Source of the DNA: an uncultured Chromatiaceae bacterium
GTDB taxonomy: Bacteria > Pseudomonadota > Gammaproteobacteria > Tenderiales > Tenderiaceae
Direction: 5' to 3'
Length of the DNA: 64,000 bases
Assembly: GCA_945787785.1 (NCBI GenBank)
Contig: CALZIO010000005.1
Span: 26,921 to 90,920 of the forward strand
Shown: positions 1-64,000 of the stretch, in pieces
Layout: every line of letters starts with the position of its first letter
How positions within the stretch are numbered: position 1 is the stretch's first letter
Notes under the pieces: model-generated
Databases searched by the model: none
The model's input: only the letters and a program-made list of their open reading frames with translations
Told to the model about the DNA's origin: nothing
Position numbers and translations under genes: made by a program

Positions 1-23
1 GTCAAATTATGGATAATATTTAA

Positions 24-1253
24 ATGCGCAAACACATTTTGCTAAAGGGCTTGCTGCCCTCATTGCTACTCGCTTCCACCCAAGCAGGTGCTTTACCCTT
101 CCAGACACTCGACACCCGTTCATTGAGTATGGGTGGGGTTGGTGTTGCTTCAGGCAATAGTGCCAGTGCGGGTTATATGAATCCGGCGTTGCTTTCATTA
201 GCCCCGGAGGATGAAGATTTTCGTTTGGTTTTCTCGGGTGGGGCACGTTATCTGGATCCGGATGATCTGGCGGATGCCGTCATCGATTTTGACAACAATA
301 ACTATATTGATGGTTTCAGCGATGCCATTGATGCATTCAATACTACGCCGGGGCCAGGTACCGCAAATAATGTTGTAAGTGCCGGTGATGACCTTTTGGC
401 TGGGTTGCGCAGTGTTTCAAATAAAACTGCATATGCTGAAGGGTTTGGTGGCCTTGTCATGGCATTTCCAGGCAAGAAGGTGGGTGTTTCTGTGCATCTT
501 GCTGGCCGGGCGCTTGGTGACGGCAAGGCTAATCTTTCTGAAAGTGACATAAATTCAATTCAGGCAATCCTTGATCAGCTGGATGCTGGGGATTTTAGTT
601 CGATTACAAACCCAACTTCCACTTTAAGCTCTGATCTCAGGGGCCGTGGGGCGCTTGTTGGCGAGGTAGGGCTTGCCTTATCCCATGAATTTAAATCATG
701 GGGTGGAATCGCCATCGGCGTGACACCGAAATATTTGAAATTACAAACCTATGATTACGAGTTCGTGGGTGACGCTCTGGATACGGCAGAGATTGATGCC
801 GAGGTCGGTGAAATCGACTATACCGATTTCAATTTCGATCTTGGTTTGGCAAAGGATTTTGGTAACGGTTGGCGCGCAGGTCTTGTAGCGAAAAATCTGA
901 TCAGTGAAGACTATCTAACTGCGAATAACAATGTGGTAAAAATTGAACCCCAGTTACGTCTTGGTGTATCCAGGGGCGGTGAGAACTGGATCTTGGCAGT
1001 TGATATTGATTTGGTTGAAAATGAACCGGCTGGTTTTGAGTCCAAATCACAATTTATTGGTGTGGGTGGCGAAGTCAGCTTTTTTGGCTGGCTGGATTTA
1101 CGTGCCGGTTATCAGCATAACATGAGTGATTCGAATGACAGCATGCCAACCCTTGGTCTTGGTCTTTCACCTGGTTGGTTCCATCTTGATTTCGCTGTGG
1201 CCGGTAATGATGACCAACTTGCTGCATCAGTACAGATGGGATTCGTTTTCTAG
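24..1253 (+). CDS. Outer-membrane beta-barrel protein, TraF_2-like (paralogue 1)
   Basis: 409-aa ORF. Signal-peptide-like N-terminus (LLLASTQAGA). N-terminal motif SLSMGGVGVASG...NPALLS and aromatic C-terminus (QMGFVF), typical of OM barrels. Family name recalled from memory, not verified. Confidence 0.7.
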   Translation: MRKHILLKGLLPSLLLASTQAGALPFQTLDTRSLSMGGVGVASGNSASAGYMNPALLSLAPEDEDFRLVFSGGARYLDPDDLADAVIDFDNNNYIDGFSDAIDAFNTTPGPGTANNVVSAGDDLLAGLRSVSNKTAYAEGFGGLVMAFPGKKVGVSVHLAGRALGDGKANLSESDINSIQAILDQLDAGDFSSITNPTSTLSSDLRGRGALVGEVGLALSHEFKSWGGIAIGVTPKYLKLQTYDYEFVGDALDTAEIDAEVGEIDYTDFNFDLGLAKDFGNGWRAGLVAKNLISEDYLTANNNVVKIEPQLRLGVSRGGENWILAVDIDLVENEPAGFESKSQFIGVGGEVSFFGWLDLRAGYQHNMSDSNDSMPTLGLGLSPGWFHLDFAVAGNDDQLAASVQMGFVF

Positions 1254-1421
1254 TTATCCAAACATTAGAATGATTGCGTGATTAGCCTCGCCAAGGTTTG
1301 GTGGGGCTTTTTATTATTTGACGGATTAGCAGCCAGATTTGAGTTAAACTCCTGTTTAGAGGCGCGTTGAATGAGTTGTCACTAATGTTTATCAGTAATG
1401 TGTTGTTCCGGGAAGTAAAAA

Positions 1422-2693
1422 ATGTCGTGCATGGCTAAGCCCTTACGTCTGCTAGCTGGAGTGGCGTCAGCCTCGGTCTTGTTTTCAAGTCAGGTGGCAG
1501 CGTTGCCCTATGGTTCGCTTGATCCCTATGGGTTTTCACTTGGGGGGACTGGTGTCGCCCATGGCACGAATGCCAATGCTATTTTTTATAATCCTGCGTT
1601 ATTGTCTATTACAGGCGAGACACAAGAGATTAGTCTAATGGCGGGTGCTCGATTTTCAGATAAGGAAAAGGTGCTCGACGCTTTAGCCACTTATCAAGAT
1701 AATGGCATGGAAGCGGCTTATGATACGGCGCTTGATGATTACAAGGCGGGAGCTTCTAATGGGCGGCAGGATGTAGTCGACACGACTACAGCATTGGGTA
1801 ATCAACTGGTCTTGATGGCTAACAAGCCGATTCAGAGAGAATACCTTTACGCTGCGGTGTTTGCCATTCCCAATAAAAAAATTGATATGTCGCTCTTGAT
1901 TGATAGCAGGGAGGTTGGTGGTGCTCAGATCTTTCCGACAAGCAATGACATAAATGAATTGCTGCGGGTAAGAAATGAAGCAGGTGAAGGCTCTCTCTCG
2001 CCAGATGAGTCATTTGACTCTTCGCAGCTTACCTCGCATATGTTGGGCCGAGGCTTGATTATGAATGAGATAGGGCTGTCACTTTCCAGTGTGTTCAATG
2101 TTGGTGGTCATGATATCGCATTTGGTATGACTCCCAAGTTTGTGATGGCGACTAGTTTTGATTACGCGCTGAGTGTCATTGTTGCCGATTATGATTCAAG
2201 CCTGGGGCAGAAAAGAGATAATGCTATCGATATCGATGTCGGTGCTGCCAAAGAATTTGATAATGGCTGGACGACTGGTTTTGCAATTAAAAACCTGATC
2301 GGACAAGAGTACCAGACTCAGCCATATGTGGATCCTAAATTGACAGGTCTTGGCTTCACCGTGAATCCAAGCATTATTAAAATTAAACCACAAGCGCGAA
2401 TAGGTGCTTCGCATACGACCAAGTGGACCACAGTTGCTTTTGATCTGGATCTGAATGAAAGTGAGTCATTTGGTTTTGACTCTAAAACACAATATCTTGC
2501 CTTAGGCGCCCAATTGAACGTGTTTGAAATGACGCAGTTGCGTCTCGGTTATCGCCATAACATGAGTGATACCAGTACCAGTATTGCCACTATTGGTATT
2601 GGCTTAGATCTGTCTGGAGTGCAGCTGGATTTAGCCGCGGGTGCTAGTGAGGATGAGATTGCCTACTCAATCCAAATCGGATTTCGGATATAG
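1422..2693 (+). CDS. Outer-membrane beta-barrel protein, TraF_2-like (paralogue 2)
   Basis: 423-aa ORF. Shares N-terminal (SLGGTGVAHG...NPALLS) and C-terminal (LRLGYRHNMSD...IGIGL) blocks with the upstream ORF. Ends IGFRI. The true start may be the ATG at 1431. Confidence 0.7.
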   Translation: MSCMAKPLRLLAGVASASVLFSSQVAALPYGSLDPYGFSLGGTGVAHGTNANAIFYNPALLSITGETQEISLMAGARFSDKEKVLDALATYQDNGMEAAYDTALDDYKAGASNGRQDVVDTTTALGNQLVLMANKPIQREYLYAAVFAIPNKKIDMSLLIDSREVGGAQIFPTSNDINELLRVRNEAGEGSLSPDESFDSSQLTSHMLGRGLIMNEIGLSLSSVFNVGGHDIAFGMTPKFVMATSFDYALSVIVADYDSSLGQKRDNAIDIDVGAAKEFDNGWTTGFAIKNLIGQEYQTQPYVDPKLTGLGFTVNPSIIKIKPQARIGASHTTKWTTVAFDLDLNESESFGFDSKTQYLALGAQLNVFEMTQLRLGYRHNMSDTSTSIATIGIGLDLSGVQLDLAAGASEDEIAYSIQIGFRI

Positions 2694-2701
2694 CCGTCAG
2701 C

Positions 2702-2744
2702 CACCCATAAAAAAGCCCGGTTTCGCCGGGCTTTTTTATGGGTG
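2702..2744. terminator. Bidirectional rho-independent terminator between convergent genes
   Basis: Perfect palindrome CACCCATAAAAAAGCCCGG-tttcg-CCGGGCTTTTTTATGGGTG. GC stem flanked by A-run and T-run. Lies between the OMP gene (+) and crp (-). Confidence 0.85.
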
Positions 2745-2757
2745 CTATACACCGGTA

Positions 2758-3399
2758 TTATCGCGTCCCAAACACCACGATGGTTTTGCCCTTGGCCGAG
2801 ATCATATTTTGTTGTTCAAGGCTTTTTAATACGCGCCCCACCATTTCACGTGAGCAGCCAACGATACGGCCCAGCTCCTGGCGGGTAATTTTGATCTGCA
2901 TGCCATCCGGGTGGGTCATGGCGTCAGGTTGGCTGCATAAGTCCAGCAGCGTTTTGGCAACCCGGCCGCTAACATCCATGAAGGCCAGACGCGAGGCCAT
3001 ATTGGAGGTGCGGCGCAGACGCAAAGCCATTTGTGAGGCCATCTGAAAAATCACATCTGTGTGATCCTTGGCCATCTGGCGAAAGCGTTCATAGCTGATT
3101 TCTGCCACCTCACATTCTCCCCGGGCGCGGACCCAGGCGCTACGTTGCGGTGTTTCACTGAACAGGCCCAGCTCGCCGAAAAAGTCCCCGCAATTCAGAT
3201 ATGCCAACACCATCTCATTACCGTCATCATCCTCGGAGACCACGCTGACCGAACCTTCGGTGATGTAATAGAGAGAATCGGGCGTATCGCCACCATGAAT
3301 GATGACACTTTTATTGGGGTAGCGGCGGCGGTGGCAATGTGAAATAAAGCTTTCAATTGCCGGGGTAAGCTTAGGGTTGGGGGTTTTCGCTAATGTCAT
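2758..3399 (-). CDS. crp: cAMP receptor protein Crp/Vfr family transcriptional regulator
   Basis: C-terminal helix-turn-helix [41 protein letters not shown] is near-identical to E. coli CRP. cNMP-binding block [10 protein letters not shown] present. The ORF track starts at a TTG (3429); I prefer the ATG at 3399 ([10 protein letters not shown], Vfr-like N-terminus). Confidence 0.92.
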
Positions 3400-3507
3400 T
3401 TTGAACTCATCACAATTGGACTCTATCAATAGCTATCGGCAATTTAAGGGTTTTGTTTGAGTTATCATACGATCTGTCTGAAATGCATGAATTTAAAGGA
3501 GTCGGGA

Positions 3508-3939
3508 ATGAAGGCGCGGATTAAGTGGGTCGAAAATGCCAAGTTTGTGGCCGAATCGGGTAGCGGTCATGCTGTGGTCATTGATGGCCCGCCTGACGGT
3601 GGGGGGCAAAATTTGGGTGTACGGCCGATGGAAATGCTGCTGATGGGCACTGGGGCGTGCAGCGCCTATGATGTGCTGCTGATTTTGCGCAAGGGGCGCC
3701 ATTCCGTAACAGACTGTGTATGCGAGGTGTCTGCTGAGCGGGCTGATGAAGTACCTGCAGTCTTCACTAAAATTCATCTCCATTTTATCGTGTCGGGGCA
3801 CGGTCTGAAGCAAAGTGTCGTTAAGCGGGCGGTGGAATTGTCGGCAGAGAAATACTGTTCCGCATCCATCATGTTAGGCAAGAGTGCTGAAATCAGCCAT
3901 GACTTTGAGGTCATAGAAATAGAAGGTGGAGCACTATGA
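3508..3939 (+). CDS. OsmC/Ohr family peroxiredoxin-like protein
   Basis: Motifs GVRPMEMLLMGTGACSAYDV and AEKYCSAS carry the two conserved Cys of the OsmC family. ATG at 3508 is preceded by AAAGGAG. The upstream TTG extension was rejected. Confidence 0.85.
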   Translation: MKARIKWVENAKFVAESGSGHAVVIDGPPDGGGQNLGVRPMEMLLMGTGACSAYDVLLILRKGRHSVTDCVCEVSAERADEVPAVFTKIHLHFIVSGHGLKQSVVKRAVELSAEKYCSASIMLGKSAEISHDFEVIEIEGGAL

Positions 3940-4334
3940 TCAAGCCTCAGCCGACCTCGGGTATGCGCCATGTGGCATTGTTTGCCGTTGACCTAGAGGC
4001 CAGTGAACGCTTTTATGTTGATCTGATGGGAATGCAGCTGGAGTGGCGTCCGGATCCGGACAATGTCTATCTGACTTCCGGCAATGATAACTTGGCATTG
4101 CATCGGGCGCCGGATAGTTATGACATGTCAGGCGACCAGGTGCTGGATCATATTGGATTTATTATTGATGACATCAATCAGGTCGATGTTTGGTTTGATT
4201 TTCTCCGTGGTCATGATATCGAGATGAAGACCGAACCACGCACCCACCGCGATGGAGCACGCAGTTTTTATTGTCTTGACCCGGGTGGTAACACCGTACA
4301 GATCATTCACCATCCACCAATCAGTCAAAAATAG
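3936..4334 (+). CDS. VOC (glyoxalase/bleomycin-resistance/dioxygenase) family protein
   Basis: 132 aa. MRHVALFAVDLEASERFYVDLMGM...HIGF...SFYCLDPGGNTVQI pattern typical of the VOC fold. Start overlaps the osmC stop (ATGA). Confidence 0.8.
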   Translation: MIKPQPTSGMRHVALFAVDLEASERFYVDLMGMQLEWRPDPDNVYLTSGNDNLALHRAPDSYDMSGDQVLDHIGFIIDDINQVDVWFDFLRGHDIEMKTEPRTHRDGARSFYCLDPGGNTVQIIHHPPISQK

Positions 4335-4421
4335 TTTTCTAATTTGTGGGAATGGTAGATAATTCGCGCCTTATCCCGTGAGCATTACTGCAGGGATAGT
4401 CCATTGCCAGGAGAATGGTCG

Positions 4422-5234
4422 ATGCCAACTCAGATGAAAAAGCTAAAACTACATGGATTTAACAACCTAACCAAGACCCTGAGTTTTAATATCTACGATA
4501 TCTGTTATGCGGTGACGCCGACGCAGCGCCAGGAGTATATTGAGTATATCGACGAAGCCTACAATGCTGAGCGCCTGACCCAGATTCTGACTGACGTGAC
4601 AAACATCATCGGCGCCAATATTCTCAATATCGCGCATCAAGATTATGATCCCGAGGGGGCGAGTGTCACCATCCTTATTTCAGAAGAGCCAATTATGGCG
4701 GAAGAACTCTCCAATACGGAGGCGCCGGGTCCTTTGCCGGAGTCGGTGGTAGGGCATCTGGATAAAAGCCACATCACTGTGCACACCTATCCAGAGAGTC
4801 ATCCGGATGGTGGCATTAGTACCTTTCGTGCTGATATAGACGTATCAACATGCGGCCGTATTTCACCATTGAAGGCCTTGAACTACCTGATCCACCAATT
4901 TGAATCAGACATCGTCATTATGGATTACCGCGTGCGTGGTTTTACTCGTGATGTGCGCGGTAAAAAACATTACATTGATCACAAGATCAGTTCGATACAG
5001 AATTACATTGCCAGAGACACCAAAGAGAAATATCAGATGATCGATGTCAATGTCTATCAGGAGAATATCTTTCATACCAAAATGATGTTGAAAGAGCTTC
5101 ACCTGGAAGACTACATGTTTGGTGATTTACCGGAAGATTTAAGTCCTAAAGAGGCTAAGGCAATTGACCAGAAGGTGAAGCGGGAGATGGCGGAGATTTT
5201 TTATGGCCGGAATTTGCAAAGGGGATTGCAATAA
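4422..5234 (+). CDS. speD: S-adenosylmethionine decarboxylase proenzyme
   Basis: Collinear with E. coli SpeD ([14 protein letters not shown]..., [38 protein letters not shown]). AGGAGA sits 7 nt before the ATG at 4422. An alternative ATG lies at 4434. Confidence 0.95.
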
Positions 5235-5336
5235 TCCCTGTGGTGTGATTTTCTACAGTCGATGTAATGAATGCTATTAATTCGGGTGCCGTAAAAAAAC
5301 AGCCCGACTAGTTAAGCTAACTTTGTTTGAGACTGG

Positions 5337-5981
5337 CTAAATTTTGTACGCCAAAGTTGTCATTACCTTGGATGTCAATCCCATCAGCTTTTTCACTGGC
5401 GTCGGTAGGTCTGCACCGCCGTGTTGTAATGCAACCGTAGCATGATGTGCTTCGTCCACTTTCATTTGTTCAAGCACGGCACGGCTTTTTTCATCCTGTT
5501 CTGGCAGGCTTTCAAGATGCTCTTCTAAATGCTTAATGACTTGGTGCTCTGTTTCGGCAACGAAACCCAGGCTCCATTTGTCGCCCGCAACACCAGCAGC
5601 GGCGCCAATAGCAAGTGAGCCTAAGTACCATAAAGGATTGATCAGACTTTTATGGCTATCCAGTTCGTTGAGGCGGCGTTCACACCATTCCAGATGGTCA
5701 TTTTCTTCCATCGCAGCCCGTTCCATTTTTTTGCGCACGCCGGGTAGGCGGGCGGTGAGTGCCTGGCCAGTATAAAGACCCTGGGCTGAAACTTCACCGG
5801 CATGGTTAACGCGCATAAGTCCGGCGGCATGTTTTTTTTCTGCTGCGCTCATCTCGGTCTCTTCAATGTCTTCCGCGGGATTAGCGCGTTCAGTTATCTG
5901 TGGTTGGCCAAAGATAGTGCGCATAGCGTTATCAATATTGCCGATTAATTTGTCCGCAGGTGTGTATGTCCGTTCAGTCAT
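5337..5981 (-). CDS. coq7: Demethoxyubiquinone hydroxylase (Coq7 family di-iron protein)
   Basis: RVNHAGEVSAQGLY, EENDHLEWC and VDEAHH motifs (di-iron ligands) at Coq7 spacing. 214 aa. Confidence 0.88.
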   Translation of the reverse strand: MTERTYTPADKLIGNIDNAMRTIFGQPQITERANPAEDIEETEMSAAEKKHAAGLMRVNHAGEVSAQGLYTGQALTARLPGVRKKMERAAMEENDHLEWCERRLNELDSHKSLINPLWYLGSLAIGAAAGVAGDKWSLGFVAETEHQVIKHLEEHLESLPEQDEKSRAVLEQMKVDEAHHATVALQHGGADLPTPVKKLMGLTSKVMTTLAYKI

Positions 5982-6041
5982 AATAGTTAAAAATGTTTGA
6001 TGGTGTCATTGACATTAAGTTGCATTGGTCTAGAACGATAA

Positions 6042-7901
6042 TCAGCTCGACTGGCGTGCCCGGGTACTGCCCTGACGATACAATAACAAGCTGAGTAATA
6101 ATAGTGTCATCCATATTGATAGGTTACCAGCACCACTGCTTGATGCTGATGGGTTATCTTTAGTTATAACCACAAACGATGTTTGTACGCCGCCAATGCT
6201 AAGGATCGTTTCTCTGCGGCTGCTATAGGTGCTGGCGGATGTAAGCCGAACTTCCAAGGTGTCATTGTTGAATAGGTTGCCAGAGGCGGATGTAAAACTG
6301 CCGCCATTGATACGATATTCACCTGCTGCAATGCCTATCGTGGTGGCTCCACCTATTCCGGTGATAGTTATCGGCTCTGAGATGATGGCAGTGTTAAGTT
6401 CGGCATCGACTACGGGAGAAATGACGATGCTATTCGGGGTTGTGTCTCCACGTGTGGTGACGCTAAAAGTTGTGCTTGCGCCACCCACCGTCAACGTTGT
6501 CTCAACAGTGCTATCAAACTGGCTTGAAGATGTTAGTTGTACCGTTATTTTATCACCGTTTTTGACTGTTCCTAGTTCGGAAGTGAAGGCGCCTTCATTC
6601 ACTTTATATTCTGCGTTATAAAGAATCGAGTTTGTCTCGGGAGAGAATTGTGCTTTTGCAGTAATACTAATGGGAGCTAGAGTAATAGTATTGGGTTCCT
6701 CAAATAATCCTGCGATCGTGATGGTGTCTGATGTTATTGTTGAGGCAAGGGCGACGCCTGTCTGTGCGGTGAAGCTGAAGTTGTCTGTGTCAGGTGTTAC
6801 CGGTGTTAGATTTTTGAGGTATGAAAAATTATTGCTGAGCAGGTTTGTAACTAATAGGTCAGAAAAGGTGTCATCGGTGACGTCTTGGATAAAAAGACCG
6901 CTTGGACCTTTAAGCGCCGAAAAGTCGGCTTTAGTGCTCAGATTTGCGCTGCCATCATTTGTATAAACAGAAACAGTGTCTGATTCATTGTTTGTGACGG
7001 CAATATCGAGGTCTTCGTCTTCATCAAGATCGCCCATCGCGATAGTGTGCGGAGTGGTGCCGGCGCTATGGTCGATCTTGGCGGCAAAGGTGCCGTTTAG
7101 GTTGTTCATCAAAATTGAGATGGTGGCGTCAGCGCTATTGCTGATAGCCAAATCAGGAAAGTTGTCGTTATTAAGATTGCCGCTGGCTACTGAAAATGGT
7201 TGTGTGCCAGTGACGTAATCAACTTTGGCCGCAAAGGTGCCGTCGCCGTTGTTAAGAAATATCGATACTGTGTCACTGTTCATATTGACCACGGCCAAAT
7301 CAATATCAGTATCGCCGTCCAAATCTGCGGCGGTGATTGAGTTGGGTGATGTTCCTGTTGCGTAATCAACTTTTGCGGCAAAGGTTCCATCACCGTTATT
7401 GATTAATACCGAAATACTATTGCTGCTGCTATTGGCCACAATCAGGTCTGCATCAGCGCCTGTCAATTCCGCGGCGACTACATAGACTGGGGCGGTTGCA
7501 GTTGCGTAATCCACTTTACTGGCGAAGGTGCCGTTGCCATTATTGATGAAGACTGAGATGGTGTCGCCGTCACGATTGGCCGTGATTAGGTCTAAACCGC
7601 CGACATTATTAACATCAGCGTTGGTGATTGAGTAAGGCGCAGCCCCGGTTGTGTAGGTTATTGCGTCTCCAAAATTCTCATTGCCTTGACCAAGCAGTAC
7701 GGCTATTTGATTTTCGTTTTGGTTTGTAACTGCTAAATCAAAGATGTTATCTGTGTTGAAATCGGCGCTGGTGATTGAACGCGGTGATGCGTCTGTCGCC
7801 AGGGTGTCAATAACCTCATAATCCTTAAATACAGTTGCCCATGCCGCTTGACTCGTCAGCATTGCCAGGGTAACAAAACTTCTTGCGAATACAGCACGCA
7901 T
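6042..7901 (-). CDS. Secreted FG-GAP/VCBS-repeat beta-propeller protein with two C-terminal Ig-like repeats and a hydrophobic-basic tail
   Basis: Signal peptide. About 7 repeats of the pattern D.D.DLAV.N..S.T.S.(F)LNNGDGTFA.KVDY. Two roughly 100-aa repeats (Y.INGG.F TS..G.. .N.D...V.LTS...). Tail is SGAGNLSIWMTLLLLSLLLYRQGSTRARQSS. GGGAG RBS. Confidence 0.8.
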   Translation of the reverse strand: MRAVFARSFVTLAMLTSQAAWATVFKDYEVIDTLATDASPRSITSADFNTDNIFDLAVTNQNENQIAVLLGQGNENFGDAITYTTGAAPYSITNADVNNVGGLDLITANRDGDTISVFINNGNGTFASKVDYATATAPVYVVAAELTGADADLIVANSSSNSISVLINNGDGTFAAKVDYATGTSPNSITAADLDGDTDIDLAVVNMNSDTVSIFLNNGDGTFAAKVDYVTGTQPFSVASGNLNNDNFPDLAISNSADATISILMNNLNGTFAAKIDHSAGTTPHTIAMGDLDEDEDLDIAVTNNESDTVSVYTNDGSANLSTKADFSALKGPSGLFIQDVTDDTFSDLLVTNLLSNNFSYLKNLTPVTPDTDNFSFTAQTGVALASTITSDTITIAGLFEEPNTITLAPISITAKAQFSPETNSILYNAEYKVNEGAFTSELGTVKNGDKITVQLTSSSQFDSTVETTLTVGGASTTFSVTTRGDTTPNSIVISPVVDAELNTAIISEPITITGIGGATTIGIAAGEYRINGGSFTSASGNLFNNDTLEVRLTSASTYSSRRETILSIGGVQTSFVVITKDNPSASSSGAGNLSIWMTLLLLSLLLYRQGSTRARQSS

Positions 7902-7977
7902 GTGTGAACTCCCAAAATTCCTTAATCGATTAAATGATATTCCCGTAGTTTATCAGATGTAGAGCCTGGCCGGATGA

Positions 7978-9201
7978 TCAGGCCTGTGGGTGCATCTGCC
8001 TGGCCAGCAGGGAAACCGGGTGAAGTATTTCAAATTTTATGTTGGCGCTCTTGGCGCCTGCCCCCAGATGCAGGGCGCAGCCAATATTGGCCGTGACGAG
8101 AAAATCTGGTGTTGTCAATTTAACGGCCTCAATCTTGTCATTTTGCAGCTTATCCGCCATCTCGGGGTGATCAATCATGTAACTGCCTGCGGCGCCACAG
8201 CACTGCTCATTGCCGGGCAGGGCCATAACATCCAGCTCCGGGATTCGCTTGAGTAGGGCATACGTCGAATCGGTCTCTTTTAGGACATTGCGTTGGCTGC
8301 ATGGTTCATGAACGACAACCTTTTTAGTCAGGGGCTTGAATTGGAGTGAGTCAGGCCATTCGATCTGGCTGAGGAAGGTATTGATATCGCATACTGGCAG
8401 CGAGGTATCAATTACCTTTTCATATTCTTTTAGATAGCTGCCGCAGCCAGTGGCGCAGCTGATCACGGCGGCTATATCGAGCTGGGCAAAGGCATCGAGG
8501 TTTTGTTGCGCCAACTGGCGGGCTTTCTGGCTGTCACCATTATGTTGATGCAGGGCGCCGCAACAAGTTTGTTGATTGGGGACATGTACACCATACCCGC
8601 AGGCGTTTAATATCAGGATGGAGTCGTCCAGAGTGGCCTGGTCAAACATGTCACCGAAACATCCGATGAACAGGGCGACATCACCCTGGTGGTCAAATTT
8701 GCTTGGATAATAGTCGCGCCAGTCATGTGGCTGGCGAATGCTGGGCGCCAGCCGTTCGAAACGTTCCAACCCCATTGCCCTGGTCACGCCCAACCCTCTG
8801 CCAAGTGCGCGCAGTCCTGTTTTGTTGGCCAGCCAGAGCAGCTTGGCGTCACGGCGCTGGCGTGATTTGTCTGTGGCAAGTTGGGTCAGAGAAATTCTTT
8901 TTTCAGTGGGTGAATTGTCTTGTGCCAGTGTGCTGCGGGCGCTGTCCATGATGTCACCAAATTGTACGCTGGAGGGGCAGACAGCCTCACAGGCACGGCA
9001 GAGCAAGCAGTTGTCCAGGTGGCTGATCAGTTTTTCGTCGGCCTGCAGCTGGTCGTTGGCCAGGCCCAGAATCAGGGAGATGCGCCCGCGTGGCGATTCC
9101 GCCTCATTCCCGGTTTTATTGTAAGTTGGGCAATGAGGCAGACAGAGACCGCACATGACGCAAAGGTCTGCGTCCAGTTTAGTTTTGGGATCGATTTTCA
9201 A
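7978..9201 (-). CDS. GlcF-like (Fe-S)-binding oxidoreductase subunit (two 4Fe-4S motifs plus two CCG domains)
   Basis: CVMCGLCLPHCP and CLLCRACEAVCP ferredoxin motifs, followed by two Cys-rich CCG-type blocks (QTCCGA..., EQCCGAAG). TTG start. No glcD/glcE neighbours. Confidence 0.8.
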   Translation of the reverse strand: MKIDPKTKLDADLCVMCGLCLPHCPTYNKTGNEAESPRGRISLILGLANDQLQADEKLISHLDNCLLCRACEAVCPSSVQFGDIMDSARSTLAQDNSPTEKRISLTQLATDKSRQRRDAKLLWLANKTGLRALGRGLGVTRAMGLERFERLAPSIRQPHDWRDYYPSKFDHQGDVALFIGCFGDMFDQATLDDSILILNACGYGVHVPNQQTCCGALHQHNGDSQKARQLAQQNLDAFAQLDIAAVISCATGCGSYLKEYEKVIDTSLPVCDINTFLSQIEWPDSLQFKPLTKKVVVHEPCSQRNVLKETDSTYALLKRIPELDVMALPGNEQCCGAAGSYMIDHPEMADKLQNDKIEAVKLTTPDFLVTANIGCALHLGAGAKSANIKFEILHPVSLLARQMHPQA

Positions 9202-9285
9202 GGACGGCTCACCGCATGCGACGTAAAAAGTGGATGATTCCGCTATTATATCGGCTTTTAAGAATTACGGACTGAAGAGGGTAAA

Positions 9286-9594
9286 ATGGTTTATTACACA
9301 CGTCATGCCTTTATCTGCGCTAATCAAACTTCGGATGGCAGCGCTTGCTGCCAGGACCACAACGCGTTGGCGATGGTGAAATATGCCAAGGATAGGCTCA
9401 AGGAGCTGGGTATGTTTGGGCCGGGCAAAGTGAGGCTGAATAAGTCCGGCTGCATGGGGCGTTGCGCGGAAGGGCCGGTGTTGGTGGTCTATCCAGACGA
9501 GACTTGGTACACCTATGTGGATAAAGAAGATGTTGAAGAAATCATTCAGGAACACCTGATCAAGGGCCATGTTGTCCAACGCCTGAAAATCTGA
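9286..9594 (+). CDS. Thioredoxin-like [2Fe-2S] ferredoxin
   Basis: 102 aa. Cys pattern C..(x8)..CC ... SGCMGRCAEGPVLVVYPD, typical of thioredoxin-fold 2Fe-2S ferredoxins. GAGGG RBS. Confidence 0.75.
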   Translation: MVYYTRHAFICANQTSDGSACCQDHNALAMVKYAKDRLKELGMFGPGKVRLNKSGCMGRCAEGPVLVVYPDETWYTYVDKEDVEEIIQEHLIKGHVVQRLKI

Positions 9595-9595
9595 C

Positions 9596-10516
9596 GTGCC
9601 TGACTTCGTCGTCAATGCGCGTAATCTGCGTAAGATTTACGCCGGTGAGGTTGTCGTCGATGATATCCAGTTAAATATTCGGCGTGGTGAATGTTTTGGT
9701 CTGCTTGGCCCTAATGGTGCTGGAAAGACTACCACGCTGAGAATGTTGCTTGGTTTGACGCCGCCCGATGGCGGCGAACTGAACGTGCTCGGATTTGAGA
9801 TCCCACGCCAGGCGCGCCAGATGCATGCTCGCATGGGCCTGGTGCCACAGGGCGATAATCTCGATCCCGACTTCAGTGTTGCCCAAAACCTGCGCACCTA
9901 TGCCCGCTATTTTGGTATTCCCAGGAGCGAGCTCGATCAACGCCTGCCACAGTTATTGGCCTTTGCTTCGCTTGAGCACAAAGCTGATGCTGGGATTAGC
10001 ACTCTGTCGGGTGGCATGAAGCGCCGCCTGACCATGGCACGGGCGTTGGTGAATGATCCTGAGTTGGTGGTGCTGGATGAGCCGACCACCGGTTTGGATC
10101 CTCAGGCAAGGCAATTAATTTGGCAGCGGCTGCGAGAGTTGCTGGCCCAGGGCAAGAGTCTGATTCTGACTACGCATTACATGGATGAGGCGCAGCGTCT
10201 TTGCGACCGGCTGGCGATTATGGACAACGGCCACATTCTGGTAGAGGAGAGCCCCGCCGAATTGATCTGCCAGCACATCGAGCCGCAGGTGATTGAGGTC
10301 TTTGGTCCAGGGGTGGAGCAGTGGGGAGTCGATTGTGGTCGCAATTTGGCGCAGCGGTTGGAACAGGTGGGTGAAACCTTGTTCTGTTATGCCGAGGATG
10401 AACAGCCGGTGTTGGCTTCTTTACATCAATTCCCACAATTGCAGTTTATCCATCGCCGCGCCAATCTGGAGGATGTCTTTCTCAAACTCACCGGCAAGGA
10501 ATTGCGCGATGCCTGA
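9596..10516 (+). CDS. ABC transporter ATP-binding protein (ABC-2/NodI-like)
   Basis: Walker A GPNGAGKTT, signature LSGGMKRR, Walker B LVVLDEPT. GTG start 1 nt after the ferredoxin stop. Confidence 0.9.
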   Translation: MPDFVVNARNLRKIYAGEVVVDDIQLNIRRGECFGLLGPNGAGKTTTLRMLLGLTPPDGGELNVLGFEIPRQARQMHARMGLVPQGDNLDPDFSVAQNLRTYARYFGIPRSELDQRLPQLLAFASLEHKADAGISTLSGGMKRRLTMARALVNDPELVVLDEPTTGLDPQARQLIWQRLRELLAQGKSLILTTHYMDEAQRLCDRLAIMDNGHILVEESPAELICQHIEPQVIEVFGPGVEQWGVDCGRNLAQRLEQVGETLFCYAEDEQPVLASLHQFPQLQFIHRRANLEDVFLKLTGKELRDA

Positions 10517-11294
10517 TGGTAATTTCAGGCTGCCGCGTTTCAGTAGCCGCTGTTTGCCAGTCTGGCAACGTAATGCCCAGGTGTGGATTAAACTGTCCGG
10601 GCCATCGCTGGTGGGTAATTTTGGTGAACCGCTATTCTATTTATTAGCACTTGGCTATGGGTTAGGCAGTTTCATCGGAGAGGTCGATGGTCTGCCCTAC
10701 ATTGTGTTTCTCGCAACCGGTATCGTTTGTTCCAGTGCCATGAATACCGCTACTTTTGAGTGCCTCTACTCAGCTTATACGCGCATGAAAGTTCAGGAAA
10801 CCTGGGCGGCGATGATGGCAGCGCCGCTGAATCTGGATGATATCGTTCTTGGTGAAGTGCTGTGGGCGGGTACCAAGAGCCTGATCAGCGCGACGGCAAT
10901 CCTGTTGGTGGCGTCTTTGCTGGGGCTGGTGCATGGCTGGCAGGCTGTTGGGGTGCTGCCAGTGGCCTTTTTGCTGGGCTGTTGTTTTGGCGCCATGGCC
11001 TTGGTGGTGACAGCAATTTCACCCAGTTATGACTTTTTTCTCTACTATTTCACCTTGGTGATTACGCCTATGTTTCTGTTGAGCGGGGTGTTTTTTCCGC
11101 TGGACAGCGTGCCTGAGATGGTTCAGGTCGGGGTGCAGTTGCTGCCGTTGTACCATATCGTTGAAGTGGTGCGGCCACTCATGACCGGGCGGCCGCTGGA
11201 GGGTGTATTTGGTCATCTGCTAGTGCCATTGCTCTATGGCCTGGCTGCAATCTGGTTGGCGCTTGGCCTGTTGAGGCGAAGATTGTTGATTTAG
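10509..11294 (+). CDS. ABC-2 type transporter permease (NodJ-like)
   Basis: Six hydrophobic segments. The ATG at 10509 overlaps the ATPase stop (ATGCCTGA). The longer track ORF (from 10293) would overlap the ATPase by more than 200 nt and was rejected. Confidence 0.85.
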   Translation: MPDGNFRLPRFSSRCLPVWQRNAQVWIKLSGPSLVGNFGEPLFYLLALGYGLGSFIGEVDGLPYIVFLATGIVCSSAMNTATFECLYSAYTRMKVQETWAAMMAAPLNLDDIVLGEVLWAGTKSLISATAILLVASLLGLVHGWQAVGVLPVAFLLGCCFGAMALVVTAISPSYDFFLYYFTLVITPMFLLSGVFFPLDSVPEMVQVGVQLLPLYHIVEVVRPLMTGRPLEGVFGHLLVPLLYGLAAIWLALGLLRRRLLI

Positions 11295-11303
11295 TGGGAT
11301 TCA

Positions 11304-11483
11304 AGCCTGAATTTCTCATCACTCTCCTGCTGCGATCGCCGATCCATCTGATTTGACAGAGCGTTCTCCCTCCAGCCGGATTGACGTAGTGGCAACTACG
11401 CCTGCACCGTCTTCCGGTCCGAGCGCTCTGTCATATCAGCGCCTCGACACTCTCGCTACGAATAGTGATGAGAAATTCAGGCT
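11304..11483. repeat. 180-bp highly palindromic intergenic element (MITE/REP-like)
   Basis: Perfect 20-bp terminal inverted repeats AGCCTGAATTTCTCATCACT / AGTGATGAGAAATTCAGGCT. Inner inverted pair CTGATTTGACAGAGCG / CGCTCTGTCATATCAG. Central hairpin CGTAGT-ggca-ACTACG. Confidence 0.7.
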
Positions 11484-11567
11484 AAGGGCTTGTCGGGGGG
11501 CAGCTTCGCGTGTAAAATTCGCCGTCTTTCTTGAAATAGAACCATTTAGAGTTTTTGGAAATTATCG

Positions 11568-11996
11568 ATGAAAACGTTTAGTGCAAAACCTGCCGAAGTC
11601 AAACGCGACTGGTACGTGATTGATGCCGAAGGAAAAACCTTGGGTCGTATGGCAACAGAGATTGCCCGTCGTTTGCGTGGCAAGCACAAGGCCGAATATA
11701 CGCCGCATATAGATACAGGTGACTACATTGTCGTGGTTAACGCTGAAAAGGTTGCTGTGACTGGCAAAAAGCGTAGCGACAAAATGTATCATCGCCATAC
11801 TGGTTACATCGGTAATTTGAAATCAATCAGCTTTGAAAAGCTGATTGCCAGCAAGCCTGAGCAGGTAATTCAATTGGCGGTAAAAGGTATGATGCCTAAG
11901 GGTCCGCTTGGCCGCGCCATGCTGCGCAAGCTCAAGATCTATGCTGGCGCTGAACATAATCACACTGCCCAGCAGCCAAAGCAGCTGGAAATTTAA
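11568..11996 (+). CDS. rplM: 50S ribosomal protein L13
   Basis: [27 protein letters not shown]... is collinear with bacterial L13. 142 aa. Confidence 0.97.
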
Positions 11997-12017
11997 TTAG
12001 GATAACGGGATCGAATC

Positions 12018-12410
12018 ATGGCAGACATGAATCAACTGTGCACAGGTCGTCGTAAAACTGCTGCTGCACGAGTTTTTATAAAACCTGGTAGTGGCAATAT
12101 CTCTATCAACAAGCGTACTATTGAACAATATTTCGGTCGCGAGACTTCGCGCATGATCGTGCGCCAACCGCTTGAGGCGGCAGATCTGCTCGATAAGTTA
12201 GATGTATCCATCACTGTTAAAGGTGGCGGTGCTAATGGTCAGGCGGGTGCAATTCGCCACGGTCTGGCACGCGCTCTGGTGCAATACAACGAAGAGCTAC
12301 GTCCAACGATGCGTCATGCCGGCTTCCTGACTCGCGACGCGCGTGAGGTTGAGCGTAAGAAGATCGGCCTGCATAAAGCGCGTAAGCGTCCACAGTTCTC
12401 CAAGCGTTAA
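12018..12410 (+). CDS. rpsI: 30S ribosomal protein S9
   Basis: [24 protein letters not shown]...[16 protein letters not shown] ... C-terminal [11 protein letters not shown]. 130 aa. Confidence 0.97.
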
Positions 12411-12435
12411 TTGCTGCGCTGTTTGCTGTTTTGAG

Positions 12436-12468
12436 ATGCCGAAGCACCGAGGTGCTTCGGCATTTTTC
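12436..12468 (+). terminator. Rho-independent terminator of rplM-rpsI
   Basis: ATGCCGAAGCACC-ga-GGTGCTTCGGCAT followed by TTTTT. Confidence 0.85.
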
Positions 12469-12531
12469 TTTCCTGCTCAGTGAAAAGCCGGTTGCCAGCT
12501 TTCGGTGATCTGAGTATATTTTTTCTGTTAC

Positions 12532-12605
12532 TGGGGAATCGTCTAACGGCAGGACTACGGACTCTGACTCCGTCAATCAAGGTTCGAATCCTTGTTCCCC
12601 AGCCA
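12532..12605 (+). tRNA. tRNA-Gln (anticodon CUG)
   Basis: Hand-folded cloverleaf: acceptor TGGGGAA/TTCCCCA, anticodon arm ACGGA-CTCTGAC-TCCGT, T-arm with GGTTCGAATCC, 3' GCCA. Closely resembles E. coli tRNA-Gln. Confidence 0.9.
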
Positions 12606-12750
12606 AACCAGCAAGCCCGCCATCGGCGGGTTTCATTAATTTAAGGGATAAGGATGAGAGCCTTGGTTCGACAAAATCGCCGGGAGCGATTTTGAACAGT
12701 GGAGCGCAGCGACGCTGGCCCGAAGGGAGAGGCACAGGGATGTGCCGAAT

Positions 12751-12772
12751 AATCCTTGTTCCCCAGCCAAAC
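12751..12772 (+). repeat. 22-bp direct repeat of the tRNA-Gln 3' end (att-like remnant)
   Basis: AATCCTTGTTCCCCAGCCAAAC at 12751-12772 is identical to 12587-12608 inside and just after the tRNA. Confidence 0.8.
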
Positions 12773-12812
12773 TTTTTGAACCCCTTTTCTATAACTTGCT
12801 TTGGTTTTGTTG

Positions 12813-14382
12813 CTAGGAGCCTGTCGGATTTACCCATCCGGGGCAACGAGCCAGAACGCTAGCTCAAGGTCTGCCCCAGAATTTGCCTCAAGAAAACATG
12901 AGATGCACTGGGATACAGTAATTTGTTCGGGATAGAGCTCCCCCTGTTCATCCATCAGCCTACCAATGTATGCATTCGCTTTAGATTCCAGGCCATACAG
13001 ACTAAATTCCATTCACCTTGTGTCGCTTCCAATCCGCGAAGGTGAAAGCGCCGAAAGCCCAACACTTCTTTGATAATACCGAACACGGTTTCCACTGTGG
13101 ACTTGCGTTTGGCATAAATTGCCCGACCTTCAGTGGTGCGTAGCCGATATGCCATGGTGGTGACGGCATCGGTATCTTCCGGGCAGGGCGGTGCTGATGT
13201 TAACCGCTCCTCCAGTGGCCGGTTGTGACGTTCTCGGCTATCTGAAATGTACGGTGTCATATCGGCTCGCTCACACTGTTTGACGTTGTCTTCACTGTAA
13301 TAGCCGGCATCCGCTAACAACCCTTCGGGCTTACCCAGGGGGGCTTCAATTTCCTTTAACTGCGCTAAGGCGGGTTCAATTTGTTGTTTGTCGTTGGGCT
13401 GTTGTGTAATGTGGTTTTCGACGATTAGGTGGCTGTCGATATCGACCCCGGCCTGTGCGTTGTACGCCTGAATAAAGCCTTCTGAGGAAGGCATGATGCG
13501 CGACTCTTCGTCAGTGAAGTTAACCTGGTCTTTGTCCTGTGGCCCTTCTTTAGGCGGTTTGGGCACGCGGCCTCGATTCTTTTTCCCCGTCTCGGCCTCT
13601 TTGGCCGCGCGTTGCTTGAGTTTTTCTTCATACTCGGCCTGTTCGGCCTCAAACCGTTCGCGGGCGCGCCGCTCAATCTCGGCTTTGGCCTTCTCTATCT
13701 CGGCCAGCCGTGTTTCCCGGCGAGCCAGTTCATCGGGAATATCGATCTCTGGCTCATCTTCGGCATCGGCTTGCTCGGCTCGCTTAAGCAGTGTCTGGAC
13801 TTCTTGCTTAAGTTGTTCGTCCAGTTTATTGGCATATCCCCAACTTATCGCTTTATGTTTGCTTGCATTGGCTTTGATCTTGGTTCCATCCAGGCTCACT
13901 TTGCCCAGCTTAAGTACGCCCATGACTTTGGCCATGATCAGGATCTGAACAAATAGCCCTTCGAGCTCTTTGAGAAATCGCTTGCGGAAGGTGGCGATGG
14001 TGTCGTGGTCGGGGTGGCTATCGGCGGTGATAAAACGAAAGGCCACTGAATCATGAGTGGCCTGTTCGAGTTTGCGGCTGGAGAACACGCCTGTGGCGTA
14101 GCCGTAGAAAAGCAAGGAGACGAGTAATGCCGGATGGTAGGGCTGTTTCCCGCCACCGCCGTAACATTTTTCCAGCGTACTCAGATCCAACTGCTCCACA
14201 ATGTCGACGATGAAGCGGGCCAGGTGTTTTTCGGGAAGCCAATCTTGAATCGATGGTGGGAATAGATAGGTGCTATTTCGATTGATCGTCTGAAATTTAC
14301 CTGACATAGCAGTGCTCAATCCATTCTTTGGTAAGAGTCCCTATTTTACTGGATTTGACAGCTAAATCCGACAGACTCCTAG
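12813..14382 (-). mobile_element. IS1182-family insertion sequence (about 1570 bp)
   Basis: 19-bp terminal inverted repeats CTAGGAGCCTGTCGGATTT (12813-12831) and reverse complement CTAGGAGTCTGTCGGATTT (14364-14382), 18/19 identical. They enclose a single transposase ORF. Confidence 0.85.
12955..14307 (-). CDS. IS1182-family (IS5-like DDE) transposase
   Basis: N-terminal block YLFPPSIQDWLPEKHLARFIVDIV...GGGGKQPYHPALLVSLLFYGYATGVFSSRKLE, a central Lys/Glu-rich coiled coil, then a DDE region (SLDGTKIKANAS...LADAGYYS...). ATG at 14307 preferred over the TTG at 14319. Confidence 0.9.
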   Translation of the reverse strand: MSGKFQTINRNSTYLFPPSIQDWLPEKHLARFIVDIVEQLDLSTLEKCYGGGGKQPYHPALLVSLLFYGYATGVFSSRKLEQATHDSVAFRFITADSHPDHDTIATFRKRFLKELEGLFVQILIMAKVMGVLKLGKVSLDGTKIKANASKHKAISWGYANKLDEQLKQEVQTLLKRAEQADAEDEPEIDIPDELARRETRLAEIEKAKAEIERRARERFEAEQAEYEEKLKQRAAKEAETGKKNRGRVPKPPKEGPQDKDQVNFTDEESRIMPSSEGFIQAYNAQAGVDIDSHLIVENHITQQPNDKQQIEPALAQLKEIEAPLGKPEGLLADAGYYSEDNVKQCERADMTPYISDSRERHNRPLEERLTSAPPCPEDTDAVTTMAYRLRTTEGRAIYAKRKSTVETVFGIIKEVLGFRRFHLRGLEATQGEWNLVCMAWNLKRMHTLVG

Positions 14383-14713
14383 GTCGAATAATTATTTAGT
14401 AGTAATAATGGGTTACCTGATGGCGAGCGCCCTGACGGTAAGTCTGATTCATTCATGAAAATGTAATGCTTGGTCGCTACCATGCGCCCCTGCTTCAATA
14501 ATATTCTATTCAACACGTGTTGCTTTTCGCGCGGCTGGATTCAATAAATCCAGGTGTGATGATTGCGTTGTTGTAAATACACAACACATTAAATAACGCA
14601 CATAACATGTTGTTGTATTGAAAAATAGTTTGCATCTGGATCTGTGGTGTTGTATCGTTCACACGTCATATGACATTTTGACAACAAAACTAGTTAACTA
14701 GGGAGATTAAACA

Positions 14714-15805
14714 ATGCAAAAGAAATTAATTGCTCTGGCTGTTGCGGGTGTGCTTGCAGCACCTCTGGCGGCACAAGCGGCGGACGCAGAAGTTTATGGG
14801 AAGATGCGTCTTTCTGTGGGTTGGGTCGGAAATGACGACAGTAATGCAAACCGCGAAGACAGCAAGATGAGCCTGCAAAGCCATGCTTCACGCTTGGGGG
14901 TTAGGGGTTCTGAAGAAATTGGTGGTGGTACTAAGTTTACTTACCAGTTGGAAACCGCTATCAACATCGATGAGGCTGATTCTACCACCGGCCTGTGGGG
15001 TAGTATGCGTAACACTTATGTGGGTATCGGTGGTGAAACCTGGGGTGAAACCCGCTTTGGTCGTCATGACACTCCCTATAAAATCGCTACTGCCAAGCTG
15101 GACGTGTTTTCTGATACCCACGCTGATTATAATGCCATTATCGATCGCGGTAACGATCTGCGTTCTGACAATGTGCTTGCCTACTTGTCGCCAAACTGGA
15201 GCGGTTTTATGTTTGCGGCAGCGTATATCACCGATGCTGTAGATGACAGTCTGGTTGATACGACAGATTCTACTGCGATTGGTGGTACTACTCGTGAGCA
15301 GCCTGCGCTGAGTGGTGCTCTTATGTATGACAATGGTGCATTATTTGTCAGTCTTGCGTACCAGAGCATCCAGGAATCAGGCACCGCGGTTGGTACTAGC
15401 TACGAAGATACCGAAGCAACCAAATTTGGTATTGGTTATAACTGGGGTTCAGGCTCAGTAGGTTTGGTCTATGAAGGTGTTGACGCAGGTGGTCCAAGTG
15501 CCGACCAAAATAACACCTACATCGGTCTGGATCAGGGGTTTGGTTCAGGTAGTTCGGTACAGGTTGCGTGGGGTATGAAGGATGATGTGGGAAGCAGTGC
15601 CGATACCGGTGCCCAATATTTCGCCATTGGCCTCAAACAAGAGTTCAGCGAGACTGTTGAAACTTACATCTTGTACACTCAGCTAGACAGCGATAAGAAT
15701 GCTACCTACAATCTTGACTATGTTGGTGCTGCAGGTCCTGTTGGCGGAGAGCCTAGCGCAAATGCCTTCGCGCTTGGTGTTAACATGAAGTTCTCTTCAC
15801 TGTAA
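14714..15805 (+). CDS. General porin (Gram-negative trimeric porin family)
   Basis: Signal peptide ending AQAADAEVYGKMRLS. Alternating Gly/aromatic beta-strand pattern along 363 aa. AGGGAGA RBS. Confidence 0.85.
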   Translation: MQKKLIALAVAGVLAAPLAAQAADAEVYGKMRLSVGWVGNDDSNANREDSKMSLQSHASRLGVRGSEEIGGGTKFTYQLETAINIDEADSTTGLWGSMRNTYVGIGGETWGETRFGRHDTPYKIATAKLDVFSDTHADYNAIIDRGNDLRSDNVLAYLSPNWSGFMFAAAYITDAVDDSLVDTTDSTAIGGTTREQPALSGALMYDNGALFVSLAYQSIQESGTAVGTSYEDTEATKFGIGYNWGSGSVGLVYEGVDAGGPSADQNNTYIGLDQGFGSGSSVQVAWGMKDDVGSSADTGAQYFAIGLKQEFSETVETYILYTQLDSDKNATYNLDYVGAAGPVGGEPSANAFALGVNMKFSSL

Positions 15806-15827
15806 TATCGGTCGAGACCTTTATTCG

Positions 15828-15855
15828 ACGGGCGCCTTCGGGCGCCCGTTTTGTT
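15828..15855 (+). terminator. Rho-independent terminator of the porin gene
   Basis: ACGGGCGCC-ttcg-GGCGCCCGT followed by TTTGTTT. Confidence 0.85.
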
Positions 15856-15930
15856 TGTATGTGGCTATAATCAATAACAATTTTGCCACTGATGGGTGTT
15901 TAACAAATGTCTAACATTTCCATGTCTTGA

Positions 15931-15960
15931 TTGACAGATTTGCTGCTGCTGTGTTAGAAA
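15931..15960 (+). promoter_or_regulatory. Candidate sigma70 promoter of the cytochrome operon
   Basis: TTGACA (15931-15936), 18-nt spacer, TAGAAA (15955-15960), about 28 nt upstream of the first ATG. Pattern match only. Confidence 0.25.
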
Positions 15961-15987
15961 TCCGTTAATTGGCGGAGATTCGCAATA

Positions 15988-16803
15988 ATGATCAGGAACA
16001 GGGTTTGCCTGCTGGGGAGCATGCTGCTATTTATGGTGGCTGGTGCCGAGGCAGGTATTTTCAATACAAAACATAATCTGGGCAGTACCGGTCTCAATGC
16101 GGCCAGTACCTTCAGTGGTACGCGTGAGATTTGTGTCTTCTGTCATACTCCTCATGGTGGCAATGGTGAGGCCGCGGCTCCGATCTGGAACCGCAATCTC
16201 GATCCTAACGGATTTGCCACCTATGATCAGATGGGGACTACAACCCTGGATGCTGCCATAGAGCCTGTTGGTTCAGTTTCTCTCGCCTGTCTCTCTTGTC
16301 ATGACGGTACTCAAGCCATGGATGCGGTCCTGAATGAGCCGGGTTCTGGCCGTGATGTACCGGGTTTTTCGACTGGCTTATGGATTGGGCAAGCGGCGCC
16401 GGTGGAGGGCCGGATTGCACAACCTTTTGTAGCATCAAATCTGGGCAAAGACTTAACCAATGACCACCCGATAGGGGTGCAATATGCCGGGGGTGGTTAT
16501 TCATTAACTGCGCCTGCAGGGCCTGGATATGATACAGATTTTCATCCTGCTGCGTCTGAAATCACGGGTACAAGTCGCGTCTGGTGGGTGAATACGTTTG
16601 CCCCAGGCGGTACGGGTGCCTTTGAGCGTACCGATATGAAGCTCTATACCCGTGTTGGTAACCGCGGCGGGGCCTATGTAGGCGAAGAGCAGCCGTATGT
16701 CGAGTGTGCGTCATGTCATGATCCTCATGTAGATGATAAGCCCACCTTTCTTCGTATCGATCCTGTAGGCAGCCAGGTCTGTCTGACATGTCATAACAAA
16801 TAA
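15988..16803 (+). CDS. Tetrahaem c-type cytochrome (paired-CXXCH type)
   Basis: Signal peptide. 4 CXXCH motifs (CVFCHTPH, CLSCHDG, CASCHDPH, CLTCHNK). Conserved KHNL, PIWNR and DLTNDHPI blocks. Confidence 0.9.
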   Translation: MIRNRVCLLGSMLLFMVAGAEAGIFNTKHNLGSTGLNAASTFSGTREICVFCHTPHGGNGEAAAPIWNRNLDPNGFATYDQMGTTTLDAAIEPVGSVSLACLSCHDGTQAMDAVLNEPGSGRDVPGFSTGLWIGQAAPVEGRIAQPFVASNLGKDLTNDHPIGVQYAGGGYSLTAPAGPGYDTDFHPAASEITGTSRVWWVNTFAPGGTGAFERTDMKLYTRVGNRGGAYVGEEQPYVECASCHDPHVDDKPTFLRIDPVGSQVCLTCHNK

Positions 16804-16818
16804 TATTGGAATAGACTA

Positions 16819-17826
16819 ATGGGCCGGAGTAGGTTAAGGCTGTGGGGATTGTTGTTTTGCTTAATGCTCACGCTGGCCTTCTCTTGTGCCAGGGCTGATC
16901 AGTCTGACGAGCCTTATGCTCGTGTCAACGATAAAGTGCTCACCAAGGCGGAGCTCGAAACCGCTATCTATTTAGCGGTGCGTCAGCGTGTTTACCATGG
17001 CCGCATGGATGACAAGCGCCTTGAGTCTCTGCGTATCCAGGTTTTGGGTGAGTTGATCGATAGGATGCTGTTGCTTGATGAGGCCAGGCGCCGAGATATA
17101 AAAGTCGATTCAGGACAGCAAAAGCAGCTCTATCTGGAGTTGCAGCGCAGGTATGATGTGAAGTCGATGCCGGATGATCATCGTCAGCAGGTTGAGGCAG
17201 AGATGCGGAAGCGGGCTGAGGAGCAGGTCTTATTGCTCAAGATTGAATCCGATGTAAAATCAGTTGCGCAACCAGAAGATGATAAATTAAGGCTGTTTTA
17301 TAAAGAGAATCTTGATAAGTTTACAACACCGCCAAGATTGCGTTTATCGGTGATCTTATTGAAAGTTGCACCGTCGGCCCCTGTTAAGGCATGGCAGGCG
17401 GCTGAAGCTGAAGCAAAGCAGTTGCATAAAAAAATAGAGGCAGGTGCGAGTTTCGCTGATTTGGCCAGGTTGCACTCTGGGGATGCCTCGGCTGACAATG
17501 GTGGGGATTTGGGGTTTGTGCATCAGGGGATGTTGTCTCCAGAGGCGCAGCAGGCGGTTGAGAGTTTAGCAGTTGGGGAGCTGTCCGCGCCTACGATTTT
17601 ACTGCAGGGCGTGGCGTTATTTCGAATTGAGGGACGTCAAGAGGCAAAGGTTAATCCTTTTGAGCATGTCAGGGAGCGTGCTGCGGGATTGTGGCGGCGT
17701 GAACAGGCTGACAAGGCCTGGGAGGGTTTGTTGCGGTCATTACGCGCTAAGGCAATTATTGAAATCTACGATAATACTATGACAGCGGCAAAAATTTGGG
17801 CGCAAAAAGAAGATGTTGTCCAGTAA
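16819..17826 (+). CDS. Periplasmic peptidyl-prolyl cis-trans isomerase (SurA-N-like plus PpiC/parvulin domain)
   Basis: Signal peptide. Parvulin signature GGDLGFVHQGMLSPEAQQAV...GELSAPTILLQGVALFRI. Helical N-terminal chaperone-like region. Confidence 0.85.
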   Translation: MGRSRLRLWGLLFCLMLTLAFSCARADQSDEPYARVNDKVLTKAELETAIYLAVRQRVYHGRMDDKRLESLRIQVLGELIDRMLLLDEARRRDIKVDSGQQKQLYLELQRRYDVKSMPDDHRQQVEAEMRKRAEEQVLLLKIESDVKSVAQPEDDKLRLFYKENLDKFTTPPRLRLSVILLKVAPSAPVKAWQAAEAEAKQLHKKIEAGASFADLARLHSGDASADNGGDLGFVHQGMLSPEAQQAVESLAVGELSAPTILLQGVALFRIEGRQEAKVNPFEHVRERAAGLWRREQADKAWEGLLRSLRAKAIIEIYDNTMTAAKIWAQKEDVVQ

Positions 17827-17838
17827 AAATAATAATGT

Positions 17839-19689
17839 ATGCGGAGTAGCTGGGCATTGCGGAATGTAATTCGATTTAGGCCCTTTGCGCTACCAGTCTT
17901 ACTGACTTTTGTTCTTCTCTTTTTAGGGGTGAGCCAAGTTGCTTTTGCTCGTTTTATGGGGCCGGTCGATGCTTCAGGCCATCTTGGTTATTATTACCGA
18001 GCTTTAAATGAAGATGGCGGCCCTGATAACAGCAGCCACCAATTGGGCGGCACGGTTAATATGTCCACCTTTTTTGGCGAACCTTGGTTGTCGACAGCCT
18101 ATCTGTCATTGAGCTTGACTCAAGATTCCTCCGAAACGGTGCAAGCTAACGCTGAGTCGAGTACCGATTCACAGCTGCTCACAGGCGATTTTGGTTTGAA
18201 TGTGTTACCTTCGAGCCGCACGCCTTTCTCGTTGCTTTTGCAGGCGACGGACACTCGGGTGGATTCCAAAGGTTCGGGATTTATCCCCATCACCTTTGTC
18301 GGGCAGGAGTACTCTACTCTGTATCTCGGATTGCGGCAGTCATTTTTGACCCAGAAGGGTACGCAATACCGCCTCAATTATGATTATCGTACCTGGGAGT
18401 CGGGAAATGATGGGGAGTACGATGATAATTTGCTGGGTTTCGAGGCTGATTTGCGCAGGCCAAAACAGCGCCTATTCGGGCGGGGTTCAGTTCAGACAAA
18501 CGAGCACTCACTTTCGCAGCGAAACAATGAAAGTTTGTTGCTTGATATGACACACTACTATTTCCCGGTGCGTAATTTCCGCCTGGATAGCAAAGCGAGT
18601 TACTACGAATATGATCGATCCTTTGTGGATCCGAGTGCAACAGATACCCGGCTTTCGACTTTGAATATTGCCCAGGTGTCGAGCAATGCCTTTTGGCGTC
18701 CTTCGAATCACCCATTGAGTTTGACTGCGGGTGCCCGTGTTTATAATACTGAGGGTAACGAAGGTAGCGTTCCCGGTACTGAGATAACCAATGTTGCCCT
18801 TAATTCAGGGCTCTTTTATCAGATGAGTCGGAATCTACGGCTGGATGCCAGCTTAAATTCGCTGTTTGGTGATAATAATGGTGTGCAAGATGATATTCAT
18901 CAACAGGCGGCTGGTTTTGTTTATCAAACGGATTTGAAAGAAGCTCTGAAGCTTGTTTATCAGGCTTATGTAGATGGTGATCTGCGGCATCGCGTGGATG
19001 TGGCCGATGATATTATGGATTGGTCTCTGATTGGGGGGCATGGCCTAAGTCGAACCTGGTGGCCGGGAGAGCGAACATCTACAATGTCCTTCCGTTTACA
19101 TCTGAGCCAAGCGTTGGCTTGGTATGGTGCGGCAGGTGATGTCTTGAGCTCCAGGTCAGGGTTAAGGTTTGATAATTCCTTTACGCTCAGCTTTAATCAG
19201 CGAGACAAGGGGGGCGATACGCTAGCGCAAATAACGATGTCTGATTCTCGCGATGTGGCCTCAGAAGATATTTCTAATGTAGCTACAGACCGGGATACGG
19301 AACAGCAATTAATCAATCTGCAGTTAAACCGAAATCAGGAATTGGGGCGTAGAAGCTCGATCACGGGTAATATTACGGTGCAATATGTACGTTTGCAGGA
19401 GGAGAATACGTCGACCGGGCTTGTAAATGTCGACGAAAGTGATACAACAACGGCTACAGGTAGAATATTGTTTCAGCATTTTCAAATGCTTGGCATCCCA
19501 AGGTTGCATTTTTCGTCAGATTTTATCGTATCCAATATATCTACACCGGGGGCGATAGATCGAACCGATTGGGAGAACCGGCTCACGTATTTAATAGGAA
19601 AATTGGAAACAACTTTAAGTTATCGTTTGACTGAGACTGACAGTCGCAATTATGATTTGCTATACTTCCGCCTCATGCGCCGCTTTTGA
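17839..19689 (+). CDS. Predicted large outer-membrane beta-barrel protein (no haem motif)
   Basis: 616 aa. Signal peptide (VLLFLGVSQVAFA). Ser/Thr/Asn/Tyr-rich alternating pattern throughout. C-terminal YFRLMRRF ends in Phe (OMP signature). No CXXCH. Confidence 0.7.
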   Translation: MRSSWALRNVIRFRPFALPVLLTFVLLFLGVSQVAFARFMGPVDASGHLGYYYRALNEDGGPDNSSHQLGGTVNMSTFFGEPWLSTAYLSLSLTQDSSETVQANAESSTDSQLLTGDFGLNVLPSSRTPFSLLLQATDTRVDSKGSGFIPITFVGQEYSTLYLGLRQSFLTQKGTQYRLNYDYRTWESGNDGEYDDNLLGFEADLRRPKQRLFGRGSVQTNEHSLSQRNNESLLLDMTHYYFPVRNFRLDSKASYYEYDRSFVDPSATDTRLSTLNIAQVSSNAFWRPSNHPLSLTAGARVYNTEGNEGSVPGTEITNVALNSGLFYQMSRNLRLDASLNSLFGDNNGVQDDIHQQAAGFVYQTDLKEALKLVYQAYVDGDLRHRVDVADDIMDWSLIGGHGLSRTWWPGERTSTMSFRLHLSQALAWYGAAGDVLSSRSGLRFDNSFTLSFNQRDKGGDTLAQITMSDSRDVASEDISNVATDRDTEQQLINLQLNRNQELGRRSSITGNITVQYVRLQEENTSTGLVNVDESDTTTATGRILFQHFQMLGIPRLHFSSDFIVSNISTPGAIDRTDWENRLTYLIGKLETTLSYRLTETDSRNYDLLYFRLMRRF

Positions 19690-19759
19690 TGCGTGAGTTT
19701 TGGGTTATAACAATAAAATTTAAGATTTTTTTCATACTAGTTTGAGGAGAACTTTCGCA

Positions 19760-20185
19760 ATGTCACGTGTGACCAAGCATAGTAAGTGGAGGTATGTTCT
19801 ACTCGGGGCAATAACGTGGCTAGCCGCGTTTAGTTTGCCTCAGTCAGCACATGCAGAGTATGCAGATGTTGTTATTAACAACTACGCCGATGCGGCCGGT
19901 ATCCGTCCTGTGGTATTTCCACACTGGTTTCACCGTATTCGTTTTCGTTGCAAGGTTTGCCACGCTGACCTTGGCTTCCAGTTCAAAGCTGGCGGTAACA
20001 AGATAACAATGGCTAAGATTATCGATGGTAAGTTCTGTGGCGCTTGCCACAACGGTGAAATCGCTTGGTCAGTTGAAAACTGTGCAATGTGTCACTCAGG
20101 TATTCCTGGCACACCGACCCATTTTCATGGTAGTACGGTTCAGCGCCTCGTTGCGCCTGCGTACAAGCCTGTTGAACAACAATAG
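19760..20185 (+). CDS. Trihaem c7-type periplasmic cytochrome
   Basis: Signal peptide ending SAHA. VVFPHWFH...CKVCH...CGACHNG...CAMCHSG (3 CXXCH, PpcA-like spacing). GAGGAGA RBS before the ATG at 19760. Confidence 0.88.
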   Translation: MSRVTKHSKWRYVLLGAITWLAAFSLPQSAHAEYADVVINNYADAAGIRPVVFPHWFHRIRFRCKVCHADLGFQFKAGGNKITMAKIIDGKFCGACHNGEIAWSVENCAMCHSGIPGTPTHFHGSTVQRLVAPAYKPVEQQ

Positions 20186-20193
20186 GGGTGGCC

Positions 20194-20934
20194 ATGATGA
20201 AAATACGTAGCAAGAGTTTATTTCTCGGTTTCGCCTTATCACTGGCAATTTCAGGTCCAGCTTGTTCTCAAGGTTATGTTGAAATCCATTCGGGTGGAGT
20301 TGAAGACATGCCTCTGGACTATGCGCCAGAATATCAGCCTGTTGATGAAGTCGCTCTCCCAGATCAAGAGCCTATTCGAGTGGCTCAGGTGTCAGGTGCG
20401 AATATATTCAACCGTAATCTGAAAAAAGATAAGATGAAGAATGCGCCACCTCCGGAAGATGGTATTCATGATACCGATAACGAAGGTACTTTCGTTCTTC
20501 AGCCACCATTGGAAGCCTACGAAGGTTTGCCTCCGAGTGATTTCGGTAACTACATCGACTGGGTTAAAGCAATTGATGAGAAGAAACTGAATCCTCGCTG
20601 GGATCGTATTGATTCAAGTGAAGAGCCCTTCGTTATGGATATGGATATCGTGCGTGAGGTAAAGGCCTCTGTGCCTGATGTAGTGTTCCCTCACCGTCAG
20701 CATACAGAGTGGTTAGCATGTTCAAATTGCCATCCAGCGATCTTCATTCCTCAAAAGGGTGCTAACCAAATAAATATGTCAGCAATCCTGTTGGGCCAAA
20801 AATGCGGTGTTTGCCACGGCAAGGTGTCTTTCCCAATTACAACTAAGTCTTGTAAGAAGTGTCACTCTAAGCCTAAGCCTGCTGATTGGCAGCCGCCTTT
20901 GAGTGAGGCTACTCTAAAGAATCCTTGGAGATAA
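20194..20934 (+). CDS. Trihaem c7-type cytochrome with N-terminal extension (probable lipoprotein)
   Basis: LAISGPAC lipobox-like signal. VVFPHRQHTEWLACSNCHP...CGVCHGKVSFP...CKKCHS (3 CXXCH). Confidence 0.88.
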   Translation: MMKIRSKSLFLGFALSLAISGPACSQGYVEIHSGGVEDMPLDYAPEYQPVDEVALPDQEPIRVAQVSGANIFNRNLKKDKMKNAPPPEDGIHDTDNEGTFVLQPPLEAYEGLPPSDFGNYIDWVKAIDEKKLNPRWDRIDSSEEPFVMDMDIVREVKASVPDVVFPHRQHTEWLACSNCHPAIFIPQKGANQINMSAILLGQKCGVCHGKVSFPITTKSCKKCHSKPKPADWQPPLSEATLKNPWR

Positions 20935-21088
20935 CCGTTATCTCTATCTGATTCTGTCTCACTAGTTATTGGTATGAGATGGCCGCCGCATGGCGGCCTT
21001 CTTACACTAGGTGGTTGAGATGTCGGGCTGGCCGATGATACGGAATGTGCCAGCGGTAAGTTGAAATGATTTACTGTCGAGGGTGACG

Positions 21089-22579
21089 ATGATGAAACCA
21101 AGATTTACAGTTCTGACAATTGCGATTGCCGCAATTTTATCGGGTTGTGGTTCTACCACAACTGAAAAGAAAGCTGATGTAACTTCGCTTGAAACAAGCG
21201 GTGAGCCAGTTGCTGTTGAAACAGAGGTAAAAAAGGCTGTGGTCGTTGCGCCTGAGCCCGCCCCAAAAGCGGCGCCAGTTGAGACTGCTCCTGTTGCGCC
21301 AGTTGTTGCTGCTCCGGCAGTGGCTGCCGCGCCGAAACGTGACCTGAAGATTCCAACTGATCCCAACACTTTTTTGGTTACTGCCTCACCCAAAACACAT
21401 GCGCACCCTTCGCATGGGCAGGGTTTGGAAACCGGCTTTGATGTCAATGGACAGCCTGGCAAAGAGGTTGTTGTAACGCGCGGTGGTGCATATAAATTTG
21501 TCGTTGATACAGGTGTGCAACACGATTTCTATTTGACAACGAATCCTGCTGGCTGGGGTGCGGGTACATACACAGATGGTGTCGAAGGCCAGTTTATCTA
21601 TCAGGGTGAGGTAACTTTCAACCCATCTAAACAGACCCCAGACCTGCTCTATTACCAGTGCCGCAATCATAAGTATATGGGCGGAAAAATCTATGTGCTG
21701 GATGAAGGCGAAGATTTGGCTAAAGTCAAAGCTGCGTTGGTTGGTACCACCGGGGCCGCAGCAGCTAAGCGCGGTTCTACCACCGTCGTTACCGAAGCTG
21801 CCGTGAAGCAGAAGTTGAGTTATGCCCAAATGGTACTTGGTTCAGGCAGTGCAAAACGTGTCGAGGCGAGTGGCAATCAGCAAGCAATTAGTACGCTGAA
21901 TAACGCCCGGGGCCAAATTGGCGCGGCCAAAGTATCTCTTGATGGTGGCCAGCTACAGCTAGCGATGGATCAGGTGAATGACGGGCTGCGTTTGATGACT
22001 GCGGCATCTCGTGAAATTACCACAGAATCTGAAATGGCTGGCGTTAACCATAAGGCGAAATATGATGAGTTGAGTAATTCACTCAAAACATATGAGGGCT
22101 CCTATAAGCGTAATTCGGAGCGTGCTGCCAAAATGAATCAGCCAATGAAGGCAAGCCTGGATGAGGCTGAGTACAATCGCTTGGTCAATGAAGGTCATGC
22201 CTTGGCCGACAAAGGCGATTACGCTGCAGCAAATAAGTCGCTTAAAAAAGCGCAGGGGATGATAACTGCTGTTCTGACAAATATGCTTCATGCTCAAACG
22301 GTGACATATGATAAAAGCTTCGAAACTCCGCAGGAGGAGTATGAGTATGAATTGGCGCGTTTAGAGAACTACGAGGAGCTTGTTCCTATCGCGATCGAGC
22401 AGAAACAGCCATCGCAACGCGCATTAGAGTTGATTGATGGATTCGTACAGAAAGCAGCTAAGATTAAGGATGAAGGCAAAGAAGTTGCAGCCAAGGGTGA
22501 TTATAAAATGGGAATTATGGCCATGCAGGCGGCAACTTCAAATCTGCAGCGTGCATTACGCATGGCTGGGGTGAACTAG
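21089..22579 (+). CDS. Lipoprotein with Ala/Pro-rich linker, cupredoxin-like (type-1 Cu motif) domain and long helical C-terminal domain
   Basis: Lipobox AILSGC. The beta-rich segment KEVVVTRGGAYKFVVDTGVQHDF...LLYYQCRNHKYMGGKIYV gives an H...C-x2-H-x2-M ligand pattern, as in amicyanin-type blue copper proteins. About 270 aa of Ala/Lys/Gln-rich predicted helices follow. Confidence 0.7.
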   Translation: MMKPRFTVLTIAIAAILSGCGSTTTEKKADVTSLETSGEPVAVETEVKKAVVVAPEPAPKAAPVETAPVAPVVAAPAVAAAPKRDLKIPTDPNTFLVTASPKTHAHPSHGQGLETGFDVNGQPGKEVVVTRGGAYKFVVDTGVQHDFYLTTNPAGWGAGTYTDGVEGQFIYQGEVTFNPSKQTPDLLYYQCRNHKYMGGKIYVLDEGEDLAKVKAALVGTTGAAAAKRGSTTVVTEAAVKQKLSYAQMVLGSGSAKRVEASGNQQAISTLNNARGQIGAAKVSLDGGQLQLAMDQVNDGLRLMTAASREITTESEMAGVNHKAKYDELSNSLKTYEGSYKRNSERAAKMNQPMKASLDEAEYNRLVNEGHALADKGDYAAANKSLKKAQGMITAVLTNMLHAQTVTYDKSFETPQEEYEYELARLENYEELVPIAIEQKQPSQRALELIDGFVQKAAKIKDEGKEVAAKGDYKMGIMAMQAATSNLQRALRMAGVN

Positions 22580-22679
22580 TGATATTGGCGTAATGTCAAA
22601 GTTTGTGTATAGTTCGTAGGCTGCCATCAATAGTGATAGCAGCCGGATTTTTGGGAAGCAGTTAATTAGATTTGGTATT

Positions 22680-23276
22680 ATGTTGCGTTTCAAACGTCAC
22701 AAGTTGTTTGCCTTTGTTTTAATAAGCTTTTTATTAGGCCTGTTGTCGCCACGGGTAGCCTTTGTACAAGAACAGTTTGAGGGTGATTTTTGGAATAGTG
22801 GTGAGCATTATCAGCTGGATAGTAAGGTTGTTCCAGTCGATGAAGATGGCATACATGATCCGGACAATGATGCTGTAAAAGTTCTTCAAGAGCCTATTGA
22901 GGCGATGGAGACCTTTCCTCGTGATAATTCAGGTGTTATTGATTGGGTAAAAGTCTTGGATCAAGGCTTAATTGCCCCTCGTAAAGGCCTGTATGGCGAT
23001 GAAGAAATGCATGCTGTGGATTTTGATGTGATATTCAAAAACACGGGTTCAATGCCATATGTGCGTTATCCTCATCGTCAGCACACCGAGTGGTTGACCT
23101 GCAAAAACTGTCATCCCAAGATTTTCCTGCCACAAAAGGGTGGTAATCCTGTGACGATGTCGGGGATTATGCAGGGCAAGTATTGTGGTATCTGCCATGG
23201 TAAAGTTGCTTTTCCTCCAACTAAGAATTGTGGACGATGCCATTCTGTACCGAGAGACAAAGTCGGCTTAAGATAA
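22680..23276 (+). CDS. Trihaem c7-type cytochrome (paralogue of 20194-20934)
   Basis: Signal peptide. YPHRQHTEWLTCKNCHP...CGICHGKVAFP...CGRCHS. Shares the DGIHD.DN...IDWVK extension with the 248-aa paralogue. Confidence 0.88.
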   Translation: MLRFKRHKLFAFVLISFLLGLLSPRVAFVQEQFEGDFWNSGEHYQLDSKVVPVDEDGIHDPDNDAVKVLQEPIEAMETFPRDNSGVIDWVKVLDQGLIAPRKGLYGDEEMHAVDFDVIFKNTGSMPYVRYPHRQHTEWLTCKNCHPKIFLPQKGGNPVTMSGIMQGKYCGICHGKVAFPPTKNCGRCHSVPRDKVGLR

Positions 23277-24571
23277 TAGCTTGTCTGTTTGGGGTGATGC
23301 AGCTGATAGGTTGCGCCACAACTGAGCAGACGTCTACGCCAAGCGTGGCTGATGATAAGGCAGCTGCAGAGCTGGCTGAGCTGTTTGATGATTTTTCCGA
23401 CGAATCAGAAACTCCAGTCACTGAAACGCAAGCTGTTTCTGAGCCCGTAGAAACTCCACCAAAAGACGTCATAGAAGAAGCTGTCGATGAATCGATAGAT
23501 CCATTGGATCAAATTGCTGCGACAGCTCCTGAGCCTGTACTTCCCAAGCCCCATGCCGTAGCCACTATCCAGATCTATGATTGGAATGTGATTGATGGCG
23601 CGCCTATTGGTAATGCCTTTACCGCCGCGGTTCAAAACCGCTTTATACGCCCAGTAGCCATTGCGGTTCAGGGTGAATATCTCTACGTAGTAGATGAGGG
23701 GTATGATGCACTGTATCGGTTAGATCTGTCCACGGAAGAGCTAGAGGTCATATTTGACCTTAAAAAGGTGGTAAAAGGCGAAGTTGCCGATATTTATGTC
23801 GATAAGGATTTTTCATTTTACTTGACCGATACCGAGGCGGGTCGGGTCCTGCATTTTGATCAAAATGGACGTTTGATTCAGGAGTTTCGTAATCATTTTA
23901 ATTTGGTCAAGCCGGTTGCAGTAACGGTGTTTGAGAGTGGTGACTTGGTTGTCGCCGATGGTCATTACGACCACCTCTTACACTTCAATAGCGAGGGTAA
24001 GCTGATTGCAACTTACGGTGCTCGAGGCGATGCCGTGGCTGAATTTCTCAATATATTGACCATGGCAAAAGGCCCGGACGGGTTTTATGTCGGTGGCCGG
24101 GTTGGTCGTCGTATTCAGGTTCTCGGTTCAGATGGGAATTACCTCTATGCATTTGAAGAGGGTACGGTCGTTTTTCCGGCATCCATTGTCGTTGATGGCA
24201 ATAATCGCAGCTATGTTGCAGATTATATGGACAACACCATCAAGGTATTTGATCGCGGCGGCCCAATTGGTGTCATCGGTGGCCACGGTACTGAGCCTGG
24301 GAAATTTAAGCGCGTTACTGATCTTTGGCTGGTTGGAAACGTCTTATACATCGCCGACAGCCTCAATGGCAGAATCCAGGCGGCCAAGTTGTCGCCAGAT
24401 CCGGTGCCGCTTCCTAGTCCAGTATTCGAATCAGATGCTGAGCTATTTCAGGAAACAGTAGAAGAGTCTGCCGAAGCGGATGTGAAATCTGTAGACGGTA
24501 TGGCGGAAGACATTGTTGAAGGTGCGGACGAAAAAGCTCAACCCGCAAAATCATCAGATTCTATCCAATGA
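23237..24571 (+). CDS. NHL-repeat six-bladed beta-propeller lipoprotein with acidic N- and C-terminal tails
   Basis: Lipobox MQLIGC. Six NHL-type repeats (YLYVVDEGYDALYRLD, FYLTDTEAGRVLHFD, LVVADGHYDHLLHFN, FYVGGRVGRRIQVL, SYVADYMDNTIKVFD, LYIADSLNGRIQAA). Start assigned to the ATG at 23237, 40 nt inside the previous gene. Confidence 0.85.
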   Translation: MPFCTERQSRLKIIACLFGVMQLIGCATTEQTSTPSVADDKAAAELAELFDDFSDESETPVTETQAVSEPVETPPKDVIEEAVDESIDPLDQIAATAPEPVLPKPHAVATIQIYDWNVIDGAPIGNAFTAAVQNRFIRPVAIAVQGEYLYVVDEGYDALYRLDLSTEELEVIFDLKKVVKGEVADIYVDKDFSFYLTDTEAGRVLHFDQNGRLIQEFRNHFNLVKPVAVTVFESGDLVVADGHYDHLLHFNSEGKLIATYGARGDAVAEFLNILTMAKGPDGFYVGGRVGRRIQVLGSDGNYLYAFEEGTVVFPASIVVDGNNRSYVADYMDNTIKVFDRGGPIGVIGGHGTEPGKFKRVTDLWLVGNVLYIADSLNGRIQAAKLSPDPVPLPSPVFESDAELFQETVEESAEADVKSVDGMAEDIVEGADEKAQPAKSSDSIQ

Positions 24572-25698
24572 TCGAACATAAGCGTTGTTTCACAGCGCTT
24601 GGCTGTGTCGTGTTTCTGTTAATTCTCACGGGCTGTGCTCAGCTCCCCGCAGTATTTGAATATAAACCATTTGATGAAGCCAAAGGCGATCTGGTGTGGC
24701 CAGAGCCGCCTGATATCGCTCGATATCGTTACGTTGGCCAATTAACCGGTGAGGAAAATTTCCCCCGCCCAGGTGAGGACGCGCTCAATGCCGGGGCGCG
24801 GTTGGTTCGCTGGATGGTCGGGCTGGTGGGGCATAGTGCGGATCCTGTGATTCTGCAACGCCCGCAGGCAGTGATCACTGATGGTCAAGGAAAAATTTTT
24901 GTCAGCGATGTTAGTCGCCAGGCTGTTTACATGTTTGACACGGTTCAAGCAGAGTTGAAAGTGTGGGAAAACGCAGTAGAAGGGATTCGCTTTGAACTAC
25001 CAATTGGATTAGCCGTTGGTCTGAATGGTGAGTTGCTGGTATCGGATGCCTCGTTGCAATTAGTTGCCCGGCTGGGGCCGGATGGTGAGCCAATCGGAGT
25101 GATTGGTTTAGATCAGCTACAGCATCCCACTGGATTGGCCAGAGACCCCCAGCTCGGACGAATCTATGTGGCAGATCGGGGTGCCAACAACATCAAGGTT
25201 TTTTCTGACGTGGGAGAATTTCAGTTTGAATTTGGCGAGTTTGGTGAGGAAGCTGGCCAGCTGAATGGGCCTACCTACTTGTTTTGGCACGAGAATTTAC
25301 TCTATGTGACGGATGCGCTTAATTCAAGAATACAGATTTTTTCACCTGATGGTGAATATCAGTCCCATTTTGGGCGGCGCGGACTTTACTTGGGGGATTT
25401 GCCCCGTCCTAAGGGGGTGGCAGTCGCTCAAGACGGTAAAGTCTATGTGGTAGAATCCTATTACGACTATTTGTTAATATTCAACCGCGAAGGTGAGTTA
25501 TTATTACCTATTGGCGGTACAGGCCATGAGGTGGGACAGTTTTATCTGCCTGCCGGGGTCTGGGTTGAGAATAACTATGTTTATGTTGCGGATACATTTA
25601 ACGGCCGCGTGATGATTTTTGAATATCTTGGAGATGGAGATGCGTCGGACGTTGCAGGTGATAGCAGCTCTGATATTGACGACGCTGCTGGCGGTTAA
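24568..25698 (+). CDS. NHL-repeat beta-propeller lipoprotein
   Basis: Lipobox LILTGC. NHL repeats (IFVSDVSRQAVYMFD, LLVSDASLQLVARL, IYVADRGANNIKVF, LYVTDALNSRIQIF, VYVVESYYDYLLIF, VYVADTFNGRVMIF). ATGA overlap with the upstream gene. Confidence 0.88.
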   Translation: MIEHKRCFTALGCVVFLLILTGCAQLPAVFEYKPFDEAKGDLVWPEPPDIARYRYVGQLTGEENFPRPGEDALNAGARLVRWMVGLVGHSADPVILQRPQAVITDGQGKIFVSDVSRQAVYMFDTVQAELKVWENAVEGIRFELPIGLAVGLNGELLVSDASLQLVARLGPDGEPIGVIGLDQLQHPTGLARDPQLGRIYVADRGANNIKVFSDVGEFQFEFGEFGEEAGQLNGPTYLFWHENLLYVTDALNSRIQIFSPDGEYQSHFGRRGLYLGDLPRPKGVAVAQDGKVYVVESYYDYLLIFNREGELLLPIGGTGHEVGQFYLPAGVWVENNYVYVADTFNGRVMIFEYLGDGDASDVAGDSSSDIDDAAGG

Positions 25699-28378
25699 CG
25701 CCCAAGCAGCAGAAAGAGTATCGGATATCCGCAATACCAAACACAATTTCTCCGCCGTGGTAATACCTGCGTTGCCGGATGGTGCTGCGCGTACGGTCCA
25801 GGCAGTTTCAGAATCGCAAATCTGCGCTTTTTGCCACACGCCGCATAAAGCGAGTAAACAAGCTCGGGCGCCGATTTGGAATCGCAAATTATCAGGTGCT
25901 ACTTATACGCCTTATACCAGCTCCTCGATTGATGCTGTTAATCTTGGCCAACCCAATACCAAGTCCAAATTATGTCTTTCCTGCCATGACGGCACCCTGG
26001 CTATTGGAGCTGTTAATGTTCTCAATAGAGTTGAAAACCCAAACATCCCAATGCGGGGTACAGCACCTGATGGCACTATGCCTGCCGGTTTGGGCGATCG
26101 GTCTGGTTTTACCCGCCGCCTCGGCACGGACTTGACCAATGACCACCCGATTTCATTCACTTATGATTCAGCCCAGGCCAGCCGCGACGGAGAGTTGCGT
26201 GACCCTTCTCTGGATACAGTTATAGGCGAACGTGGGCCGGGAACGCATCGAGCAACACTACCTCTGGAAGATGGTCAGATGGAATGTGTCTCCTGCCATG
26301 ATCCACACATACGCAGTACTTCAGGTGAAAATATCAAGTTTCTGCGGGTTAACCGGTTTCAACAAACTACCCCAGTCGAAGGCACTTATAATCAGGCAAA
26401 CGATATTATTTGCTTGGCGTGTCACGAGAAATCCGGTTGGGCTGACTCGGCGCATGCCAATATGGCGGTGGGAGATGAAAGATACACCGATGCCGCGGCC
26501 GAGATTCGAGAATTTCCACAGAATATGCAAGTTTGGCAAGCAGCCTGTTTGAATTGCCATGACCCGCATACCGTTCAGGGCTCGCGTCGCCTGTTGCGTG
26601 AAGGTACTGATGATGCAGGTCAGGTTGTGAGTGCTGGTGGAAGTGCTATCCGCGTTAAGCAGGGCGGTGGTGCAGCGATAGAAGAGACTTGCTATGCATG
26701 CCATTCAGTTGATGGCAACGTCTTGCAGGGGCAGCCAAACAAGGGTGTGTTTCAAGTGCCTGATATTAAAACCGATTTCACCACCATGCGCATCCACATG
26801 CCGATCGCAAGTGAAGACCAGGCAGCTGGCGAAGAACGCCATGCTATCGGTACTTTCCCGGCGCCGCAAAACGGCAAGGACTTCATGGAGTCACAGCAGC
26901 GTCTCGGCAAGGGTGACCTGAGTAACCGCCATGCCGAGTGTACAGACTGTCATAATCCTCATCGTGTCATCAAGAATCGTAGCTTTAATGACGACCCCAA
27001 GTTCCCGGATATTGAAGGGACCCATAACCACACAACTTCACAGATTGCCGGTACGCTGGAAGGGCAGCATACCAATCTTGCCTCAGGGGTCCTGCGTGGA
27101 GCCTGGGGTGTTGAGCCAACCTCCTGGACCAGTACGGAGTTCACCAGCCGACCAGTCACCTTTGAGGTCAAGCGTGGTGACGCTATAGTCGGTGGCAATG
27201 CCGATGTCAGCGCGACTTATGTGACGCGTGAGTATCAGATTTGTATGAAATGCCATTCGAATTATGGTTTTGATGCACCAGCACCATTGGGCACCAATCA
27301 TTCTGGTGGTACGCCAGCCGGAACCAATGCACTCTTTAACTATACCAACCAAGGTATGGAATATCAGTCACCAGATGATCATAAAGGCGAAGTGACCCCT
27401 GCTACGCCTACTGGGGCATATGCTGGCAGTGTTGGTGAGTGTGCTGATGTTAATTTTGGCACCCTGGATTTAACCGATCCCGCTGCATTGCTTTACTACA
27501 ATACTTATGTAAAACGGGCTGGCTATGTTGATCCCAATGGAAACTGCGTTAATTATGTTACTGATAATCATCGTGCCTGGCACCCAATTTTGAAGGAGAC
27601 AGGTCGTACCGCTGTTCCTGGTGGTGGAGGTGTGCGCGATGCTGATTCCGATGACTGGCATGAGCCGTTCAACGCTGCGGTGGGTACACAGACGATGTAT
27701 TGTACTGATTGCCACGGTTCGGATACCGCTCAAGGCACAGTAGTGCCGCGCGGATTGCAGCCCAATGGTAATGTGTGGGGACCACATGGGTCAGAAAACG
27801 ACTTCCTGCTGAAAGGCAGTTGGAGTGATGAAACCGGTCAGAACACTGCTGCAGATGGTCTCTGTTTCAAGTGTCACAACTACAACTACTATGGCAGAAA
27901 ATATCCCGCCGGTGTGATTAACCCGAATTCGACCAAGGATAGTGGTTTTAGCCGAGATCCGGCTTTGGGAGTGGCATCATGCCTCTATGTGCCATCAGTA
28001 AATCTTCATACTGGACATGCTCAAGAAAGACAGGTGAGTAATTTCCGTTGTAGTTATTGCCATGTTTCGATCCCGCATGGTTGGAAGAACAAAAATTTCC
28101 TCAATAATCTGAACGATATCGGCCGTGAAGTAGGGTTGGCAACTGGTGGTAATCAGGTGCGTAATAATCAGACCAGCCGTTATTACCGTGGTCCTTATTA
28201 CAATGGCGCAGTGTTGAAAATTGTGCAATTCCGCCAGAGTGGCCAATGGGTGCATAACACCTGTGGTTCGGCTGGCAATCCCGGTAATGGCAATGTTGGT
28301 GGTAATGGTAACTTCGGAAACATACCCTGGATGACGGACCAGGGTTCAGGCAGTGAGGCCTGTAACCTAATCCCATGA
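25640..28378 (+). CDS. Undecahaem (11 CXXCH) large c-type cytochrome
   Basis: Signal peptide (LLAVNAQAAE). 11 canonical CXXCH motifs. The N-terminal roughly 270 aa repeat the architecture of the 271-aa tetrahaem protein. Asn/Gly-rich C-terminal tail. GGAGA RBS 5 nt before the ATG at 25640. Confidence 0.9.
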   Translation: MRRTLQVIAALILTTLLAVNAQAAERVSDIRNTKHNFSAVVIPALPDGAARTVQAVSESQICAFCHTPHKASKQARAPIWNRKLSGATYTPYTSSSIDAVNLGQPNTKSKLCLSCHDGTLAIGAVNVLNRVENPNIPMRGTAPDGTMPAGLGDRSGFTRRLGTDLTNDHPISFTYDSAQASRDGELRDPSLDTVIGERGPGTHRATLPLEDGQMECVSCHDPHIRSTSGENIKFLRVNRFQQTTPVEGTYNQANDIICLACHEKSGWADSAHANMAVGDERYTDAAAEIREFPQNMQVWQAACLNCHDPHTVQGSRRLLREGTDDAGQVVSAGGSAIRVKQGGGAAIEETCYACHSVDGNVLQGQPNKGVFQVPDIKTDFTTMRIHMPIASEDQAAGEERHAIGTFPAPQNGKDFMESQQRLGKGDLSNRHAECTDCHNPHRVIKNRSFNDDPKFPDIEGTHNHTTSQIAGTLEGQHTNLASGVLRGAWGVEPTSWTSTEFTSRPVTFEVKRGDAIVGGNADVSATYVTREYQICMKCHSNYGFDAPAPLGTNHSGGTPAGTNALFNYTNQGMEYQSPDDHKGEVTPATPTGAYAGSVGECADVNFGTLDLTDPAALLYYNTYVKRAGYVDPNGNCVNYVTDNHRAWHPILKETGRTAVPGGGGVRDADSDDWHEPFNAAVGTQTMYCTDCHGSDTAQGTVVPRGLQPNGNVWGPHGSENDFLLKGSWSDETGQNTAADGLCFKCHNYNYYGRKYPAGVINPNSTKDSGFSRDPALGVASCLYVPSVNLHTGHAQERQVSNFRCSYCHVSIPHGWKNKNFLNNLNDIGREVGLATGGNQVRNNQTSRYYRGPYYNGAVLKIVQFRQSGQWVHNTCGSAGNPGNGNVGGNGNFGNIPWMTDQGSGSEACNLIP

Positions 28379-29397
28379 TGCGCTGGTTACGCAGGTTAGC
28401 CTCAACACGGCTAACCTTGCTTGGCATGGCGCTGTTAGCTGTCGGCGCCAGCCTCAGTTATGGCAATCCCGCCGAAGTTTCTGCTTGGGTGTTGATTGCC
28501 CCGCTGCTGTTTCTCGCGCTTAATTTACTTGCTGCAATTATTACCCAGCCAGGCATCAATCGGCGCCCGGGTTTGTTGTTGTTTCATTTGGGACTGCTGT
28601 CTATTTGCGTTCTCACTGCCATTGGCCAGTTGACCTATTTCGAATCCCGCGTCGAAGTGACGCAAGACAGCGTCTTTGAATTGTCAGCAATGCAAGAGGT
28701 GCAGCAGGGCCCGTGGCATCTTGGTGAACTGGGCAAGGTTCAGTTTGTCCAACAGGGTTACACCGTAGAATACCGGCCAGGATTGGTGCGTGGGGCGACA
28801 CGAAGCCATATATTGCTACCTGACGGCAAAGGTGGTTGGAAAGCTGAGGTGGTCGGGGATGATACGCCGCTGATTATCGATGGCTATCGTTTCTATACCA
28901 CCTTTAACAAGGGGTTTGCGGCGGTTCTGACATGGATTACAGAACAGGGTGAGGCAATGACAGGTACGATACACATGCCTTCCTATCCGCTGTTTGATTA
29001 CAAGCAGGCGAATAGTTGGTTGCCGCCAGGTAGCGAGGAAGAAATCAAGTTCTGGCTGCGTCTCGAAACCGATTTTGACCGTGAGGCAGATTGGCTCTTG
29101 GATGGTGCCAAAACACACGCCGTGTTAGTCGTTAATGACGGCGACCAGCGGGTTGAATTGCAGCCGGGCCAAGGCATCGATTTGCCAGGTGGTCATTTAC
29201 GTTATGAGGCATTGAGCACCTGGATGGGTTACAAGATTTTTTATGACCCGACACTGAAATGGCTGTTTATAGCAGCGATGATCACGGTGTTTGGTTTGTG
29301 TCTGCATTACTGGAGTAAATTTCAGGACCAGCCCATGGACCAGCCAGAAGATCAATCACCAGAGCAGTTAGCGGGCAAGGCGCAGGATAGAAAGTGA
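28375..29397 (+). CDS. ccsB: System II cytochrome c biogenesis protein ResB/CcsB (short form)
   Basis: N-terminus LRRLASTRLTLLGMALLAVGAS, TM His (LLLFHLGLL), large soluble loop, final TM with His (LCLHYW). Lies immediately upstream of ccsA. Start overlaps the cytochrome stop (ATGATG). Confidence 0.75.
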   Translation: MMRWLRRLASTRLTLLGMALLAVGASLSYGNPAEVSAWVLIAPLLFLALNLLAAIITQPGINRRPGLLLFHLGLLSICVLTAIGQLTYFESRVEVTQDSVFELSAMQEVQQGPWHLGELGKVQFVQQGYTVEYRPGLVRGATRSHILLPDGKGGWKAEVVGDDTPLIIDGYRFYTTFNKGFAAVLTWITEQGEAMTGTIHMPSYPLFDYKQANSWLPPGSEEEIKFWLRLETDFDREADWLLDGAKTHAVLVVNDGDQRVELQPGQGIDLPGGHLRYEALSTWMGYKIFYDPTLKWLFIAAMITVFGLCLHYWSKFQDQPMDQPEDQSPEQLAGKAQDRK

Positions 29398-29416
29398 ATC
29401 AGGTGGAAACAAATAG

Positions 29417-30265
29417 ATGACAAGCACAGTTACAGAACTTCCCTGGATGTGGGCCGGTCTTTTCTCCTATGCTCTGGCGACGATAATCGCCTTTCGCACT
29501 GTCTGGCAGCTTGGCGGTGTCGGCTCTATTGCATTGCCAAGCCGCAATACTGAACGCTGGATATTATTGTTTATTGTTAGTGGTGTTGTGTTGTTGACCA
29601 TTGCTCTTGGTGTGCGTTGGGATCGACTCGGTCACGGCCCTTTCGTCAATCTCTATGAGCTGCTGATGAGTCAGCTGTTTAGTCTTGGTTTGATTTATGC
29701 CATCGTCTATTGGCGCGTGCCAAGCCTTCGTTCAAGTGCTGTGGTGGTGTTACCACTGATCTGGATTTTAGGCACCTGGATCCTGTTTCTCGAGCCGGTC
29801 GATAGTCGCTTTCCACCTACATACCATAACAACTGGCTTTGGGCTCATGTTGGGTTCGGCAAGGTCTTTCTTTCGTTCTGTCTGGTGGCAGCAGGGTTGG
29901 CGGGTGTCATTTTGTTGCGAGCCATTCCGCGTTTTGGCCGTTCATTTTCCAATATGAGCGACGCAGCGCTTGATCAGCTTGCCTGGCGTTTCATGATGCT
30001 GGCACTGGTGTTTGATAGCCTGATGCTGATTGCAGGCGCGGTCTGGGCGCAGGATGCCTGGGGGCGTTATTGGTCCTGGGACGCACTGGAAACCTCTTCT
30101 TTCATCACCTGGCTTTCTATCGGTGCAGGTATTCATGCCCGCTTGAGTTTCAAAATTCCTATCCGGATGGGGGCTCTGGTGATTCTGGCGATTTTTGGCC
30201 TTGCGTTCACCACCTATTTTGGCGCGCCGTATTACAGCGAAGCCGCGCACAAGGGAGTTATTTGA
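29417..30265 (+). CDS. ccsA: System II cytochrome c assembly protein CcsA (haem lyase/exporter subunit)
   Basis: Trp-rich WWD motif VWAQDAWGRYWSWDALETSSFITWL. Multiple TM helices. 282 aa. Confidence 0.88.
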   Translation: MTSTVTELPWMWAGLFSYALATIIAFRTVWQLGGVGSIALPSRNTERWILLFIVSGVVLLTIALGVRWDRLGHGPFVNLYELLMSQLFSLGLIYAIVYWRVPSLRSSAVVVLPLIWILGTWILFLEPVDSRFPPTYHNNWLWAHVGFGKVFLSFCLVAAGLAGVILLRAIPRFGRSFSNMSDAALDQLAWRFMMLALVFDSLMLIAGAVWAQDAWGRYWSWDALETSSFITWLSIGAGIHARLSFKIPIRMGALVILAIFGLAFTTYFGAPYYSEAAHKGVI

Positions 30266-30268
30266 TCC

Positions 30269-30958
30269 ATGTCTGTTGTTGAGTCACACAACCTGCTCGA
30301 AAAAACCACGGCTATCACGACAGTCATGTTGGTGTTGGTGATGTTGGCGATGATGTCAGGGTTTGCCAATCGTGCCCAGTTTGTCTTTCAGCCTGTCATT
30401 GAAACTGAGGAGATACTCGTCGACGCCAAGGCTGATCCGCGCGGCCATGCGCAACAATACCGGCAGCGGTTGATTGATGAACGTTTCCAGCAGGCGGTCG
30501 CAATGCTGCATGCCAATCAGTTTGATTTCGCCATTACCGCCCTGCATCGTGTGATTGAGCTGGCGCCGAAAATGCCCGAAGCCTATGTCAACATGGGTTA
30601 CGCCTTGATTGGCAAGCAGGATTACAAGGCAGCGGCAGATTTTTTTAACGCCGCGATTGAACTCAAACCGTATCAGGCCAATGCCTACTGGGGCCTGGCG
30701 GTATCGCTGGAGCAGCTGGGCGAACTAGACGCAGCGCTCGGCGCCATGCGTACCTTTATTCATCTCTCGCCACCTAATGATCCCTTCCTGCGTAAAGCGC
30801 GTTCAGCTTTATGGGAGTGGGAGTCAGCACTTAAACGTGGTCCATTGCCTGAAGCGGAACAGGAGTGGATTGAACGTCGCAGTGGAGAATGGCAGGAGCG
30901 AAATAGTCTTGAGGCAGATATGCCCGATGCAAAAGATCACACTATAGATGTGAAATAA
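30269..30958 (+). CDS. Membrane-anchored TPR-repeat protein
   Basis: N-terminal TM (ITTVMLVLVMLAMM). TPR-like repeats (AYVNMGYALIGKQDYKAAADFFNAAIELKP, AYWGLAVSLEQLGELDAALGAM). Confidence 0.75.
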   Translation: MSVVESHNLLEKTTAITTVMLVLVMLAMMSGFANRAQFVFQPVIETEEILVDAKADPRGHAQQYRQRLIDERFQQAVAMLHANQFDFAITALHRVIELAPKMPEAYVNMGYALIGKQDYKAAADFFNAAIELKPYQANAYWGLAVSLEQLGELDAALGAMRTFIHLSPPNDPFLRKARSALWEWESALKRGPLPEAEQEWIERRSGEWQERNSLEADMPDAKDHTIDVK

Positions 30959-30992
30959 GGACCAAAGGGGTTGGGCGGCGCTCCCTTTGGTC

Positions 30993-31030
30993 GTGCGCGA
31001 GGTGGAAGTCTTGCTCGCGCACGGTTTTTT
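30993..31030 (+). terminator. Rho-independent terminator closing the cytochrome operon
   Basis: GTGCGCGAG-(12 nt)-CTCGCGCAC followed by GGTTTTTT. Preceded by a second hairpin ACCAAAGGG...CCCTTTGGT (30961-30991). Confidence 0.8.
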
Positions 31031-31118
31031 AGGTATTCAATGCTAGTGCTTTAAAGATTCAGATTTGACAGTCCTTGTCAGGTTGGTATGCAGTCGAATT
31101 ACACGTACGCCGACTACG

Positions 31119-33284
31119 TCACTCTAGATCCAAATACCCAATGGAGTATTTGTGATCCCCCGAGGTCGGATCAATACTAATTATTCTTGCTCTAGATATC
31201 TCTGAACGCAGGTGCGCTGGCATCTCCCAGGTATGGTGTTTCATATACTCTCCATCACTGGGCTCGAAGAGATTGCAATGTATTTCATTTTGTCTGTCGT
31301 CCAACAGGCAGGCGCGATAGGTATCATTGCTGTCCAAAGACAAGCTGATTTGCTTTGATGGAGGCTGATCGATGTAAATAAACGTTTTCTCGTCTATGAT
31401 CAGATGACTACTATCATTCCACTCCGATTCTTCGTGTTTAATGTTAAATGGTTGGGCTTTAATATCCTGGATGATAGCGGCCGTATGCAACTGATCGTGC
31501 TCACCACTCTCATCGTTCGCTAGTGTAATAGTCACGGATAAGCTGGCGCACTCAGAACAGCTCAGGAAGACATAAAAGGGGTTCAGGCTTTGACGTATTG
31601 CCACGACATTATCAACAGGCTCTCCTTCCATATTTTCATCTGTAATAGTAATCCTGATGTTTGATGTATGCTCAGATGTCATCTTGCTTTTAGCGAGAAA
31701 TGACAGTAGTAATGATTCGCCGTGCCGAACAAAATCCGTGATGGTTACACTGCTAGATGGGGCCAGCTTTATGATTCCATTTTCAGCAATAAAATAAGGC
31801 TCGTTGAAGCTTAGTTGTTGCGGCTGAATCATGTTAATGCTAGGCGCATAATTTTCACTACGTAACCGTACAGCGATCGCGCCCTTCTTGCGGATTCTCT
31901 CAACCATCTCTAATTCATAGTTGGATATGATGTCAGTTTCGAGTAAATCCCGATGTGCATCAAGTAGCCAGAATTCGCTGGGTGCCGTTCCGCTATCTAG
32001 TTGGTGCCTTAATACCGATGACCTTTGTGTTCTTATGTCACTTGATAACTGTTTAAAGTAAACATTGAACTTGCCCGGTATGTATTTCAATCCATAGACT
32101 GGTAATCCATCTTGCTTGTTAATGATCTCGAGTGCCAATTCTCGATATTGGTCCTTTGTGATTTTCGTATAATACTCACTCTCTATAAACAGGGTCGAGA
32201 TTGACAGTAACAGGGACGTCAAGATGATTAGCATTTGAATGCTTCGGTTTTTAAATGCTTCTATCCCTAGAGCAACAAGAATAATAATTGCGGGTAATGT
32301 AATGATTGTGTACCGGGGTACCAAGATTGGCGCAAAGCTAATGCTTCTGAGATACGGGAAAGTATAGGTCACAATTATCCAGAACATGATGACCTGAAAC
32401 CCAATTGAATACTTTTCGTTTTTGGTGTTGATTAGCTGTGTGATTGCAATCAATATCAGTGCGGCAAACAAAAATGCCAGATGTTCTCCGTAAAAATAGT
32501 TTTGAAAATAATCGGTAAAATAATCAGCGCTTGGATCCTTGATCCAGATTTCTTTATGCCCAAGGTTTGTAATCATATGGCTTAAGGTGGGCAAAGCAGA
32601 GACACTGATAGCGAAAAAGGAAATGGCTGCATATAGGAATGTTTGTAAGCTGAATTTTCGTTCGAACAGAAATAAGAACAGTAAGAAAATTCCTTGAGTT
32701 CCGACAATAATAAACCCGAAATAATGAGTGTTCACAAGTGCTGCTGTGATCACTATATAAACGACGAGATTTAGTTTGTGCGGGTCTCTTAATGTTTTTG
32801 CGAGATATAAATTAGATAACACGCTTAGAAGTGATAGTAATGAGTAGGCCCGGGCTTCTTGAGAGTAAGTGATTAAGAATATATTAAATGTGGCGAGGGC
32901 CGCAGCATAGATACCGACTTTTTCGCTGAACAAATTTTTACCTAGATAAAAGACTGAAGGTATGAGGAGTATTCCCGCCACAGCAGAAAGTGACCGGCCG
33001 GCAAATTCTGTATAGCCGAATACCTTGTACCAAAACCATAGCAATATCTGGTAAAAAGGCGGGTAGAGACCTTCGACTGTTAGATTAAATACTTCCATAA
33101 AAGAATTGTCTGGATCGCTGAAAGACGCGCTGAACAATTCATCGAGCCAATAACTCTGAAACGTCAAACCGTCAAACCGTAGCACTGCTGCGATTAAGGA
33201 TAATATGATTAATCCGAGGAGATATTTGTGCTGGGAGACTGTGTCTAGAATAGTGCGTAGCACATCTTTTATATTATTGTTCAT
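31119..33284 (-). CDS. GT-C fold glycosyltransferase (ArnT/PMT_2-like) with large C-terminal periplasmic domain
   Basis: 721 aa. About 11 TM segments in the N-terminal 400 aa. First-loop motif SYWLDELFS (the DE motif of ArnT/PMT-type enzymes). Looks clearly more AT-rich than its neighbours by eye. Confidence 0.75.
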   Translation of the reverse strand: MNNNIKDVLRTILDTVSQHKYLLGLIILSLIAAVLRFDGLTFQSYWLDELFSASFSDPDNSFMEVFNLTVEGLYPPFYQILLWFWYKVFGYTEFAGRSLSAVAGILLIPSVFYLGKNLFSEKVGIYAAALATFNIFLITYSQEARAYSLLSLLSVLSNLYLAKTLRDPHKLNLVVYIVITAALVNTHYFGFIIVGTQGIFLLFLFLFERKFSLQTFLYAAISFFAISVSALPTLSHMITNLGHKEIWIKDPSADYFTDYFQNYFYGEHLAFLFAALILIAITQLINTKNEKYSIGFQVIMFWIIVTYTFPYLRSISFAPILVPRYTIITLPAIIILVALGIEAFKNRSIQMLIILTSLLLSISTLFIESEYYTKITKDQYRELALEIINKQDGLPVYGLKYIPGKFNVYFKQLSSDIRTQRSSVLRHQLDSGTAPSEFWLLDAHRDLLETDIISNYELEMVERIRKKGAIAVRLRSENYAPSINMIQPQQLSFNEPYFIAENGIIKLAPSSSVTITDFVRHGESLLLSFLAKSKMTSEHTSNIRITITDENMEGEPVDNVVAIRQSLNPFYVFLSCSECASLSVTITLANDESGEHDQLHTAAIIQDIKAQPFNIKHEESEWNDSSHLIIDEKTFIYIDQPPSKQISLSLDSNDTYRACLLDDRQNEIHCNLFEPSDGEYMKHHTWEMPAHLRSEISRARIISIDPTSGDHKYSIGYLDLE

Positions 33285-33950
33285 TTGCTATATGCGATCC
33301 GGGTGTGTGTCGCTTGTGGCAGGCAGTATTCTCATCGATTAATCTGCCTGCGGTTATTAAAGCATATTATTTCAATGTGACTGTTATGTATAGGAACAAT
33401 GCTTGGCATATTCTTCAATGCTGGTTTTGACAGCTTGAACCGACTTATCCGCCTATTATGTGCGAGACATTTTCTCAACTTCTGTCGGCAGTAAATATGC
33501 AATGTCTAGATAGGTCTAAAACTACTTGATATGGGTGCTAACACTGGCTTGCTGTATCTTGTAAATTCCGTATGATTTATTCGGTATGGAGCTAATATTT
33601 AGGCAGCGGTCTTTTATAAATTAAGGATGCTCTGATTAATTCGTTTGTCTTCATTCCCGCGTGTACCGAAATCTAAAAACGTATAGTATTAGAACCACAG
33701 GATTCCGGGTCTACGCTTCGCCCGGTTTGTGTCCGCTCTCTGGGTGAGTGACGAAATAATCAAAACATCCTTAAAATGAACAAGACGCTTGGTTGAAGAT
33801 TGCCATACCGTTTGAGCTTGTCCACAACTACAAGGGGAATGAGTTGCTCATTCATAAACGCCACAGACTTTCACTACACAGAATAATTCACAATAATTGG
33901 CGTAGGGTTAGCCCGGTCACAGGGGCCGCTCAGTGTCAGGCAGCTAGCGC

Positions 33951-35246
33951 ATGAGCCTGCATGCCGCAGTTATTGGTGGCGGGATCTCGGGCCTGGCGGC
34001 CGCTCACCGTGTAGCCGCCCTCGGCCATCAGGTGACCTTATTTGAGGGGGCAGATGTGCTGGGTGGCCTGGGATCTACGTTTCCGTACCGGGATGGTCAT
34101 CTCGAGCGCTTCTACCATTGTCTTCTACCGAATGATGATGCGCTCATCGGCTTTATCCGTGAGTTGGGGCTCGAGACAGAGCTACTCTGGCGCGAAACAC
34201 GGATGGGTTTTCTTTACCAGCGACGTGACTATCCACTCAACACAGCCGCGGACCTGCTTCGCTTCGACCCGCTAAGCCTGCACGAACGACTGCGGCTGGG
34301 ACTGATGGCAATTTGGGCTCGTTATCGTGGAGTCAGTATGGACCTGGATGAAATCACCGCAGCAGATTGGTTGCGCAGAATGGCCGGTGAGCGGGCCTTC
34401 GAGATACTCTGGAAACCGCTGCTCGCGGCCAAGATTGGCGATCGCTATTCTGAAATTCCGGCGCTTTGGTTATCCAGTCGGCTAAGCCGGGAGAAAAACA
34501 CTAAACTCGAACGCAAAGGTTACCTTAGTGGTGGTTATCAATCGTTGATCGATGCGTTCGCGCAATTGCTTCAGGAGCGTGGGCATACGATCCATCTAAA
34601 CAAGCCAGTGCGCTCTATCGCACTCGATGGTGCGGGTATGGTATTGGCGCTCGATGATGTTCCGGACATGCATTTCGATTACGTGATCTGCACGCTACCT
34701 TTGACTGCGTGTCAGCAGTTGATGGCAGATCTCCCTGTCGATCCGCGCTTACGGGATCTCAGCTTAGATTACCAAGGTGTCGTCTGTGGGATGTTCCTGT
34801 TAGATAAGCCGCTCTCCCCGTATTACTGGATGCCTTTTGTGGATAGTGGATCAACGGCGCAGGGTGTGATCGAGATGTCAAATCTCATGCCTTTGGAAAG
34901 ATCGCAAGGTCTCTATGTCAACTACCTGGTTAACTATACACATCGCGACAGTGAGCTTTTCACGCGTGGAGAAGAGGAGTTGCTAGAACTTTATCAGCGC
35001 GATCTAGAGGCGTTATTTCCTCGCTCGGGAGCCAAGGTTATTGACCGGTTCTTGTTCAAGGCACCTTTTGTTGAGCCCATCTGGACCGTCGGTTATCAAC
35101 AACGAAAACCGCCTTATACTGTGATCCCTGGACGACTCTACATGGCTACCACCGCTCACCTCTACCCTAAAGTGAACTCGTGGAACTCATGTTGCGAGGT
35201 GGTTGACGAGATGATTTCTGAACTCACCCTCCAGATTGCGCCATAA
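33951..35246 (+). CDS. NAD(P)/FAD-dependent oxidoreductase (amine-oxidase / phytoene-desaturase-like fold)
   Basis: N-terminal dinucleotide-binding motif AVIGGGISGLAAAHRVAALGHQVTLFEGADVLGG. 431 aa. Confidence 0.75.
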   Translation: MSLHAAVIGGGISGLAAAHRVAALGHQVTLFEGADVLGGLGSTFPYRDGHLERFYHCLLPNDDALIGFIRELGLETELLWRETRMGFLYQRRDYPLNTAADLLRFDPLSLHERLRLGLMAIWARYRGVSMDLDEITAADWLRRMAGERAFEILWKPLLAAKIGDRYSEIPALWLSSRLSREKNTKLERKGYLSGGYQSLIDAFAQLLQERGHTIHLNKPVRSIALDGAGMVLALDDVPDMHFDYVICTLPLTACQQLMADLPVDPRLRDLSLDYQGVVCGMFLLDKPLSPYYWMPFVDSGSTAQGVIEMSNLMPLERSQGLYVNYLVNYTHRDSELFTRGEEELLELYQRDLEALFPRSGAKVIDRFLFKAPFVEPIWTVGYQQRKPPYTVIPGRLYMATTAHLYPKVNSWNSCCEVVDEMISELTLQIAP

Positions 35247-35302
35247 TTTTGCAAAGTACTAACAGCGATTATGATTTCGATTCGATCTCAATCGTCTGCA
35301 TC

Positions 35303-36376
35303 TTAAGTGGTGTTAAAGTCAGGCACCATCACTGGAACATTCGAGCTTTGTTCAAGCTGCTCTGCGAAGCCGCGCAAAGTTAGAATATCAAATTCGTCAC
35401 TCAGGTCACCCACTACCTGGCTTAGCAAATTTAATTTTTTCTCTCTTGAGACATCCATGGCCGGTAAGAAAGAAGGTGATAAAGGGTCATCTGCACCTAG
35501 AAAATCCGTAGGATGAAGCAATAACGATGGAGAGGTTTTGGTGAGTCGACACAACTTCAATGCCATTTGAAAATAGGTTCGTGCCAGCCATGGCGAAAAA
35601 CGTCCCAACCACTGCAAATAGGTAACATGGATGGGCGAGCGGATAACCGGCATGGTGGTGACCGGGATTTCGAGCAACTCTCCATGTTCGGTTCGCCAGC
35701 GATACGGCTTGAGCGGGCGAAATCCCTCTGAGATTCCGCCACCCAACATCTTGCGGCGTTTACGCCGGTCATCTGACGACATGCCCACCTTGGCGAAATA
35801 GTAGGCCCGGGCAAGGGGGCCTAGAAAAGTCGGCAATGTGGATGCGTCGTATCGATACCCGCGCCTGGCAAGTTCGGCCAACGCTACATTCGATAGGCAA
35901 TAGGCCGGACCACGAAATCCAACTGGTTTATACCCGGTTGCCCGCTCGATGTGTATTTCTGCTTGATCCAATTCTGCCTTAATTTGTTGCTCAGAATAGA
36001 GGTGTAGCCCCGCCTCATGTCCAAAAGAGTGGTTCGCAATTTCGTGTCCAGCTGCTGCAATCGAACTCAACACCTTTTGGTGTTTCTCAATAGCGGCGTC
36101 CTGACCAACGAGGAAGAAAGTGATTGTGAGTGAGCGATTGCTCAAGAACTCCAGGATGCGTGGTACTACCAGCTCGAGATAGGAAGGAAATGTCTCCCAG
36201 CCTTCTGCATTGTGTCCCCTAAGGTATGCCCAGTGGTTGTCGAGATCCAGCGATAGGGTGGCTAACGGCCTTCCCGTAGAGCTATTTGTTTCTGCTTTAC
36301 CACTGTTGGAGCCGGTACGATGGTTCATAGGTCTGATCGCATCAGCCATCACCTTTCTTAGATTGCCGCTGATCAT
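35303..36376 (-). CDS. Polysaccharide deacetylase (NodB-homology, ArnD-like)
   Basis: LSLDLDN..., TFFLVGQDA...GHEIANHSFGH (NodB metal and catalytic motifs). The start may be the ATG at 36349 instead. Overlaps the 3' end of the upstream GT2 gene. Confidence 0.8.
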   Translation of the reverse strand: MISGNLRKVMADAIRPMNHRTGSNSGKAETNSSTGRPLATLSLDLDNHWAYLRGHNAEGWETFPSYLELVVPRILEFLSNRSLTITFFLVGQDAAIEKHQKVLSSIAAAGHEIANHSFGHEAGLHLYSEQQIKAELDQAEIHIERATGYKPVGFRGPAYCLSNVALAELARRGYRYDASTLPTFLGPLARAYYFAKVGMSSDDRRKRRKMLGGGISEGFRPLKPYRWRTEHGELLEIPVTTMPVIRSPIHVTYLQWLGRFSPWLARTYFQMALKLCRLTKTSPSLLLHPTDFLGADDPLSPSFLPAMDVSREKKLNLLSQVVGDLSDEFDILTLRGFAEQLEQSSNVPVMVPDFNTT

Positions 36377-37433
36377 TCATGATTGTCGTACCGAGATGAA
36401 ACATCTGCTCGAAGTAGTTGGTGTTCTGGAGAGCCAATATGCCCCAGGCAATGAAATTTACCGCCAGCAGCAGTGTCATGCCACCGATGATAATGGTGTG
36501 TGGAGCGACACTAAAGGCGGCTGCAACCGCAGCATCGAATCGATCCATACCCCAGGGTCCGGGGGGCAGTTTTTGATATTGCTCGTAAATATGCAGACAG
36601 GTCCAAAAATTTGTGTAGATTGATGCGGCAAGGAAAATGAGCCCAGGCACTAAGAAAAACAACACGGGGCGAAACAAGAAGCCCCACACCAACACCGCCA
36701 CAGTATGACGGAAGATTTTCATCTTTGATTGCCGCGTGTCACCCTCCTCCCGTTGCAGCGCCCAATCCAAATGAGACGGTATTTCTTCGATGTGTGCATT
36801 CAGCAACATCGCCTTGTGGATGATTTCAAGATTGATATCCATCCCCATGGAGCCAAGATCCAGCTTTTGGACAAACTTTCTATCGTATGCTCGAACCATA
36901 GGGGTCAGCGAAGAGAGATTACCCTTAGCCACCGTCGACAGAAACCGGTTCGATCCGACACTAAGATATTTGCGCAGCCACGGTACATTAGAGATTTTAC
37001 CGCCCTTCATATACGGGGAAGTCGCCACGATCTTGGCTTTACTCTCTTGTATCCTGTCTACCAGTTTAGGAATGTGTTCGGGACCATAGCTGAGATCAAT
37101 GTCGAGGACGACGATATAGTCACCGCGGCAATTGGCAAACGCGGTTTGCAATGCCTGGCCCAGGCCGAAGTTTCTGGGGTGATGCAGTACGCGGACATTC
37201 TGTCGGGTTACAGCAAAGGCCTCTGCGAGTGCCCCGGTATCATCCTCGCTACCATCGTTTACAAATACAATCTCCCACCGGTACTTGGCTTCCAACGATT
37301 CCATGTAATCGCATAACGTGGCGAGATTCTTTTCGACGATGGCAGCTTCGTTGAATCCGGCAAGCGCGAGTGAGACAAAGCACTTTGTATCGTGCGAGGT
37401 TGCTGCTTGGTGTTTGGATACAGAGTCGGACAC
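36342..37433 (-). CDS. Family 2 glycosyltransferase, polyprenyl-phosphate sugar synthase type (ArnC/GtrB/DPM1-like)
   Basis: GT-A N-terminal domain (VSLALAGFNEA..., VFVNDGSEDDT, VVLDIDLSY) followed by two C-terminal TM helices, as in ArnC/GtrB. Confidence 0.82.
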   Translation of the reverse strand: MSDSVSKHQAATSHDTKCFVSLALAGFNEAAIVEKNLATLCDYMESLEAKYRWEIVFVNDGSEDDTGALAEAFAVTRQNVRVLHHPRNFGLGQALQTAFANCRGDYIVVLDIDLSYGPEHIPKLVDRIQESKAKIVATSPYMKGGKISNVPWLRKYLSVGSNRFLSTVAKGNLSSLTPMVRAYDRKFVQKLDLGSMGMDINLEIIHKAMLLNAHIEEIPSHLDWALQREEGDTRQSKMKIFRHTVAVLVWGFLFRPVLFFLVPGLIFLAASIYTNFWTCLHIYEQYQKLPPGPWGMDRFDAAVAAAFSVAPHTIIIGGMTLLLAVNFIAWGILALQNTNYFEQMFHLGTTIMNDQRQSKKGDG

Positions 37434-37612
37434 CTACATGCTCTCCATTATTCTTATTCTATTTTTATGCATTACATTAGCTGCTACCATACCTGATTCA
37501 TGACTTTTCTCAAAATTGTGGCGCGAAGGCTATACCAGCTCCATAGTTGACTCCGTTTAGCGCTGTGATTAAAGACAAAATTTAAAATGTTGTACAGGGA
37601 ATAGGCAAAGAT

Positions 37613-38692
37613 ATGACAATAGCAATTGTGCTCGGAACACGTCCGGAAATCATCAAACTTTCCCCTGTCATGCGTTATTGCCTAGAGCATGAAATTGCCT
37701 TTTTTATCATTCATACAAACCAGCATTATACCCAGGAGCTCGATAGTGTTTTTTTTGAGGAGCTGGCTCTTCCGCCCGCAAAATATAATCTAGCGATCGG
37801 GTCTGGGTCTCACGGGATGCAGACCGGCTCTATGCTCATAGAGATTGAAAAAGTACTATTGCAGGAAAAGCCAAATATGGTAATTGTTCAAGGGGATACT
37901 AATACTGTTCTCGCTGCGGCCCTGGCGGCATCAAAACTACAGATCCCAATTGCCCACGTCGAAGCGGGTCTACGGAGTTACGACCGGAATATGCCCGAAG
38001 AGGTAAACCGAATTGTTGCTGATCATCTTTCAACATACCTTTTATGCCCGACTGAAAAACAGCAAAATATTCTTTTGGGTGAAGGCGTTGAAATGGCGAA
38101 GATATTTTCAACTGGAAATACGATTGTTGATGCGGTCCACCAAGCGATGGAGCTGTCTCAACAACAATCAAAAATACTAGAAAATTTAAATATCTCCCCA
38201 AAAATGTATCTTCTATTGACGCTTCATAGACCATCGAACGTTGATCATAAGGAGGTCTTAATCCGAATATTTGAAGGTCTTAAACGAGTTTCCAATAAAC
38301 ACTCCCTGCCGGTAATTTTTCCAATTCATCCGAGAACCGAAAAAAGCTTATCCCAGTTGAATATTGATATGCCAGATTGCATTCAACCTATTAAACCAGT
38401 TGGCTATCTGGATATGCTTATGCTGATTAGTAAAGCGAACGCGGTTTTATCCGATTCAGGTGGAATCCAGGAAGAAGCATGCATTATTGGAACGCCTTGC
38501 GTAACCTTGCGTGAAAACACTGAGCGGCCTGAAACAGTGGAGGTTGGTGCGAATGTGGTGGTTGGGAGCCATCCGGAAAAAATTGAATCATCTCTTGAAA
38601 TGTTCCCTGAAGGAAAGACTTGGAAACAACCTTTTGGAGAGCAAGTGACAAGAAAGATTTTTGGCGTATTTAAAAAAATGGAGCAATTGTAG
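37613..38692 (+). CDS. wecB: UDP-N-acetylglucosamine 2-epimerase (non-hydrolysing)
   Basis: VLGTRPEIIKLSPV, VQGDTNTVLAAALAA, HVEAGLRSYDRNMPEEVNR and SDSGGIQEEA motifs. Confidence 0.9.
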   Translation: MTIAIVLGTRPEIIKLSPVMRYCLEHEIAFFIIHTNQHYTQELDSVFFEELALPPAKYNLAIGSGSHGMQTGSMLIEIEKVLLQEKPNMVIVQGDTNTVLAAALAASKLQIPIAHVEAGLRSYDRNMPEEVNRIVADHLSTYLLCPTEKQQNILLGEGVEMAKIFSTGNTIVDAVHQAMELSQQQSKILENLNISPKMYLLLTLHRPSNVDHKEVLIRIFEGLKRVSNKHSLPVIFPIHPRTEKSLSQLNIDMPDCIQPIKPVGYLDMLMLISKANAVLSDSGGIQEEACIIGTPCVTLRENTERPETVEVGANVVVGSHPEKIESSLEMFPEGKTWKQPFGEQVTRKIFGVFKKMEQL

Positions 38693-38709
38693 TACCAGTT
38701 TCGAAAATT

Positions 38710-39117
38710 ATGGGTCCTAGACAATTTATCAACAGGCTCTTCAATCGCTATCCTAAGTTTTCTACATATCTGTTGATTGGAGGATCCGCGGCCGCAGTCG
38801 ATTTACTCGCTTTCGTGATTTTATTCAATCTATTCGACTTGAGTGCGGTTACTTCGAATATCTTATCTGTGTCAATCGCGACCGTTGAGAGTTACACGCT
38901 CAACGCTTTGTACAACTTCAGGACAACGGATAAAATTCTGTTTCGATTCTCTTCCTTTGTCGCAGTGTCGGCGCTGGGATTAATAATTGGGTCGTCCTTG
39001 ATATATTTGCTACACAACATGCTTGGTATTGATGGCAATCTTGCAAAAATTGCCGTTATGCCCCCCGTGGTCCTTGTCCAGTTTCTGTTGAACAAACACA
39101 TTTCCTTTCGTCAGTGA
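38710..39117 (+). CDS. GtrA-family membrane protein (polyprenyl-phosphate sugar translocation-associated)
   Basis: 135 aa, four TM segments. YLLIGGSAAAVDLLAFVILF N-terminal pattern and C-terminal LLNKHISFR, typical of GtrA-like proteins. Confidence 0.8.
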   Translation: MGPRQFINRLFNRYPKFSTYLLIGGSAAAVDLLAFVILFNLFDLSAVTSNILSVSIATVESYTLNALYNFRTTDKILFRFSSFVAVSALGLIIGSSLIYLLHNMLGIDGNLAKIAVMPPVVLVQFLLNKHISFRQ

Positions 39118-39125
39118 TCACGGGA

Positions 39126-40754
39126 CTAGTTCTTTTTCGGTTGCGTGAAACTCTCTGCCTGCCATGGATCTGCTTCGTTCGAAGCGGCTGAGATTGGTGT
39201 TTGTTTGATACGTAATACTGCTAGGTCAACCTTGGTTTGTATATTTTCTATCGATTCATCGCTGCGTCCATAACAAAAACTCTGCAACGCATGGACTGCT
39301 TCTGCAATCGTCCTATCCTCAGGATGGTATGCCATCCAGCGTTGCAGGCCTTGTTCCAGTGTATTGCTGCCCATCGCGTTTAACAGCTGTTGTTGTAATG
39401 GATGACGTTTATCCTGTGGTCTCGTGATTGACGTTGTTGTAGGTGCTGGCGTTTTATCATTGCCTTTACGCCATAACTTCAACAAGGTGGTCAGCCAAAG
39501 CAGTGTCATGATGACGGTGGCGAGTTGCCAAATCCAATTGGGTTGAGTGTTGCTCGTTGGTTTAATCTTTGATGTGGCGACGGTATCGGTACTAGTTACA
39601 ACAGACTCTGGTTGCGGCATTGTCCCGGGCGCTACATTAATTGTTTGGCCGGGCAGTTCTACTAAGGCAGCCTGGCCAGTTACCGGATCGAAATAGGGGA
39701 TGCGTATGGCTGGCAGCTCAAATTCACCAGCAGAGAGTGGCATGATTGACAGTGAATAGTCGGCAGCATCCATAATGCCAGCACTTGTTTGTTCAGTGTG
39801 ATAACGCGCCGGGTCCGGGTAGAGCTTCAAACCTTCGGGTAATGTTATGCCAGGTAATAATCTGGGTAAGGCCGTGACGCCTACTGGTGCCTTCAGGGTC
39901 AGTGTCAATTCGTTGAGTTCATATTGTTTTAAAGTGTCAGGCAAAGATGATGCTGTCAGTGTGGGTCTGCCGATGATGATGTCTGCTGGTACATCCGCGG
40001 GTAAGGCTTTGACTTCAAAGTCCAGTGTTTGATGCGGCAGGCGCAGCTGGCGCCCAGCCTTGGTAGTCACCCAAATATCAGGTAGCTGCACAGAGAACAC
40101 GCCTGCCTGATTGGGAAATACCGACCAGGCGATGCGCTCAACTTCGTAGTCAAAGCCATTAACGGTTTCTTGTCGTGTTGCCTGCGGCATTTTCCAGTTG
40201 GAAAGCATCTCAATCTGTACCGGCGCCGTTTCAAAATTACTGCCCTGTGATGCAGACTCCAATTCAACGCGATGATAAAGATCAAGGTAAGCCACCACCT
40301 GTTGCCCTACCCAGGGGCTGATAACATTAGCGTCACTGCGCACAAAGATTTCATCAGCTATGGTGGTATCTATCTCCAATACATCTATTTCGATTGCTTC
40401 AGTGCTCAGGCCATCAATCATAAATGGTGGAATAGTGAGCGTGCCGGTATGTTTCGGAAACAGCTCTACCTTGATCTCTGATGTGGAACGACCCTGACCA
40501 AGATAGATGTTGTAGTTAGTGCTGGCTGATGGTCTGCCAACATTGAAGTTGTTGCTCAGCAGAGTCAGGTCAACATTAGGATCAACCCCTTCAGCACGCA
40601 GGCGGTTATCACTGTTGATCAGGCTCAAAGTGAACAACAACGGTTCGTTGAGTTGCAGTTGTGTGCGATCAACCTGGGCGTTGAATTCGGCCGCCCAGCT
40701 TGTCTCAATAAGTAACAGGCTGCTCAGCAGTGTCAGTAGTAAACGCGTTACCAT
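39126..40754 (-). CDS. batD: BatD-like (oxygen-tolerance family) protein
   Basis: Signal peptide, long beta-rich ectodomain, single TM near the C-terminus (WIWQLATVIMTLLWLTTLL). Last gene of the MoxR/Bat operon. Confidence 0.7.
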   Translation of the reverse strand: MVTRLLLTLLSSLLLIETSWAAEFNAQVDRTQLQLNEPLLFTLSLINSDNRLRAEGVDPNVDLTLLSNNFNVGRPSASTNYNIYLGQGRSTSEIKVELFPKHTGTLTIPPFMIDGLSTEAIEIDVLEIDTTIADEIFVRSDANVISPWVGQQVVAYLDLYHRVELESASQGSNFETAPVQIEMLSNWKMPQATRQETVNGFDYEVERIAWSVFPNQAGVFSVQLPDIWVTTKAGRQLRLPHQTLDFEVKALPADVPADIIIGRPTLTASSLPDTLKQYELNELTLTLKAPVGVTALPRLLPGITLPEGLKLYPDPARYHTEQTSAGIMDAADYSLSIMPLSAGEFELPAIRIPYFDPVTGQAALVELPGQTINVAPGTMPQPESVVTSTDTVATSKIKPTSNTQPNWIWQLATVIMTLLWLTTLLKLWRKGNDKTPAPTTTSITRPQDKRHPLQQQLLNAMGSNTLEQGLQRWMAYHPEDRTIAEAVHALQSFCYGRSDESIENIQTKVDLAVLRIKQTPISAASNEADPWQAESFTQPKKN

Positions 40755-42517
40755 GGCTTTTGCTCCACCAGACCGCTGACTCGCTTGTCTTCAATTTCGA
40801 AGCGGCGTTGCAGCATGGTTTGATTGTCTTCTTTTAGGTTGCGGTATTGTTGCCAGGCTTGCGCGGGCGGTTGAATACTGAGCTTATCCATCTGGCTCCA
40901 TTGCGCCAGGCTTTCACTTAGGGTGGCGTCTTGCTTTTCCCGATCACCACTTTGTTGGCCGTCAGTTTTGCTTATGCGGGCGCCTTGCTCACTTTGACCA
41001 GAGAGTGGGTTATTATCGGCATCACCACCAGCACCTGTGTTCATGCTTTCGTCTGTTTGATTTGGTCCCGGGCGGGGTTGTTGCTGCGCTGCCTGTTTTT
41101 GTCCTCCGCCCCACTCCTGTTTGGCTTTGTTTAGTAGCATCAGGTTGTGGGCGGCGCGGGGATAACTGCGTTGCAGTTGAATGGCCAGTTCAAAAGATGC
41201 AATGGCCTGATCAATCTGCTGTAGTTGGGCCAGGGTATTGCCTTGATTGTAGGCGGCACGGGCCTTGTCCTGATTGTTGTCTGCCAGGTTGTAGGCCAGT
41301 TGAAAAGCAGTTAACGCAGCTTGCCACTCCTGCAGGCGGTAGGCCGCTACACCCTGACCCATGAGCCCAACATAATTTTGCAGTTGGCTATAGGTTTTCA
41401 GCGCCCCCAGGTTGTCATGGCTTTGCAGTTGCTCGAGCCCTTTGGCTTCGTTCCATGGCGCGGCATCGGCAGGGTGAGTATGGATAAAAAGAAATGGACC
41501 GATCAGCATGGCCAAACCTTGAGGCCGATTAAGACCGTGCCAGAACAAGATCAATAGCGCCAAGAATATAAAAATCGGAAACAGTGGTTGGCCCATTTGG
41601 GTTTTAATTTCGGATTGATAAATGCTTTGTTGCAGCATACCGATTTCGGTTTCGATTTCAGACCATGCCTCTGGTTGCAGGTCAAAATACTGGCCACCAC
41701 CCACTTGGGCCAGGCTTTGTAATGTTGAGCGCTGTAACTGTGAGGTGAGTATTTTGCCGTTCTGACGCACCAGTCGTCCTGCAGCCAGTGGTACCGGCCC
41801 CCCTTGTTCAGTGCCAATGCCGAGCGTGATGAGTTTATGGCTGGCTTGATTCAGACTGGCTGCCGTCGGTAATGCCTCGGGGTCATGGATCTCACCGTCA
41901 CTGATTAATAACACCAGGCCGCTAATTGAATGGCCCGCAGAATCTTTAACATCAAGGCTCTGTTGCGCCAGGCGCAAGGCACGGCTCAAGTTAGAACCTG
42001 TGACATACGCCAGTGAAGGATCCAGCTGATTAAGAAAATGACGAAACGCCTGCGTATCATGACTCAGCGGCAACACGGTATAGGCATTGGCTGAAAAGGC
42101 AATCAATGCCAGGCGATGTTGTTCTAACGATTGGCTGAAATCTGTTAGCAGTTTTTTGCCGCGCTCAAGCCGGTTTGGTGCCACGTCTTCAACACCCATT
42201 GAAGGTGAGATGTCCATGATCACCACAATATTTGCGGCCAACTGCTCAATCTGTTGTTTGTCTTGTGTCACCAGGAACGGACCAGCCAAAGCAATGCTAA
42301 GCAGGATCCAGATAATCATAAAACTAATCTGCTGTTGGCGCCTGTTGATTTGCAGCGGTGTGCTTAACACCTTGGCCCAGAGATGGCGTTGGATGAATTG
42401 CTCCAGGCGTGGCAGCTGAGCGAGCCTGGGCTGCCAAAACAACAGCGGCAATGGCAGTAATGCCGGCAGTAGCCACCACGGATTAGACCACTGCAGGGCA
42501 GACCAAACACCACTCAT
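40748..42517 (-). CDS. batB: VWA-domain plus TPR membrane protein (BatB/BatC-like fusion)
   Basis: Two N-terminal TMs. VWA MIDAS motif (VVIMDISPSM). TM. C-terminal TPR repeats and a Gln-rich tail. Confidence 0.78.
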   Translation of the reverse strand: MSGVWSALQWSNPWWLLPALLPLPLLFWQPRLAQLPRLEQFIQRHLWAKVLSTPLQINRRQQQISFMIIWILLSIALAGPFLVTQDKQQIEQLAANIVVIMDISPSMGVEDVAPNRLERGKKLLTDFSQSLEQHRLALIAFSANAYTVLPLSHDTQAFRHFLNQLDPSLAYVTGSNLSRALRLAQQSLDVKDSAGHSISGLVLLISDGEIHDPEALPTAASLNQASHKLITLGIGTEQGGPVPLAAGRLVRQNGKILTSQLQRSTLQSLAQVGGGQYFDLQPEAWSEIETEIGMLQQSIYQSEIKTQMGQPLFPIFIFLALLILFWHGLNRPQGLAMLIGPFLFIHTHPADAAPWNEAKGLEQLQSHDNLGALKTYSQLQNYVGLMGQGVAAYRLQEWQAALTAFQLAYNLADNNQDKARAAYNQGNTLAQLQQIDQAIASFELAIQLQRSYPRAAHNLMLLNKAKQEWGGGQKQAAQQQPRPGPNQTDESMNTGAGGDADNNPLSGQSEQGARISKTDGQQSGDREKQDATLSESLAQWSQMDKLSIQPPAQAWQQYRNLKEDNQTMLQRRFEIEDKRVSGLVEQKPW

Positions 42518-43488
42518 GCCATTGCCTCGCGAGTATTACGCCATTGGTTTAGTCCCAACAGTACGAGTCCGACTAACAGTGGCAGCAGATACCATTCACG
42601 CGGCGGGCTGATCATAGCTTCAATTGGAATGGTTTCCAGTTGTTCAATATCCTGGATAATCTGTTGCAGTGTTTCGGTATCACCGGCTCGGTAATAACGG
42701 CCGCCGCTTTCGCTGGCAAGTTGTTGAAGCAATGTTTCATCCAACGGTACTTCAACAAAGTCTGGGTCTTGTGCCGGGCCACGCTGGAATAACACCTTAC
42801 CCGAATTGCCTACGCCAATAGTGTAGATCTTTACCTGGTGCAGCTTGGCTATCTCCAGGGCATTGAGCGGATGGATTTCGCCAGCCGTATTGCTGCCATC
42901 GGTAAGCAGAATCAGGTTGCGCGATTTGTTATCAAGTTGTTCCAGGCGTTTGACACCCAGGGCGATGGCTTGTCCCATAGCCGTTTTTTGTCCAGCCATG
43001 CCCTGACTAATATCATTGAGCAGGCCTGTGATTAGCTGCAAGTCATTGGTAATAGGCGCAAGCGTGTAGGCATCATCAGCGAAGACGATCAGACCAATGC
43101 GATCACCCTGGCGTGCGGCGATGAATTGATTGGCCACGTGTTTGATTGTATCGAGGCGGTTAACGGGAAGGCCGTCGACATAAAAGTCTTGTGCTTTCAT
43201 CGAGCTGGAGATATCGATGGCGAGCATAAAATTGCGACCCTGATGATCATCGCCACCAAGCCATTGTGGTCGTGCCAGCGCTAGTAACAGCAGGGTGCAG
43301 CCAATCAGCCATAACCAGGGTAGTTGCTGGCGGGTTTGTTGGCTAAGGCTGGCAAGTAGTGCGGCCTGAGGATGATACAGAGCCGTTGCTTGATACGCTT
43401 TTATTTGTCGGCGTTGTTGCGCAACCAACCACAACAGCCAGGGTAGGGGCAGGGCTAACAACCAGGCAGGGCTTACTAGATTTAGCAT
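42514..43488 (-). CDS. batA: VWA-domain membrane protein (BatA-like)
   Basis: N-terminal TMs. MIDAS motif MLAIDISSSM. C-terminal TM. ATGA overlap with the downstream gene. Confidence 0.8.
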   Translation of the reverse strand: MLNLVSPAWLLALPLPWLLWLVAQQRRQIKAYQATALYHPQAALLASLSQQTRQQLPWLWLIGCTLLLLALARPQWLGGDDHQGRNFMLAIDISSSMKAQDFYVDGLPVNRLDTIKHVANQFIAARQGDRIGLIVFADDAYTLAPITNDLQLITGLLNDISQGMAGQKTAMGQAIALGVKRLEQLDNKSRNLILLTDGSNTAGEIHPLNALEIAKLHQVKIYTIGVGNSGKVLFQRGPAQDPDFVEVPLDETLLQQLASESGGRYYRAGDTETLQQIIQDIEQLETIPIEAMISPPREWYLLPLLVGLVLLGLNQWRNTREAMA

Positions 43489-43943
43489 GTAGCCACCCGT
43501 TTAAGCCAGCTGCGTATTGAGTCAAATGTCTTGTCAGTTAATGGTTTGTCGCTGCTGGATTGGTAACGCAGTTGCTGTAATGTGTTGATGGTGGTTTGCC
43601 ACTGTATTTGTTGGTCAGATAAAAATGCAGGCGTGGTGTTGTTGAGTTGTTGCAGCCCTAATCCAAGCCTAATCAGGGTGGCGAGTTGATAAGCGGTGTA
43701 ACGCTGATCCAGATCGCCACGCTGCCAAGCCTGTTGCAGTTGATTCAATCGTTGAGTGGCTTGATCGGCAAGCGTGTTGTGTGAAGTGGATGTTCGTTTT
43801 TGCCAGATTACTAGACCAGTTAGCAGCAGAGCAAGGCCAACAACCGCAATAATGATCCAGATTAATGGCCACCAGTTTGGCTCAGGTGGTAGTTCTATCC
43901 CGGCCAGTTGCTGATTGATTTGTTGCCATTGTTGTTCGTTCAT
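43482..43943 (-). CDS. DUF4381-like single-pass membrane protein
   Basis: IELPPEPNWWPLIWIIIAVVGLALLL motif and the position between the DUF58 and BatA genes. Confidence 0.65.
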   Translation of the reverse strand: MNEQQWQQINQQLAGIELPPEPNWWPLIWIIIAVVGLALLLTGLVIWQKRTSTSHNTLADQATQRLNQLQQAWQRGDLDQRYTAYQLATLIRLGLGLQQLNNTTPAFLSDQQIQWQTTINTLQQLRYQSSSDKPLTDKTFDSIRSWLKRVATC

Positions 43944-44824
43944 AGTGCCTGGGTCAGCGTCGGGATGATCTCAGCATCGGTGAAAAGCGTGTGGTGATGT
44001 ACACCACTACGACGAAACAGATGTTCCAGTTGCTGCTGTTTATTTGCCATGCTGGCCGCATATTGCTGCCGCAGTTGGTCATTGTCGGTGTCGATAATCA
44101 ATTCGCTGCCATCAAAGGGTGAGCGGATTCTGAGTTTACCCACCGCCTCCAAACGTTGTTCACCCTGGTCAATAATTTGCAGGGCGTGAAGCGTGTGCTG
44201 CTCGGCAAGCTGAGCTAGTGGTGACAGCAATTGTTCTGTCCAATGTTGAAAATCACTGATCAGATAAATGGTGTCGTGACGCTGCGCCAGATGTTGCAGT
44301 TGGGTTAAATTGTCGGCCGGTTGAATTGCGGCGAAGTCATGGCCGGGGTTCAGATTGGCGGCGCCGATCAGGCTTAACACTTGATCGAGGTGTGTGCCTG
44401 GCTGGAAGAACTCAGTTTGACGGTTAACCACCATGCCACCGATTTCGGCACCCTGGCGAAGCGCAGCGAAGCAGATCAAGGCTGTGGCACGGCTGGCCAC
44501 GGCGGCCTTCAGTTCACCACGGGTGGCGAAAACCATGCCTGGATGTTGTTCAATCAATAACAATATACGTTGGCGCCGCTCGGCGCGGAACACCTTGCTG
44601 ATTGGCTGGCCGCTACGCGCCGTTGCGCGCCAGGCGATGTGGCGCACATCATCACCCATTTGATAATGACGCAGGTCTTCCAGCTCCAGTCCGGCGCCGC
44701 GTTGCAGCGAGAGTTGCGCACCGCTTAGCTGACTGGTGCCATGGGCGCGATAGCCGGGCAGGTGTTGCGCCTGAAAGCGCAGCAATTCCAATTCATGGGT
44801 ATTCAGTAGGGCCTCGCTGTTCAT
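43940..44824 (-). CDS. DUF58-family protein (MoxR-associated, VWA-like)
   Basis: Conserved LRHYQMGDDVRHIAWRATAR motif, typical of DUF58. Directly downstream of moxR. Confidence 0.8.
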   Translation of the reverse strand: MNSEALLNTHELELLRFQAQHLPGYRAHGTSQLSGAQLSLQRGAGLELEDLRHYQMGDDVRHIAWRATARSGQPISKVFRAERRQRILLLIEQHPGMVFATRGELKAAVASRATALICFAALRQGAEIGGMVVNRQTEFFQPGTHLDQVLSLIGAANLNPGHDFAAIQPADNLTQLQHLAQRHDTIYLISDFQHWTEQLLSPLAQLAEQHTLHALQIIDQGEQRLEAVGKLRIRSPFDGSELIIDTDNDQLRQQYAASMANKQQQLEHLFRRSGVHHHTLFTDAEIIPTLTQAL

Positions 44825-44832
44825 CAGGCTCC

Positions 44833-45825
44833 TCAGGGTACGGGGACGGTGTCCACCAATTGCTGGATGATTTGACGTGAGTTGATGCCCTCGGCGCGGG
44901 CAGCAAAGCTCAAACCGATGCGATGATTGAGCACCTCATAGGTGAGGTCGATGATGTCGGCGGGTTCAACAAAGTCGCGTTGACGCAGATACGCCAGGGC
45001 GCGGGCGCAGCGTGCCAGTGCCAGGGTGGCGCGCGGTGAAGCGCCATAGGCGAGCCAGTCCTTGGCTTCTGCGATCCAGGCGCCGGGATTACGAGTCGCA
45101 TTCACCAGGGTGACGATGTAGCGTTGCAGCATCTCATCCATATAAATCTGGTTGACCTCATTACGAGCCGCAGCGATCTCGTCCGGAGTAAGCACTGCCA
45201 GGCCACTGGCGCGTTCACCAGTTTGCAGTTTGTTGGTTTCGCGTTTGAGAATCTCCAGCTCGTCATCCTGTTGCGGGTAACCAAGCTCCACTTTCATCAG
45301 AAAGCGATCCAGCTGTGCCTCTGGCAATGGGTAAGTGCCCTCCTGCTCGAGTGGATTCTGGGTGGCGATGACCTGGAACACCGCAGGCAGTTTGCGCGTG
45401 ATACCGGCGATGGTGACCTGACGCTCCTGCATCGCTTCCAGCAGGGCGGATTGCACCTTGGGCGGGGCGCGGTTGATTTCGTCCGCCAGGATAATCTCGT
45501 TGAAGATCGGCCCTTCGATGAATTTGAATTCGCCTTGCTGTGATAGGAAGATGTCGGTGCCGGTGATGTCGCCAGGGATTAGATCCGGGGTGAACTGGAT
45601 GCGGCGAAAACTGAGCGCCATGCCGTCTGCCAGGGTATGCACTGCCGTGGTCTTGGCCAGGCCGGGCAGCCCTTCCAGCAGCAGGTGGCCGTCAGCGAGC
45701 AGGCCAATCAGCAACCGTTCGACCAACTGATTCTGGCCGACGATGGTGTGCTGAATATGACGTCTTAATGTCGCTAGTTTGTTGTTAAGGCCTTCGCCTG
45801 CCTGGATGGCGGTCTGTTCACTCAT
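44833..45825 (-). CDS. moxR: MoxR-family AAA+ ATPase
   Basis: Walker A GLPGLAKT, Walker B ILADEINRAPPKVQSALLEAMQE, C-terminal YGASPRA motif. Confidence 0.92.
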   Translation of the reverse strand: MSEQTAIQAGEGLNNKLATLRRHIQHTIVGQNQLVERLLIGLLADGHLLLEGLPGLAKTTAVHTLADGMALSFRRIQFTPDLIPGDITGTDIFLSQQGEFKFIEGPIFNEIILADEINRAPPKVQSALLEAMQERQVTIAGITRKLPAVFQVIATQNPLEQEGTYPLPEAQLDRFLMKVELGYPQQDDELEILKRETNKLQTGERASGLAVLTPDEIAAARNEVNQIYMDEMLQRYIVTLVNATRNPGAWIAEAKDWLAYGASPRATLALARCARALAYLRQRDFVEPADIIDLTYEVLNHRIGLSFAARAEGINSRQIIQQLVDTVPVP

Positions 45826-45944
45826 TCGCTTTTACTGGTCGCTCGGGCCGAGAACACGTTATCATCGGCAACTTTTATAAGCTAAGCCGATAATAATACC
45901 ACGGTCCATCGTCACGAGTGCGGCCGCGTTGCAGGTAGAAATAG

Positions 45945-46772
45945 ATGAGTAAACAGGGAAAATTAGAAACACAGAGTGCCATCGCGCTGGTGGTTGGCGT
46001 GGTGTTGGTGTTGGTGTTGGCCGGAGGCCTCGCCATGATCGGTTATCAACGCGTAGCCGATCGGCAGCAGCTGAGTCAGCCGCAGCAGGGTCTGGAAGTT
46101 ATCAGCAACAGCGTCGGTATGCAGCTGGTCAAATTGCCCGCTGGCCGTTTTGTCATGGGTGACGATCAGCCTGGCCGTGGTCCCACGCGTGAGGTTAAGG
46201 TTTCATCAATTTATATCTCTGCCCATGAAGTGACCCAGGCGCAGTGGCTGGCCGTGATGGGTTTTAACCCGAGTGAATATCAGGATCCGCGCCGCCCGGT
46301 GGAGAACATTACCTGGCTCGAAACACAGGCGTTCCTTGAGGAGCTCAACAGGCAAGAGGGGACAAACAAATACCGCCTGCCGACAGAAGCAGAATGGGAA
46401 TACGCCGCCCGGGCCGGCAGTGAAGCTCAATATTTCTTTGGTGACGATGTCAGTCAGCTGCGTCGTTATGCCTGGTTCGATGCCCCAAGTAAGATCGGTA
46501 CCGCAGCAGCAGGGCAGCGCCAGCCTAATCCGTGGGGGCTTTACGACATTTATGGCAATGTCTGGGAGTGGGTACAGGATTGCTGGCACGATGATTACAC
46601 CGGTGCGCCTGAAGACAGTCGCGCCTGGGGCGGTGGGGATTGTTCGCAACGGGTGTTGCGTGGCGGCGGCTGGGCCAACCGGGCCGACTATCTGGGTTCG
46701 ACCGTGCGGGGCGTCTACGAGGCCAAGTTCGAAGACACCAGTAATGGCTTTCGAGTGGTGCTAAGCCCTTGA
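45945..46772 (+). CDS. Formylglycine-generating-enzyme (SUMF1/FGE) family protein, membrane-anchored
   Basis: N-terminal TM. YRLPTEAEWEYAARAG, NPWGLYDIYGNVWEWVQDCW and RVLRGGGW motifs. Confidence 0.85.
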   Translation: MSKQGKLETQSAIALVVGVVLVLVLAGGLAMIGYQRVADRQQLSQPQQGLEVISNSVGMQLVKLPAGRFVMGDDQPGRGPTREVKVSSIYISAHEVTQAQWLAVMGFNPSEYQDPRRPVENITWLETQAFLEELNRQEGTNKYRLPTEAEWEYAARAGSEAQYFFGDDVSQLRRYAWFDAPSKIGTAAAGQRQPNPWGLYDIYGNVWEWVQDCWHDDYTGAPEDSRAWGGGDCSQRVLRGGGWANRADYLGSTVRGVYEAKFEDTSNGFRVVLSP

Positions 46773-46862
46773 TAATTAGTCTTATCGGCCAGGCCGGGAC
46801 AATCCTCCGGATTGATGTATAATCTTCCGTCTTTTTGAGTCGCAGCAGGGCCTCGGTTTTTA

Positions 46863-47483
46863 ATGCTCAATATCGCCAATCTTGAATGTGTGCGGGGAGA
46901 CAGGCAGTTAATTGCGGATCTGTCTTTCAGTATGGGTGAAGGCAGTTTGCTGCATGTGCATGGCGCCAATGGCAGCGGTAAGACAACGTTGTTGCGCGCA
47001 ATTGCCGGGCTGGTATTGCCCGAGGCGGGCGAGATCCAGTGGAATGGGAAATCAACCCGTAAACTGAGTGAGGACTTTAATCGAGAACTGCTCTATTTGG
47101 GGCATCATTACGGACTCAAATTCGAGCTGACCGGATATGAAAATTTGCGCGTATTTGCCAAGCTGGGCGGTTTTGATGTCAGTGAGCGTCAGGTTGAAGT
47201 GGCGCTAAAGACGATGGGGCTGGAGCGTTGCGTTGAACTTCCTGTGAAGGTGCTGTCTCAAGGACAAAAGAAACGCGTGGCATTGGCGCGCTTGATGTTA
47301 CAGCCATCTAAGTTATGGATTTTGGATGAGCCGTTCGTGGCCCTGGATGTGGCGGCAGTGAGTCAGTTGCTGGACATGATCAAACAACATGTGGCAGACA
47401 AAGGCATGGTGATTTTGACGACTCACCAAGAGGTCGATGTTGAAGTGGGTGAGCTCCAACATCTCCATCTCGGTAGCCATTAA
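46863..47483 (+). CDS. ccmA: Cytochrome c biogenesis (System I) haem exporter ATPase CcmA
   Basis: Walker A GANGSGKTT, signature LSQGQKKRVALA, Walker B ILDEPF. First gene of the ccm operon. Confidence 0.93.
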   Translation: MLNIANLECVRGDRQLIADLSFSMGEGSLLHVHGANGSGKTTLLRAIAGLVLPEAGEIQWNGKSTRKLSEDFNRELLYLGHHYGLKFELTGYENLRVFAKLGGFDVSERQVEVALKTMGLERCVELPVKVLSQGQKKRVALARLMLQPSKLWILDEPFVALDVAAVSQLLDMIKQHVADKGMVILTTHQEVDVEVGELQHLHLGSH

Positions 47484-47493
47484 GGTTGGCTTC

Positions 47494-48162
47494 ATGTTCG
47501 CAGCGTTAAAATGTGTTATCTCACGGGACCTGACGTTGGCTATGCGCCATCGTTCGGATGTGTTGACCACGGTGTTCTTTTTCATCATTGTTGTCAGCCT
47601 GTTTCCGTTGGGTGTTGGGCCCGAAGCAGAATTGCTGCGTTCCATGGCAGCCGGTGTGGTCTGGGTGGCGGCGCTATTGGCTTCCATGCTAGCGCTAACC
47701 AGGTTGTTTTCGGACGATTACAATGACGGTACGTTGGAGCAGCTGTTGTTGGTACCGCAGCCGTTGGCGTTGTTGGTATTTGGCAAGATATTGGCTCACT
47801 GGCTTATTTCTGGTGTGCCGCTGGTGTTGATGTCACCGTTGCTGGGTTTGCAGTTTGGCCTTGGCAGTGACGCATTGATTATGCTGGTGTTGACCTTGTT
47901 GTTGGGTACGCCAGTGTTGAGTTTGATTGGGGCCATTGGCGCAGCGCTGACATTGGGCTTGCGTGGCGGTGGCGTGTTGGTATCGCTGCTGGTGTTGCCC
48001 CTGTATATACCTGTGCTGATTTTCGGTGCCGGTGCGGTTGAGGCGAGTGCTTCGGGTATGGGAGCCCAAGGGCATTTATCGCTGATGGGGGCGATTTTGA
48101 TCCTGGCCCTGCTGTTGGCACCCTTGGCCTCAGCGGCTGCGCTGAGAATCTCGGTTGAATAA
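47494..48162 (+). CDS. ccmB: Haem exporter protein CcmB
   Basis: Collinear with E. coli CcmB (FFFIIVVSLFPLGVGPE..., GTLEQLLL, AAALRISVE). The ATG at 47494 is preferred over the overlapping upstream start. Confidence 0.93.
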   Translation: MFAALKCVISRDLTLAMRHRSDVLTTVFFFIIVVSLFPLGVGPEAELLRSMAAGVVWVAALLASMLALTRLFSDDYNDGTLEQLLLVPQPLALLVFGKILAHWLISGVPLVLMSPLLGLQFGLGSDALIMLVLTLLLGTPVLSLIGAIGAALTLGLRGGGVLVSLLVLPLYIPVLIFGAGAVEASASGMGAQGHLSLMGAILILALLLAPLASAAALRISVE

Positions 48163-48184
48163 GTGATCGAAACAATTAACGAAG

Positions 48185-48937
48185 ATGTCAATAAACTGGT
48201 TTAAGTATTCAGCACCATCAAGCTTTTACCCCCTGGCGGGTAAAGTGGCGCCCTGGTTTGCCTTTACGGCAGCAATCTTGTTTGTGGTCGGGCTCTATTT
48301 GAGTTTCTTTGTCGCGCCGACGGATTACAAGCAGGGCGAGGGCTATCGCATCATGTTTATTCACGTGCCGGCGGCATGGATGTCTATGTTTATCTATATC
48401 ATCATGGCCTGCTGGGCGGCAGCCGGCATGATCTGGCGTACGCGCCTGTCGTCCATGATGGCTTCGGCACTGGCGCCGACCGGTGCCATTTTCACCTTTA
48501 TCGCCCTGTGGACCGGTGCCCTGTGGGGCAAGCCGATGTGGGGTACCTGGTGGGTCTGGGATGCACGCCTGACCTCTGAGCTGATTTTGTTGTTCCTTTA
48601 TATTGGCTTTATGGCGCTGGAATCAGCCATTGATGATCCGCGCCGGGCTGCCCGCGCCAGTGGTTTACTGGCACTTGTCGGTGTGATAAACGTGCCGATC
48701 ATCTACTATTCAGTGCAATGGTGGAATACCTTGCACCAGGGCGCTTCAATCAAGATGAGCGAATCTGGTGGCATGGAGACAAGCATGACGGAAATCATGC
48801 TCTGGACCCTGTTGATAATGACCTTCGCTTGCTGGTTTTATACTATCGCGATAGCCCTGACTCGGGTGCGCAGTATTATCCTTGAGCGCGAGAGTAACAA
48901 TGTCTGGGTCAAAGAAATGCTGCAGGGAGAGCGATAA
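48185..48937 (+). CDS. ccmC: Haem exporter protein CcmC
   Basis: IMFIHVPAAWMS and WGKPMWGTWWVWDARLTSE (WWD motif). Confidence 0.95.
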   Translation: MSINWFKYSAPSSFYPLAGKVAPWFAFTAAILFVVGLYLSFFVAPTDYKQGEGYRIMFIHVPAAWMSMFIYIIMACWAAAGMIWRTRLSSMMASALAPTGAIFTFIALWTGALWGKPMWGTWWVWDARLTSELILLFLYIGFMALESAIDDPRRAARASGLLALVGVINVPIIYYSVQWWNTLHQGASIKMSESGGMETSMTEIMLWTLLIMTFACWFYTIAIALTRVRSIILERESNNVWVKEMLQGER

Positions 48938-48938
48938 G

Positions 48939-49103
48939 ATGGCTGAGTTTTTTGCCATGGGTGGTCATGGGTTCTATGTGTGGGGTTCCTTTGGTGTGGC
49001 AGCCGTTTTCATGATTATTGAAGCGGTTTTAGTCGTACGACAGAAGCGAACTTTAGTGCAGCGTCTGGGTCGTATGGTTCGTATGAATTCTGAGGTGGAG
49101 TAG
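48939..49103 (+). CDS. ccmD: Haem exporter protein CcmD
   Basis: Small single-TM protein (GFYVWGSFGVAAVFMIIEAVLV) between ccmC and ccmE. ATG 1 nt after the ccmC stop. Confidence 0.85.
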   Translation: MAEFFAMGGHGFYVWGSFGVAAVFMIIEAVLVVRQKRTLVQRLGRMVRMNSEVE

Positions 49104-49577
49104 ATGAAGGCGAGACATAAGCGCATGATGTTCATCGTGCTGGGGTTGGCAGGTGTAGCGGTAGCGGCGACATTAGTTTTGACTGCTCTACAGAGCAATA
49201 TAAACCACTTTTTTAGTCCGACTGAGGTCGTTGCCAATCAGGCGCCTAAGGACAGAACTTTTCGTCTTGGTGGATTGGTGGAAGTTGGCAGTGTCAAGCG
49301 TGAAGACGATGGCCTGACAGTTCACTTTAATGTCACCGACAACGCTGAAGTGGTGGCAATCAAATTCACCGGCATTCTGCCGGATCTGTTCCAGGAAGGG
49401 CAGGGTGTGGTGGCCCAAGGTAAACTTGGCACGGGAGGCGTATTTCAGGCCGACGAAGTGTTGGCCAAGCATGATGAAACCTACATGCCGCCCGAAGTGG
49501 CTGATGCCCTCGAAAAAGCAGATCAGCAAAAGGCTGCTGAGGCTCAGCAGACAAGCACTCCTCAAGAGGGTATTTAA
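49104..49577 (+). CDS. ccmE: Haem chaperone CcmE
   Basis: N-terminal TM anchor. FRLGGLV... and the haem-binding His context VLAKHDETYMPPEV. Confidence 0.95.
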   Translation: MKARHKRMMFIVLGLAGVAVAATLVLTALQSNINHFFSPTEVVANQAPKDRTFRLGGLVEVGSVKREDDGLTVHFNVTDNAEVVAIKFTGILPDLFQEGQGVVAQGKLGTGGVFQADEVLAKHDETYMPPEVADALEKADQQKAAEAQQTSTPQEGI

Positions 49578-51602
49578 ATGATTCCTGAGATCGGTCACTT
49601 CGCCCTGATTATTGCCCTCTGCCTTGCCATCGTGCAGGGTATTTTCCCAATCTTGGGAGCACAGCTGAATATTCGTCCCTGGATGACAATGGCCAGGCCG
49701 GTGGCTCAGGGTCAGTTTGTATTTCTAGCCATCGCCTTTGGTTGTCTGGTCTACGCCTTTGTTAATGATGATTTCTCGGTGCTGTACACTGCCTCCCATT
49801 CCAACTCATTGTTACCAACACAATATAAAGTGGCCGGTGTCTGGGGCGGGCACGAAGGTTCATTGCTGTTGTGGGCGCTGATGCTGGGCCTGTGGACATT
49901 CCTGGTAACCCTGTTCAGTAAAAACCTGCCCGATGAGATGGTGGCCCGCGTGATTGGCGTGTTGGGTTTGATCGGTGTTGGTTTTCTGTTATTCATGCTG
50001 CTCACCTCTAATCCATTTGAGCGTCTGTTGCCGGCCGCACCTGATGGCCGTGACCTGAATCCGCTGTTGCAGGACTTTGGACTGATTATTCATCCGCCCA
50101 TGTTATACATGGGTTATGTTGGCTTTTCTGTTGCTTTCGCCTTCGCAATCTCTGCATTGCTGGGTGGCCGACTTGATGCGGCCTGGGCGCGCTGGTCACG
50201 CCCCTGGACGATTGTCGCCTGGTGTTTCCTCACCGGTGGTATCGCCCTTGGTTCCTGGTGGGCATATTACGAACTCGGCTGGGGTGGTTGGTGGTTCTGG
50301 GATCCGGTCGAGAACGCTTCGGTGATGCCGTGGTTTGTGGGCACGGCGCTGATTCATTCCCTGGTGGTGACAGAGAAGCGTGGTGGTTTCAAGAGCTGGA
50401 CCGTATTGCTGGCAATTATCGCCTTCTCGCTGAGTCTGCTGGGTACCTTTCTGGTACGTTCCGGTGTTATCACATCGGTACATGCTTTTGCCACCGATCC
50501 TGAGCGCGGCACTTTTATCCTGGCCTTCCTGTTTATCGTGGTGGTTAGCTCGCTGCTGTTGTTTGCATGGCGTGCCCCCAAGGTGGGTCTGGGCGGCAAG
50601 TTCGAGCTGGTTTCAAAAGAGACCATGTTGTTGGTCAATAATGTCATCCTAACGGTGATCGCTTCCGCCGTGTTGCTGGGTACGATTTATCCCATCATCA
50701 TCGAAACCTTGTCTTCAATAGGTATTATCGCGGCTACCAACAAGGTGTCAGTGGGTGCGCCTTATTTCAATGCCACCTTTGTGCCCTTGCTGGTGCCGCT
50801 GGTATTTCTGGTCGGCATGGGGCCGATGGCGCGCTGGAAAAAGGCCGACATGCCTGACATGGTCAGGCAACTGCGCTGGGCCTTTGTTGCTAGCGCTATC
50901 GTGGCGGTGGCGGTGCCCTTCCTGATGGGCGGCTGGTCGTGGCTGGCTGCGTTGGGTATGGTGATGGCGGCTTGGATTGTGACCACTGCCTTCCACGGTC
51001 TAAAACACCGCTTTAATGCTACTCATCCCGAGTTGCCCTGGGGACATCGTCTCAAGGCTATTCCGATGAGTTTTTATGGCATGCACTTGGCCCACATTGG
51101 CGTCGCTGTGGCTATCATTGGTGGCACCCTGGTGAGCAATTACCAGTCTGACAAAGATGTGCGTATGGATATCGGCGATACGGTTGATGTGGGTGGTTAT
51201 ACCTTCCGTTTTGATGGCGTGATCGCGACTAAAGGGCCGAACTACACCGCCAACCAGGGCATGATCCGGGTGCTGCAAGATGGTCATGAGCTGATGACCC
51301 TGCGGCCTGAGAAGCGCATCTATACCGTGCAGACTATGCCCATGACCGAGGCGGCCATCGACACCAATGTTTGGCGTGACCTTTATGTTTCGCTGGGTGA
51401 GCCGGTCAGCGGCGGTGCCTGGAGTGTGCGTGTCTACCACAAACCGTTTGTGGTCTGGCTCTGGGCTGGCGCATTTCTTATGTTGCTGGGTGGCGTACTG
51501 GCCATTACCGACAAACGTTATCGGGTAATGGCGCGTAGAGAAAGCAAGGCCAAGGCTGAAACAGCAATGGCAAGTCCTAAAATCGCGGCGGAGAAAGCTT
51601 GA
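49578..51602 (+). CDS. ccmF: Cytochrome c-type biogenesis protein CcmF (haem lyase)
   Basis: 674 aa polytopic protein. WWD motif WGGWWFWDPVENAS. Confidence 0.95.
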   Translation: MIPEIGHFALIIALCLAIVQGIFPILGAQLNIRPWMTMARPVAQGQFVFLAIAFGCLVYAFVNDDFSVLYTASHSNSLLPTQYKVAGVWGGHEGSLLLWALMLGLWTFLVTLFSKNLPDEMVARVIGVLGLIGVGFLLFMLLTSNPFERLLPAAPDGRDLNPLLQDFGLIIHPPMLYMGYVGFSVAFAFAISALLGGRLDAAWARWSRPWTIVAWCFLTGGIALGSWWAYYELGWGGWWFWDPVENASVMPWFVGTALIHSLVVTEKRGGFKSWTVLLAIIAFSLSLLGTFLVRSGVITSVHAFATDPERGTFILAFLFIVVVSSLLLFAWRAPKVGLGGKFELVSKETMLLVNNVILTVIASAVLLGTIYPIIIETLSSIGIIAATNKVSVGAPYFNATFVPLLVPLVFLVGMGPMARWKKADMPDMVRQLRWAFVASAIVAVAVPFLMGGWSWLAALGMVMAAWIVTTAFHGLKHRFNATHPELPWGHRLKAIPMSFYGMHLAHIGVAVAIIGGTLVSNYQSDKDVRMDIGDTVDVGGYTFRFDGVIATKGPNYTANQGMIRVLQDGHELMTLRPEKRIYTVQTMPMTEAAIDTNVWRDLYVSLGEPVSGGAWSVRVYHKPFVVWLWAGAFLMLLGGVLAITDKRYRVMARRESKAKAETAMASPKIAAEKA

Positions 51603-52126
51603 TGGTTCGTTATTTGGCGCCCTTGGTGATTTTTGTGGTGATGGCGGGTTTTCTTTATTACGGTCTCAGCCTTAATCCGCAGGATGTGCCGTCACCACTG
51701 GTGGGTAAACCGGCGCCGCAGTTTGAGTTGAGCCAGTTGCATCAGACTGAACAGATGATCAGTCGTGACAGCAATCTAGGCAAGGTCTGGTTGTTGAATG
51801 TCTGGGCCTCGTGGTGCGTTTCCTGTCGTCAGGAGCATCCTGTGTTGATGCAGTTGGCGCGTAGTGGTGAGGTGCCTATCTACGGCCTGAATTACAAAGA
51901 TGAACGTGACGCTGCTATTAACTGGTTACAGGACTTTGGTAACCCTTATGTGATGAGCGCCCATGATTACAATGGCCGTGTCGGTGTCGATTATGGTGTT
52001 TACGGTGTGCCGGAGACTTATGTCATTGATAAGCAAGGTGTGATTCGCCATAAGCATACCGGGCCGGTGTCGCCACAGGCCCTGAAAGAGACCATTCTAC
52101 CCCTGGTAAGAGAGTTAAAAGGCTAA
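51602..52126 (+). CDS. ccmG: Thiol:disulfide interchange protein CcmG/DsbE
   Basis: TM anchor. WASWCVSCRQEHP thioredoxin motif. GVYGVPETYVID. The ATG overlaps the ccmF stop (TGATG). Confidence 0.93.
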   Translation: MVRYLAPLVIFVVMAGFLYYGLSLNPQDVPSPLVGKPAPQFELSQLHQTEQMISRDSNLGKVWLLNVWASWCVSCRQEHPVLMQLARSGEVPIYGLNYKDERDAAINWLQDFGNPYVMSAHDYNGRVGVDYGVYGVPETYVIDKQGVIRHKHTGPVSPQALKETILPLVRELKG

Positions 52127-52608
52127 TGAAAAAGATTTTAGTATTGGCACTGTTGTGCCTGTCGTTGCCGCTGGCATATCAGGCGCAGGCCAAAGAGGCC
52201 GAATATATCGGCGGCGAACCCGAGATCCACGCGCGTGTGATGGGTGTTTCGGAAGAGTTGCGCTGTTTGGTTTGTCAGGGGCAGTCGCTGGCCGATTCCA
52301 ATTCCGATTTCGCTGTGGATATGCGCGGCCAGATCCAGGAGATGATGGAGACGGGTATGAACGACCGTGAAGTAGTGGACTTCATGGTTCAGCGCTACGG
52401 TGATTATGTCCGTTACCGTCCACCGTTCAATGCAACCACATTTCTGTTATGGTTTGGCCCTTTTATTCTGCTGGGTGTTGGTATTGCAGTGTTATACACC
52501 AATGTCTTGCGTCGCCGTAAACAGATAGAGGAAGTCCCTCTCACGGAAGAAGAGCACCGCCGTGCTGCGGAGCTGTTAGAAGAAGGATCGGGAGAGAATA
52601 AGGCATGA
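52126..52608 (+). CDS. ccmH: Cytochrome c-type biogenesis protein CcmH
   Basis: LRCLVCQGQSLADSNS motif (LRCxxCQ). C-terminal TM. Confidence 0.93.
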   Translation: MKKILVLALLCLSLPLAYQAQAKEAEYIGGEPEIHARVMGVSEELRCLVCQGQSLADSNSDFAVDMRGQIQEMMETGMNDREVVDFMVQRYGDYVRYRPPFNATTFLLWFGPFILLGVGIAVLYTNVLRRRKQIEEVPLTEEEHRRAAELLEEGSGENKA

Positions 52609-53900
52609 CGGTATTTTGGCTTGTTGCTGCGTGCTTATTGGGCGCGGCGTTGTTATTTGTTGTACCTCCCCTGTTTCTACGTAAAGAGAGTGCCACCGAA
52701 GTAGAACGCAAGGCGGCCAATATTTCGATCTATAAAAACCAGTTGCAAGAGTTGGAAATAGATCTGGAAGCTGGCGATGTTAGTCAGGAGCAGTACGATA
52801 AAAGTCGTTCGGAAATTGAGCGTCGTTTATTGGAAGATGCTGCAGTCGCCAATCAAGGCGCTGCTAAATCCAGCAAAGGTTTGAGTATTGCAACTGCGGT
52901 GATCGCTGTTGTGCTGGTGCCCGTGGTGGCACTAACTATGTATTCTAGTTTAGGTAATCCGGATGCCATGAACCCACAGATGGTGGCTCAGCCAGCAGCT
53001 TCTCCTCATGGTGATGAGACCAACATGGAGAACCAGATCGAAATGATGGTGAGTCGTCTGGCGCAACGTTTACAGGAAAATCCGCAGGATATTGAAGGCT
53101 GGGTGATGCTAGGCCGTTCCATGTCGGCACTGGGGCGTTACAACGAAGCGGTTATGGCCTATGAAAATGCTATCCAGTTCGCTGGAGAAGATGCCAATGT
53201 GCTGGCTGATTACGCCGATGCAATTGCCATGGCCGGTGGTGAGAGTCTGGAAGGCAGGCCGATGGAGTTGCTGCAAAAGGCATTATCGATTGATCCAAAT
53301 AACCAGAAGGCCTTGTGGCTGGCGGGTACCGGGCTGTTCGAACGTGGCGACTTTTCGGGTGCGATTGATTACTGGGCGCGATTGTTAAGGCAGTTACCTG
53401 CTGACTCGAAGGACGCAGATGTGATGCGCGCCAATATTGCCGAGGCTGAGTCCTATCGTCAGCGCCAGCTGGCGGGTGAATTTGGCACAGTGCCTTCACA
53501 GCAGGACTTCCCTGAAGCTCAAGTGGCAAGTGATAACCAAACTGCAATGGCAGCGCCTGCCAGAGTTGCTGGCCGGGTTAGCATGGCGGCAGACTTGATG
53601 GACAAAGTGGAAGCGGGCGATACCCTGTTTGTTTTTGCCCGGGCCGTAAACGGTCCCCCCATGCCGTTGGCGATTGTGCGTGCTCAAGCGAGTGAATTGC
53701 CGCTAGAGTTCAATCTGGATGAGAGCATGGCAATGATGCCAAATATGAGCTTGGCTAAATTTAGTCAGGTTGTGGTGGGTGCGCGCATTTCAAAAACTGG
53801 TAATGCCATGCCGCAGAGTGGAGATTTGCAAGGTATTGTAGATGCGGTTGCCGTTGGTTCGGAAGGGCTGGAGATTGTGATCGACACAATCGTTCCCTAA
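52605..53900 (+). CDS. ccmI: Cytochrome c-type biogenesis protein CcmI/CycH (TPR apocytochrome chaperone)
   Basis: Two N-terminal TMs, TPR repeats (GWVMLGRSMSALGRYNEAVMAYENAIQF...). Operon position after ccmH with an ATGA overlap. Confidence 0.85.
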   Translation: MTVFWLVAACLLGAALLFVVPPLFLRKESATEVERKAANISIYKNQLQELEIDLEAGDVSQEQYDKSRSEIERRLLEDAAVANQGAAKSSKGLSIATAVIAVVLVPVVALTMYSSLGNPDAMNPQMVAQPAASPHGDETNMENQIEMMVSRLAQRLQENPQDIEGWVMLGRSMSALGRYNEAVMAYENAIQFAGEDANVLADYADAIAMAGGESLEGRPMELLQKALSIDPNNQKALWLAGTGLFERGDFSGAIDYWARLLRQLPADSKDADVMRANIAEAESYRQRQLAGEFGTVPSQQDFPEAQVASDNQTAMAAPARVAGRVSMAADLMDKVEAGDTLFVFARAVNGPPMPLAIVRAQASELPLEFNLDESMAMMPNMSLAKFSQVVVGARISKTGNAMPQSGDLQGIVDAVAVGSEGLEIVIDTIVP

Positions 53901-53911
53901 TCTGGTGCGGT

Positions 53912-54451
53912 ATGAATAGGGCGTGGCAATGGATTGTAACGCTGATAGTCATAGTCGGGCTGTTCGGTTGTAGTCAGTCGCAACAGCCGACTGATAATCT
54001 CAAATTGGGGGAGCCTTTCCCTGCTATCAGTATGCAGCGCCTGGATGGCGCGAATGCCGATTCTATCAAAAGCTATCAGGGCAAATTGGTGGTGCTAAAT
54101 ATCTGGGCGACCTGGTGTGAGCCGTGCCGGCGCGAAATGCCCAATCTGCAACAGTTAAGTGATTCGCTGGATTTTGAACGCTTTGCCGTAATTGGCTTGG
54201 CGCAGGATGAGGACGACCATCTGGTGCGTGAATATCTGATCGATAAAGATGTCCAATTTGCCAGTTATATCGATTCTGGTGGTGTGATTGCTACAGATCA
54301 GCTCGGTATCCAGCTTTTTCCTTACACATTACTGATTGCGCCTGATGGCCGCTTGATTCAGCGTATCCCCGGTCCGCGTGAATGGCAGCGCCAGGAAGTG
54401 ATTGATTTACTTGAAAACGCGTTCGCGGGTGATTATGCCGGTCTGCAGTAA
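53912..54451 (+). CDS. TlpA-like periplasmic thioredoxin-fold lipoprotein
   Basis: Lipobox GLFGCSQ. WATWCEPCRREMP active site. Confidence 0.85.
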   Translation: MNRAWQWIVTLIVIVGLFGCSQSQQPTDNLKLGEPFPAISMQRLDGANADSIKSYQGKLVVLNIWATWCEPCRREMPNLQQLSDSLDFERFAVIGLAQDEDDHLVREYLIDKDVQFASYIDSGGVIATDQLGIQLFPYTLLIAPDGRLIQRIPGPREWQRQEVIDLLENAFAGDYAGLQ

Positions 54452-54533
54452 TACGCAATAGGTTGGCGGCGACACTGGCGGCCTGGAATGCTAAAATCGG
54501 CAAAGATTTTTTATAGCAAATTATTAATGGACG

Positions 54534-54863
54534 GTGAAGATGATGATTGCAAAAAATACGATTGGACTGCTTGCCCTGCTTGTTGTTTCCAGTGGGTTAA
54601 TTTTTAGTGCTAGCGCTCAGGCTGCTGACCCGCGTAATGGGGCTATCATTTATAGTAAACATTGCTCCAGTTGTCATGGCCCTAAGGGTCAAGGTGCCAT
54701 GCCAGGCATGCCGGATTTTACCCGTCCGCAGAGCTTGGCAGTTGCCGATGATAAGCTGGTCCAGGTGCTTGAAACAGGCGCGGGCATGATGCCGTCTTAT
54801 CGCGGTCTGCTGACGACTCAGGATATGCTTGATGTGATCTCGCATATCAGAACCTTTCAGTAA
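54534..54863 (+). CDS. Monohaem class I cytochrome c
   Basis: Signal peptide. CSSCHGPKGQG. Distal Met context GAGMMPSY. 109 aa, GTG start. Confidence 0.88.
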   Translation: MKMMIAKNTIGLLALLVVSSGLIFSASAQAADPRNGAIIYSKHCSSCHGPKGQGAMPGMPDFTRPQSLAVADDKLVQVLETGAGMMPSYRGLLTTQDMLDVISHIRTFQ

Positions 54864-54865
54864 TA

Positions 54866-55993
54866 ATGCGAAATTTGCTGTTATTGCTAGCTGCCTTTGT
54901 GGTAGTGGGATGCTCTGACCCGCAAGAGTCGCAGAGCGATTCTACTGCCCTGATAAAAGAGGTGGCTGAGGTAGAAGACCCCTGGAAGGTGATCGATGCC
55001 TTTGAAGTAGGGCGTGAAGTTTATGTCCGCTCTCTGGCGCTAGAGCCTAAGGCGAATACTATTTGGGTCGGGACCAGTGTTGGTGTGCATGAAGTCGCGC
55101 TTGCTGATCAATCGCCGCTTAATACCTTTACTCGCGCTGATGGCCTGGCCAATGAGTATGTCTTTTCCATCTTTGTTGATCATGATGGCTACAAATGGTT
55201 TGGTACCAATGGGGGTGGTAGTTCGCGTTATAAAGACGGCGATTGGCAGGTGTTTTTCCCTATGCACGGTCTGGCGGATTACTGGATCTACAGCTTTAGT
55301 CAGCAAGCGGATGGCAAAGTCTGGATAGGTACCTGGGCTGGAGCCAATCTTTGGGATCCTGCTACGGGAGAATTCAAAACTTATTTCGATGAACTGGTCA
55401 ATGAGTGGGTTTACGGTATCGGGGTCGACTCCAAACAGCGGGTTTGGTTTGGCACCGAAGGTGGCGTTTCCATGTTTGATGGCCAAAATTGGCAGGCCTG
55501 GACGCACAAAGAAGGGTTGGGTGCCAGTAATGATGAACATTTACCAATCAGTTTGAATACTGGTTTAGGCACTCGTTCACGTCATGACTTGAATGTGGTG
55601 TCGGAAGGTCAAATGACCTATAACCCCAACTACATTTTTTGCATTCATGTGGATAAAAACGACCAGGTCTGGGCTGGCACCTGGGGTGGTGGTGTGAGTC
55701 GTTTTGATGGCGAGCAGTGGCACAACTACAGCATCAAGGATGGCCTGGCTGGCAACGTGGTCTACAGCATTGCTGAAGCGGACGATGGAACTTTCTGGTT
55801 TGGTACCAACCGGGGCCTAAGTCGTTTTGATGGTGAACGCTGGCACAGCTATGGCCGTCAAGACGGGCTGTTGTCGGAACATGTTTACGCGATCGCCTTG
55901 TTGCCAGGTGACGAGGTGTGGGCGGGTACCCGTGGTGGTGTAACCCGCTTTGGCCGCGGCGAGACAGAACAAGATTCAGGTGAAGACCAATGA
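54866..55993 (+). CDS. Periplasmic lipoprotein made of two-component-regulator-propeller (Reg_prop) repeats
   Basis: Lipobox VVVGCSD. About 7 repeats of the type VW(F/A/I)GT.GG(V/L)SRFDG..W..Y. Confidence 0.8.
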   Translation: MRNLLLLLAAFVVVGCSDPQESQSDSTALIKEVAEVEDPWKVIDAFEVGREVYVRSLALEPKANTIWVGTSVGVHEVALADQSPLNTFTRADGLANEYVFSIFVDHDGYKWFGTNGGGSSRYKDGDWQVFFPMHGLADYWIYSFSQQADGKVWIGTWAGANLWDPATGEFKTYFDELVNEWVYGIGVDSKQRVWFGTEGGVSMFDGQNWQAWTHKEGLGASNDEHLPISLNTGLGTRSRHDLNVVSEGQMTYNPNYIFCIHVDKNDQVWAGTWGGGVSRFDGEQWHNYSIKDGLAGNVVYSIAEADDGTFWFGTNRGLSRFDGERWHSYGRQDGLLSEHVYAIALLPGDEVWAGTRGGVTRFGRGETEQDSGEDQ

Positions 55994-57231
55994 AGTTCAA
56001 TCCATTATTTCTAGCGCTTGGCGTGCTAGCGAGTGCCGCAATTATTGTCGGCGCTTTTCAATTGGGCCAGCAAGGCAGTGAACCTTCTGTGGCAAAACAG
56101 GATGCTTCAGCTACTGTCCCTGTGCCGGCATCCCAAACCCAGCAGCCACAACAACCAGTGCCGTTGGTTTCTGACGAAGTACACTCGCCAGCCGCTGGAC
56201 CACGCTTCAGTCATTTCAGAGTGGGTAATCGGAATGTCAAAAGCATTTTTGCGGATGGTAATTATGTTTGGGTGGGCACCTCGGGTGGTGTGATTCGCTA
56301 CGACACGGAATCGGATGACTATGAGCTCTTCAATAACAAGAATTCTGGTCTGCTATCCAACGGAATATTCCATATCAGCCGACTTGATCGAAAGATGGTC
56401 GTCGGAACCTACGGTGGCGGAATGGCATTGTTTGATATGGACGCCAATACCTGGCAGACCATTAATATCCCCCAAGGCCTGGCGGATCAGTTTGTCTACG
56501 ACGTGTTAAAAGTCGCTAATGGTGATGTCTGGATAGCGACTTGGTCCGGCGCCAACCTGGTGCGAAATGGCGAGTTTGATAATCCCGATGCATGGGAGAC
56601 CTTTACAGTGGAAAATACCAATGGTGGCTTGCCTAATCCATGGGTCTATGGCGTTGAAGAAGGCGTTAATGGTGATATGTGGTTTGCAACCGAAGCAGGG
56701 TTAGCGCTTTACAAAGATGGTCAGTGGCAGAATTGGCAGCATGAGGACGGTCTTGGTGCGCCTTTCGAAATCGTGGAAAAGGCTATCCAGTTCAAGAGTG
56801 ACCCAGGCCAGGCATCTAAGCATCATGCCCGCCAAAAAGATGAGCAAGGGCTGCAAAATGTTAATGTTGCCTATAATCCGAATTATGTAATCTCGCTGCA
56901 GGTACAAAAGGACGGCACTGTTTGGGCCGGCACTTGGGGTGCTGGGTTAGCGCGTTTCAAGGATGGTAAGTGGAAGTATTACACCTCCTTTGAAGGTTTG
57001 CCGGCTAACCACATCTTCATGCTTTATCTCGACCCTGAAGAGAATCTCTGGATAGGAACCAGCAAAGGCCTGGCGCTGCTTGATCGTGACACGGATACAT
57101 TTTCGATCAAAACTATGAATGACGGACTGTATGCTGAAAATGTATTTTCCATGACCAACGGTCAGCATGGTGATTTGTGGATTGGCAGTTTTGGCGGTGT
57201 GGCTCATATCGAGCATGGTTGGAATAAGTAA
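55990..57231 (+). CDS. Membrane-anchored Reg_prop-repeat beta-propeller protein (paralogue)
   Basis: N-terminal TM. Gln/Pro linker. Reg_prop-type repeats (VWVGTSGGVIRYD, VWIATWSGANLV, MWFATEAGLALYKDGQWQNW, VWAGTWGAGLARFKDGKWKYY, LWIGTSKGLALLD, LWIGSFGGVAHI). ATGA overlap with the upstream gene. Confidence 0.8.
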   Translation: MKFNPLFLALGVLASAAIIVGAFQLGQQGSEPSVAKQDASATVPVPASQTQQPQQPVPLVSDEVHSPAAGPRFSHFRVGNRNVKSIFADGNYVWVGTSGGVIRYDTESDDYELFNNKNSGLLSNGIFHISRLDRKMVVGTYGGGMALFDMDANTWQTINIPQGLADQFVYDVLKVANGDVWIATWSGANLVRNGEFDNPDAWETFTVENTNGGLPNPWVYGVEEGVNGDMWFATEAGLALYKDGQWQNWQHEDGLGAPFEIVEKAIQFKSDPGQASKHHARQKDEQGLQNVNVAYNPNYVISLQVQKDGTVWAGTWGAGLARFKDGKWKYYTSFEGLPANHIFMLYLDPEENLWIGTSKGLALLDRDTDTFSIKTMNDGLYAENVFSMTNGQHGDLWIGSFGGVAHIEHGWNK

Positions 57232-57251
57232 CAGTCTGACCCGGTGATCAT

Positions 57252-59714
57252 GTGAAGAGTTTGGGAACACGTCTGGCCCTGATTCTTTCCTCTGTATTAT
57301 TAGTACTGGTGGTTGTGGCAGGTGTATTGATCGAGCGACAGCTAACACGCGCCATTTACAATGAAGAAATCGATCAGGCGACCAGCCATGCCCAGACGCT
57401 GCTTTCCAGTCTGCGAATTCTGATGTTGAATGGCCAGGGTGTGCTGGCACGGGAATGGCTCGATAGCATGCATGGCGCACCGGGTGTCGTCGATATAGAA
57501 GTGTTACGGCGCGATGGAACGGAAGCTTTTTCAGATCTTTCCACAGTTGATCAAGTCAATAATTTTCTCGGTGACGTAGTATTTGAGCGTGAACCGAGCC
57601 CGCCAAGCCATATAGCCATGCCCAAAGAGGGTGCCTTAGAGATTGCACTCAAAGGCGAAGTCTCTTTGGATTTGCGTTTTCCTGAAGAAATCACCGTGCT
57701 CCAGCCTATCAAGGCTGATACTGAATGCCTCACTTGTCATGGCTATGATATGAATTCGTTACGTGGTGTACTAAAGTTGACCTTGTCGCGTGAAAAGGCC
57801 CTGGCACGTATTGATGCAATGCGTGTCAGCCTCTGGGCCATAGCTGCATTATTGGTATTGATTATTGCGGTCACTGTGCTGGTTGTGTTGCGTGCCAGTG
57901 TGCTAAATCCAATTAATCGCTTAAAAGATGCCATCGTTCAGGTAGGTGCTGGTGAGCGTCATGTTGAGCTACCCCAGCAGTGGCGCGATGAGCTTGGGCA
58001 GGTTGCTTCGGTGTTCAGTCAAATGCAGGAAGACCTTGTCGCAAACGAGACACGCATTCATGCCGTCACAGAGAATGCCTTCGATGCCATTATTACCGCG
58101 GATGAACATGGTATTATTGATACGATTAACCATGCAGTTGAAAAAATGTTTGCTTATGAGCCGGGTGAACTGATTGGACAAAACGTTTCTATCTTGATGC
58201 CTGAGCCATACAGCCAAGAGCATGACCGTTATATCAGTAAATATTTGATGACTGGCAAAGGCCGGTTGATCAATAATCGCGCCGAAGTAGTGGCACAGCG
58301 TAAGGATGGTTCTACTTTCCCACTTGAAATCGCCTTGAGTGAGATGTTTATCGGTGAGCGGCGTTATTATGTTGCAGTCGGGCGTGATGTGACTGAAAAA
58401 AAACGTCAGACAGCAGCCTTACAGCATCAGGCACTGCATGATGCCTTGACCGAATTACCCAATCGCACCTTGCTATCTGATCGTATACGTCAAAGTATCC
58501 TGTTGGCGCAACGCGAGCATCACCATTTGGCACTGCTGGTGATGGACCTGGATCGCTTCAAGGATATTAACGATACCTTGGGGCATCAGTACGGTGATCA
58601 GGTGTTGCAACACGTGTCCGAGCGTATGCGTGGTTGCTTGCGTGAATCGGATACTATTGCCCGCCTGGGGGGTGATGAGTTCGCGATTCTATTGCCCAAC
58701 ACAGCCTTGGATCAGGCCAAGTCCATTGCAGATAAAATTTTACACGCCATAGAAGAGCCTTTTCTGATAGGCGACCAGATACTGCATATTAGTGGCAGTA
58801 TTGGTATTACGCTTTATCCTCAGCATGGTGAAGATGAGGTTACCTTGTTACAGCGTGCCGATGTTGCCATGTACGTAGCCAAACGCGAGCATCGTGGTTC
58901 AACTATCTATGATCCATCAGCGGATCAGCATAGCTTGCGTAATCTTGCTTTATTGGGCGAGCTGCGTGGTGCAATCGAGCATGATCAGTTACTACTCCAT
59001 TTTCAACCTAAAGTTGATCTCAGTAATGGCAAGGTTTATGGCGTCGAATCGCTGGTGCGTTGGCAGCACCCCGAGCATGGCATGATGTATCCCGATGAGT
59101 TTGTGCCATTAGCAGAGCAGACGGGATTGATAGCGCCCTTGAGTCTTTGGGCCTTAAGGTCGGCCTTGAGTACCTGCCGTCATTATCGTGCTGATGATAT
59201 GGAGCTGGATATAGCGGTGAATCTTTCGGTGCGCAATCTGCAGGATTCAAATTTTCCTAACAAGGTGGCGAGTCTGGTGGATGAGCTTTGTGGTGATGCT
59301 GGCCGGCTGCGGCTTGAGATTACCGAGACTGCAATCATGGCTGATCCCGGCCGGGCACTCGAAGTGCTGAATCGCCTTAGCGCCATGGGAATCAAGTTAT
59401 CAATTGACGATTTTGGTACCGGCTATTCCTCGTTGGCCCATCTAAAACAGATGCCCGTGGATGAACTTAAAATTGATAAATCATTTGTTATCGGAATGCT
59501 AGATGATGAGAATGATGCAATGATAGTGCGTTCGGTAATTGACCTGGCCCACAACATTGGAATTAAAGTGGTGGCAGAGGGGGTAGAGAATCAACAGGTT
59601 TACGACAAACTGAAAGAAATAGGTTGCGACGCAGTGCAGGGTTATTACATGTGTCCGCCAGTGACAGCCGATGATTTGATTGAGTGGGTTAGGTGTTCGC
59701 CCTGGCGTATTTAA
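57252..59714 (+). CDS. Membrane c-di-GMP turnover protein: periplasmic CXXCH sensor loop - HAMP - PAS - GGDEF - EAL
   Basis: TM1 (res 8-27). Periplasmic loop of about 165 aa with a single CLTCH (res 159-163). TM2. HAMP. PAS (NAFDAIITADEHGII...). GGDEF (RLGGDEFAIL). EAL (LEITETAIM...DDFGTGYSSL...KIDKSF). GTG start. Confidence 0.88.
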   Translation: MKSLGTRLALILSSVLLVLVVVAGVLIERQLTRAIYNEEIDQATSHAQTLLSSLRILMLNGQGVLAREWLDSMHGAPGVVDIEVLRRDGTEAFSDLSTVDQVNNFLGDVVFEREPSPPSHIAMPKEGALEIALKGEVSLDLRFPEEITVLQPIKADTECLTCHGYDMNSLRGVLKLTLSREKALARIDAMRVSLWAIAALLVLIIAVTVLVVLRASVLNPINRLKDAIVQVGAGERHVELPQQWRDELGQVASVFSQMQEDLVANETRIHAVTENAFDAIITADEHGIIDTINHAVEKMFAYEPGELIGQNVSILMPEPYSQEHDRYISKYLMTGKGRLINNRAEVVAQRKDGSTFPLEIALSEMFIGERRYYVAVGRDVTEKKRQTAALQHQALHDALTELPNRTLLSDRIRQSILLAQREHHHLALLVMDLDRFKDINDTLGHQYGDQVLQHVSERMRGCLRESDTIARLGGDEFAILLPNTALDQAKSIADKILHAIEEPFLIGDQILHISGSIGITLYPQHGEDEVTLLQRADVAMYVAKREHRGSTIYDPSADQHSLRNLALLGELRGAIEHDQLLLHFQPKVDLSNGKVYGVESLVRWQHPEHGMMYPDEFVPLAEQTGLIAPLSLWALRSALSTCRHYRADDMELDIAVNLSVRNLQDSNFPNKVASLVDELCGDAGRLRLEITETAIMADPGRALEVLNRLSAMGIKLSIDDFGTGYSSLAHLKQMPVDELKIDKSFVIGMLDDENDAMIVRSVIDLAHNIGIKVVAEGVENQQVYDKLKEIGCDAVQGYYMCPPVTADDLIEWVRCSPWRI

Positions 59715-59887
59715 AGAGCCTCTGAACAAGTCTATGGTATCTCTGCGGAGCCTGAAACGTGCAGCTGCACGGCGTGCTTCGCAGCGAATGGCCGTAGTCC
59801 TTTGCAAGAAGCACAACACCGCAGCTGTGCGTTTCAGGCCCGCTCTGCAAGCCAGAGGTATCATAGACTTGTTCAGAGGCTCCTTAA
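59711..59887. repeat. 177-bp highly palindromic element exactly filling the gap between convergent stop codons (MITE/REP-like, probable bidirectional terminator)
   Basis: 35-bp terminal inverted repeats TTAAAGAGCCTCTGAACAAGTCTATGGTATCTCTG / CAGAGGTATCATAGACTTGTTCAGAGGCTCCTTAA (3 mismatches). Second tier GCCTGAAACGTGCAGCTGC / GCAGCTGTGCGTTTCAGGC. Third tier GTGCTTC/GAAGCAC. Confidence 0.75.
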
Positions 59888-60967
59888 TTATTCCGAGCTG
59901 GTGTCATCCTCAACTAAAGATATCGGTTTGTAGATATCCACCTTCCGAAAAAACTGATCGGCAATATAGACCCGGCCTTGTTCATCGACGTCAACCCCAG
60001 CGGGCAGCATATAATTGCCAGGTTTGCTCGACTGACCACGCTGGCCGATGACCATGAGTAATTCACCGGCCGGATTGAAGATCTGAACATTGCCAAAGGC
60101 AGTGTCGACAACATAGATATTGCCATCTCTGTCGGTGCTAATTCCTTTGGGGCTGAAAAACTGGCCGGGATAACGGCCAATAGTGCCAAAACTAAGTTTG
60201 TGGTTACCCTCTTGATCAAAGGCCTGGACGCGAAAGTTGCCTTTATCTACTACATAAACAGTGCCATCATCGGCGGTGCTGACTTGCAGGGGTAAATTGA
60301 ATTGGCCCGCTTCACTGCCGCGTTCTCCTATGGTGCTGATATGTTCACCGCTTTGGGCATCAAAGATATACAGGTGATGTTCCTGGTTATCTACGCCACC
60401 TGTATCAATGACATACACCTTGCTACCATCATTTGACACACTTAAACCGGCGGGGCGTTTAAAATAGTCCTGTCCACCAATAAAGCGCAAGAAGTTACCT
60501 TCCAGGTCGTATACTGCCACGCGCCGGGCACTCACATCGGCTACAAACACTTCGCCCTGGCTTGAGATATCAATACCGGTTGGCTTAACAAGTTGCCCAG
60601 GTTTTTCTCTGCCAAATTCTTTATATTGACTGTTATTAAGATCAAACATGATGATGGCGCGTAATACTGTATCGGTGACATAAACACGGCCCTGATAGGC
60701 AGCTACGCCATAAGGTTTTACTAGTCCCTTGATATCGTCAACGGTACCAGTGGCATAGCGGCGTAGTTTATTGCTTGCCGTGAGTGGTGCGACATTGGTG
60801 TTGTAACGTAATGAGCGTTCGAAAATGAAGCGTGGTTGATCCGGTGGCGCCGGGAACACGGGGGGTTCAAAGGCCTCTTTCGGTGGTGCGCTGCTGCAGG
60901 CCGCCAGTAAAATTGGCAGCAGCAACACGACAATATGATGTAACTTTCTATTTATTTTATGTGACAT
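59888..60967 (-). CDS. NHL-repeat beta-propeller lipoprotein
   Basis: Lipobox LLAACSS. Six NHL repeats (VYVTDTVLRAIIMFD, VFVADVSARRVAVYD, VYVIDTGG..., VYVVDKGNFRVQAFD, IYVVDTAFGNVQIFN, VYIADQFFRKVDIY). Confidence 0.88.
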   Translation of the reverse strand: MSHKINRKLHHIVVLLLPILLAACSSAPPKEAFEPPVFPAPPDQPRFIFERSLRYNTNVAPLTASNKLRRYATGTVDDIKGLVKPYGVAAYQGRVYVTDTVLRAIIMFDLNNSQYKEFGREKPGQLVKPTGIDISSQGEVFVADVSARRVAVYDLEGNFLRFIGGQDYFKRPAGLSVSNDGSKVYVIDTGGVDNQEHHLYIFDAQSGEHISTIGERGSEAGQFNLPLQVSTADDGTVYVVDKGNFRVQAFDQEGNHKLSFGTIGRYPGQFFSPKGISTDRDGNIYVVDTAFGNVQIFNPAGELLMVIGQRGQSSKPGNYMLPAGVDVDEQGRVYIADQFFRKVDIYKPISLVEDDTSSE

Positions 60968-61698
60968 GTTTCACACAGCCGCTCGGCGCCTGTTCTCAGT
61001 AACAGGTTGACGTCGGGGTTGTGAACATTATGGCAGGTGGCGCACTCCACTTTGTTGTCGTAGATTTTGACGCCATTGTCAAAACCATATTCGTGATCAA
61101 CTGGACGAAAATCACGATCCTTGTGGTTGAGCCCTGCATATTCCATCGAGATAGGATGGTCGTTTTGAAGGTCTGTGCCAATGTGTTTGATTTCGATGCT
61201 GTGGGCTGCAACGCCGTTGTGACATTTGCCGCAGTTCATCAGACTGTTGCCGCCATTCAGGCGTAAATGCAGTGAAGCATCTTCGCTGCTATTCCAAGTG
61301 TCTGGTTTAAATACTGTCATATCCACTCCCATGGTGCCATCGTGGCAAGAGAGACATAGCAGGCTGATCGGGCTGGGTGCTTTGACCTTATTATCGAGAG
61401 TGCGGGAATCATAAAGGTCGTAGGCTGTATCTACTGCGGGTGTGTAGCGATTCCAACCTGGGATGCCGCCAAGTTCAGTCGAATCGGCACCCTCCTTTTC
61501 AGGGGGTAAGTGACAATAGACACAGGGATTGCCGAAATCAGCAAAAGCGAGTCCAGGCATGGCAGTAACACCGGCCCTTTCATTGAGCCCGGTAAAATCG
61601 TGTTTGGAGCCCAGAATTGTACCGGCCTCGACAGACGCAGCTGCGACCATCATCAGGGCTGCCAAGCTAACAAAAGTTTTGGAAAAGTATTTCAACAC
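60952..61698 (-). CDS. Pentahaem c-type cytochrome (paired-CXXCH type)
   Basis: Signal peptide. 5 CXXCH (CVYCH, CLSCHDG, CGKCH, CATCH, CETCH). KHDF and DLQNDHPI blocks as in the operon cytochromes. Its last 16 nt overlap the start of the NHL gene. Confidence 0.88.
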   Translation of the reverse strand: MLKYFSKTFVSLAALMMVAAASVEAGTILGSKHDFTGLNERAGVTAMPGLAFADFGNPCVYCHLPPEKEGADSTELGGIPGWNRYTPAVDTAYDLYDSRTLDNKVKAPSPISLLCLSCHDGTMGVDMTVFKPDTWNSSEDASLHLRLNGGNSLMNCGKCHNGVAAHSIEIKHIGTDLQNDHPISMEYAGLNHKDRDFRPVDHEYGFDNGVKIYDNKVECATCHNVHNPDVNLLLRTGAERLCETCHIK

Positions 61699-61860
61699 AA
61701 ATGAGAACCATCATTGAACGACCAACTCTAACGGCTAAGCATACAAGGCCTGGCTTGGGTAGCGCAAACGATTATTTTAGTGGAAAATACTCTGCTCTTG
61801 AATAGCTTGTCTTGCTTTTGCCGCGGATTGGCTGCAAATGTTGGGACTGTAAGGCGATAA

Positions 61861-63057
61861 ATGCGTTTTTCAATCTGTAACTCTCTGGTTTTTGGGTTGT
61901 TTTTCTCGACTTCCATATCGGTTGGCGCCGCTGAATCGGTCTCAATGGATGAGGCCGGTCAAATTTATCGGGAAAATTGTGCGGTGTGCCATGGCGATCG
62001 AGGCGATGGTGACACCCGTGCCCGCCATGGCCTGGACCCCAAGCCGCGTGATTTCACTACCCCAGGAGCTGCCGCTGAGCTGGACCGCAAACGTATGGTG
62101 ACAGCTGTTGTGCAGGGTCGCGAGGGGACTGCCATGGTGGCCTGGCATGGCCGTTTGACCATGGCCCAGATCGAGGGAGTAGTGGATTACATTCGCAGCA
62201 GTTTTATGCGATTGCCGCCTTCGGAAGAGGAGCTGGCGGTTGACGAACCGCGCCTGCAGCGAGGCCGGGAGCTTTATGAAGAACATTGCCGAGTTTGTCA
62301 TGGCGATCGTGGTAACGGCGCCACCTGGACCAACTCAGTATTGAATCCGCCGCCGCGGAACTTTACCTCGCCCCAGGCACGCCGCATTCTGACGCGTAAA
62401 CGCATGCTAGCCTCGGTTACTTTTGGCCGTAAAAACACGGCCATGATGTCTTTCTCCAGCCGCCTTCCAGAAGAAGATATCTTCGCCGTAGTGGATTATA
62501 TTCGCCAGGTTTTTATGAAGGGGCCGGTCGTGGCGGATGCGGGTATGACGGATCTTTCTTCTGGACCGGCGGGTACAGGAGACCATGCTGGACGTGGGCA
62601 TGGCCAGGCACCTGAGTCAATCGGGGTGTATGGCATGGCGCCTAATATTGGTCAGCAGGAGCAAGTGGCCAAAGTGGATATGTCGGCTCCGTTTCCTGGT
62701 GGTTTGCAGGGTGACTTTGATCGTGGCCGTGATTTCTATATGGGCAATTGCAGTACTTGCCACGGCGTGCGTGGTGATGGTTTGGGGCCGCGCTCCCATT
62801 TTATTCAACCGAAGCCACGTAATTTCCTGCACGTCGAGTCGCGCGATTTGCTCAATCGCCCGGCCCTGTTTCGTGCCATAGGTATCGGTAAGCCAGGCAC
62901 ACCAATGCCTGCCTGGAGCAAAGTGCTATCGTCGCAGCAGATTGCTGACGTCGCCGAGTTTGTTTACCAGGATTTTATTCATCCCAATCCCGATGAAATT
63001 CAACCACGCTTTGAGCCTGATCCAGAGCAGCAAGAAACTAAAAAAAAAGCGCCGTAA
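61861..63057 (+). CDS. Trihaem cytochrome c built from three class-I domains
   Basis: Signal peptide. CAVCHGDRGDG, CRVCHGDRGNG and CSTCHGVRGDG, each followed by PRDFT/PRNF and a (T)AM(P/V)AW distal-Met block. Ends ...ETKKKAP directly after an A9 run. Confidence 0.88.
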   Translation: MRFSICNSLVFGLFFSTSISVGAAESVSMDEAGQIYRENCAVCHGDRGDGDTRARHGLDPKPRDFTTPGAAAELDRKRMVTAVVQGREGTAMVAWHGRLTMAQIEGVVDYIRSSFMRLPPSEEELAVDEPRLQRGRELYEEHCRVCHGDRGNGATWTNSVLNPPPRNFTSPQARRILTRKRMLASVTFGRKNTAMMSFSSRLPEEDIFAVVDYIRQVFMKGPVVADAGMTDLSSGPAGTGDHAGRGHGQAPESIGVYGMAPNIGQQEQVAKVDMSAPFPGGLQGDFDRGRDFYMGNCSTCHGVRGDGLGPRSHFIQPKPRNFLHVESRDLLNRPALFRAIGIGKPGTPMPAWSKVLSSQQIADVAEFVYQDFIHPNPDEIQPRFEPDPEQQETKKKAP

Positions 63058-64000
63058 CTCAGACTGATTCCGTCGAGCAAATCCCGTCGACGGTAGAGAT
63101 AGCCAGCGGCAGCAAAGCCACAACGGCCTACGAAAAAGGCCGTGACCTCTATAATTATTATTGTTACTTCTGTCATGGTTACGCAGGTGATGCCAAGACG
63201 CTGGCAGCATCCTATTTGTCACCACCCCCGCGAGATTTTACTGCGACTCCAGTCGAAGAAATAACGCGCACGCGAATGATTAAGTCGGTCACTGACGGCC
63301 GCATTAATACTGGTATGGCCGGTTTTAAGACCAAGCTGAATGCAGAAGAAATAGAACTGGTAGTAGACTTTATCCGTCAAGCGTTCATGGGTAAAGACAA
63401 GCTCAATACACGCTATCACACGGAAGGCAATGGCTGGCCAAACCATGAGCGTTATGCCATCGCCTATCCGTTTGCCAAAGGTGAAATTCCGCTCGATATC
63501 CCGTCGGAGCAATTGACGCCTGAGCAGCAGCAGGGGCGGGAACTGTTTATGGCCAGCTGTATTACCTGCCACGACCGCGCCAAAGTGGAAAGCGAAGGTA
63601 TTGCTTGGGATCCGCGTGCAGTCTCTTATCCCCGCAGTGGTTATTCGCATCGCATGCCGGATGCAGTTTCAGCCGCTACGCCTTATTCAAAACATGATGA
63701 AATGCCAATCGTGAAGGGTTTGACGCCACAACAGCAGCTGGGCGAAGGGCTTTATCAGGCCAATTGCGCCTTTTGTCATGCTGCAGATGGTTCGGGGCAG
63801 AACTGGATTGGCGCCTTTCTTGAGCCCCACCCACGTGACCTGACTAATCCCGAACAGATGCAGGGAATGACTATTGATCGATTACAAACAGTTATACGTG
63901 ATGGTTTGCCAGGCACCACAATGCCGGCCTGGCGTCATGTGTTGAAAGATGAGCAGATAGAGGCTATTGCTGCTTACGTAATGCGTGTTTTTGTAAAGAG
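63058..64000 (+). CDS. Further class-I cytochrome c domains (at least 3 CXXCH) in the -1 frame, with no start codon or signal peptide. Probable continuation of the upstream gene; runs off the window.
   Basis: My own translation of the frame with codons starting at 63042: ...TQTDSVEQIPSTVEIASGSKATTAYEKGRDLYNYYCYFCHGYAGD...CITCHD...CAFCHAADGSG...GTTMPAWRHV... No ATG/GTG/TTG before the first haem motif. This frame is open only from 63042, after a TAA at 63039. Confidence 0.7.

Follow-up and report, generated by a model that had tools for sequence, protein, structure and literature searches.

Eddie et al. (2022) gave the uet (undecahaem electron transfer) cluster its name in Ca. Tenderia electrophaga, where its genes are differentially expressed on poised cathodes, and the cluster is thought to bring electrons across the outer membrane in the electricity-eating Tenderiales. 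The cluster was later reported in Gallionella, and a 2023 study of Gallionellaceae treats it as a known porin-multihaem complex. Published support for Uet comes from an uncultured organism and consists of comparative genomics, metatranscriptomics and metaproteomics, and Eddie et al. speculated on conductive polymers. In the OmcE nanowire clusters, the published core comprises two multihaem cytochromes, two beta-propeller lipoproteins, OmcE and a large barrel, with resB/ccsB adjoining. The authors of the structure 9YUQ regard OmcE homologues encoded near a porin and a propeller, including those of Pseudomonadota, as candidate nanowire formers. For OmcS, the osc operon has been proposed to supply factors for folding, secretion and morphology.

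Here, these systems are compared with an operon in a 64,000-nucleotide stretch of Tenderiales DNA (the window). A first-pass annotation of the letters had described this operon as a candidate undescribed conduit combining the logics of MtrCAB and the rus operon. The underlying observation is confirmed by our analysis, while its functional interpretation is partly supported.

Operon layout and neighbourhood

According to the ORF list and translations, positions 15988-30958 hold 13 consecutive ORFs, all on the + strand. Intergenic gaps range from -80 to +148 nt, start and stop codons overlap at 24568 (ATGA) and 28375 (ATGATG), and the ATG at 23237 lies within the preceding gene. A hairpin scan found no strong terminator inside the operon, and the double hairpin downstream of it folds with -39.2 kcal/mol (z = -3.15). 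With terminators on both sides, tight or overlapping junctions and a recurrent gene set, the 13 genes are taken as one functional unit; the first-pass annotation had read them as one transcription unit. The features are as follows:

14714..15805, +, general porin (Porin_4; Pfam PF13609, E 5.5e-35)
15827..15850, +, intrinsic terminator 3' of the porin gene (10-bp stem, 8 GC pairs, T-rich tail), upstream operon boundary
15988..16803, +, uetA, secreted tetrahaem cytochrome, OmcE nanowire subunit homologue (4 CXXCH)
16819..17826, +, uetB, periplasmic SurA-N/PpiC-type peptidyl-prolyl isomerase chaperone (Pfam Rotamase 3e-15, SurA_N_3 2.5e-07)
17839..19689, +, uetC, haem-free 28-strand outer-membrane beta-barrel (AlphaFold2 model); start probably 17857
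19742..20185, +, uetD, periplasmic c7-type trihaem cytochrome (Pfam Cytochrome_C7 5.9e-16); probable start 19760
20188..20934, +, uetE, c7-type trihaem cytochrome (Pfam Cytochrome_C7 1.8e-11 at residues 165-227; 3 CXXCH)
21083..22579, +, uetF, lipoprotein with type-1-copper cupredoxin domain (lipobox LSGC); start probably 21089
22680..23276, +, uetG, c7-type trihaem cytochrome (Pfam Cytochrome_C7 1.3e-12)
23228..24571, +, uetH, NHL beta-propeller lipoprotein (Pfam NHL; lipobox LIGC; acidic low-complexity tails); probable start 23237
24568..25698, +, uetI, NHL/DUF5128 beta-propeller lipoprotein (Pfam NHL 1.1e-21, DUF5128 2.6e-12; lipobox LTGC)
25619..28378, +, uetJ, secreted undecahaem cytochrome (11 CXXCH); start probably 25640
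28375..29397, +, short, divergent ResB-like (CcsB/ResB) System II haem-handling protein (Pfam ResB 2.8e-12, partial match)
29417..30265, +, CcsA-type System II haem lyase subunit (Pfam Cytochrom_C_asm 8.2e-20)
30269..30958, +, TPR protein, presumed maturation helper (Pfam TPR_2 5e-14; weak TPR_CcmH_CycH match)
30960..31030, +, operon terminator, tandem hairpins (30960-31022) followed by T6
39126..45825, -, batD-batB-batA-DUF4381-DUF58-MoxR module (Pfam BatD, VWA, DUF58, AAA_3)
59888..61698, -, OmcE-like cytochrome (5 haems, 248 aa) and NHL lipoprotein, a second such pair outside the operon

The porin gene is probably transcribed apart from the operon. The order rplM-rpsI-porin-uetA recurs in four loci (L001, L003, L006, L007), and the porin is a conserved upstream neighbour in Tenderiales-like loci, with a match in only nine of the fetched loci. 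Downstream, the bat module corresponds to genes 14-18 of the conserved Uet region of Eddie et al., and bat genes also follow uet in two other loci (L015 and L017).

Identity and distribution

All 13 genes match the published uetABCDEFGHIJ-ccsAB-nrfG one-to-one and in the same order. Of the named relatives, Ca. Tenderia MAGs stand closest, the best genome match (Ca. Tenderia sp. MAG) being 73% identical in UetJ, 77% in UetA and 91% in UetD, and the bat module and 'secondary cytochrome cluster' found downstream of uet in Ca. Tenderia are likewise present in the window. Hence, the operon is the known uet cluster of a Tenderiales-type gammaproteobacterium. The claim of an undescribed composition thus falls, since the identical gene order was named in 2022, whereas the statement that the system is not characterised holds in the experimental sense, as it is known from in silico and expression data only.

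As to the synteny that the first-pass annotation had suggested looking for, the complete gene set recurs in the same order in 36 of the 55 testable genomes, which belong to several proteobacterial classes and to Nitrospinota. Carriers are mostly lithoautotrophs and Fe(II) or sulfur oxidisers, and clusters also occur in facultative anaerobes (Rhodocyclaceae, Dechloromonas and Aromatoleum-related genomes). The ResB-like gene is kept after uetJ in 47 of the 55 loci and the TPR gene in 40, while UetH is present in only 28.

Cytochromes and haem attachment

The 24 CXXCH motifs of the operon are distributed over UetA (4; 271 aa), UetD (3; 147 aa), UetE (3; 248 aa), UetG (3; 198 aa) and UetJ (11; 919 aa), and the translations of the remaining eight genes contain none. 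UetA aligns over its full length with Geobacter OmcE (30% identity, blastp E 1e-27), scores 140 bits on an OmcE-family HMM and matches the PDB entries 9YUQ (E 2e-25) and 7TFS (E 2.8e-23); 49 orthologues keep its four CXXCH motifs as well as H29, H56, H160 and H247. In UetJ, residues 8-271 make up one entire OmcE-like tetrahaem module, the only one present, followed by an extension of some 650 aa with 7 further haems. The 11 CXXCH motifs of the protein are invariant in 7 orthologues and the same number is carried by 88 of 92 homologues, and blastp aligned it with OmcE residues 1-232 (E 1.6e-26). Both UetA and UetJ possess signal peptides and are devoid of a lipobox.

When the PDB was searched with a UetJ profile, OmcE structures alone matched (7TFS 1.8e-32, 9YUQ 5e-20) and no enzyme appeared, including nitrite, hydroxylamine, sulfite and tetrathionate reductases; Nrf and DmsE models scored far below their cut-offs. 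An assignment of UetJ as a soluble-substrate enzyme, which the first-pass annotation had named as a case against its own reading, finds no support in these searches.

Among the c7-type trihaems, UetD is better conserved than any other product of the cluster (67-96% identity across other loci) and exceeds the cut-off of the nanowire_3heme model TIGR04257 (69 versus 40 bits). UetE is extended by about 150 aa at its N-terminus, and UetG matches Geobacter PpcA (blastp E 2e-6).

The predicted ResB, CcsA and TPR products were borne out by Pfam. The CcsA-type protein scores 109 bits on TIGR03144, beneath the cut-off, and matches Geobacter CcsA (blastp E 3e-19), and the TPR protein is called NrfG/NlpI-like in the Uet literature. 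Since the window also contains a whole ccmABCEFGHI operon (46863-53900), ResB and CcsA constitute an additional, second haem-attachment system.

Barrel, foldase and lipoproteins

The haem-free product that had been read as a 616-aa outer-membrane barrel ending in Phe is indeed modelled as a large barrel with 28 long strands (AlphaFold2, mean pLDDT 88.1) and terminates in ...RRF, with its length corrected to a probable 610 aa because the identical database protein has that length. UetC matched no Pfam or NCBIfam model. Its best PDB match is MtrB (6R2Q_B, E 8e-9, TM 0.43). Comparison with the barrel of the Geobacter omcE cluster yielded nothing by blastp, and hhalign returned 0.4% for single sequences and 54% profile against profile, but with the alignment out of register. 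The preceding gene encodes the anticipated SurA-N/PpiC isomerase, UetB, which matches NCBIfam PPIase models beneath their cut-offs.

UetF, whose start is probably 21089 because the identical database protein has 496 aa, includes a disordered tether; residues 96-206 form a cupredoxin domain, and residues 212-495 a conserved helical one. Although its Pfam match, PF25489, is not a cupredoxin model, the type-1 copper assignment of the first-pass annotation stands: structure prediction confirmed the cupredoxin fold (AlphaFold2 pLDDT 83), and H147, C193, H196 and M199 are invariant in two alignments of 15 and 43 orthologues. Foldseek matches were EfeO (1e-4), rusticyanin (3e-4), CueO and plastocyanin, and the TM-scores are low. 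The C-terminal domain is universal and contains, at residues 418-426, the invariant motif EEYEYE...R of acidic and aromatic character, while the cupredoxin domain is confined to about 20 Tenderiales-like loci and is therefore not essential to the core mechanism.

Both NHL lipoproteins were recovered. UetI is 29% identical over 335 aa to the propeller lipoprotein encoded in the Geobacter omcE cluster (blastp E 4e-38), which UetH also matches (E 5e-13). The pair at 59888..61698 repeats this association: its cytochrome matches UetA (6e-23) and OmcE (5e-19) by blastp and scores 105 bits on the OmcE-family HMM, and its NHL protein matches UetI (5e-42) and the Geobacter propeller (9e-39). Thus, an OmcE-like cytochrome adjoins an NHL lipoprotein three times, namely in Geobacter NHL-omcE, in uetI-uetJ and in the pair at 59888-61698.

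Proposed mechanism and alternative explanations

We consider it likely that the uet operon encodes a trans-outer-membrane electron conduit, most likely directed inward. UetC would form the 28-strand barrel in the outer membrane, while UetA, with its four haems, and UetJ, with its OmcE-like 4-haem module and seven further haems, would provide the haem path through and beyond it. The trihaems UetD, UetE and UetG may ferry electrons across the periplasm, and UetF, as a putative outer-membrane lipoprotein, would add a high-potential type-1 copper site in the present lineage. UetB, UetH and UetI could serve cytochrome folding, placement or anchoring, and ResB, CcsA and the TPR protein would be dedicated to the Uet cytochromes. 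Electrons would thereby pass from a donor that is solid or lies outside the cell (cathode, Fe(II) or reduced mineral) towards cbb3-type oxidases encoded elsewhere. Inward flow is favoured because of cathode expression, the Fe(II)-oxidising Gallionella, the lithotroph lineages and the rusticyanin-like UetF with its invariant His/Cys/His/Met set; the taxonomic part of this argument is circumstantial. The conduit proposed in the first-pass annotation, which coincides with the hypothesis in the literature, survives the tests on barrel, UetJ and gene packing. It is weakened by the low TM-score of UetC with MtrB, by the operon lacking an MtrA/DmsE-type periplasmic decahaem, by the absence of the cupredoxin domain from most uet clusters and by the omics and comparative nature of the published support. 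Moreover, as had been noted before, Pfam domain calls link no quinol dehydrogenase of the CymA, ImcH or CbcL type to the operon, which hence encodes no quinol-side partner.

Less probable, though possible, is that the operon corresponds, in Proteobacteria, to the omcE nanowire locus of Desulfuromonadia. In that case, UetA would build an extracellular OmcE-type haem filament via inter-subunit His-haem ligation, with UetJ as its base or tip, UetC as a secretion pore or anchor instead of an insulating sheath around a monomeric cytochrome, and UetB, UetH and UetI in charge of folding and assembly, the role suggested for OscH and OscD in the OmcS system. The full-length homology of UetA to OmcE with its retained haem motifs and His ligands, the parallel parts list, the strong match of UetI, the threefold cytochrome-propeller adjacency, the osc precedent and the views of the 9YUQ authors and of Eddie et al. 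all point this way. On the other hand, the identity of UetA to OmcE is only about 30% and the sequence cannot tell whether the protein polymerises, homology of UetC to the Geobacter barrel could not be demonstrated, three uet components are missing from the Geobacter clusters, and no filaments have been reported for Tenderiales. Alternatively, the same hardware might, like OmcE and MtrCAB, pass respiratory electrons to extracellular acceptors, for instance Fe(III)/Mn(IV) oxides, anodes or partner cells. Multihaem chains are reversible by nature, all experimentally characterised relatives (OmcE filaments, c7 PpcA-type trihaems, MtrB-like barrels) export electrons in metal reducers, and facultative anaerobes are among the carriers; nevertheless, export appears rather improbable given uet expression during cathode-oxidising aerobic growth of Ca. 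T. electrophaga, the predominance of lithoautotrophs and Fe(II)/sulfur oxidisers, the resemblance of the lineage-specific cupredoxin to rusticyanin, a high-potential carrier of Fe(II) oxidation, and the missing quinol dehydrogenase. Finally, a role outside energy metabolism is very unlikely, be it envelope iron or metal handling or a periplasmic redox system for a soluble substrate. UetF shares its cupredoxin and helical-domain layout with its top structural match EfeO, of the Fe(II) uptake system EfeUOB, and its EEYEYE...R motif might bind metal, so that Fe(II) could be oxidised and taken up for nutrition or detoxification with the cytochromes as electron sink. Yet no sequence homology of UetF to EfeO or Peptidase_M75 was found, Pfam domain calls revealed no EfeU-like or EfeB-like genes, and nutritional uptake needs far less than 24 haems, a 28-strand barrel and cytochromes of the OmcE family; UetJ has no relatives among solved multihaem enzymes.

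Comparison with known systems

The likeness to MtrCAB and the rus operon, from which the first-pass annotation had argued, is analogy only: MtrB is the best structural match of the UetC barrel, yet shares no sequence homology with it, no Pfam match to MtrB/PioB being found. To the published description of uet, the present analysis adds the homology of UetA and of UetJ residues 1-271 to the OmcE nanowire subunit (PDB 7TFS, 9YUQ), that of UetI to the beta-propeller lipoprotein encoded with omcE in Geobacter, the restriction of the UetF cupredoxin domain to the Tenderiales-like lineage, and the full Ccm system in the window, which makes ResB/CcsA genuinely a second system for haem attachment. Among experimentally characterised systems, the nearest relatives are the OmcE nanowire clusters, which had no place in the first-pass annotation; their layout was seen directly in loci L089-L092 (one propeller gene called in each). 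Their parts list parallels that of uet, which in addition comprises the PpiC gene, UetF and the undecahaem cytochrome.

Organization and boundaries of the operon

The uet operon comprises 13 consecutive genes on the + strand (15988-30958), namely uetABCDEFGHIJ followed by genes for ResB-, CcsA- and TPR-type proteins. The list of open reading frames and the translations bear out the co-directional block with 24 CXXCH motifs that the first-pass annotation of the window had reported; these motifs are distributed as 4, 3, 3, 3 and 11 over the five haem proteins and number zero in the remaining eight products. Genes treated individually are located as follows.

15988-16803, + strand: uetA, tetrahaem cytochrome
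17839-19689, + strand: uetC, predicted outer-membrane barrel
19742-20185, + strand: uetD, trihaem cytochrome of the c7 type
21083-22579, + strand: uetF, lipoprotein with a putative cupredoxin domain
25619-28378, + strand: uetJ, undecahaem cytochrome

Most of the domains assigned from the sequence alone were recovered by Pfam, including those of the SurA-N/PpiC isomerase, of three Cytochrome_C7 and two NHL proteins, and of the ResB, CcsA-type (Cytochrom_C_asm) and TPR products, while the barrel protein UetC, initially read as 616 aa, matched no Pfam family and the putative cupredoxin UetF matched PF25489 alone. A few start codons were corrected because identical database proteins are 610 aa (UetC) and 496 aa (UetF) long; apart from these, the initial observation is confirmed. 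Canonical lipoboxes, with Asp absent at position +2, are found in UetF, UetH and UetI, whereas UetA and UetJ carry ordinary signal peptides, and the C-terminal residue of UetC is Phe.

The tight junctions described earlier, ATGA at 24568, ATGATG at 28375 and an ATG at 23237 within the preceding gene, were all found, and the widest gaps inside the operon measure 148 nt (uetE-uetF) and 100 nt (uetF-uetG). The upstream edge is marked by a hairpin at 15827-15850 with a 10-bp stem containing 8 GC pairs, and the downstream edge by two tandem hairpins at 30960-31022 followed by T6 (-39.2 kcal/mol, z = -3.15). A terminator scan of 15988-30958 detected no strong internal terminator.

Identity with the published Uet cluster

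The gene order of the window corresponds item for item to the Uet cluster that Eddie et al. 2022 (bioRxiv 10.1101/2022.05.06.490989, mSphere) described for the order Tenderiales, including 'Candidatus Tenderia electrophaga'. The published list begins with the tetrahaem UetA, the isomerase UetB, the beta-barrel UetC, the c7 trihaems UetD and UetE and the cupredoxin UetF, and continues with the c7 trihaem UetG, the NHL proteins UetH and UetI, the undecahaem UetJ, CcsA, CcsB, a TPR protein and BatD/BatB/BatA. The first-pass annotation had regarded the composition as undescribed, a view that did not hold: the identical 13-gene order was named uetABCDEFGHIJ-ccsAB-nrfG by Eddie et al. 2022, who predicted that UetC has 28 strands, that UetA and UetJ are extracellular and that electrons flow inward to cbb3 oxidases. 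Uet is also treated as a known porin-multihaem complex by Hoover et al. 2023 (PMC10734462), according to whom six Gallionella genomes carry it. The window contains one more copy, of the Tenderiales type, of a system already known and named and, since the cluster has been named since 2022, the finding opens no new category.

The window and the Tenderiales clusters share the same domain content in addition to the gene order, that is, an 11-haem UetJ, a 28-strand UetC, three c7 cytochromes, the cupredoxin UetF, two NHL proteins and a System II maturation pair with a TPR protein, as well as a bat module and a secondary cytochrome cluster downstream. In the window, a batD-batB-batA-DUF4381-DUF58-MoxR block occupies 39126-45825, as in the published Uet region, and the group of thioredoxin, Reg_prop, GGDEF-EAL, NHL and multihaem genes at 53912-63998 corresponds to the published 'secondary cytochrome cluster'. 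On the other hand, the window derives from a different genome, none of its proteins being identical to the named Tenderia records retrieved; its G+C content varies from about 41 to 57% between 2-kb segments, uet is split from bat by a glycosylation island (31119-38692), and an IS element lies upstream of the porin gene. These differences are between species, not between kinds of system. Among the matches listed from a collection of 185,579 species, the closest genome is a Ca. Tenderia sp. MAG with the same gene order, in which UetJ is 73%, UetA 77% and UetD 91% identical to the window proteins and identity spans 44-91% overall and 48-91% for the Uet proteins; this comparison stood in for one with the Ca. 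T. electrophaga proteins themselves (ALP54622-ALP54632).

Distribution and synteny

A scan of genomes with a UetJ alignment, by which the uet loci were found, placed UetJ-like genes in at least 582 species genomes; a corresponding scan with peptide patterns from UetC alone yielded no confirmed locus. Synteny, which the first-pass annotation had proposed as a check, was assessed in 55 fetched loci with at least 9 kb of upstream sequence. The gene set recurs in order in 36 of them, where UetA, UetB, UetC, at least two c7 genes, UetF, UetI and UetJ follow one another as in the window; one or two genes are missing in 15 loci, and UetJ stands alone in 4. Among the carriers are Gamma-, Beta- and Alphaproteobacteria, Magnetococcales and Nitrospinota; two of them, Hydrogenophaga sp. 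RWCD_12 and Sphaerotilus mobilis DSM 10617, are strains in culture.

Conservation is uneven among the products. UetD remains 67-79% identical between Gamma- and Betaproteobacteria and reaches up to 96% within Tenderiales-like genomes, whereas the barrel UetC falls to 24-26% across the span over which UetD keeps 67-79%. A betaproteobacterial variant (loci L004 and L005; MAG GCA_029884575.1) has four c7 genes and an additional NHL gene upstream of uetA, and the second of its c7 trihaems carries, as a fusion, a monohaem domain of class I (Cytochrome_CBB3 type; L004 12367-13440, L005 11783-12856).

The UetC barrel and the undecahaem cytochrome UetJ

An AlphaFold2 model of UetC, built with 38 homologues, reaches a mean pLDDT of 88.1 and shows 28 strands, each at least 12 residues long, for which standard barrel geometry gives an estimated C-alpha diameter of about 5 nm, in line with the published model. 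Among all PDB chains, 6R2Q_B, the MtrB component of the Mtr complex, matches best (E 8e-9), at a TM-score of just 0.43. Both results uphold the outer-membrane barrel proposed from the sequence.

The 11 CXXCH motifs of UetJ are invariant across 7 orthologues, and 11 are likewise present in 88 of 92 homologues; the protein has a signal peptide and is devoid of a lipobox. Kinship of UetJ with enzymes acting on soluble substrates, raised in the first-pass annotation, was addressed by comparing a profile of the seven orthologues with every PDB sequence: at E<=1 the search returned the two OmcE filament entries and nothing else, with no nitrite, hydroxylamine, sulfite or tetrathionate reductase, such as NrfA, HAO, MccA or octahaem tetrathionate reductase, among the matches. 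Scores against the NCBIfam models for NrfB, NrfH, DmsE and OmcA/MtrC fell far under the cut-offs. The idea that UetJ consists of tandem OmcE modules, and thereby represents a 'pre-polymerised' wire, was rejected, as residues 8-271 alone match OmcE and the rest gives short CXXCH-centred matches.

The modular lipoprotein UetF

The type-1 copper ligand pattern noticed earlier in UetF is supported by a predicted cupredoxin fold and by putative His/Cys/His/Met ligands, H147, C193, H196 and M199, which are invariant in 15/15 and 43/43 aligned orthologues. Their C-x2-H-x2-M spacing resembles that of amicyanin. In the AlphaFold2 model (pLDDT 83), a disordered tether of about 90 residues precedes an 8-strand sandwich (residues 96-206, pLDDT >90) and a helical domain (212-495). 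Foldseek confirms the cupredoxin fold by matching UetF to rusticyanin, CueO and plastocyanin with probabilities of 0.99-1.00, and its top match is EfeO (PDB 7WGU), both proteins combining an N-terminal cupredoxin with a C-terminal helical domain. True homology of UetF to EfeO/imelysin was rejected at the sequence level (hhalign E 0.34, no Peptidase_M75) and EfeO is kept as a structural lead; neither the C-terminal domain nor its stand-alone paralogues matched Peptidase_M75, a model against which E. coli EfeO scores 4e-42.

The cupredoxin domain is limited to about 20 Tenderiales-like loci, whereas the C-terminal domain, often encoded by two paralogous genes of about 290-300 aa, is universal across uet clusters; hence, the copper site is an add-on and not a core part. 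Most non-Tenderiales clusters (L008 4125-5931, L036 6231-7972 and many more) have two adjacent paralogues of the C-terminal domain and no cupredoxin. This domain belongs to no Pfam family, and its motif E418-E419-Y420-E421-Y-E423...R426...E432 is nearly invariant; a metal-binding site is one possibility for these acidic and aromatic residues.

Haem maturation systems

A complete System I operon, consisting of ccmA, B, C, E, F, a redoxin-type ccmG, H and I, is located at 46863-53900 on the + strand. Because this operon lies within the same window, the ResB, CcsA and TPR proteins of uet constitute a second, dedicated system, and the organism thus runs both pathways; the haem-attachment genes were rightly read as private to the operon. 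The ResB-like protein (28375-29397) has 340 aa compared with about 450 aa in Geobacter, matches the middle of the Pfam model alone (positions 145-283 of 486) and corresponds to no NCBIfam model, while the uet CcsA scores under the equivalog cut-off. Together they form a System II that is both shortened and divergent.

Kinship with OmcE nanowire loci

OmcE, the extracellular tetrahaem nanowire subunit of Geobacter, emerged from PDB searches as the relative of two Uet cytochromes. UetA matches over its full length 9YUQ (E 2e-25) and 7TFS (E 2.8e-23), and the N-terminal part of UetJ matches both entries too. The latter is the OmcE filament of G. sulfurreducens and the former an OmcE nanowire bundle of Desulfuromonas soudanensis (bioRxiv 10.1101/2025.10.22.684050). 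The OmcE sequence was rebuilt from alignments, and the Geobacter protein and its locus were then retrieved for direct comparison by blastp, with the following results.

UetA and Geobacter OmcE: 30% identity over the full length, E 1e-27
UetJ residues 8-271 and OmcE residues 1-232: E 1.6e-26
UetI and the beta-propeller lipoprotein adjoining omcE: E 4e-38
UetH and the beta-propeller lipoprotein adjoining omcE: E 5e-13
CcsA of the window and Geobacter CcsA: E 3e-19
UetG and Geobacter PpcA: E 2e-6

The four CXXCH motifs of UetA together with H29, H56, H160 and H247 are kept in 49 orthologues, and this arrangement equals the '4 + 4 histidines' pattern of OmcE homologues (bioRxiv 10.1101/2025.10.22.684050). 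The same study describes an omcE core in which two multihaem cytochromes and a pair of beta-propeller lipoproteins accompany OmcE and a large barrel, with resB/ccsB adjoining, as well as Pseudomonadota OmcE homologues with a porin and a propeller nearby. The core layout was seen in four omcE-type loci, with one propeller gene called in each, and closely parallels that of uet.

The barrels give a different picture. No match between UetC and the barrel of the Geobacter omcE cluster was obtained by blastp; hhalign with the single sequence assigned a probability of 0.4%, a 58-sequence HMM gave 10.7 bits, and a profile-profile comparison with four Geobacter-type barrels reached 54% with an alignment out of register. 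Such weak signals resemble those that unrelated barrels give, and homology of UetC to these barrels is not claimed.

Neither of the two literatures refers to the other: OmcE is nowhere mentioned in the Uet paper, which speculates on 'conductive polymers' alone (Eddie et al. 2022), and neither Tenderia nor Uet is mentioned in the OmcE paper (bioRxiv 10.1101/2025.10.22.684050). The homology between OmcE and uet products, as judged from sequence comparison, is the addition of this analysis and a previously unrecognised kinship. Far closer to Geobacter OmcE than UetA (about 30%) is RHDC3_02603, a protein labelled as originating from a Rhodocyclaceae bacterium, at 65% identity; this likeness points to a Geobacter-type omcE acquired horizontally by Betaproteobacteria or, alternatively, to an error of binning.

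Genomic neighbourhood

Several further features of the window lie outside the operon.

12532-12602: tRNA gene, the sole Rfam match in the window
12955-14319, - strand: 454-aa DDE transposase
31119-38692: glycosylation island between uet and bat
53912-59714, + strand: regulatory group with a thioredoxin-like protein, a monohaem cytochrome c of 109 aa, two Reg_prop (two-component regulator propeller) proteins and a HAMP-PAS-GGDEF-EAL protein of 820 aa
59888-60967, - strand: NHL lipoprotein
60952-61698, - strand: 248-aa five-haem cytochrome

The transposase gene is inserted between rpsI and the porin gene, the order rplM-rpsI-porin being uninterrupted in relatives. The glycosylation island encodes a 721-aa PMT_2 (GT39/83-like) membrane glycosyltransferase, an amine-oxidase-like flavoprotein, a polysaccharide deacetylase, a GT2 protein and a UDP-GlcNAc 2-epimerase. 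Glycosyltransferase genes follow the omcE clusters of Geobacter, where OmcE is glycosylated; a parallel between these genes and the island was rejected, as the island is not kept beside uet in the remaining loci and the similarity is of a generic GT2 kind (22-28%). The group at 53912-59714, which adjoins the secondary cytochrome cluster, may link c-di-GMP signalling to electron-transfer genes. The five-haem cytochrome matches UetA (E 6e-23) and OmcE (E 5e-19), and the stop of its gene overlaps the NHL gene, whose product matches UetI (E 5e-42) and the propeller of the Geobacter omcE cluster (E 9e-39). Five-haem OmcE-like proteins have been put forward as a possible new nanowire family (bioRxiv 10.1101/2025.10.22.684050).

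Proposed mechanism and its alternatives

The published conduit model, refined by the relationship to OmcE, is the best supported explanation, and the biological reading of the first-pass annotation was a reasonable one. According to this model, UetC would span the outer membrane, the OmcE-family proteins UetA and UetJ would form the path through and beyond it, and UetD, UetE and UetG would act as periplasmic electron ferries. UetF would supply a high-potential copper centre in this lineage, while UetB, UetH and UetI may help in folding or anchoring. Inward electron flow is favoured because uet genes are expressed on cathodes by Ca. T. electrophaga (Eddie et al. 2022), the carriers are lithotrophic and UetF contains a rusticyanin-like domain; it is thus a probable direction. 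Export of electrons outward is considered unlikely. As to a non-respiratory role in metal handling, the architecture that UetF shares with EfeO is accompanied by low TM-scores, and the partners EfeU and EfeB of the EfeUOB system are absent from uet; such a role seems highly improbable.

The main rival, which partly overlaps with the conduit model, draws on the same OmcE kinship and holds that UetA polymerises into an OmcE-type filament, with the barrel serving as secretion pore or anchor. It is possible but doubtful. The likeness between uet and the omcE loci is limited in that barrel homology to Geobacter is not demonstrable, the Geobacter clusters are devoid of PpiC, UetF and an undecahaem protein, and UetJ contains one OmcE module. 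A more specific and rather speculative version, to which we give somewhat less credence, would make the UetA filament a collector of electrons for aerobic lithoautotrophs, with UetJ as initiator/anchor or tip and UetB, UetH and UetI as assembly machinery. UetJ, composed of an OmcE-like module and a 7-haem rod, would then dock to the filament end via a His-haem interface and thread UetC. Geobacter-type operons encode no candidate for a base, tip or stopper (bioRxiv 10.1101/2025.10.22.684050); if the proposal were true, uet clusters would supply a base or tip, and the system would occur in hundreds of proteobacterial and Nitrospinota species.

Few of the proposed routes of microbial electron uptake have been tested as little as Uet, whose reach extends well beyond Tenderiales; the cultured Hydrogenophaga and Sphaerotilus carriers might make genetics possible. 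That UetA and UetJ are homologous to OmcE, and UetI to the propeller, joins the literature on cathode oxidisers with that on Geobacter nanowires, neither of which cites the other, and yields the structural hypothesis of UetJ as filament base or tip. The modularity of UetF separates the core machine from an adaptation, probably to high-potential donors. The residual interest of the window therefore lies in the OmcE kinship, in the wide distribution including cultured strains and in UetJ as a possible filament base or tip.

Comparison with known systems

With MtrCAB, MtoAB and PioAB the uet system shares the logic of a large outer-membrane barrel with multihaem cytochromes on both sides, and UetJ gives a Pfam match of the MtrC/MtrF domain II/IV type (44 bits). 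However, MtrB and PioB have 26 strands as opposed to 28 in UetC, which lacks a match to the MtrB_PioB family. The operon encodes no decahaem of the MtrA/DmsE type (TIGR03508, 49 bits against a cut-off of 192), and UetJ, which has no lipobox, falls outside the OmcA/MtrC family (TIGR03507, 21 bits against a cut-off of 209). Similarly, the rus operon of A. ferrooxidans combines a blue-copper protein with c-type cytochromes for electrons from an extracellular donor, and rusticyanin is structurally matched by the cupredoxin domain of UetF (E 3e-4, TM about 0.42). The rus operon (Cyc2-Cyc1-rusticyanin-aa3) contains a fused porin-cytochrome, Cyc2, and oxidase genes, both absent from uet, whereas UetF, unlike rusticyanin, is tethered as a lipoprotein and has an additional helical domain, and the cupredoxin is missing from most uet clusters.

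Among systems characterised by experiment, the omcE clusters are the nearest relatives of uet. UetA and residues 8-271 of UetJ are homologous to the filament subunit, with the same four CXXCH and four His, and its propeller lipoprotein to UetI and more weakly to UetH; common to both clusters are a large barrel without a Pfam family, an adjacent PpcA-type c7 and ResB/CcsA, and extra multihaem cytochromes. The barrels differ in size, with 610 aa for UetC and 713-765 aa for those of the omcE clusters. The hosts of omcE clusters are metal reducers, those of uet aerobic or microaerophilic lithotrophs. Restricted to uet are the PpiC chaperone, UetF, three c7 cytochromes instead of one, and the fusion of an OmcE module to a 7-haem extension, while the Geobacter omcE cluster encodes 8- and 9-haem proteins, no undecahaem, in a gene order unlike that of uet.

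As far as the summary in PMC13194489 conveys it, the osc operon of G. sulfurreducens (Shen et al. 2025) follows the same concept of a nanowire cytochrome gene among proposed assembly genes, with OscH suggested to act in folding, OscEFG in secretion and OscD in morphology. OmcS has no sequence relationship to OmcE or UetA. OscH is said to contain a prolyl isomerase, and OscD reportedly is propeller-like. By analogy, UetB, UetC and UetH/UetI would hold roles like those of OscH, OscEFG and OscD, respectively.

Follow-up and report, generated by a model that had tools for sequence, protein, structure and literature searches.

The uet (undecahaem electron transfer) cluster of the Tenderiales, which comprises uetA to uetJ, is among the few candidate routes by which electrons from solid donors such as cathodes and Fe(II) minerals could enter O2-respiring autotrophs, and UetF is the sole non-haem redox candidate that it encodes. 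What kind of protein UetF is, and which of its parts matters to the conduit, is the question raised by the gene at positions 21089 to 22579 of the window (the whole stretch of 64,000 nucleotides of DNA from an uncultured Chromatiaceae bacterium that was analysed here). The gene names are those of Eddie et al., by whom the label 'cupredoxin UetF' was given in 2022 to ALP54627.1/Tel_16525, and the published description ends at a 'predicted cupredoxin domain, much larger than usual' (bioRxiv 10.1101/2022.05.06.490989). The cluster, the name UetF and the cupredoxin label were already known; the ligand set, the lipoprotein tether, the independence of the helical domain and the cupredoxin-free variants of the slot were worked out in this study.

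The genes around uetF, all on the + strand, were assigned from Pfam/NCBIfam matches, CXXCH counts and gene order. The upstream genes together span 15988..20934 and encode the tetrahaem protein UetA (15988-16803; four CXXCH motifs), the PPIase UetB (16819-17826), the 616-aa barrel candidate UetC (17839-19689) and the trihaem c7 proteins UetD (19742-20185) and UetE (20188-20934), with three CXXCH motifs each. The downstream set (22680..30958) comprises trihaem UetG (22680-23276; three CXXCH motifs), the NHL propellers UetH and UetI (23228-25698), undecahaem UetJ (25619-28378; 11 CXXCH motifs) and the ResB-like and CcsA-like cytochrome maturation genes with a TPR gene (28375-30958). These motif counts agree with the multihaem operon setting of the original prediction, a reading of the DNA made from its letters without database searches.

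UetF homologues were found in the order A-B-C-D-E-F-G-H-I-J-ResB-CcsA-TPR at about 60 loci/genomes. Leptothrix cholodnii has been reported as an outlier among the bacteria that have a uet-like cluster. The Tenderiales uet cluster has the same full order of uetA-J, ccs genes and TPR gene as the window, with bat genes close by, and UetF of Candidatus Tenderia electrophaga and other Tenderiales occupies the same slot between trihaem uetE and uetG. The window protein shares 58-63% full-length identity with the UetF-slot proteins of three Ca. Tenderia sp. MAGs (L008, L010 and L012), and its best public match is 82% identical. By sequence comparison with these MAG slot proteins, the window gene is an ortholog of Tenderiales UetF. 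Previous work showed that Tel_16525 of Ca. T. electrophaga appears to be cotranscribed with the three trihaem genes, whose expression ranks among the highest, and that peptides of Tel_16525 shift with electrode potential; a cytochrome-aligning role was proposed in 2017 for Tel_16525, which was then annotated as TPR (PMC5371394).

The uetF ORF runs on the + strand from 21083 (GTG) or 21089 (ATG) to 22579. A GAGGG Shine-Dalgarno sequence lies 6-7 nt 5′ of the ATG and the UetF homologues begin with MMKP or MKxK, and the start at 21089, which was also the coordinate given originally, is therefore the right one. From this start the product is a 496-aa lipoprotein; residue numbers in the original prediction were counted from the GTG and correspond to the present numbering +2. 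The analysis confirmed that ORF 21089-22579 is real and has four parts, namely a lipobox, a tether, a beta domain and a helical domain. A scan of 19600-23400 for promoters and terminators gave nothing above the shuffled expectation.

The signal peptide and lipobox L17-S18-G19-C20 are encoded at 21089..21148 (+ strand), and the sequence A-I-L-S-G-C that had been read as a lipobox is present, with Cys20 as the lipobox cysteine. This residue is conserved in at least 90% of the aligned UetF homologues, none of which has Asp at position +2. In UetF itself the +2 residue is Gly, not Asp, from which the Lol +2 rule predicts an outer-membrane lipoprotein; the lipid anchor of UetF probably lies in the inner leaflet of this membrane. 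The lipobox and the flanking trihaem cytochrome genes bear out the earlier picture of a membrane-tethered protein among c7-type cytochromes. Residues 21-88 (21149..21352, + strand) form an Ala/Val/Pro/Glu/Lys-rich tether of 68 aa (A15, V12, P9, T7, E7, K7), where an Ala/Pro/Val-rich stretch of about 60 aa had been described. The tether is modelled as disordered (AF2 pLDDT below 50 over residues 1-76), and it varies in length and sequence across the UetF homologues.

Residues 89-207, encoded at 21353..21709 (+ strand), were modelled in isolation by AF2 with a pLDDT of 95.7 and a pTM of 0.88. The result showed an eight-stranded cupredoxin sandwich, that is, the Greek-key fold on which the original prediction had been made to depend. 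A Foldseek search of the PDB with this model placed rusticyanin first (E 4.8e-5, TM 0.47-0.52); rusticyanin, CueO and NirK were the best structural matches, and the Foldseek probability was 1.00 for these three and for plastocyanin. All 50 listed matches have the cupredoxin fold and nearly all are copper enzymes, the structural likeness to known cupredoxins being moderate (TM about 0.5, rmsd about 6 Å). At the level of sequence families, the domain matches Pfam PF25489 (At5g54830-like) over residues 117-205 with 31.2 bits, above the gathering score of 27, and a precomputed match to this family is present on most UetF homologues. PF25489 is named for a plant cytochrome b561/DOMON protein, and nothing informative on it was found in the literature. 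An hmmscan against Pfam at E ≤ 10 returned only PF25489 and a sub-threshold TPR_8 hit, with no match to Copper-bind, Cupredoxin_1 or Cu_bind_like; the copper-bind-type HMM search that had been suggested as a check thus gave no match even at this permissive cutoff. Membership of the classical copper-protein sequence families was also rejected by NCBIfam, a PDB phmmer search and a PDB profile search, which yielded no significant copper protein, and fold-level methods were therefore needed.

The putative ligands were examined in an alignment of 36 homologues with identities down to 38%. His145, Cys191, His194 and Met197 are invariant in this set. They correspond to the His147...Cys193-x2-His196-x2-Met199 of the original prediction, and the Cys191 codon begins at 21659, as had been given. 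The His145 codon (21521..21523, + strand), encoding the putative N-terminal copper ligand, lies in an invariant H-D-F-Y motif, and the ligand loop C191-R-N-H194-K-Y-M197 (21659..21679, + strand) provides the putative Cys, His and Met ligands; C191, N193, H194 and M197 are all invariant. C..H..M is kept in 56 of 56 further fused representatives and in stand-alone cupredoxin relatives with at least 38% identity, and Cys191 is the sole cysteine of mature UetF. By hhalign, the four residues are in register with those of amicyanin (P 2.9e-4), plastocyanin (P 0.005) and rusticyanin (P 0.04): His145 aligns with amicyanin His53 and plastocyanin His37, and C191/H194/M197 with C92/H95/M98 of amicyanin, C84/H87/M92 of plastocyanin and C138/H143/M148 of rusticyanin. 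The expected conservation of the four ligands, in register with known type-1 ligands, was thus found. C-x2-H-x2-M is the spacing of amicyanin, and C-x2-H-x4-M that of pseudoazurin and plastocyanin; of the two likenesses first proposed for the UetF motif, the one to amicyanin fits in spacing and the one to pseudoazurin does not. A further invariant loop, K102-x3-H106-P107, lies between strands 1 and 2. Its His106 (codon 21404..21406, + strand) is invariant in the 36 sequences, and two distant relatives with all four ligands have Asp or Tyr at this position; from cupredoxin topology, His106 could be located at the end of the sandwich where the copper would sit.

Amicyanin, plastocyanin and rusticyanin share with UetF the eight-stranded fold, and amicyanin shares also the His...Cys-x2-His-x2-Met arrangement. 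Rusticyanin, the top structural match, works among c-type cytochromes in the electron-uptake chain of Fe(II) oxidation. However, UetF has no significant membership of the sequence families of these proteins and resembles them with a TM of only about 0.5; it has Asp rather than Asn or Ser after the first His, Arg and Lys within the ligand loop, and the extra K-x3-H-P loop. The three reference proteins are single-domain, free soluble carriers, whereas UetF is lipid-tethered, on the evidence of its lipobox, and fused to a large helical domain. The magnetite-induced cupredoxins of Sideroxydans, Slit_1816-1818, are multicopper-oxidase-type or much larger by description, and were set apart on that description only.

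The interdomain linker (residues 208-235; 21710..21793, + strand) is modelled as a helix at 210-228 followed by a low-confidence stretch (pLDDT below 50 at 226-231), and it is variable in the alignment; low AF2 pLDDT thus flanks the copper domain on both sides, suggesting flexibility. The remaining residues 236-496, which with the stop codon occupy 21794..22579 (+ strand), form an all-alpha domain of ten helices with a pLDDT of about 90, in line with the helical nature assigned earlier to the roughly 270 residues after the cupredoxin. Its most conserved motif is at residues 404-441 (22298..22411, + strand) and reads T-x2-Y407-x3-F411-x2-P-x2-E417-x2-Y-E421-x2-R424-x3-Y-x2-L431-x-P433...P441. 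The motif is conserved in fused (168) and cupredoxin-free (80) members alike, and in neither group does the domain contain a conserved His, Cys or Met. No curated family of Pfam or NCBIfam matches the domain, which had been called uncharacterized and is the constant part of the slot. A profile search, the homologue search advised at the outset, revealed a large family of its own with 1149 representative clusters at 50% identity, and most of the listed clusters lack a cupredoxin. The search of solved structures gave designed helical repeat proteins and matches attributable to chance, and nothing else. The TPR identity under which the ortholog was once annotated was rejected, as TPR_8 scored 11.4-13.8 bits against a cutoff of 25.7. 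YfdX proteins (PF10938), which are periplasmic helical proteins of unknown function, have the same repeated hairpins A...L..G(D/N)...A...L..A but no counterpart of the Y-x3-F..P..E..YE..R...L.P motif. YfdX gave no match for the window domain and weak matches in seven of 21 members (best E 1.6e-4); one relative, P0332, scores 29.2 against the gathering score of 26.6, and hhalign of the helical domain with E. coli YfdX gave a P of only 0.027.

The distribution of the two domains was then compared across genomes. In five of the nine cupredoxin-free family members sampled (loci L080, L083, L084, L085/86 and L087), the gene immediately following that of a UetE-like c7 cytochrome, in the UetF slot, encodes a helix-only protein, and no cupredoxin was found in the cluster stretches read of such uet-like loci, L080 and L085 included. 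Since helix-only proteins fill the UetF slot in uet-like clusters, the copper centre is not an obligatory link in this type of conduit. Gallionella and other MAGs encode the cupredoxin by itself, in a secreted form of about 167 aa that has the same motifs, and in one MAG the two modules are split between a helix-only protein in the slot (AB1513_02550) and a homologue that comprises the cupredoxin only (AB1513_03295). The existence of a separate helical family, of cupredoxin-free slots and of a stand-alone cupredoxin therefore demonstrates that UetF is a lineage-specific fusion of two independent modules. Helix-only relatives were also found in housekeeping contexts, indicating that the helical domain is not restricted to a cytochrome setting. 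In Gallionellaceae, fused paralogs sit outside any uet cluster; the one at L057, like the stand-alone cupredoxin loci L076, L090 and L091, has a housekeeping neighbourhood with no informative partner.

These results support the interpretation of the beta domain as a type-1 copper cupredoxin, with copper binding inferred from the aligned ligands and the modelled fold. The same domain might instead be a copper-free, purely structural sandwich whose conserved residues serve folding or another ligand, as the lack of classical copper-protein Pfam matches and the plant namesake of PF25489, with no stated copper function, would allow; moreover, two distant domain relatives, P0187 and P0188, have lost the ligands, showing that the fold can exist without them. 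This is very unlikely, given four invariant ligands with amicyanin spacing in register with three reference cupredoxins, a single cysteine in the mature protein placed at the ligand position, and closest structural neighbours that nearly all bind copper. Even less probable is an EfeO-like periplasmic metal handler in which the cupredoxin and a helical metal-binding domain would oxidize or bind iron. EfeO of the EfeUOB iron uptake system is, like UetF, a periplasmic protein in which a cupredoxin lies N-terminal to a helical domain, and E. coli EfeO (7wgu_B) ranked first when the full-length model was searched with Foldseek (E 4e-5, 453 aligned columns); the Glu/Tyr-rich motif of the UetF helical domain and the presence of relatives in iron oxidisers point the same way. 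However, the TM-score of this match was only 0.14-0.19 with an rmsd of 23.6 Å, hhalign of either domain profile with E. coli EfeO was null, and no Peptidase_M75 match was found in 21 members at E ≤ 10. The C-terminal M75/imelysin domain of EfeO carries HxxE, whereas the UetF domain has no conserved His and hence no such motif, and no efeU- or efeB-like genes neighbour uetF, which lies among genes for cytochromes, a PPIase, a barrel candidate and NHL propellers. Homology to EfeO was rejected on the null alignments of both domains, the missing M75 match and conserved His, and the poor TM-score.

A more serious alternative, which we nevertheless regard as unlikely, gives UetF a chiefly structural or assembly role without redox function. 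The helical domain would then be what matters, as a scaffold, spacer or chaperone-like partner of the trihaem cytochromes or the barrel complex, and the copper domain would be a lineage-specific accessory off the main electron path that, for instance, senses redox state, acts as a protective sink or handles copper. The helix-only slot proteins in clusters with no cupredoxin in the stretches read, the helical residues common to fused and free members with no His, Cys or Met among them, the weak resemblance to YfdX and the cytochrome-aligning role proposed for Tel_16525 under its TPR annotation (PMC5371394) are all in keeping with it. In contrast, the strict invariance of the copper ligands in every fused member argues for a selected metal site, and the fusion flanked by electron-carrier genes, together with the split form in one genome, suggests that the modules cooperate. 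A structural role would not conflict with a relay function of the copper domain wherever a lineage possesses one.

The reading we favour, and consider rather likely, is that UetF is the tethered one-electron copper relay of the Uet porin-cytochrome conduit, with the helical domain serving for docking. The helical domain, which is without cofactor ligands, would be a docking or scaffold module that keeps UetF close either to the cotranscribed periplasmic trihaem proteins UetD/E/G or to the complex of the UetC barrel. The copper domain, being mobile, would be a relatively high-potential one-electron relay or branch point and would link the haem conduit of the outer membrane (UetA/UetJ in UetC) with the carriers by which the inner-membrane chain is supplied. 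This reading combines a putative copper site, a predicted outer-membrane location, presumed docking partners and a proposed direction of, and role in, electron flow. A wider version is possible but doubtful: the helical proteins may be an undescribed periplasmic family, with one branch serving Uet-type conduits as the non-haem partner that always accompanies the c7-type trihaem cytochromes, and the Tenderiales adaptor may have acquired a free blue copper protein of the Gallionella type as a lipid-tethered swinging copper head, converting a periplasmic wire made of haem only into a haem-copper hybrid suited to high-potential donors such as cathodes and Fe(II) minerals.

With the copper head optional and the helical module constant, the priority of the parts of UetF to be studied should change. 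The small cupredoxin domain with its defined putative ligands is an easy expression target whose potential would anchor the energetics of the chain, and uet-like clusters with and without copper offer a natural comparison for what the copper centre adds.

The lipoprotein gene at 21089-22579 (+) lies in a locus that matches, one gene after another, the uet (undecahaem electron transfer) cluster described for the order Tenderiales and for Candidatus Tenderia electrophaga. The sixth gene of that cluster was called 'Cupredoxin UetF', the description going no further than a predicted cupredoxin domain and a size much above the usual (bioRxiv 10.1101/2022.05.06.490989). In the window, UetA is a tetrahaem cytochrome, UetB a SurA-like PPIase, UetC a 616-aa protein without a family match, UetD and UetE are c7-type trihaem cytochromes, UetG, after UetF, is a third trihaem cytochrome, UetH and UetI are NHL propellers and UetJ is an 11-haem cytochrome with exactly 11 CXXCH motifs. 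Downstream of UetJ lie ResB-like and CcsA-like maturation genes and a TPR gene, and further downstream BatD/BatB/BatA-MoxR and a Ccm system. When one genome per species was scanned, 79 loci were found, in Chromatiaceae, Tenderia and Gammaproteobacteria MAGs and in Gallionellaceae, and tblastn with the window proteins as query showed that the full uet gene order is kept in about 60 of them. The best public match of the window protein has 82% identity, and identity to Ca. Tenderia sp. MAGs is 58-63%. The gene-for-gene match and the gene order in about 60 loci identify the window protein as an ortholog of UetF.

The ortholog Tel_16525 was annotated as a TPR protein in an earlier metatranscriptome paper; it is apparently cotranscribed with the three trihaem genes, themselves among the most highly expressed, and its peptide abundance is potential-dependent (PMC5371394). 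uet genes have been reported in Gallionella too (PMC10734462). UetF already has a published name and a published prediction as a cupredoxin of the Uet cluster, and the window protein is a further member. The present analysis adds an argument, at the level of individual ligands, for a type-1 site spaced as in amicyanin, the lipoprotein and tether anatomy, free-living Gallionella relatives of the copper head, and the helical domain as an independent, widespread, unannotated family that often fills the UetF slot (between the trihaem genes uetE and uetG) without copper.

The ORF listing showed a single long ORF on the plus strand from 21083 (GTG) to 22579. Because a GAGGG Shine-Dalgarno sequence lies 6-7 nt 5′ of the ATG at 21089 and the N-termini of homologues read MMKP/MKxK, the true start is placed at 21089, giving a product of 496 aa; residue numbers in the original prediction were GTG-based and equal the present ones plus 2. 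The lipobox, tether and copper-type motif that it described are all present, with the Cys191 codon at 21659 as it had placed it. The signal peptide ends in the lipobox L-S-G-C20 and is followed by a low-complexity, disordered tether (residues 21-88; A15, V12, P9, T7, E7, K7). The protein has just two cysteines, Cys20 and Cys191. Since Asp occurs at +2 in no homologue, UetF is probably anchored in the outer membrane. UetH and UetI (23228-25698 +) also have lipobox-like N-termini (LIGC and LTGC), so lipid anchoring may extend beyond UetF to several other Uet components; in the published localisation calls, UetH is cytoplasmic.

The original prediction proposed a tethered blue copper centre and named copper-family profiles as a check. 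The classical copper families were not matched in Pfam, even at E ≤ 10; the beta domain matched PF25489 (At5g54830-like domain) alone, scoring 31.2 bits where the cutoff is 27. No match was obtained in NCBIfam, and sequence and profile searches of the PDB with UetF gave chance matches only. The fold and conservation that it also named came out in its favour. AlphaFold2 with a 36-sequence alignment gave pLDDT >90 for residues 94-204, and the isolated domain was modelled with eight strands (pLDDT 95.7, pTM 0.88). The top Foldseek match in the PDB was rusticyanin (E 4.8e-5, TM 0.47-0.52), followed by CueO, McoA, NirK and plastocyanin domains; the 50 matches listed were cupredoxin-fold proteins throughout, nearly all copper enzymes. 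In the motif H145...C191-R-N-H194-K-Y-M197, all four putative ligands are invariant in 36 homologues with identity down to 38%, as are D146, F147, Y148, Y189, N193 and G198, and C..H..M was found in 56 of 56 further fused representatives. In hhalign alignments, which land on the known ligand positions of the reference sequences, all four residues coincide with copper ligands in amicyanin (H53/C92/H95/M98; P 2.9e-4) and plastocyanin (P 0.005), and the C-terminal three with those in rusticyanin (P 0.04). On this evidence, the beta domain is confidently modelled as a cupredoxin, and its putative type-1 ligands are conserved; it would probably bind copper. The Lys102-x3-His106-Pro107 loop between strands 1 and 2 is likewise invariant and is common to UetF and stand-alone Gallionella cupredoxins; His106 (codon 21404-21406), outside the four classical ligands, might serve as a fifth ligand, act in the second sphere or belong to a docking patch.

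The C-terminal domain was modelled as ten helices in hairpins (pLDDT about 90) and is covered by no Pfam or NCBIfam model. Its weak, repeated matches to YfdX, DUF5667, DUF4398 and TPR reflect three hairpins, each patterned A...L..G(D)...A...L..A. The YfdX gathering score was exceeded by one relative, but hhalign against E. coli YfdX gave a P of only 0.027. Residues K242, R257, S261, Y407, P414, E417, E421, R424, L431, P433, P441 and G494 are conserved in fused and free members. The same comparison showed no conserved His, Cys or Met, and a cofactor site in this domain is therefore unlikely.

Both domains also occur apart. The cupredoxin profile search found secreted stand-alone relatives of roughly 150-190 aa (many of 167-169 aa), mostly in Gallionella, with 46-57% identity to the UetF domain and with K-x3-H-P, H-D-F-Y and C-R-N-H-K-x-M-G-G retained; their gene surroundings are housekeeping, as is usual for many small blue copper proteins. 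The helical-domain profile was searched against 1.84 billion representatives, and the C-terminal homologues that the original prediction called for proved numerous (1149 proteins at E ≤ 1e-3, 929 at E ≤ 1e-10). Among the 144 best new relatives, a cupredoxin is present in 56 and absent from 88. The cupredoxin-free proteins are of two kinds, secreted proteins of about 280-320 aa and lipoproteins with a long Ala/Pro tether. Five of nine sampled cupredoxin-free members (loci L080, L083, L084, L085/86 and L087) lie directly 3′ of a UetE-like trihaem cytochrome, and four (L081, L082, L093/94 and L095/96) lie elsewhere. L080 and L085 are whole uet-like clusters (PPIase, barrel, c7, c7, helical, c7, NHL, large multihaem cytochrome; in L085 additionally ResB, CcsA and TPR), in which the genes flanking the helical gene overlap it or abut it within about 10 nt and thus leave no room for a cupredoxin. 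In one MAG, the slot protein AB1513_02550 has the helical domain only, and AB1513_03295, encoded separately, is a homologue with the cupredoxin only. Taken together, UetF is a lineage-specific fusion of two separable modules, in which the helical module is the constant slot occupant and the copper head is optional.

Other arrangements were also seen. The helical slot protein is a tandem pair in the cupredoxin-free clusters L080 (6001-7921) and L083 (111-1888), the second copy being much more divergent and lacking the L-x-P part of the motif. The homologue P0312 (559 aa) has a cupredoxin and one and a half helical domains, and P0263 (505 aa) has three partial helical-domain repeats without a cupredoxin. 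Gallionellaceae also carry fused paralogs away from uet clusters, in one case in tandem: the Gallionellaceae MAG locus L057 has full-length copies at 8406-9728 and 10010-11329 with no uet genes nearby, followed by a TPR-methyltransferase, with haem A synthase about 3.5 kb off.

The linker between the two UetF domains is predicted to be flexible (pLDDT <50 at residues 226-231). In the reading we favour, which is probable though far from certain, the helical domain would dock onto the trihaem cytochromes or the barrel complex, and the mobile copper head would act as a relay or branch point between the outer-membrane haem conduit and the carriers that lead to the inner membrane. A blue copper centre would suit a donor poised near +0.3 V; rusticyanin is a parallel case, in acidophilic Fe(II) oxidation. 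The main rival, a less likely one that still deserves weight, is that a scaffold or assembly role of the helical module is essential and the copper head accessory; the cupredoxin-free uet-like clusters favour it, whereas the absolute conservation of the putative ligands wherever the copper head exists speaks against it.

The putative ligands are lost in two remote relatives of the cupredoxin domain, and ligand loss is a known occurrence in cupredoxin-like families; that the UetF domain itself, with its invariant ligand set, is a copper-free sandwich seems very unlikely. Slightly less likely still is an EfeO-like iron-handling protein. E. coli EfeO, in which a helical domain likewise comes after a cupredoxin, was the top Foldseek match of the full-length model, but homology was rejected on a TM-score of 0.14-0.19, an rmsd of 23.6 Å and null profile comparisons for both domains, and the likeness is treated as shared architecture.

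Several further features of the cluster were observed. UetE (20188-20934 +) and UetG (22680-23276 +) have a common extension ahead of the trihaem domain, D-G-I-H-D-x-D-N...L-Q-x-P-x-E-A...(I/V)-D-W-V-K-A, which UetD lacks and the UetG-like gene of L083 shares; it could be a docking element. The mechanical ORF of UetJ (25619-28378 +) has a TTG start inside the uetI overlap, and the signal peptide points to initiation a few codons further on (MEMRRTLQV...). A Porin_4-family porin gene (14714-15805 +), absent from the named uetA-J set, lies just upstream of uetA, and a homologue with 24-56% identity sits in the corresponding place at most of the approximately 60 syntenic loci; the porin may belong to the module as an additional conserved component. 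Immediately 5′ of the porin and uet block is a DDE transposase gene (DDE_Tnp_1, DUF772; 12955-14319, minus strand). The stretch 31119-35246, located between the bat operon and the uet/ccs/TPR block, holds a flavin amine-oxidase-like gene and, on the minus strand, a PMT_2 (ArnT-like) glycosyltransferase gene.

Follow-up and report, generated by a model that had tools for sequence, protein, structure and literature searches.

The three genes that follow the undecahaem cytochrome gene uetJ in the window, a 64,000-nucleotide stretch of DNA from a Tenderia-genus MAG, probably encode a private maturation machine of the Uet cluster, with the Ccm system serving the other cytochromes. This reading as a whole is assigned a probability of roughly 0.62. 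The trio consists of a short ResB/CcsB-type subunit, a short CcsA-type subunit, and a membrane-anchored TPR protein, and it coexists with a complete System I in the same window.

The arrangement as such is already known. Eddie et al. (bioRxiv 10.1101/2022.05.06.490989) named the uetABCDEFGHIJ cluster, with uet standing for undecahaem electron transfer, and the published module comprises uetA-J, ccsAB, nrfG, and batABD, followed by a type I operon. The coexistence of ccsAB-nrfG with a type I system was noted in the same work in 2022, ccsAB-nrfG were proposed as Uet cytochrome maturation genes, and System II was described as unusual in Gammaproteobacteria. The window is one more orthologue of this ccsAB-nrfG/uet layout, and the trio at 28375-30958 is almost certainly the ccsAB-nrfG tail, i.e., the published uet-linked ccsBA-TPR of Tenderia. 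Its nearest named relatives are Tel_16550 and Tel_16555 of Ca. Tenderia electrophaga, with 77% identity for ResB and 82% for CcsA. Gene order and domains agree with the published succession of uetABCDEFGHIJ, ccsB-ccsA, and the TPR gene (Eddie et al. Fig. 2A), and the uet synteny holds in the 80 loci compared (L006-L085). The likeness to the cluster of Ca. Tenderia electrophaga and the Tenderiales thus covers genus, orthologous proteins, and gene order, and continues downstream with the bat genes, the type I ccm operon, the thioredoxin, and a secondary cytochrome cluster. In contrast to the published cluster, the bat genes of the window lie on the opposite strand, and an insert of ~8 kb, whose first gene encodes a PMT_2 glycosyltransferase, stands between them and the TPR gene. 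The first-pass annotation of this DNA placed the genes and the coexisting System I correctly, and the three open reading frames of the ResB/CcsA/TPR trio were found behind the 11-haem gene where it had located them, but it did not recognise the published Tenderia uet cluster. Its explanations were given as a list of alternatives, none of which was chosen.

Table 1. Features of the window relevant to cytochrome maturation.
Feature	Coordinates	Strand	Basis
uetA-I: tetrahaem UetA, PPIase UetB, barrel UetC, trihaem c7 UetD/E/G, cupredoxin UetF, NHL propellers UetH/I	15988..25698	+	Pfam/NCBIfam
uetJ, 11-haem (undecahaem) predicted extracellular cytochrome	25619..28378	+	11 CXXCH
Short ResB/CcsB-type subunit, 340 aa	28375..29397	+	PF05140; four predicted TM helices, beta-rich periplasmic domain of ~200 aa
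Short CcsA-type haem-handling/synthase subunit, 282 aa	29417..30265	+	PF01578; WWD motif WGRYWSWDALE
Membrane-anchored TPR protein, 229 aa ("NrfG/NlpI-like" in the literature)	30269..30958	+	Generic TPR Pfam matches
batD / vWA-TPR / vWA / DUF4381 / DUF58 / MoxR block (batABD part of the published module)	39126..45825	-	Pfam matches
ccmABC(D)EFGHI, complete System I	46863..53900	+	NCBIfam equivalog/subfamily matches for CcmA, B, C, E, F, G, H, I
TlpA/ResA-like periplasmic thioredoxin, candidate reductant for apocytochrome thiols	53912..54451	+	NCBIfam TlpA and ResA matches, under cut-offs

The TGA stop codon of uetJ overlaps the ATG of the short ResB gene as ATGA (...CCATGATGCGC...), so that the start/stop coupling of ccsB to the 11-haem gene noted previously could be seen directly. 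The short ResB matches PF05140 with 46.6 bits against a gathering cut-off of 24.6, with only residues 58-194 aligned to profile positions 145-283 of 486, while an NCBIfam profile search gave no match. Members of the family span 320-367 aa, below the at least 450 aa typical of ResB/CcsB, and much of the canonical periplasmic domain is missing from the short ResB (340 aa compared with 562 aa for the canonical ResB on contig L087). The AF2 model has a pLDDT of 84. In a Foldseek search of this model against the PDB, the top matches were 7S9Y (E 3.8e-7) and 7S9Z (E 7.6e-5), both H. hepaticus CcsBA, at a probability of 1.0, albeit with a TM-score of only 0.30 and an rmsd of 22 Å; CcmF ranks after CcsBA among the fold matches. 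A sequence-only PDB search gave no match for the short ResB. The candidate TM-His1 is H71, located in the predicted helix 65-87 and invariant in family alignments of 15 and 13 sequences.

The short CcsA exceeds the gathering cut-off of PF01578 (71.8 bits, cut-off 29.9) and scores 109.2 bits with TIGR03144, under the equivalog cut-off of 187.6. Alignment to 7S9Y assigns H144 to P-His1 (H761), H240 to TM-His2 (H858), and H278 to P-His2 (H897). Across 23 sequences, the most distant at 32% identity, none of the three histidines varies, nor do W215, G216, W219, and W221 of the WWD motif, and D222 is conserved in 96%. The pair had been described as intact, which the alignments bear out: neither gene is truncated, and the haem-handling histidines and the WWD motif are conserved. 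On these sequence features, the short ResB and CcsA very probably form an active haem-handling synthase. With canonical System II CcsB/CcsA (ResB/ResC; H. hepaticus CcsBA) they share the WWD domain, P-His1 and P-His2, two TM histidines, and a four-TM ResB with a periplasmic domain, CcsBA being the best fold match of the ResB model. They differ in size, as ResB has ~450-700 aa in canonical systems and ~340 aa in the short pair, and in the small CcsA with its low TIGR03144 score. Furthermore, the short pair is always accompanied by a membrane TPR protein and coexists with System I.

The TPR protein has a single N-terminal hydrophobic segment. Against the CcmI/NrfG-type model PF23914 (TPR_CcmH_CycH) it reaches 24.2 bits, under the cut-off of 42, and NCBIfam returned only generic TPR families, every score being under its cut-off. 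Its gene follows that of CcsA in 76 of 76 assessable loci, which turns the third gene of the earlier description into an invariable partner.

Conservation of the trio is equally strict at the level of the locus. The ResB gene is followed by that of CcsA in each of the 79 loci that could be assessed, and across 80 species every assessable locus keeps the three genes together. In 63 of 74 assessable loci, uetJ lies directly upstream of the short ResB gene, and in four more it is one gene off. The trio stands apart from uetJ in seven loci, and genomes with an unlinked pair still hold uetJ elsewhere. A TlpA-like thioredoxin gene comes directly after the trio in six of these seven, and the ccm operon follows the thioredoxin in L073, L078, and L084, the three unlinked loci long enough to show it. 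This layout looks more like a general maturation supra-operon. Among 301 genomes sampled from the class, the short ResB is encoded in 28, all of which (28/28) also encode a UetJ-type cytochrome, and it occurs in 0 of the 270 genomes without UetJ. Overall, the pair is present in 166 species-level genomes and in 17 of 17 genomes of the order, and CcmE is encoded in 48 of 50 trio-bearing genomes. One family departs from this pattern. In f69 (G331, 97% complete; G134, 100% complete), System I is present together with a genuine uet cluster, whose UetJ has 11 haem sites, whereas the short ResB and the short CcsA are both absent. The pair is therefore not universally required: in one lineage at least, System I evidently suffices for a UetJ-type cytochrome.

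The cytochromes of the operon contain 24 CXXCH sites, with four in UetA, three each in UetD, UetE, and UetG, and 11 in UetJ. Scanning these proteins revealed no CXXCK, CX3CH, or CX4CH motif, and no CH dipeptide beyond the CXXCH sites. The reading of exclusively canonical motifs in the first-pass annotation thus holds for 24 of 24 sites. Its view that a special motif does not explain the second system extends to the whole family, as exactly 11 canonical CXXCH are found in 58 of the 58 UetJ-family proteins examined. Since all haem sites are CXXCH, there is no visible chemical reason for a special lyase.

Client-dedicated haem lyases are known from Wolinella succinogenes (NrfI, CcsA1, and CcsA2) and from E. 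coli (NrfEFG). NrfI and NrfEFG serve CXXCK and CcsA1 serves CX15CH, while in NrfEFG the TPR partner NrfG recognises the client. The trio resembles these systems in that a putative extra lyase is encoded beside its likely cytochrome client and, as in NrfEFG, has a TPR partner; the difference lies in the motifs, which are non-standard there and CXXCH throughout the UetJ family. A further comparison is offered by the type II maturation system of anammox bacteria, for which dedication to anammoxosome multihaem cytochromes was proposed (Ferousi et al. 2013, PMC4222556; cited by Eddie et al.). Common to both is the idea of a System II set reserved for one population of multihaem cytochromes. However, System I is absent from anammox bacteria, where the dedication is by compartment, whereas the short pair occurs in a System I host and is tied to one cytochrome family by gene linkage.

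The ccm operon, described earlier as intact, lies ~16 kb downstream of the trio; its eight assigned proteins pass the NCBIfam models, and a CcmD-like small open reading frame is found inside 48882-49103. In the inventory of the assembly, the short ResB is the sole ResB, and the remaining PF01578 matches are CcmC, CcmF, and a YpjD-like protein. One full-length DsbD is encoded on another contig. The TlpA-like thioredoxin had been suggested as the reductant, and it is a plausible partner, given that homologues with 35-46% identity are encoded directly 3' of the TPR gene in 12 related loci.

The following model is proposed; it builds on the observed identity, intactness, conservation, linkage, and co-occurrence of the genes, while synthase activity, client specificity, the function of the TPR protein as an adaptor, and the redox route are inferred. 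The short ResB/CcsB and CcsA would constitute a catalytically competent, divergent haem exporter and cytochrome c synthase of the System II type. By analogy with CcmI and NrfG, the TPR protein may act as a client-holding adaptor. The complex would serve the private maturation of the co-translated UetJ, its likely client, and possibly of other Uet cytochromes too, with the housekeeping Ccm system maturing the remaining cytochromes. Reducing power for the apocytochrome thiols could pass from the single DsbD to the TlpA/ResA-like thioredoxin.

Beyond the close relatives, the same association recurs in five distant contexts, in which CcsA identity ranges from 55 to 39%. Each contains an 11-haem cytochrome of ~800 aa, a short ResB, a short CcsA, and a TPR protein. 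The exact order cytochrome-ResB-CcsA-TPR is found in four of the five, with the TPR gene located just upstream of CcsA in the remaining one (L090). One of these contexts is a Myxococcota MAG, where the other uet genes are absent. On contig L087, the trio adjoins a canonical ResB (562 aa), a canonical CcsA (341 aa, TIGR03144 263.9 bits), and a thioredoxin; the short and the canonical pair share only 33% (ResB) and 23% (CcsA) identity. In addition, genome G332 encodes CcmE, a canonical pair, and a short pair. It is tentatively suggested, at somewhat less than even odds, that a UetJ-type cytochrome, a CcsB of ~330 aa, a short CcsA, and a membrane TPR protein form an ancient, self-contained cassette of a cytochrome plus its own synthase. 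Such a cassette would be a distinct three-component System II subtype, in which the TPR adaptor gives specificity for a substrate with canonical CXXCH. It would be kept whichever general system the host has, be it I, II, or both, and would be passed between phyla as one piece.

A general second maturation system is an unlikely, though coherent, alternative. The pair would then be an ordinary System II synthase without client specificity, sharing the whole periplasmic cytochrome load with Ccm, for example under high haem flux or particular redox or oxygen conditions. The canonical Uet haem motifs, the sufficiency of System I alone in family f69, and the sublineage in which the trio heads a supra-operon of TlpA-like thioredoxin and ccm genes away from uetJ are all in line with it. 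Against it stand the constant company of a UetJ-family gene in the sampled genomes, the translational coupling of the pair to uetJ, and its retention next to a canonical System II operon, from which extra capacity would already be available. In addition, the undecahaem gene is the only uet gene that accompanies the pair beyond Gammaproteobacteria. Pure dosage or throughput, one of the options of the first-pass annotation, is hard to reconcile with the 28/28 co-occurrence and with retention next to canonical System II. Specificity of the short pair for UetJ or the Uet cytochromes is slightly favoured over a role as a general second system.

Haem trafficking other than thioether attachment to Uet cytochromes, such as haem delivery or export for another envelope component or action on a client outside the cluster, appears quite improbable. 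The export of haem by CcsBA in addition to its synthase activity, the reduced periplasmic domain of ResB, and the CcsA score under the equivalog cut-off would fit such a role. Against it, the features required for attachment, namely both external histidine ligands and the active site with its WWD motif, are conserved, and a c-type cytochrome is the one neighbour that stays constant from phylum to phylum. Least probable, with a very small chance, is that the pair is an evolutionary passenger, which arrived together with the cytochrome module from a lineage using System II and persists in System I hosts although they do not need its function. This would agree with the rarity of System II in Gammaproteobacteria (Eddie et al.), with family f69, which lost the pair or never had one, and with the module in the Myxococcota MAG, which implies lateral movement at some depth. 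Import from a System II lineage had also been considered earlier, with a compositional check named for it; GC, GC3, and codon use are indistinguishable from the genome background, leaving a recent transfer without compositional support, and the pair occurs in all 17 genomes of the order. Its wide spread, the catalytic histidines and WWD motif conserved down to 32% identity, the background-like composition, and the strictly conserved gene order point to long-term purifying selection, against the passenger explanation.

If the trio is indeed a client-specific synthase for a CXXCH-only cytochrome, this would be the first case of a dedicated haem lyase with a specificity that an unusual haem-binding motif does not explain. 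Heterologous production of Uet-type extracellular haem wires, whether for bioelectrochemistry or for work on the mechanism of electron uptake, might then need co-expression of the trio instead of the usual ccm plasmid.

The three genes following the undecahaem cytochrome, encoding a short ResB, a short CcsA and a membrane-anchored TPR protein, form part of a locus orthologous to a previously described one, the undecahaem electron transfer (uet) cluster. The closest named proteins are Tel_16550 (77%) and Tel_16555 (82%) of Candidatus Tenderia electrophaga. According to Pfam and NCBIfam matches, the ten genes upstream of the short ResB encode, in order, a tetrahaem cytochrome, a PPIase, a 616-aa protein without haem that is predicted to form an outer-membrane barrel, a pair of trihaem c7 proteins, a cupredoxin lipoprotein, a further c7 protein, two NHL propellers, and lastly the undecahaem cytochrome UetJ. 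This order matches uetABCDEFGHIJ of Eddie et al. (bioRxiv 10.1101/2022.05.06.490989) exactly. The same authors describe type II proteins as uncommon in Gammaproteobacteria, place the type I pathway downstream of the bat operon, and report that in Tenderia electrophaga the TPR gene is followed by batD. An outlier uet cluster is reported from Leptothrix cholodnii. In contrast, the bat/MoxR block of the window lies on the opposite strand, and approximately 8 kb, beginning with a PMT_2 glycosyltransferase gene, separate the TPR gene from the bat genes.

The first-pass annotation had described a three-gene block coupled to the 11-haem gene, with an intact ccm set in the same window. ORFs and Pfam/NCBIfam matches confirm both sets of genes, and the coupling is a true codon overlap, as the ResB start codon shares bases with the stop of uetJ, the 919-aa cytochrome gene just upstream (CCATGATG). 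A promoter and terminator scan of positions 28000-31300 gave no signal exceeding shuffled expectation. The window belongs to a 3.06-Mb MAG that is 83% complete, in which the ResB described here is the only one found. The remaining CcsA-family matches are CcmC, CcmF, and a YpjD-like protein adjoining a CorC/HlyC-type gene; this WWD-less protein looks like the common YpjD type, outside System II. Full-length DsbD is encoded once in the MAG, on another contig.

Features of the window and of related genomes (L, locus or contig; G, genome; C, contig; f69, family of G331 and G134)
Feature	Position	Strand	Remark
uetJ	25619-28378		predicted extracellular cytochrome
ResB-like ORF, 340 aa	28375-29397	+	Pfam ResB 46.6 bits, residues 58-194 only
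CcsA-like ORF, 282 aa	29417-30265	+	Pfam Cytochrom_C_asm 71.8 bits; motif WGRYWSWDALE
TPR protein, 229 aa	30269-30958	+	generic TPR repeats after one N-terminal hydrophobic segment
Inserted block	31119-39117
bat/MoxR block	39126-45825
FGE-sulfatase (SUMF1-like) domain gene	45945-46772	+	directly upstream of ccmA
ccmA, B, C, E, F, G, H, I	46863-53900	+	NCBIfam models passed
CcmD-like ORF			between ccmC and ccmE
TlpA/ResA-like thioredoxin	starts 53912		after ccm genes
YpjD-like protein, 269 aa	L003 1483-2292 (G000:C52)	-	same MAG
uet loci of f69	L099 (G331:C42:1-12000), L100 (G134:C89)
Haem-free ORF, ~725 aa	L067 7732-9915, L079 7822-9993, also L069, L082		between uetJ and short ResB; signal-peptide-like N-terminus
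FGE-like genes	L088 11391-12326, L090 5210-7080, also L065, L068		in L065 and L068 upstream of ResB
Short ResB with one in-frame TAA	G003/G061:C6:18990-20000, G054:C41		two related genomes
ResB and UetJ matches across several frames with stops	G363:C11:381-384 kb

Loss of the conserved TM histidines had been named as the sign of an inactive pair; ResB H71 and CcsA H240 are both present and invariant, and the pair is intact. Upon alignment with the solved H. hepaticus CcsBA (7S9Y), CcsA H144, H240 and H278 match P-His1 (H761), TM-His2 (H858) and P-His2 (H897), respectively. These residues and the WWD Trp are the same in all 23 homologues compared, the most distant at 32% identity, and the WWD Asp is kept in 96%. 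H71 is located in predicted helix 3 of ResB and is invariant in two alignments. The AF2 model of the short ResB (pLDDT 84) consists of four TM helices round a beta-rich domain of ~200 aa, and its best PDB fold matches are CcsBA (E 3.8e-7, with a TM-score of only 0.30) and then CcmF. These matches came from a fold search, as a sequence-only PDB search with the short ResB returned nothing relevant. By its sequence the pair is placed as a divergent branch, because the short CcsA scores 109 against the cut-off of 187.6 of the NCBIfam CcsA equivalog model TIGR03144, and the short ResB has ~340 aa compared with at least 450 aa in canonical ResB. The interrupted ResB and UetJ frames of a few relatives (see table) may reflect decay or assembly error.

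The linkage of these genes was assessed in the best 80 of 166 genomes with short ResB relatives, obtained by a pattern scan with one genome per species; almost all of the 80 are uncultured Gammaproteobacteria. Among these best 80, CcsA follows ResB at 79 of 79 assessable loci and the TPR gene comes next at 76 of 76. The uetJ gene lies directly upstream of ResB at 63 of 74 assessable loci, one gene away at 4/74, with an extra haem-free ORF of ~725 aa in between, and is non-adjacent at 7/74. UetJ genes were found elsewhere in all three genomes without adjacent uetJ that were checked. Short ResB is present in every genome of the order (17/17), and in an evenly drawn sample of the class it occurs in 28 of 301 genomes, all 28 of which encode a UetJ homologue; none of the 301 has the pair without UetJ. 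CcmE is also encoded in 48 of 50 carrier genomes. Carriers have one short ResB each; genome G142 (C6 and C18) holds two short ResB/CcsA pairs together with CcmE.

Looking up the contigs of the 50%-cluster representatives nearest to the short CcsA gave five more distant contexts, with CcsA identities of 55%, 49%, 42%, 41% and 39%. In each, a 785-812-aa cytochrome that has exactly 11 CXXCH motifs is accompanied by a short CcsA, a TPR protein and a ResB of 320-338 aa, and the order 11-haem cytochrome, ResB, CcsA, TPR is kept in four of the five. On contig L090, interspersed genes include two FGE-sulfatase genes, and the TPR gene stands immediately upstream of CcsA. In the Myxococcota MAG among the five, the other uet genes are absent from the neighbourhood. 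Across phyla, the partner that stays with the pair is the undecahaem cytochrome. FGE-like genes also occur in or beside the undecahaem/ResB/CcsA/TPR unit in the Myxococcota MAG and on other distant contigs. A search of the Uet proteins for the FGE-sulfatase substrate motif (C/S)xPxR found none.

Several explanations for a second haem attachment system can be weighed against these data. A special haem motif is excluded: the five Uet cytochromes carry 24 CXXCH sites (4+3+3+3+11), and CXXCK, CX3CH, CX4CH and orphan CH are absent both from these and from 58 UetJ-family proteins. The earlier reading of canonical CXXCH only holds in both sets, and a motif-based reason for a private lyase is lacking because the UetJ family is without non-standard haem motifs. 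The only extra conserved cysteines of UetJ are the C-terminal pair C882 and C915. Nor does the pair substitute for an absent System II, since it is kept beside a canonical pair and under any general system of the host. On contig L087, the three genes are immediately followed by a canonical ResB (562 aa), CcsA (341 aa) and thioredoxin; the canonical CcsA passes TIGR03144 with 263.9 bits compared with 110.5 for the uet-linked CcsA, and identity between the short and canonical pairs is just 33% and 23%. Genome G332 has CcmE together with both a canonical and a short pair, which amounts to three haem-attachment systems in one genome. In this 2.3-Mb genome (C9 and C2), the canonical ResB is a 703-aa frame (424 bits) with its own CcsA. 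Import from a System II lineage, listed among the alternatives in the first-pass annotation, finds no compositional sign of recent transfer. Against 786 long ORFs of the genome, the three genes have a GC of 0.517 (background 0.497±0.036), a GC3 of 0.55-0.56 (0.51±0.067) and a codon-usage (RSCU) distance of 0.34-0.54 (0.47±0.08), and recent horizontal transfer is rejected. Identity to the window ResB falls from 71-81% in the genus to 62-64% in the family and 35-60% in the rest of the class; together with the background-like composition, this is consistent with a long history of vertical inheritance in this gammaproteobacterial radiation. The presence of the cassette in a Myxococcota MAG points to lateral movement at an older date.

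Two observations weigh against an obligatory role of the pair with UetJ. Genomes G331 (97% complete) and G134 (100%) of family f69, which belongs to the same class, have System I and a genuine uet cluster, with homologues of UetF, UetG, UetH and UetI and an 11-haem UetJ at 37-39% identity, and neither short ResB nor short CcsA was found anywhere in them. This family is a natural 'knock-out' lineage for the pair. Its UetJ differs at 49 of 266 conserved columns, including a deleted loop at ~555-568 (window UetJ numbering); as a marker of pair loss these changes are rejected, being inseparable from general divergence in one full and one partial sequence of ~39% identity. The other observation comes from one sublineage, in which a TlpA-like thioredoxin gene directly follows the three genes at six of the seven loci that lack an adjacent uetJ. 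Loci L073, L078 and L084, which are long enough, have the order ResB, CcsA, TPR, thioredoxin, ccmA-I, which looks like a merged maturation operon joining both systems. L067, L069 and L082 are also assigned to this sublineage; in L073 and L078 the upstream uet cluster is without uetJ, and a pair of UetJ paralogues is encoded on other contigs. The thioredoxin gene between the two sets lends support to the earlier suggestion that a TlpA-like protein may be the source of reductant.

Taken together, the first-pass annotation stands in its coordinates and genes, and its interpretation is only partly supported. The identity, intactness and linkage of the three genes are observed; synthase activity, client specificity and the adaptor role of the TPR protein are what we infer from them. 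Most likely, a minimal CcsB, CcsA and the TPR adaptor would constitute a System II-type synthase of three components, reserved for the co-translated UetJ-type cytochrome and drawing reductant from DsbD by way of a TlpA-like thioredoxin, while Ccm would serve the other cytochromes.
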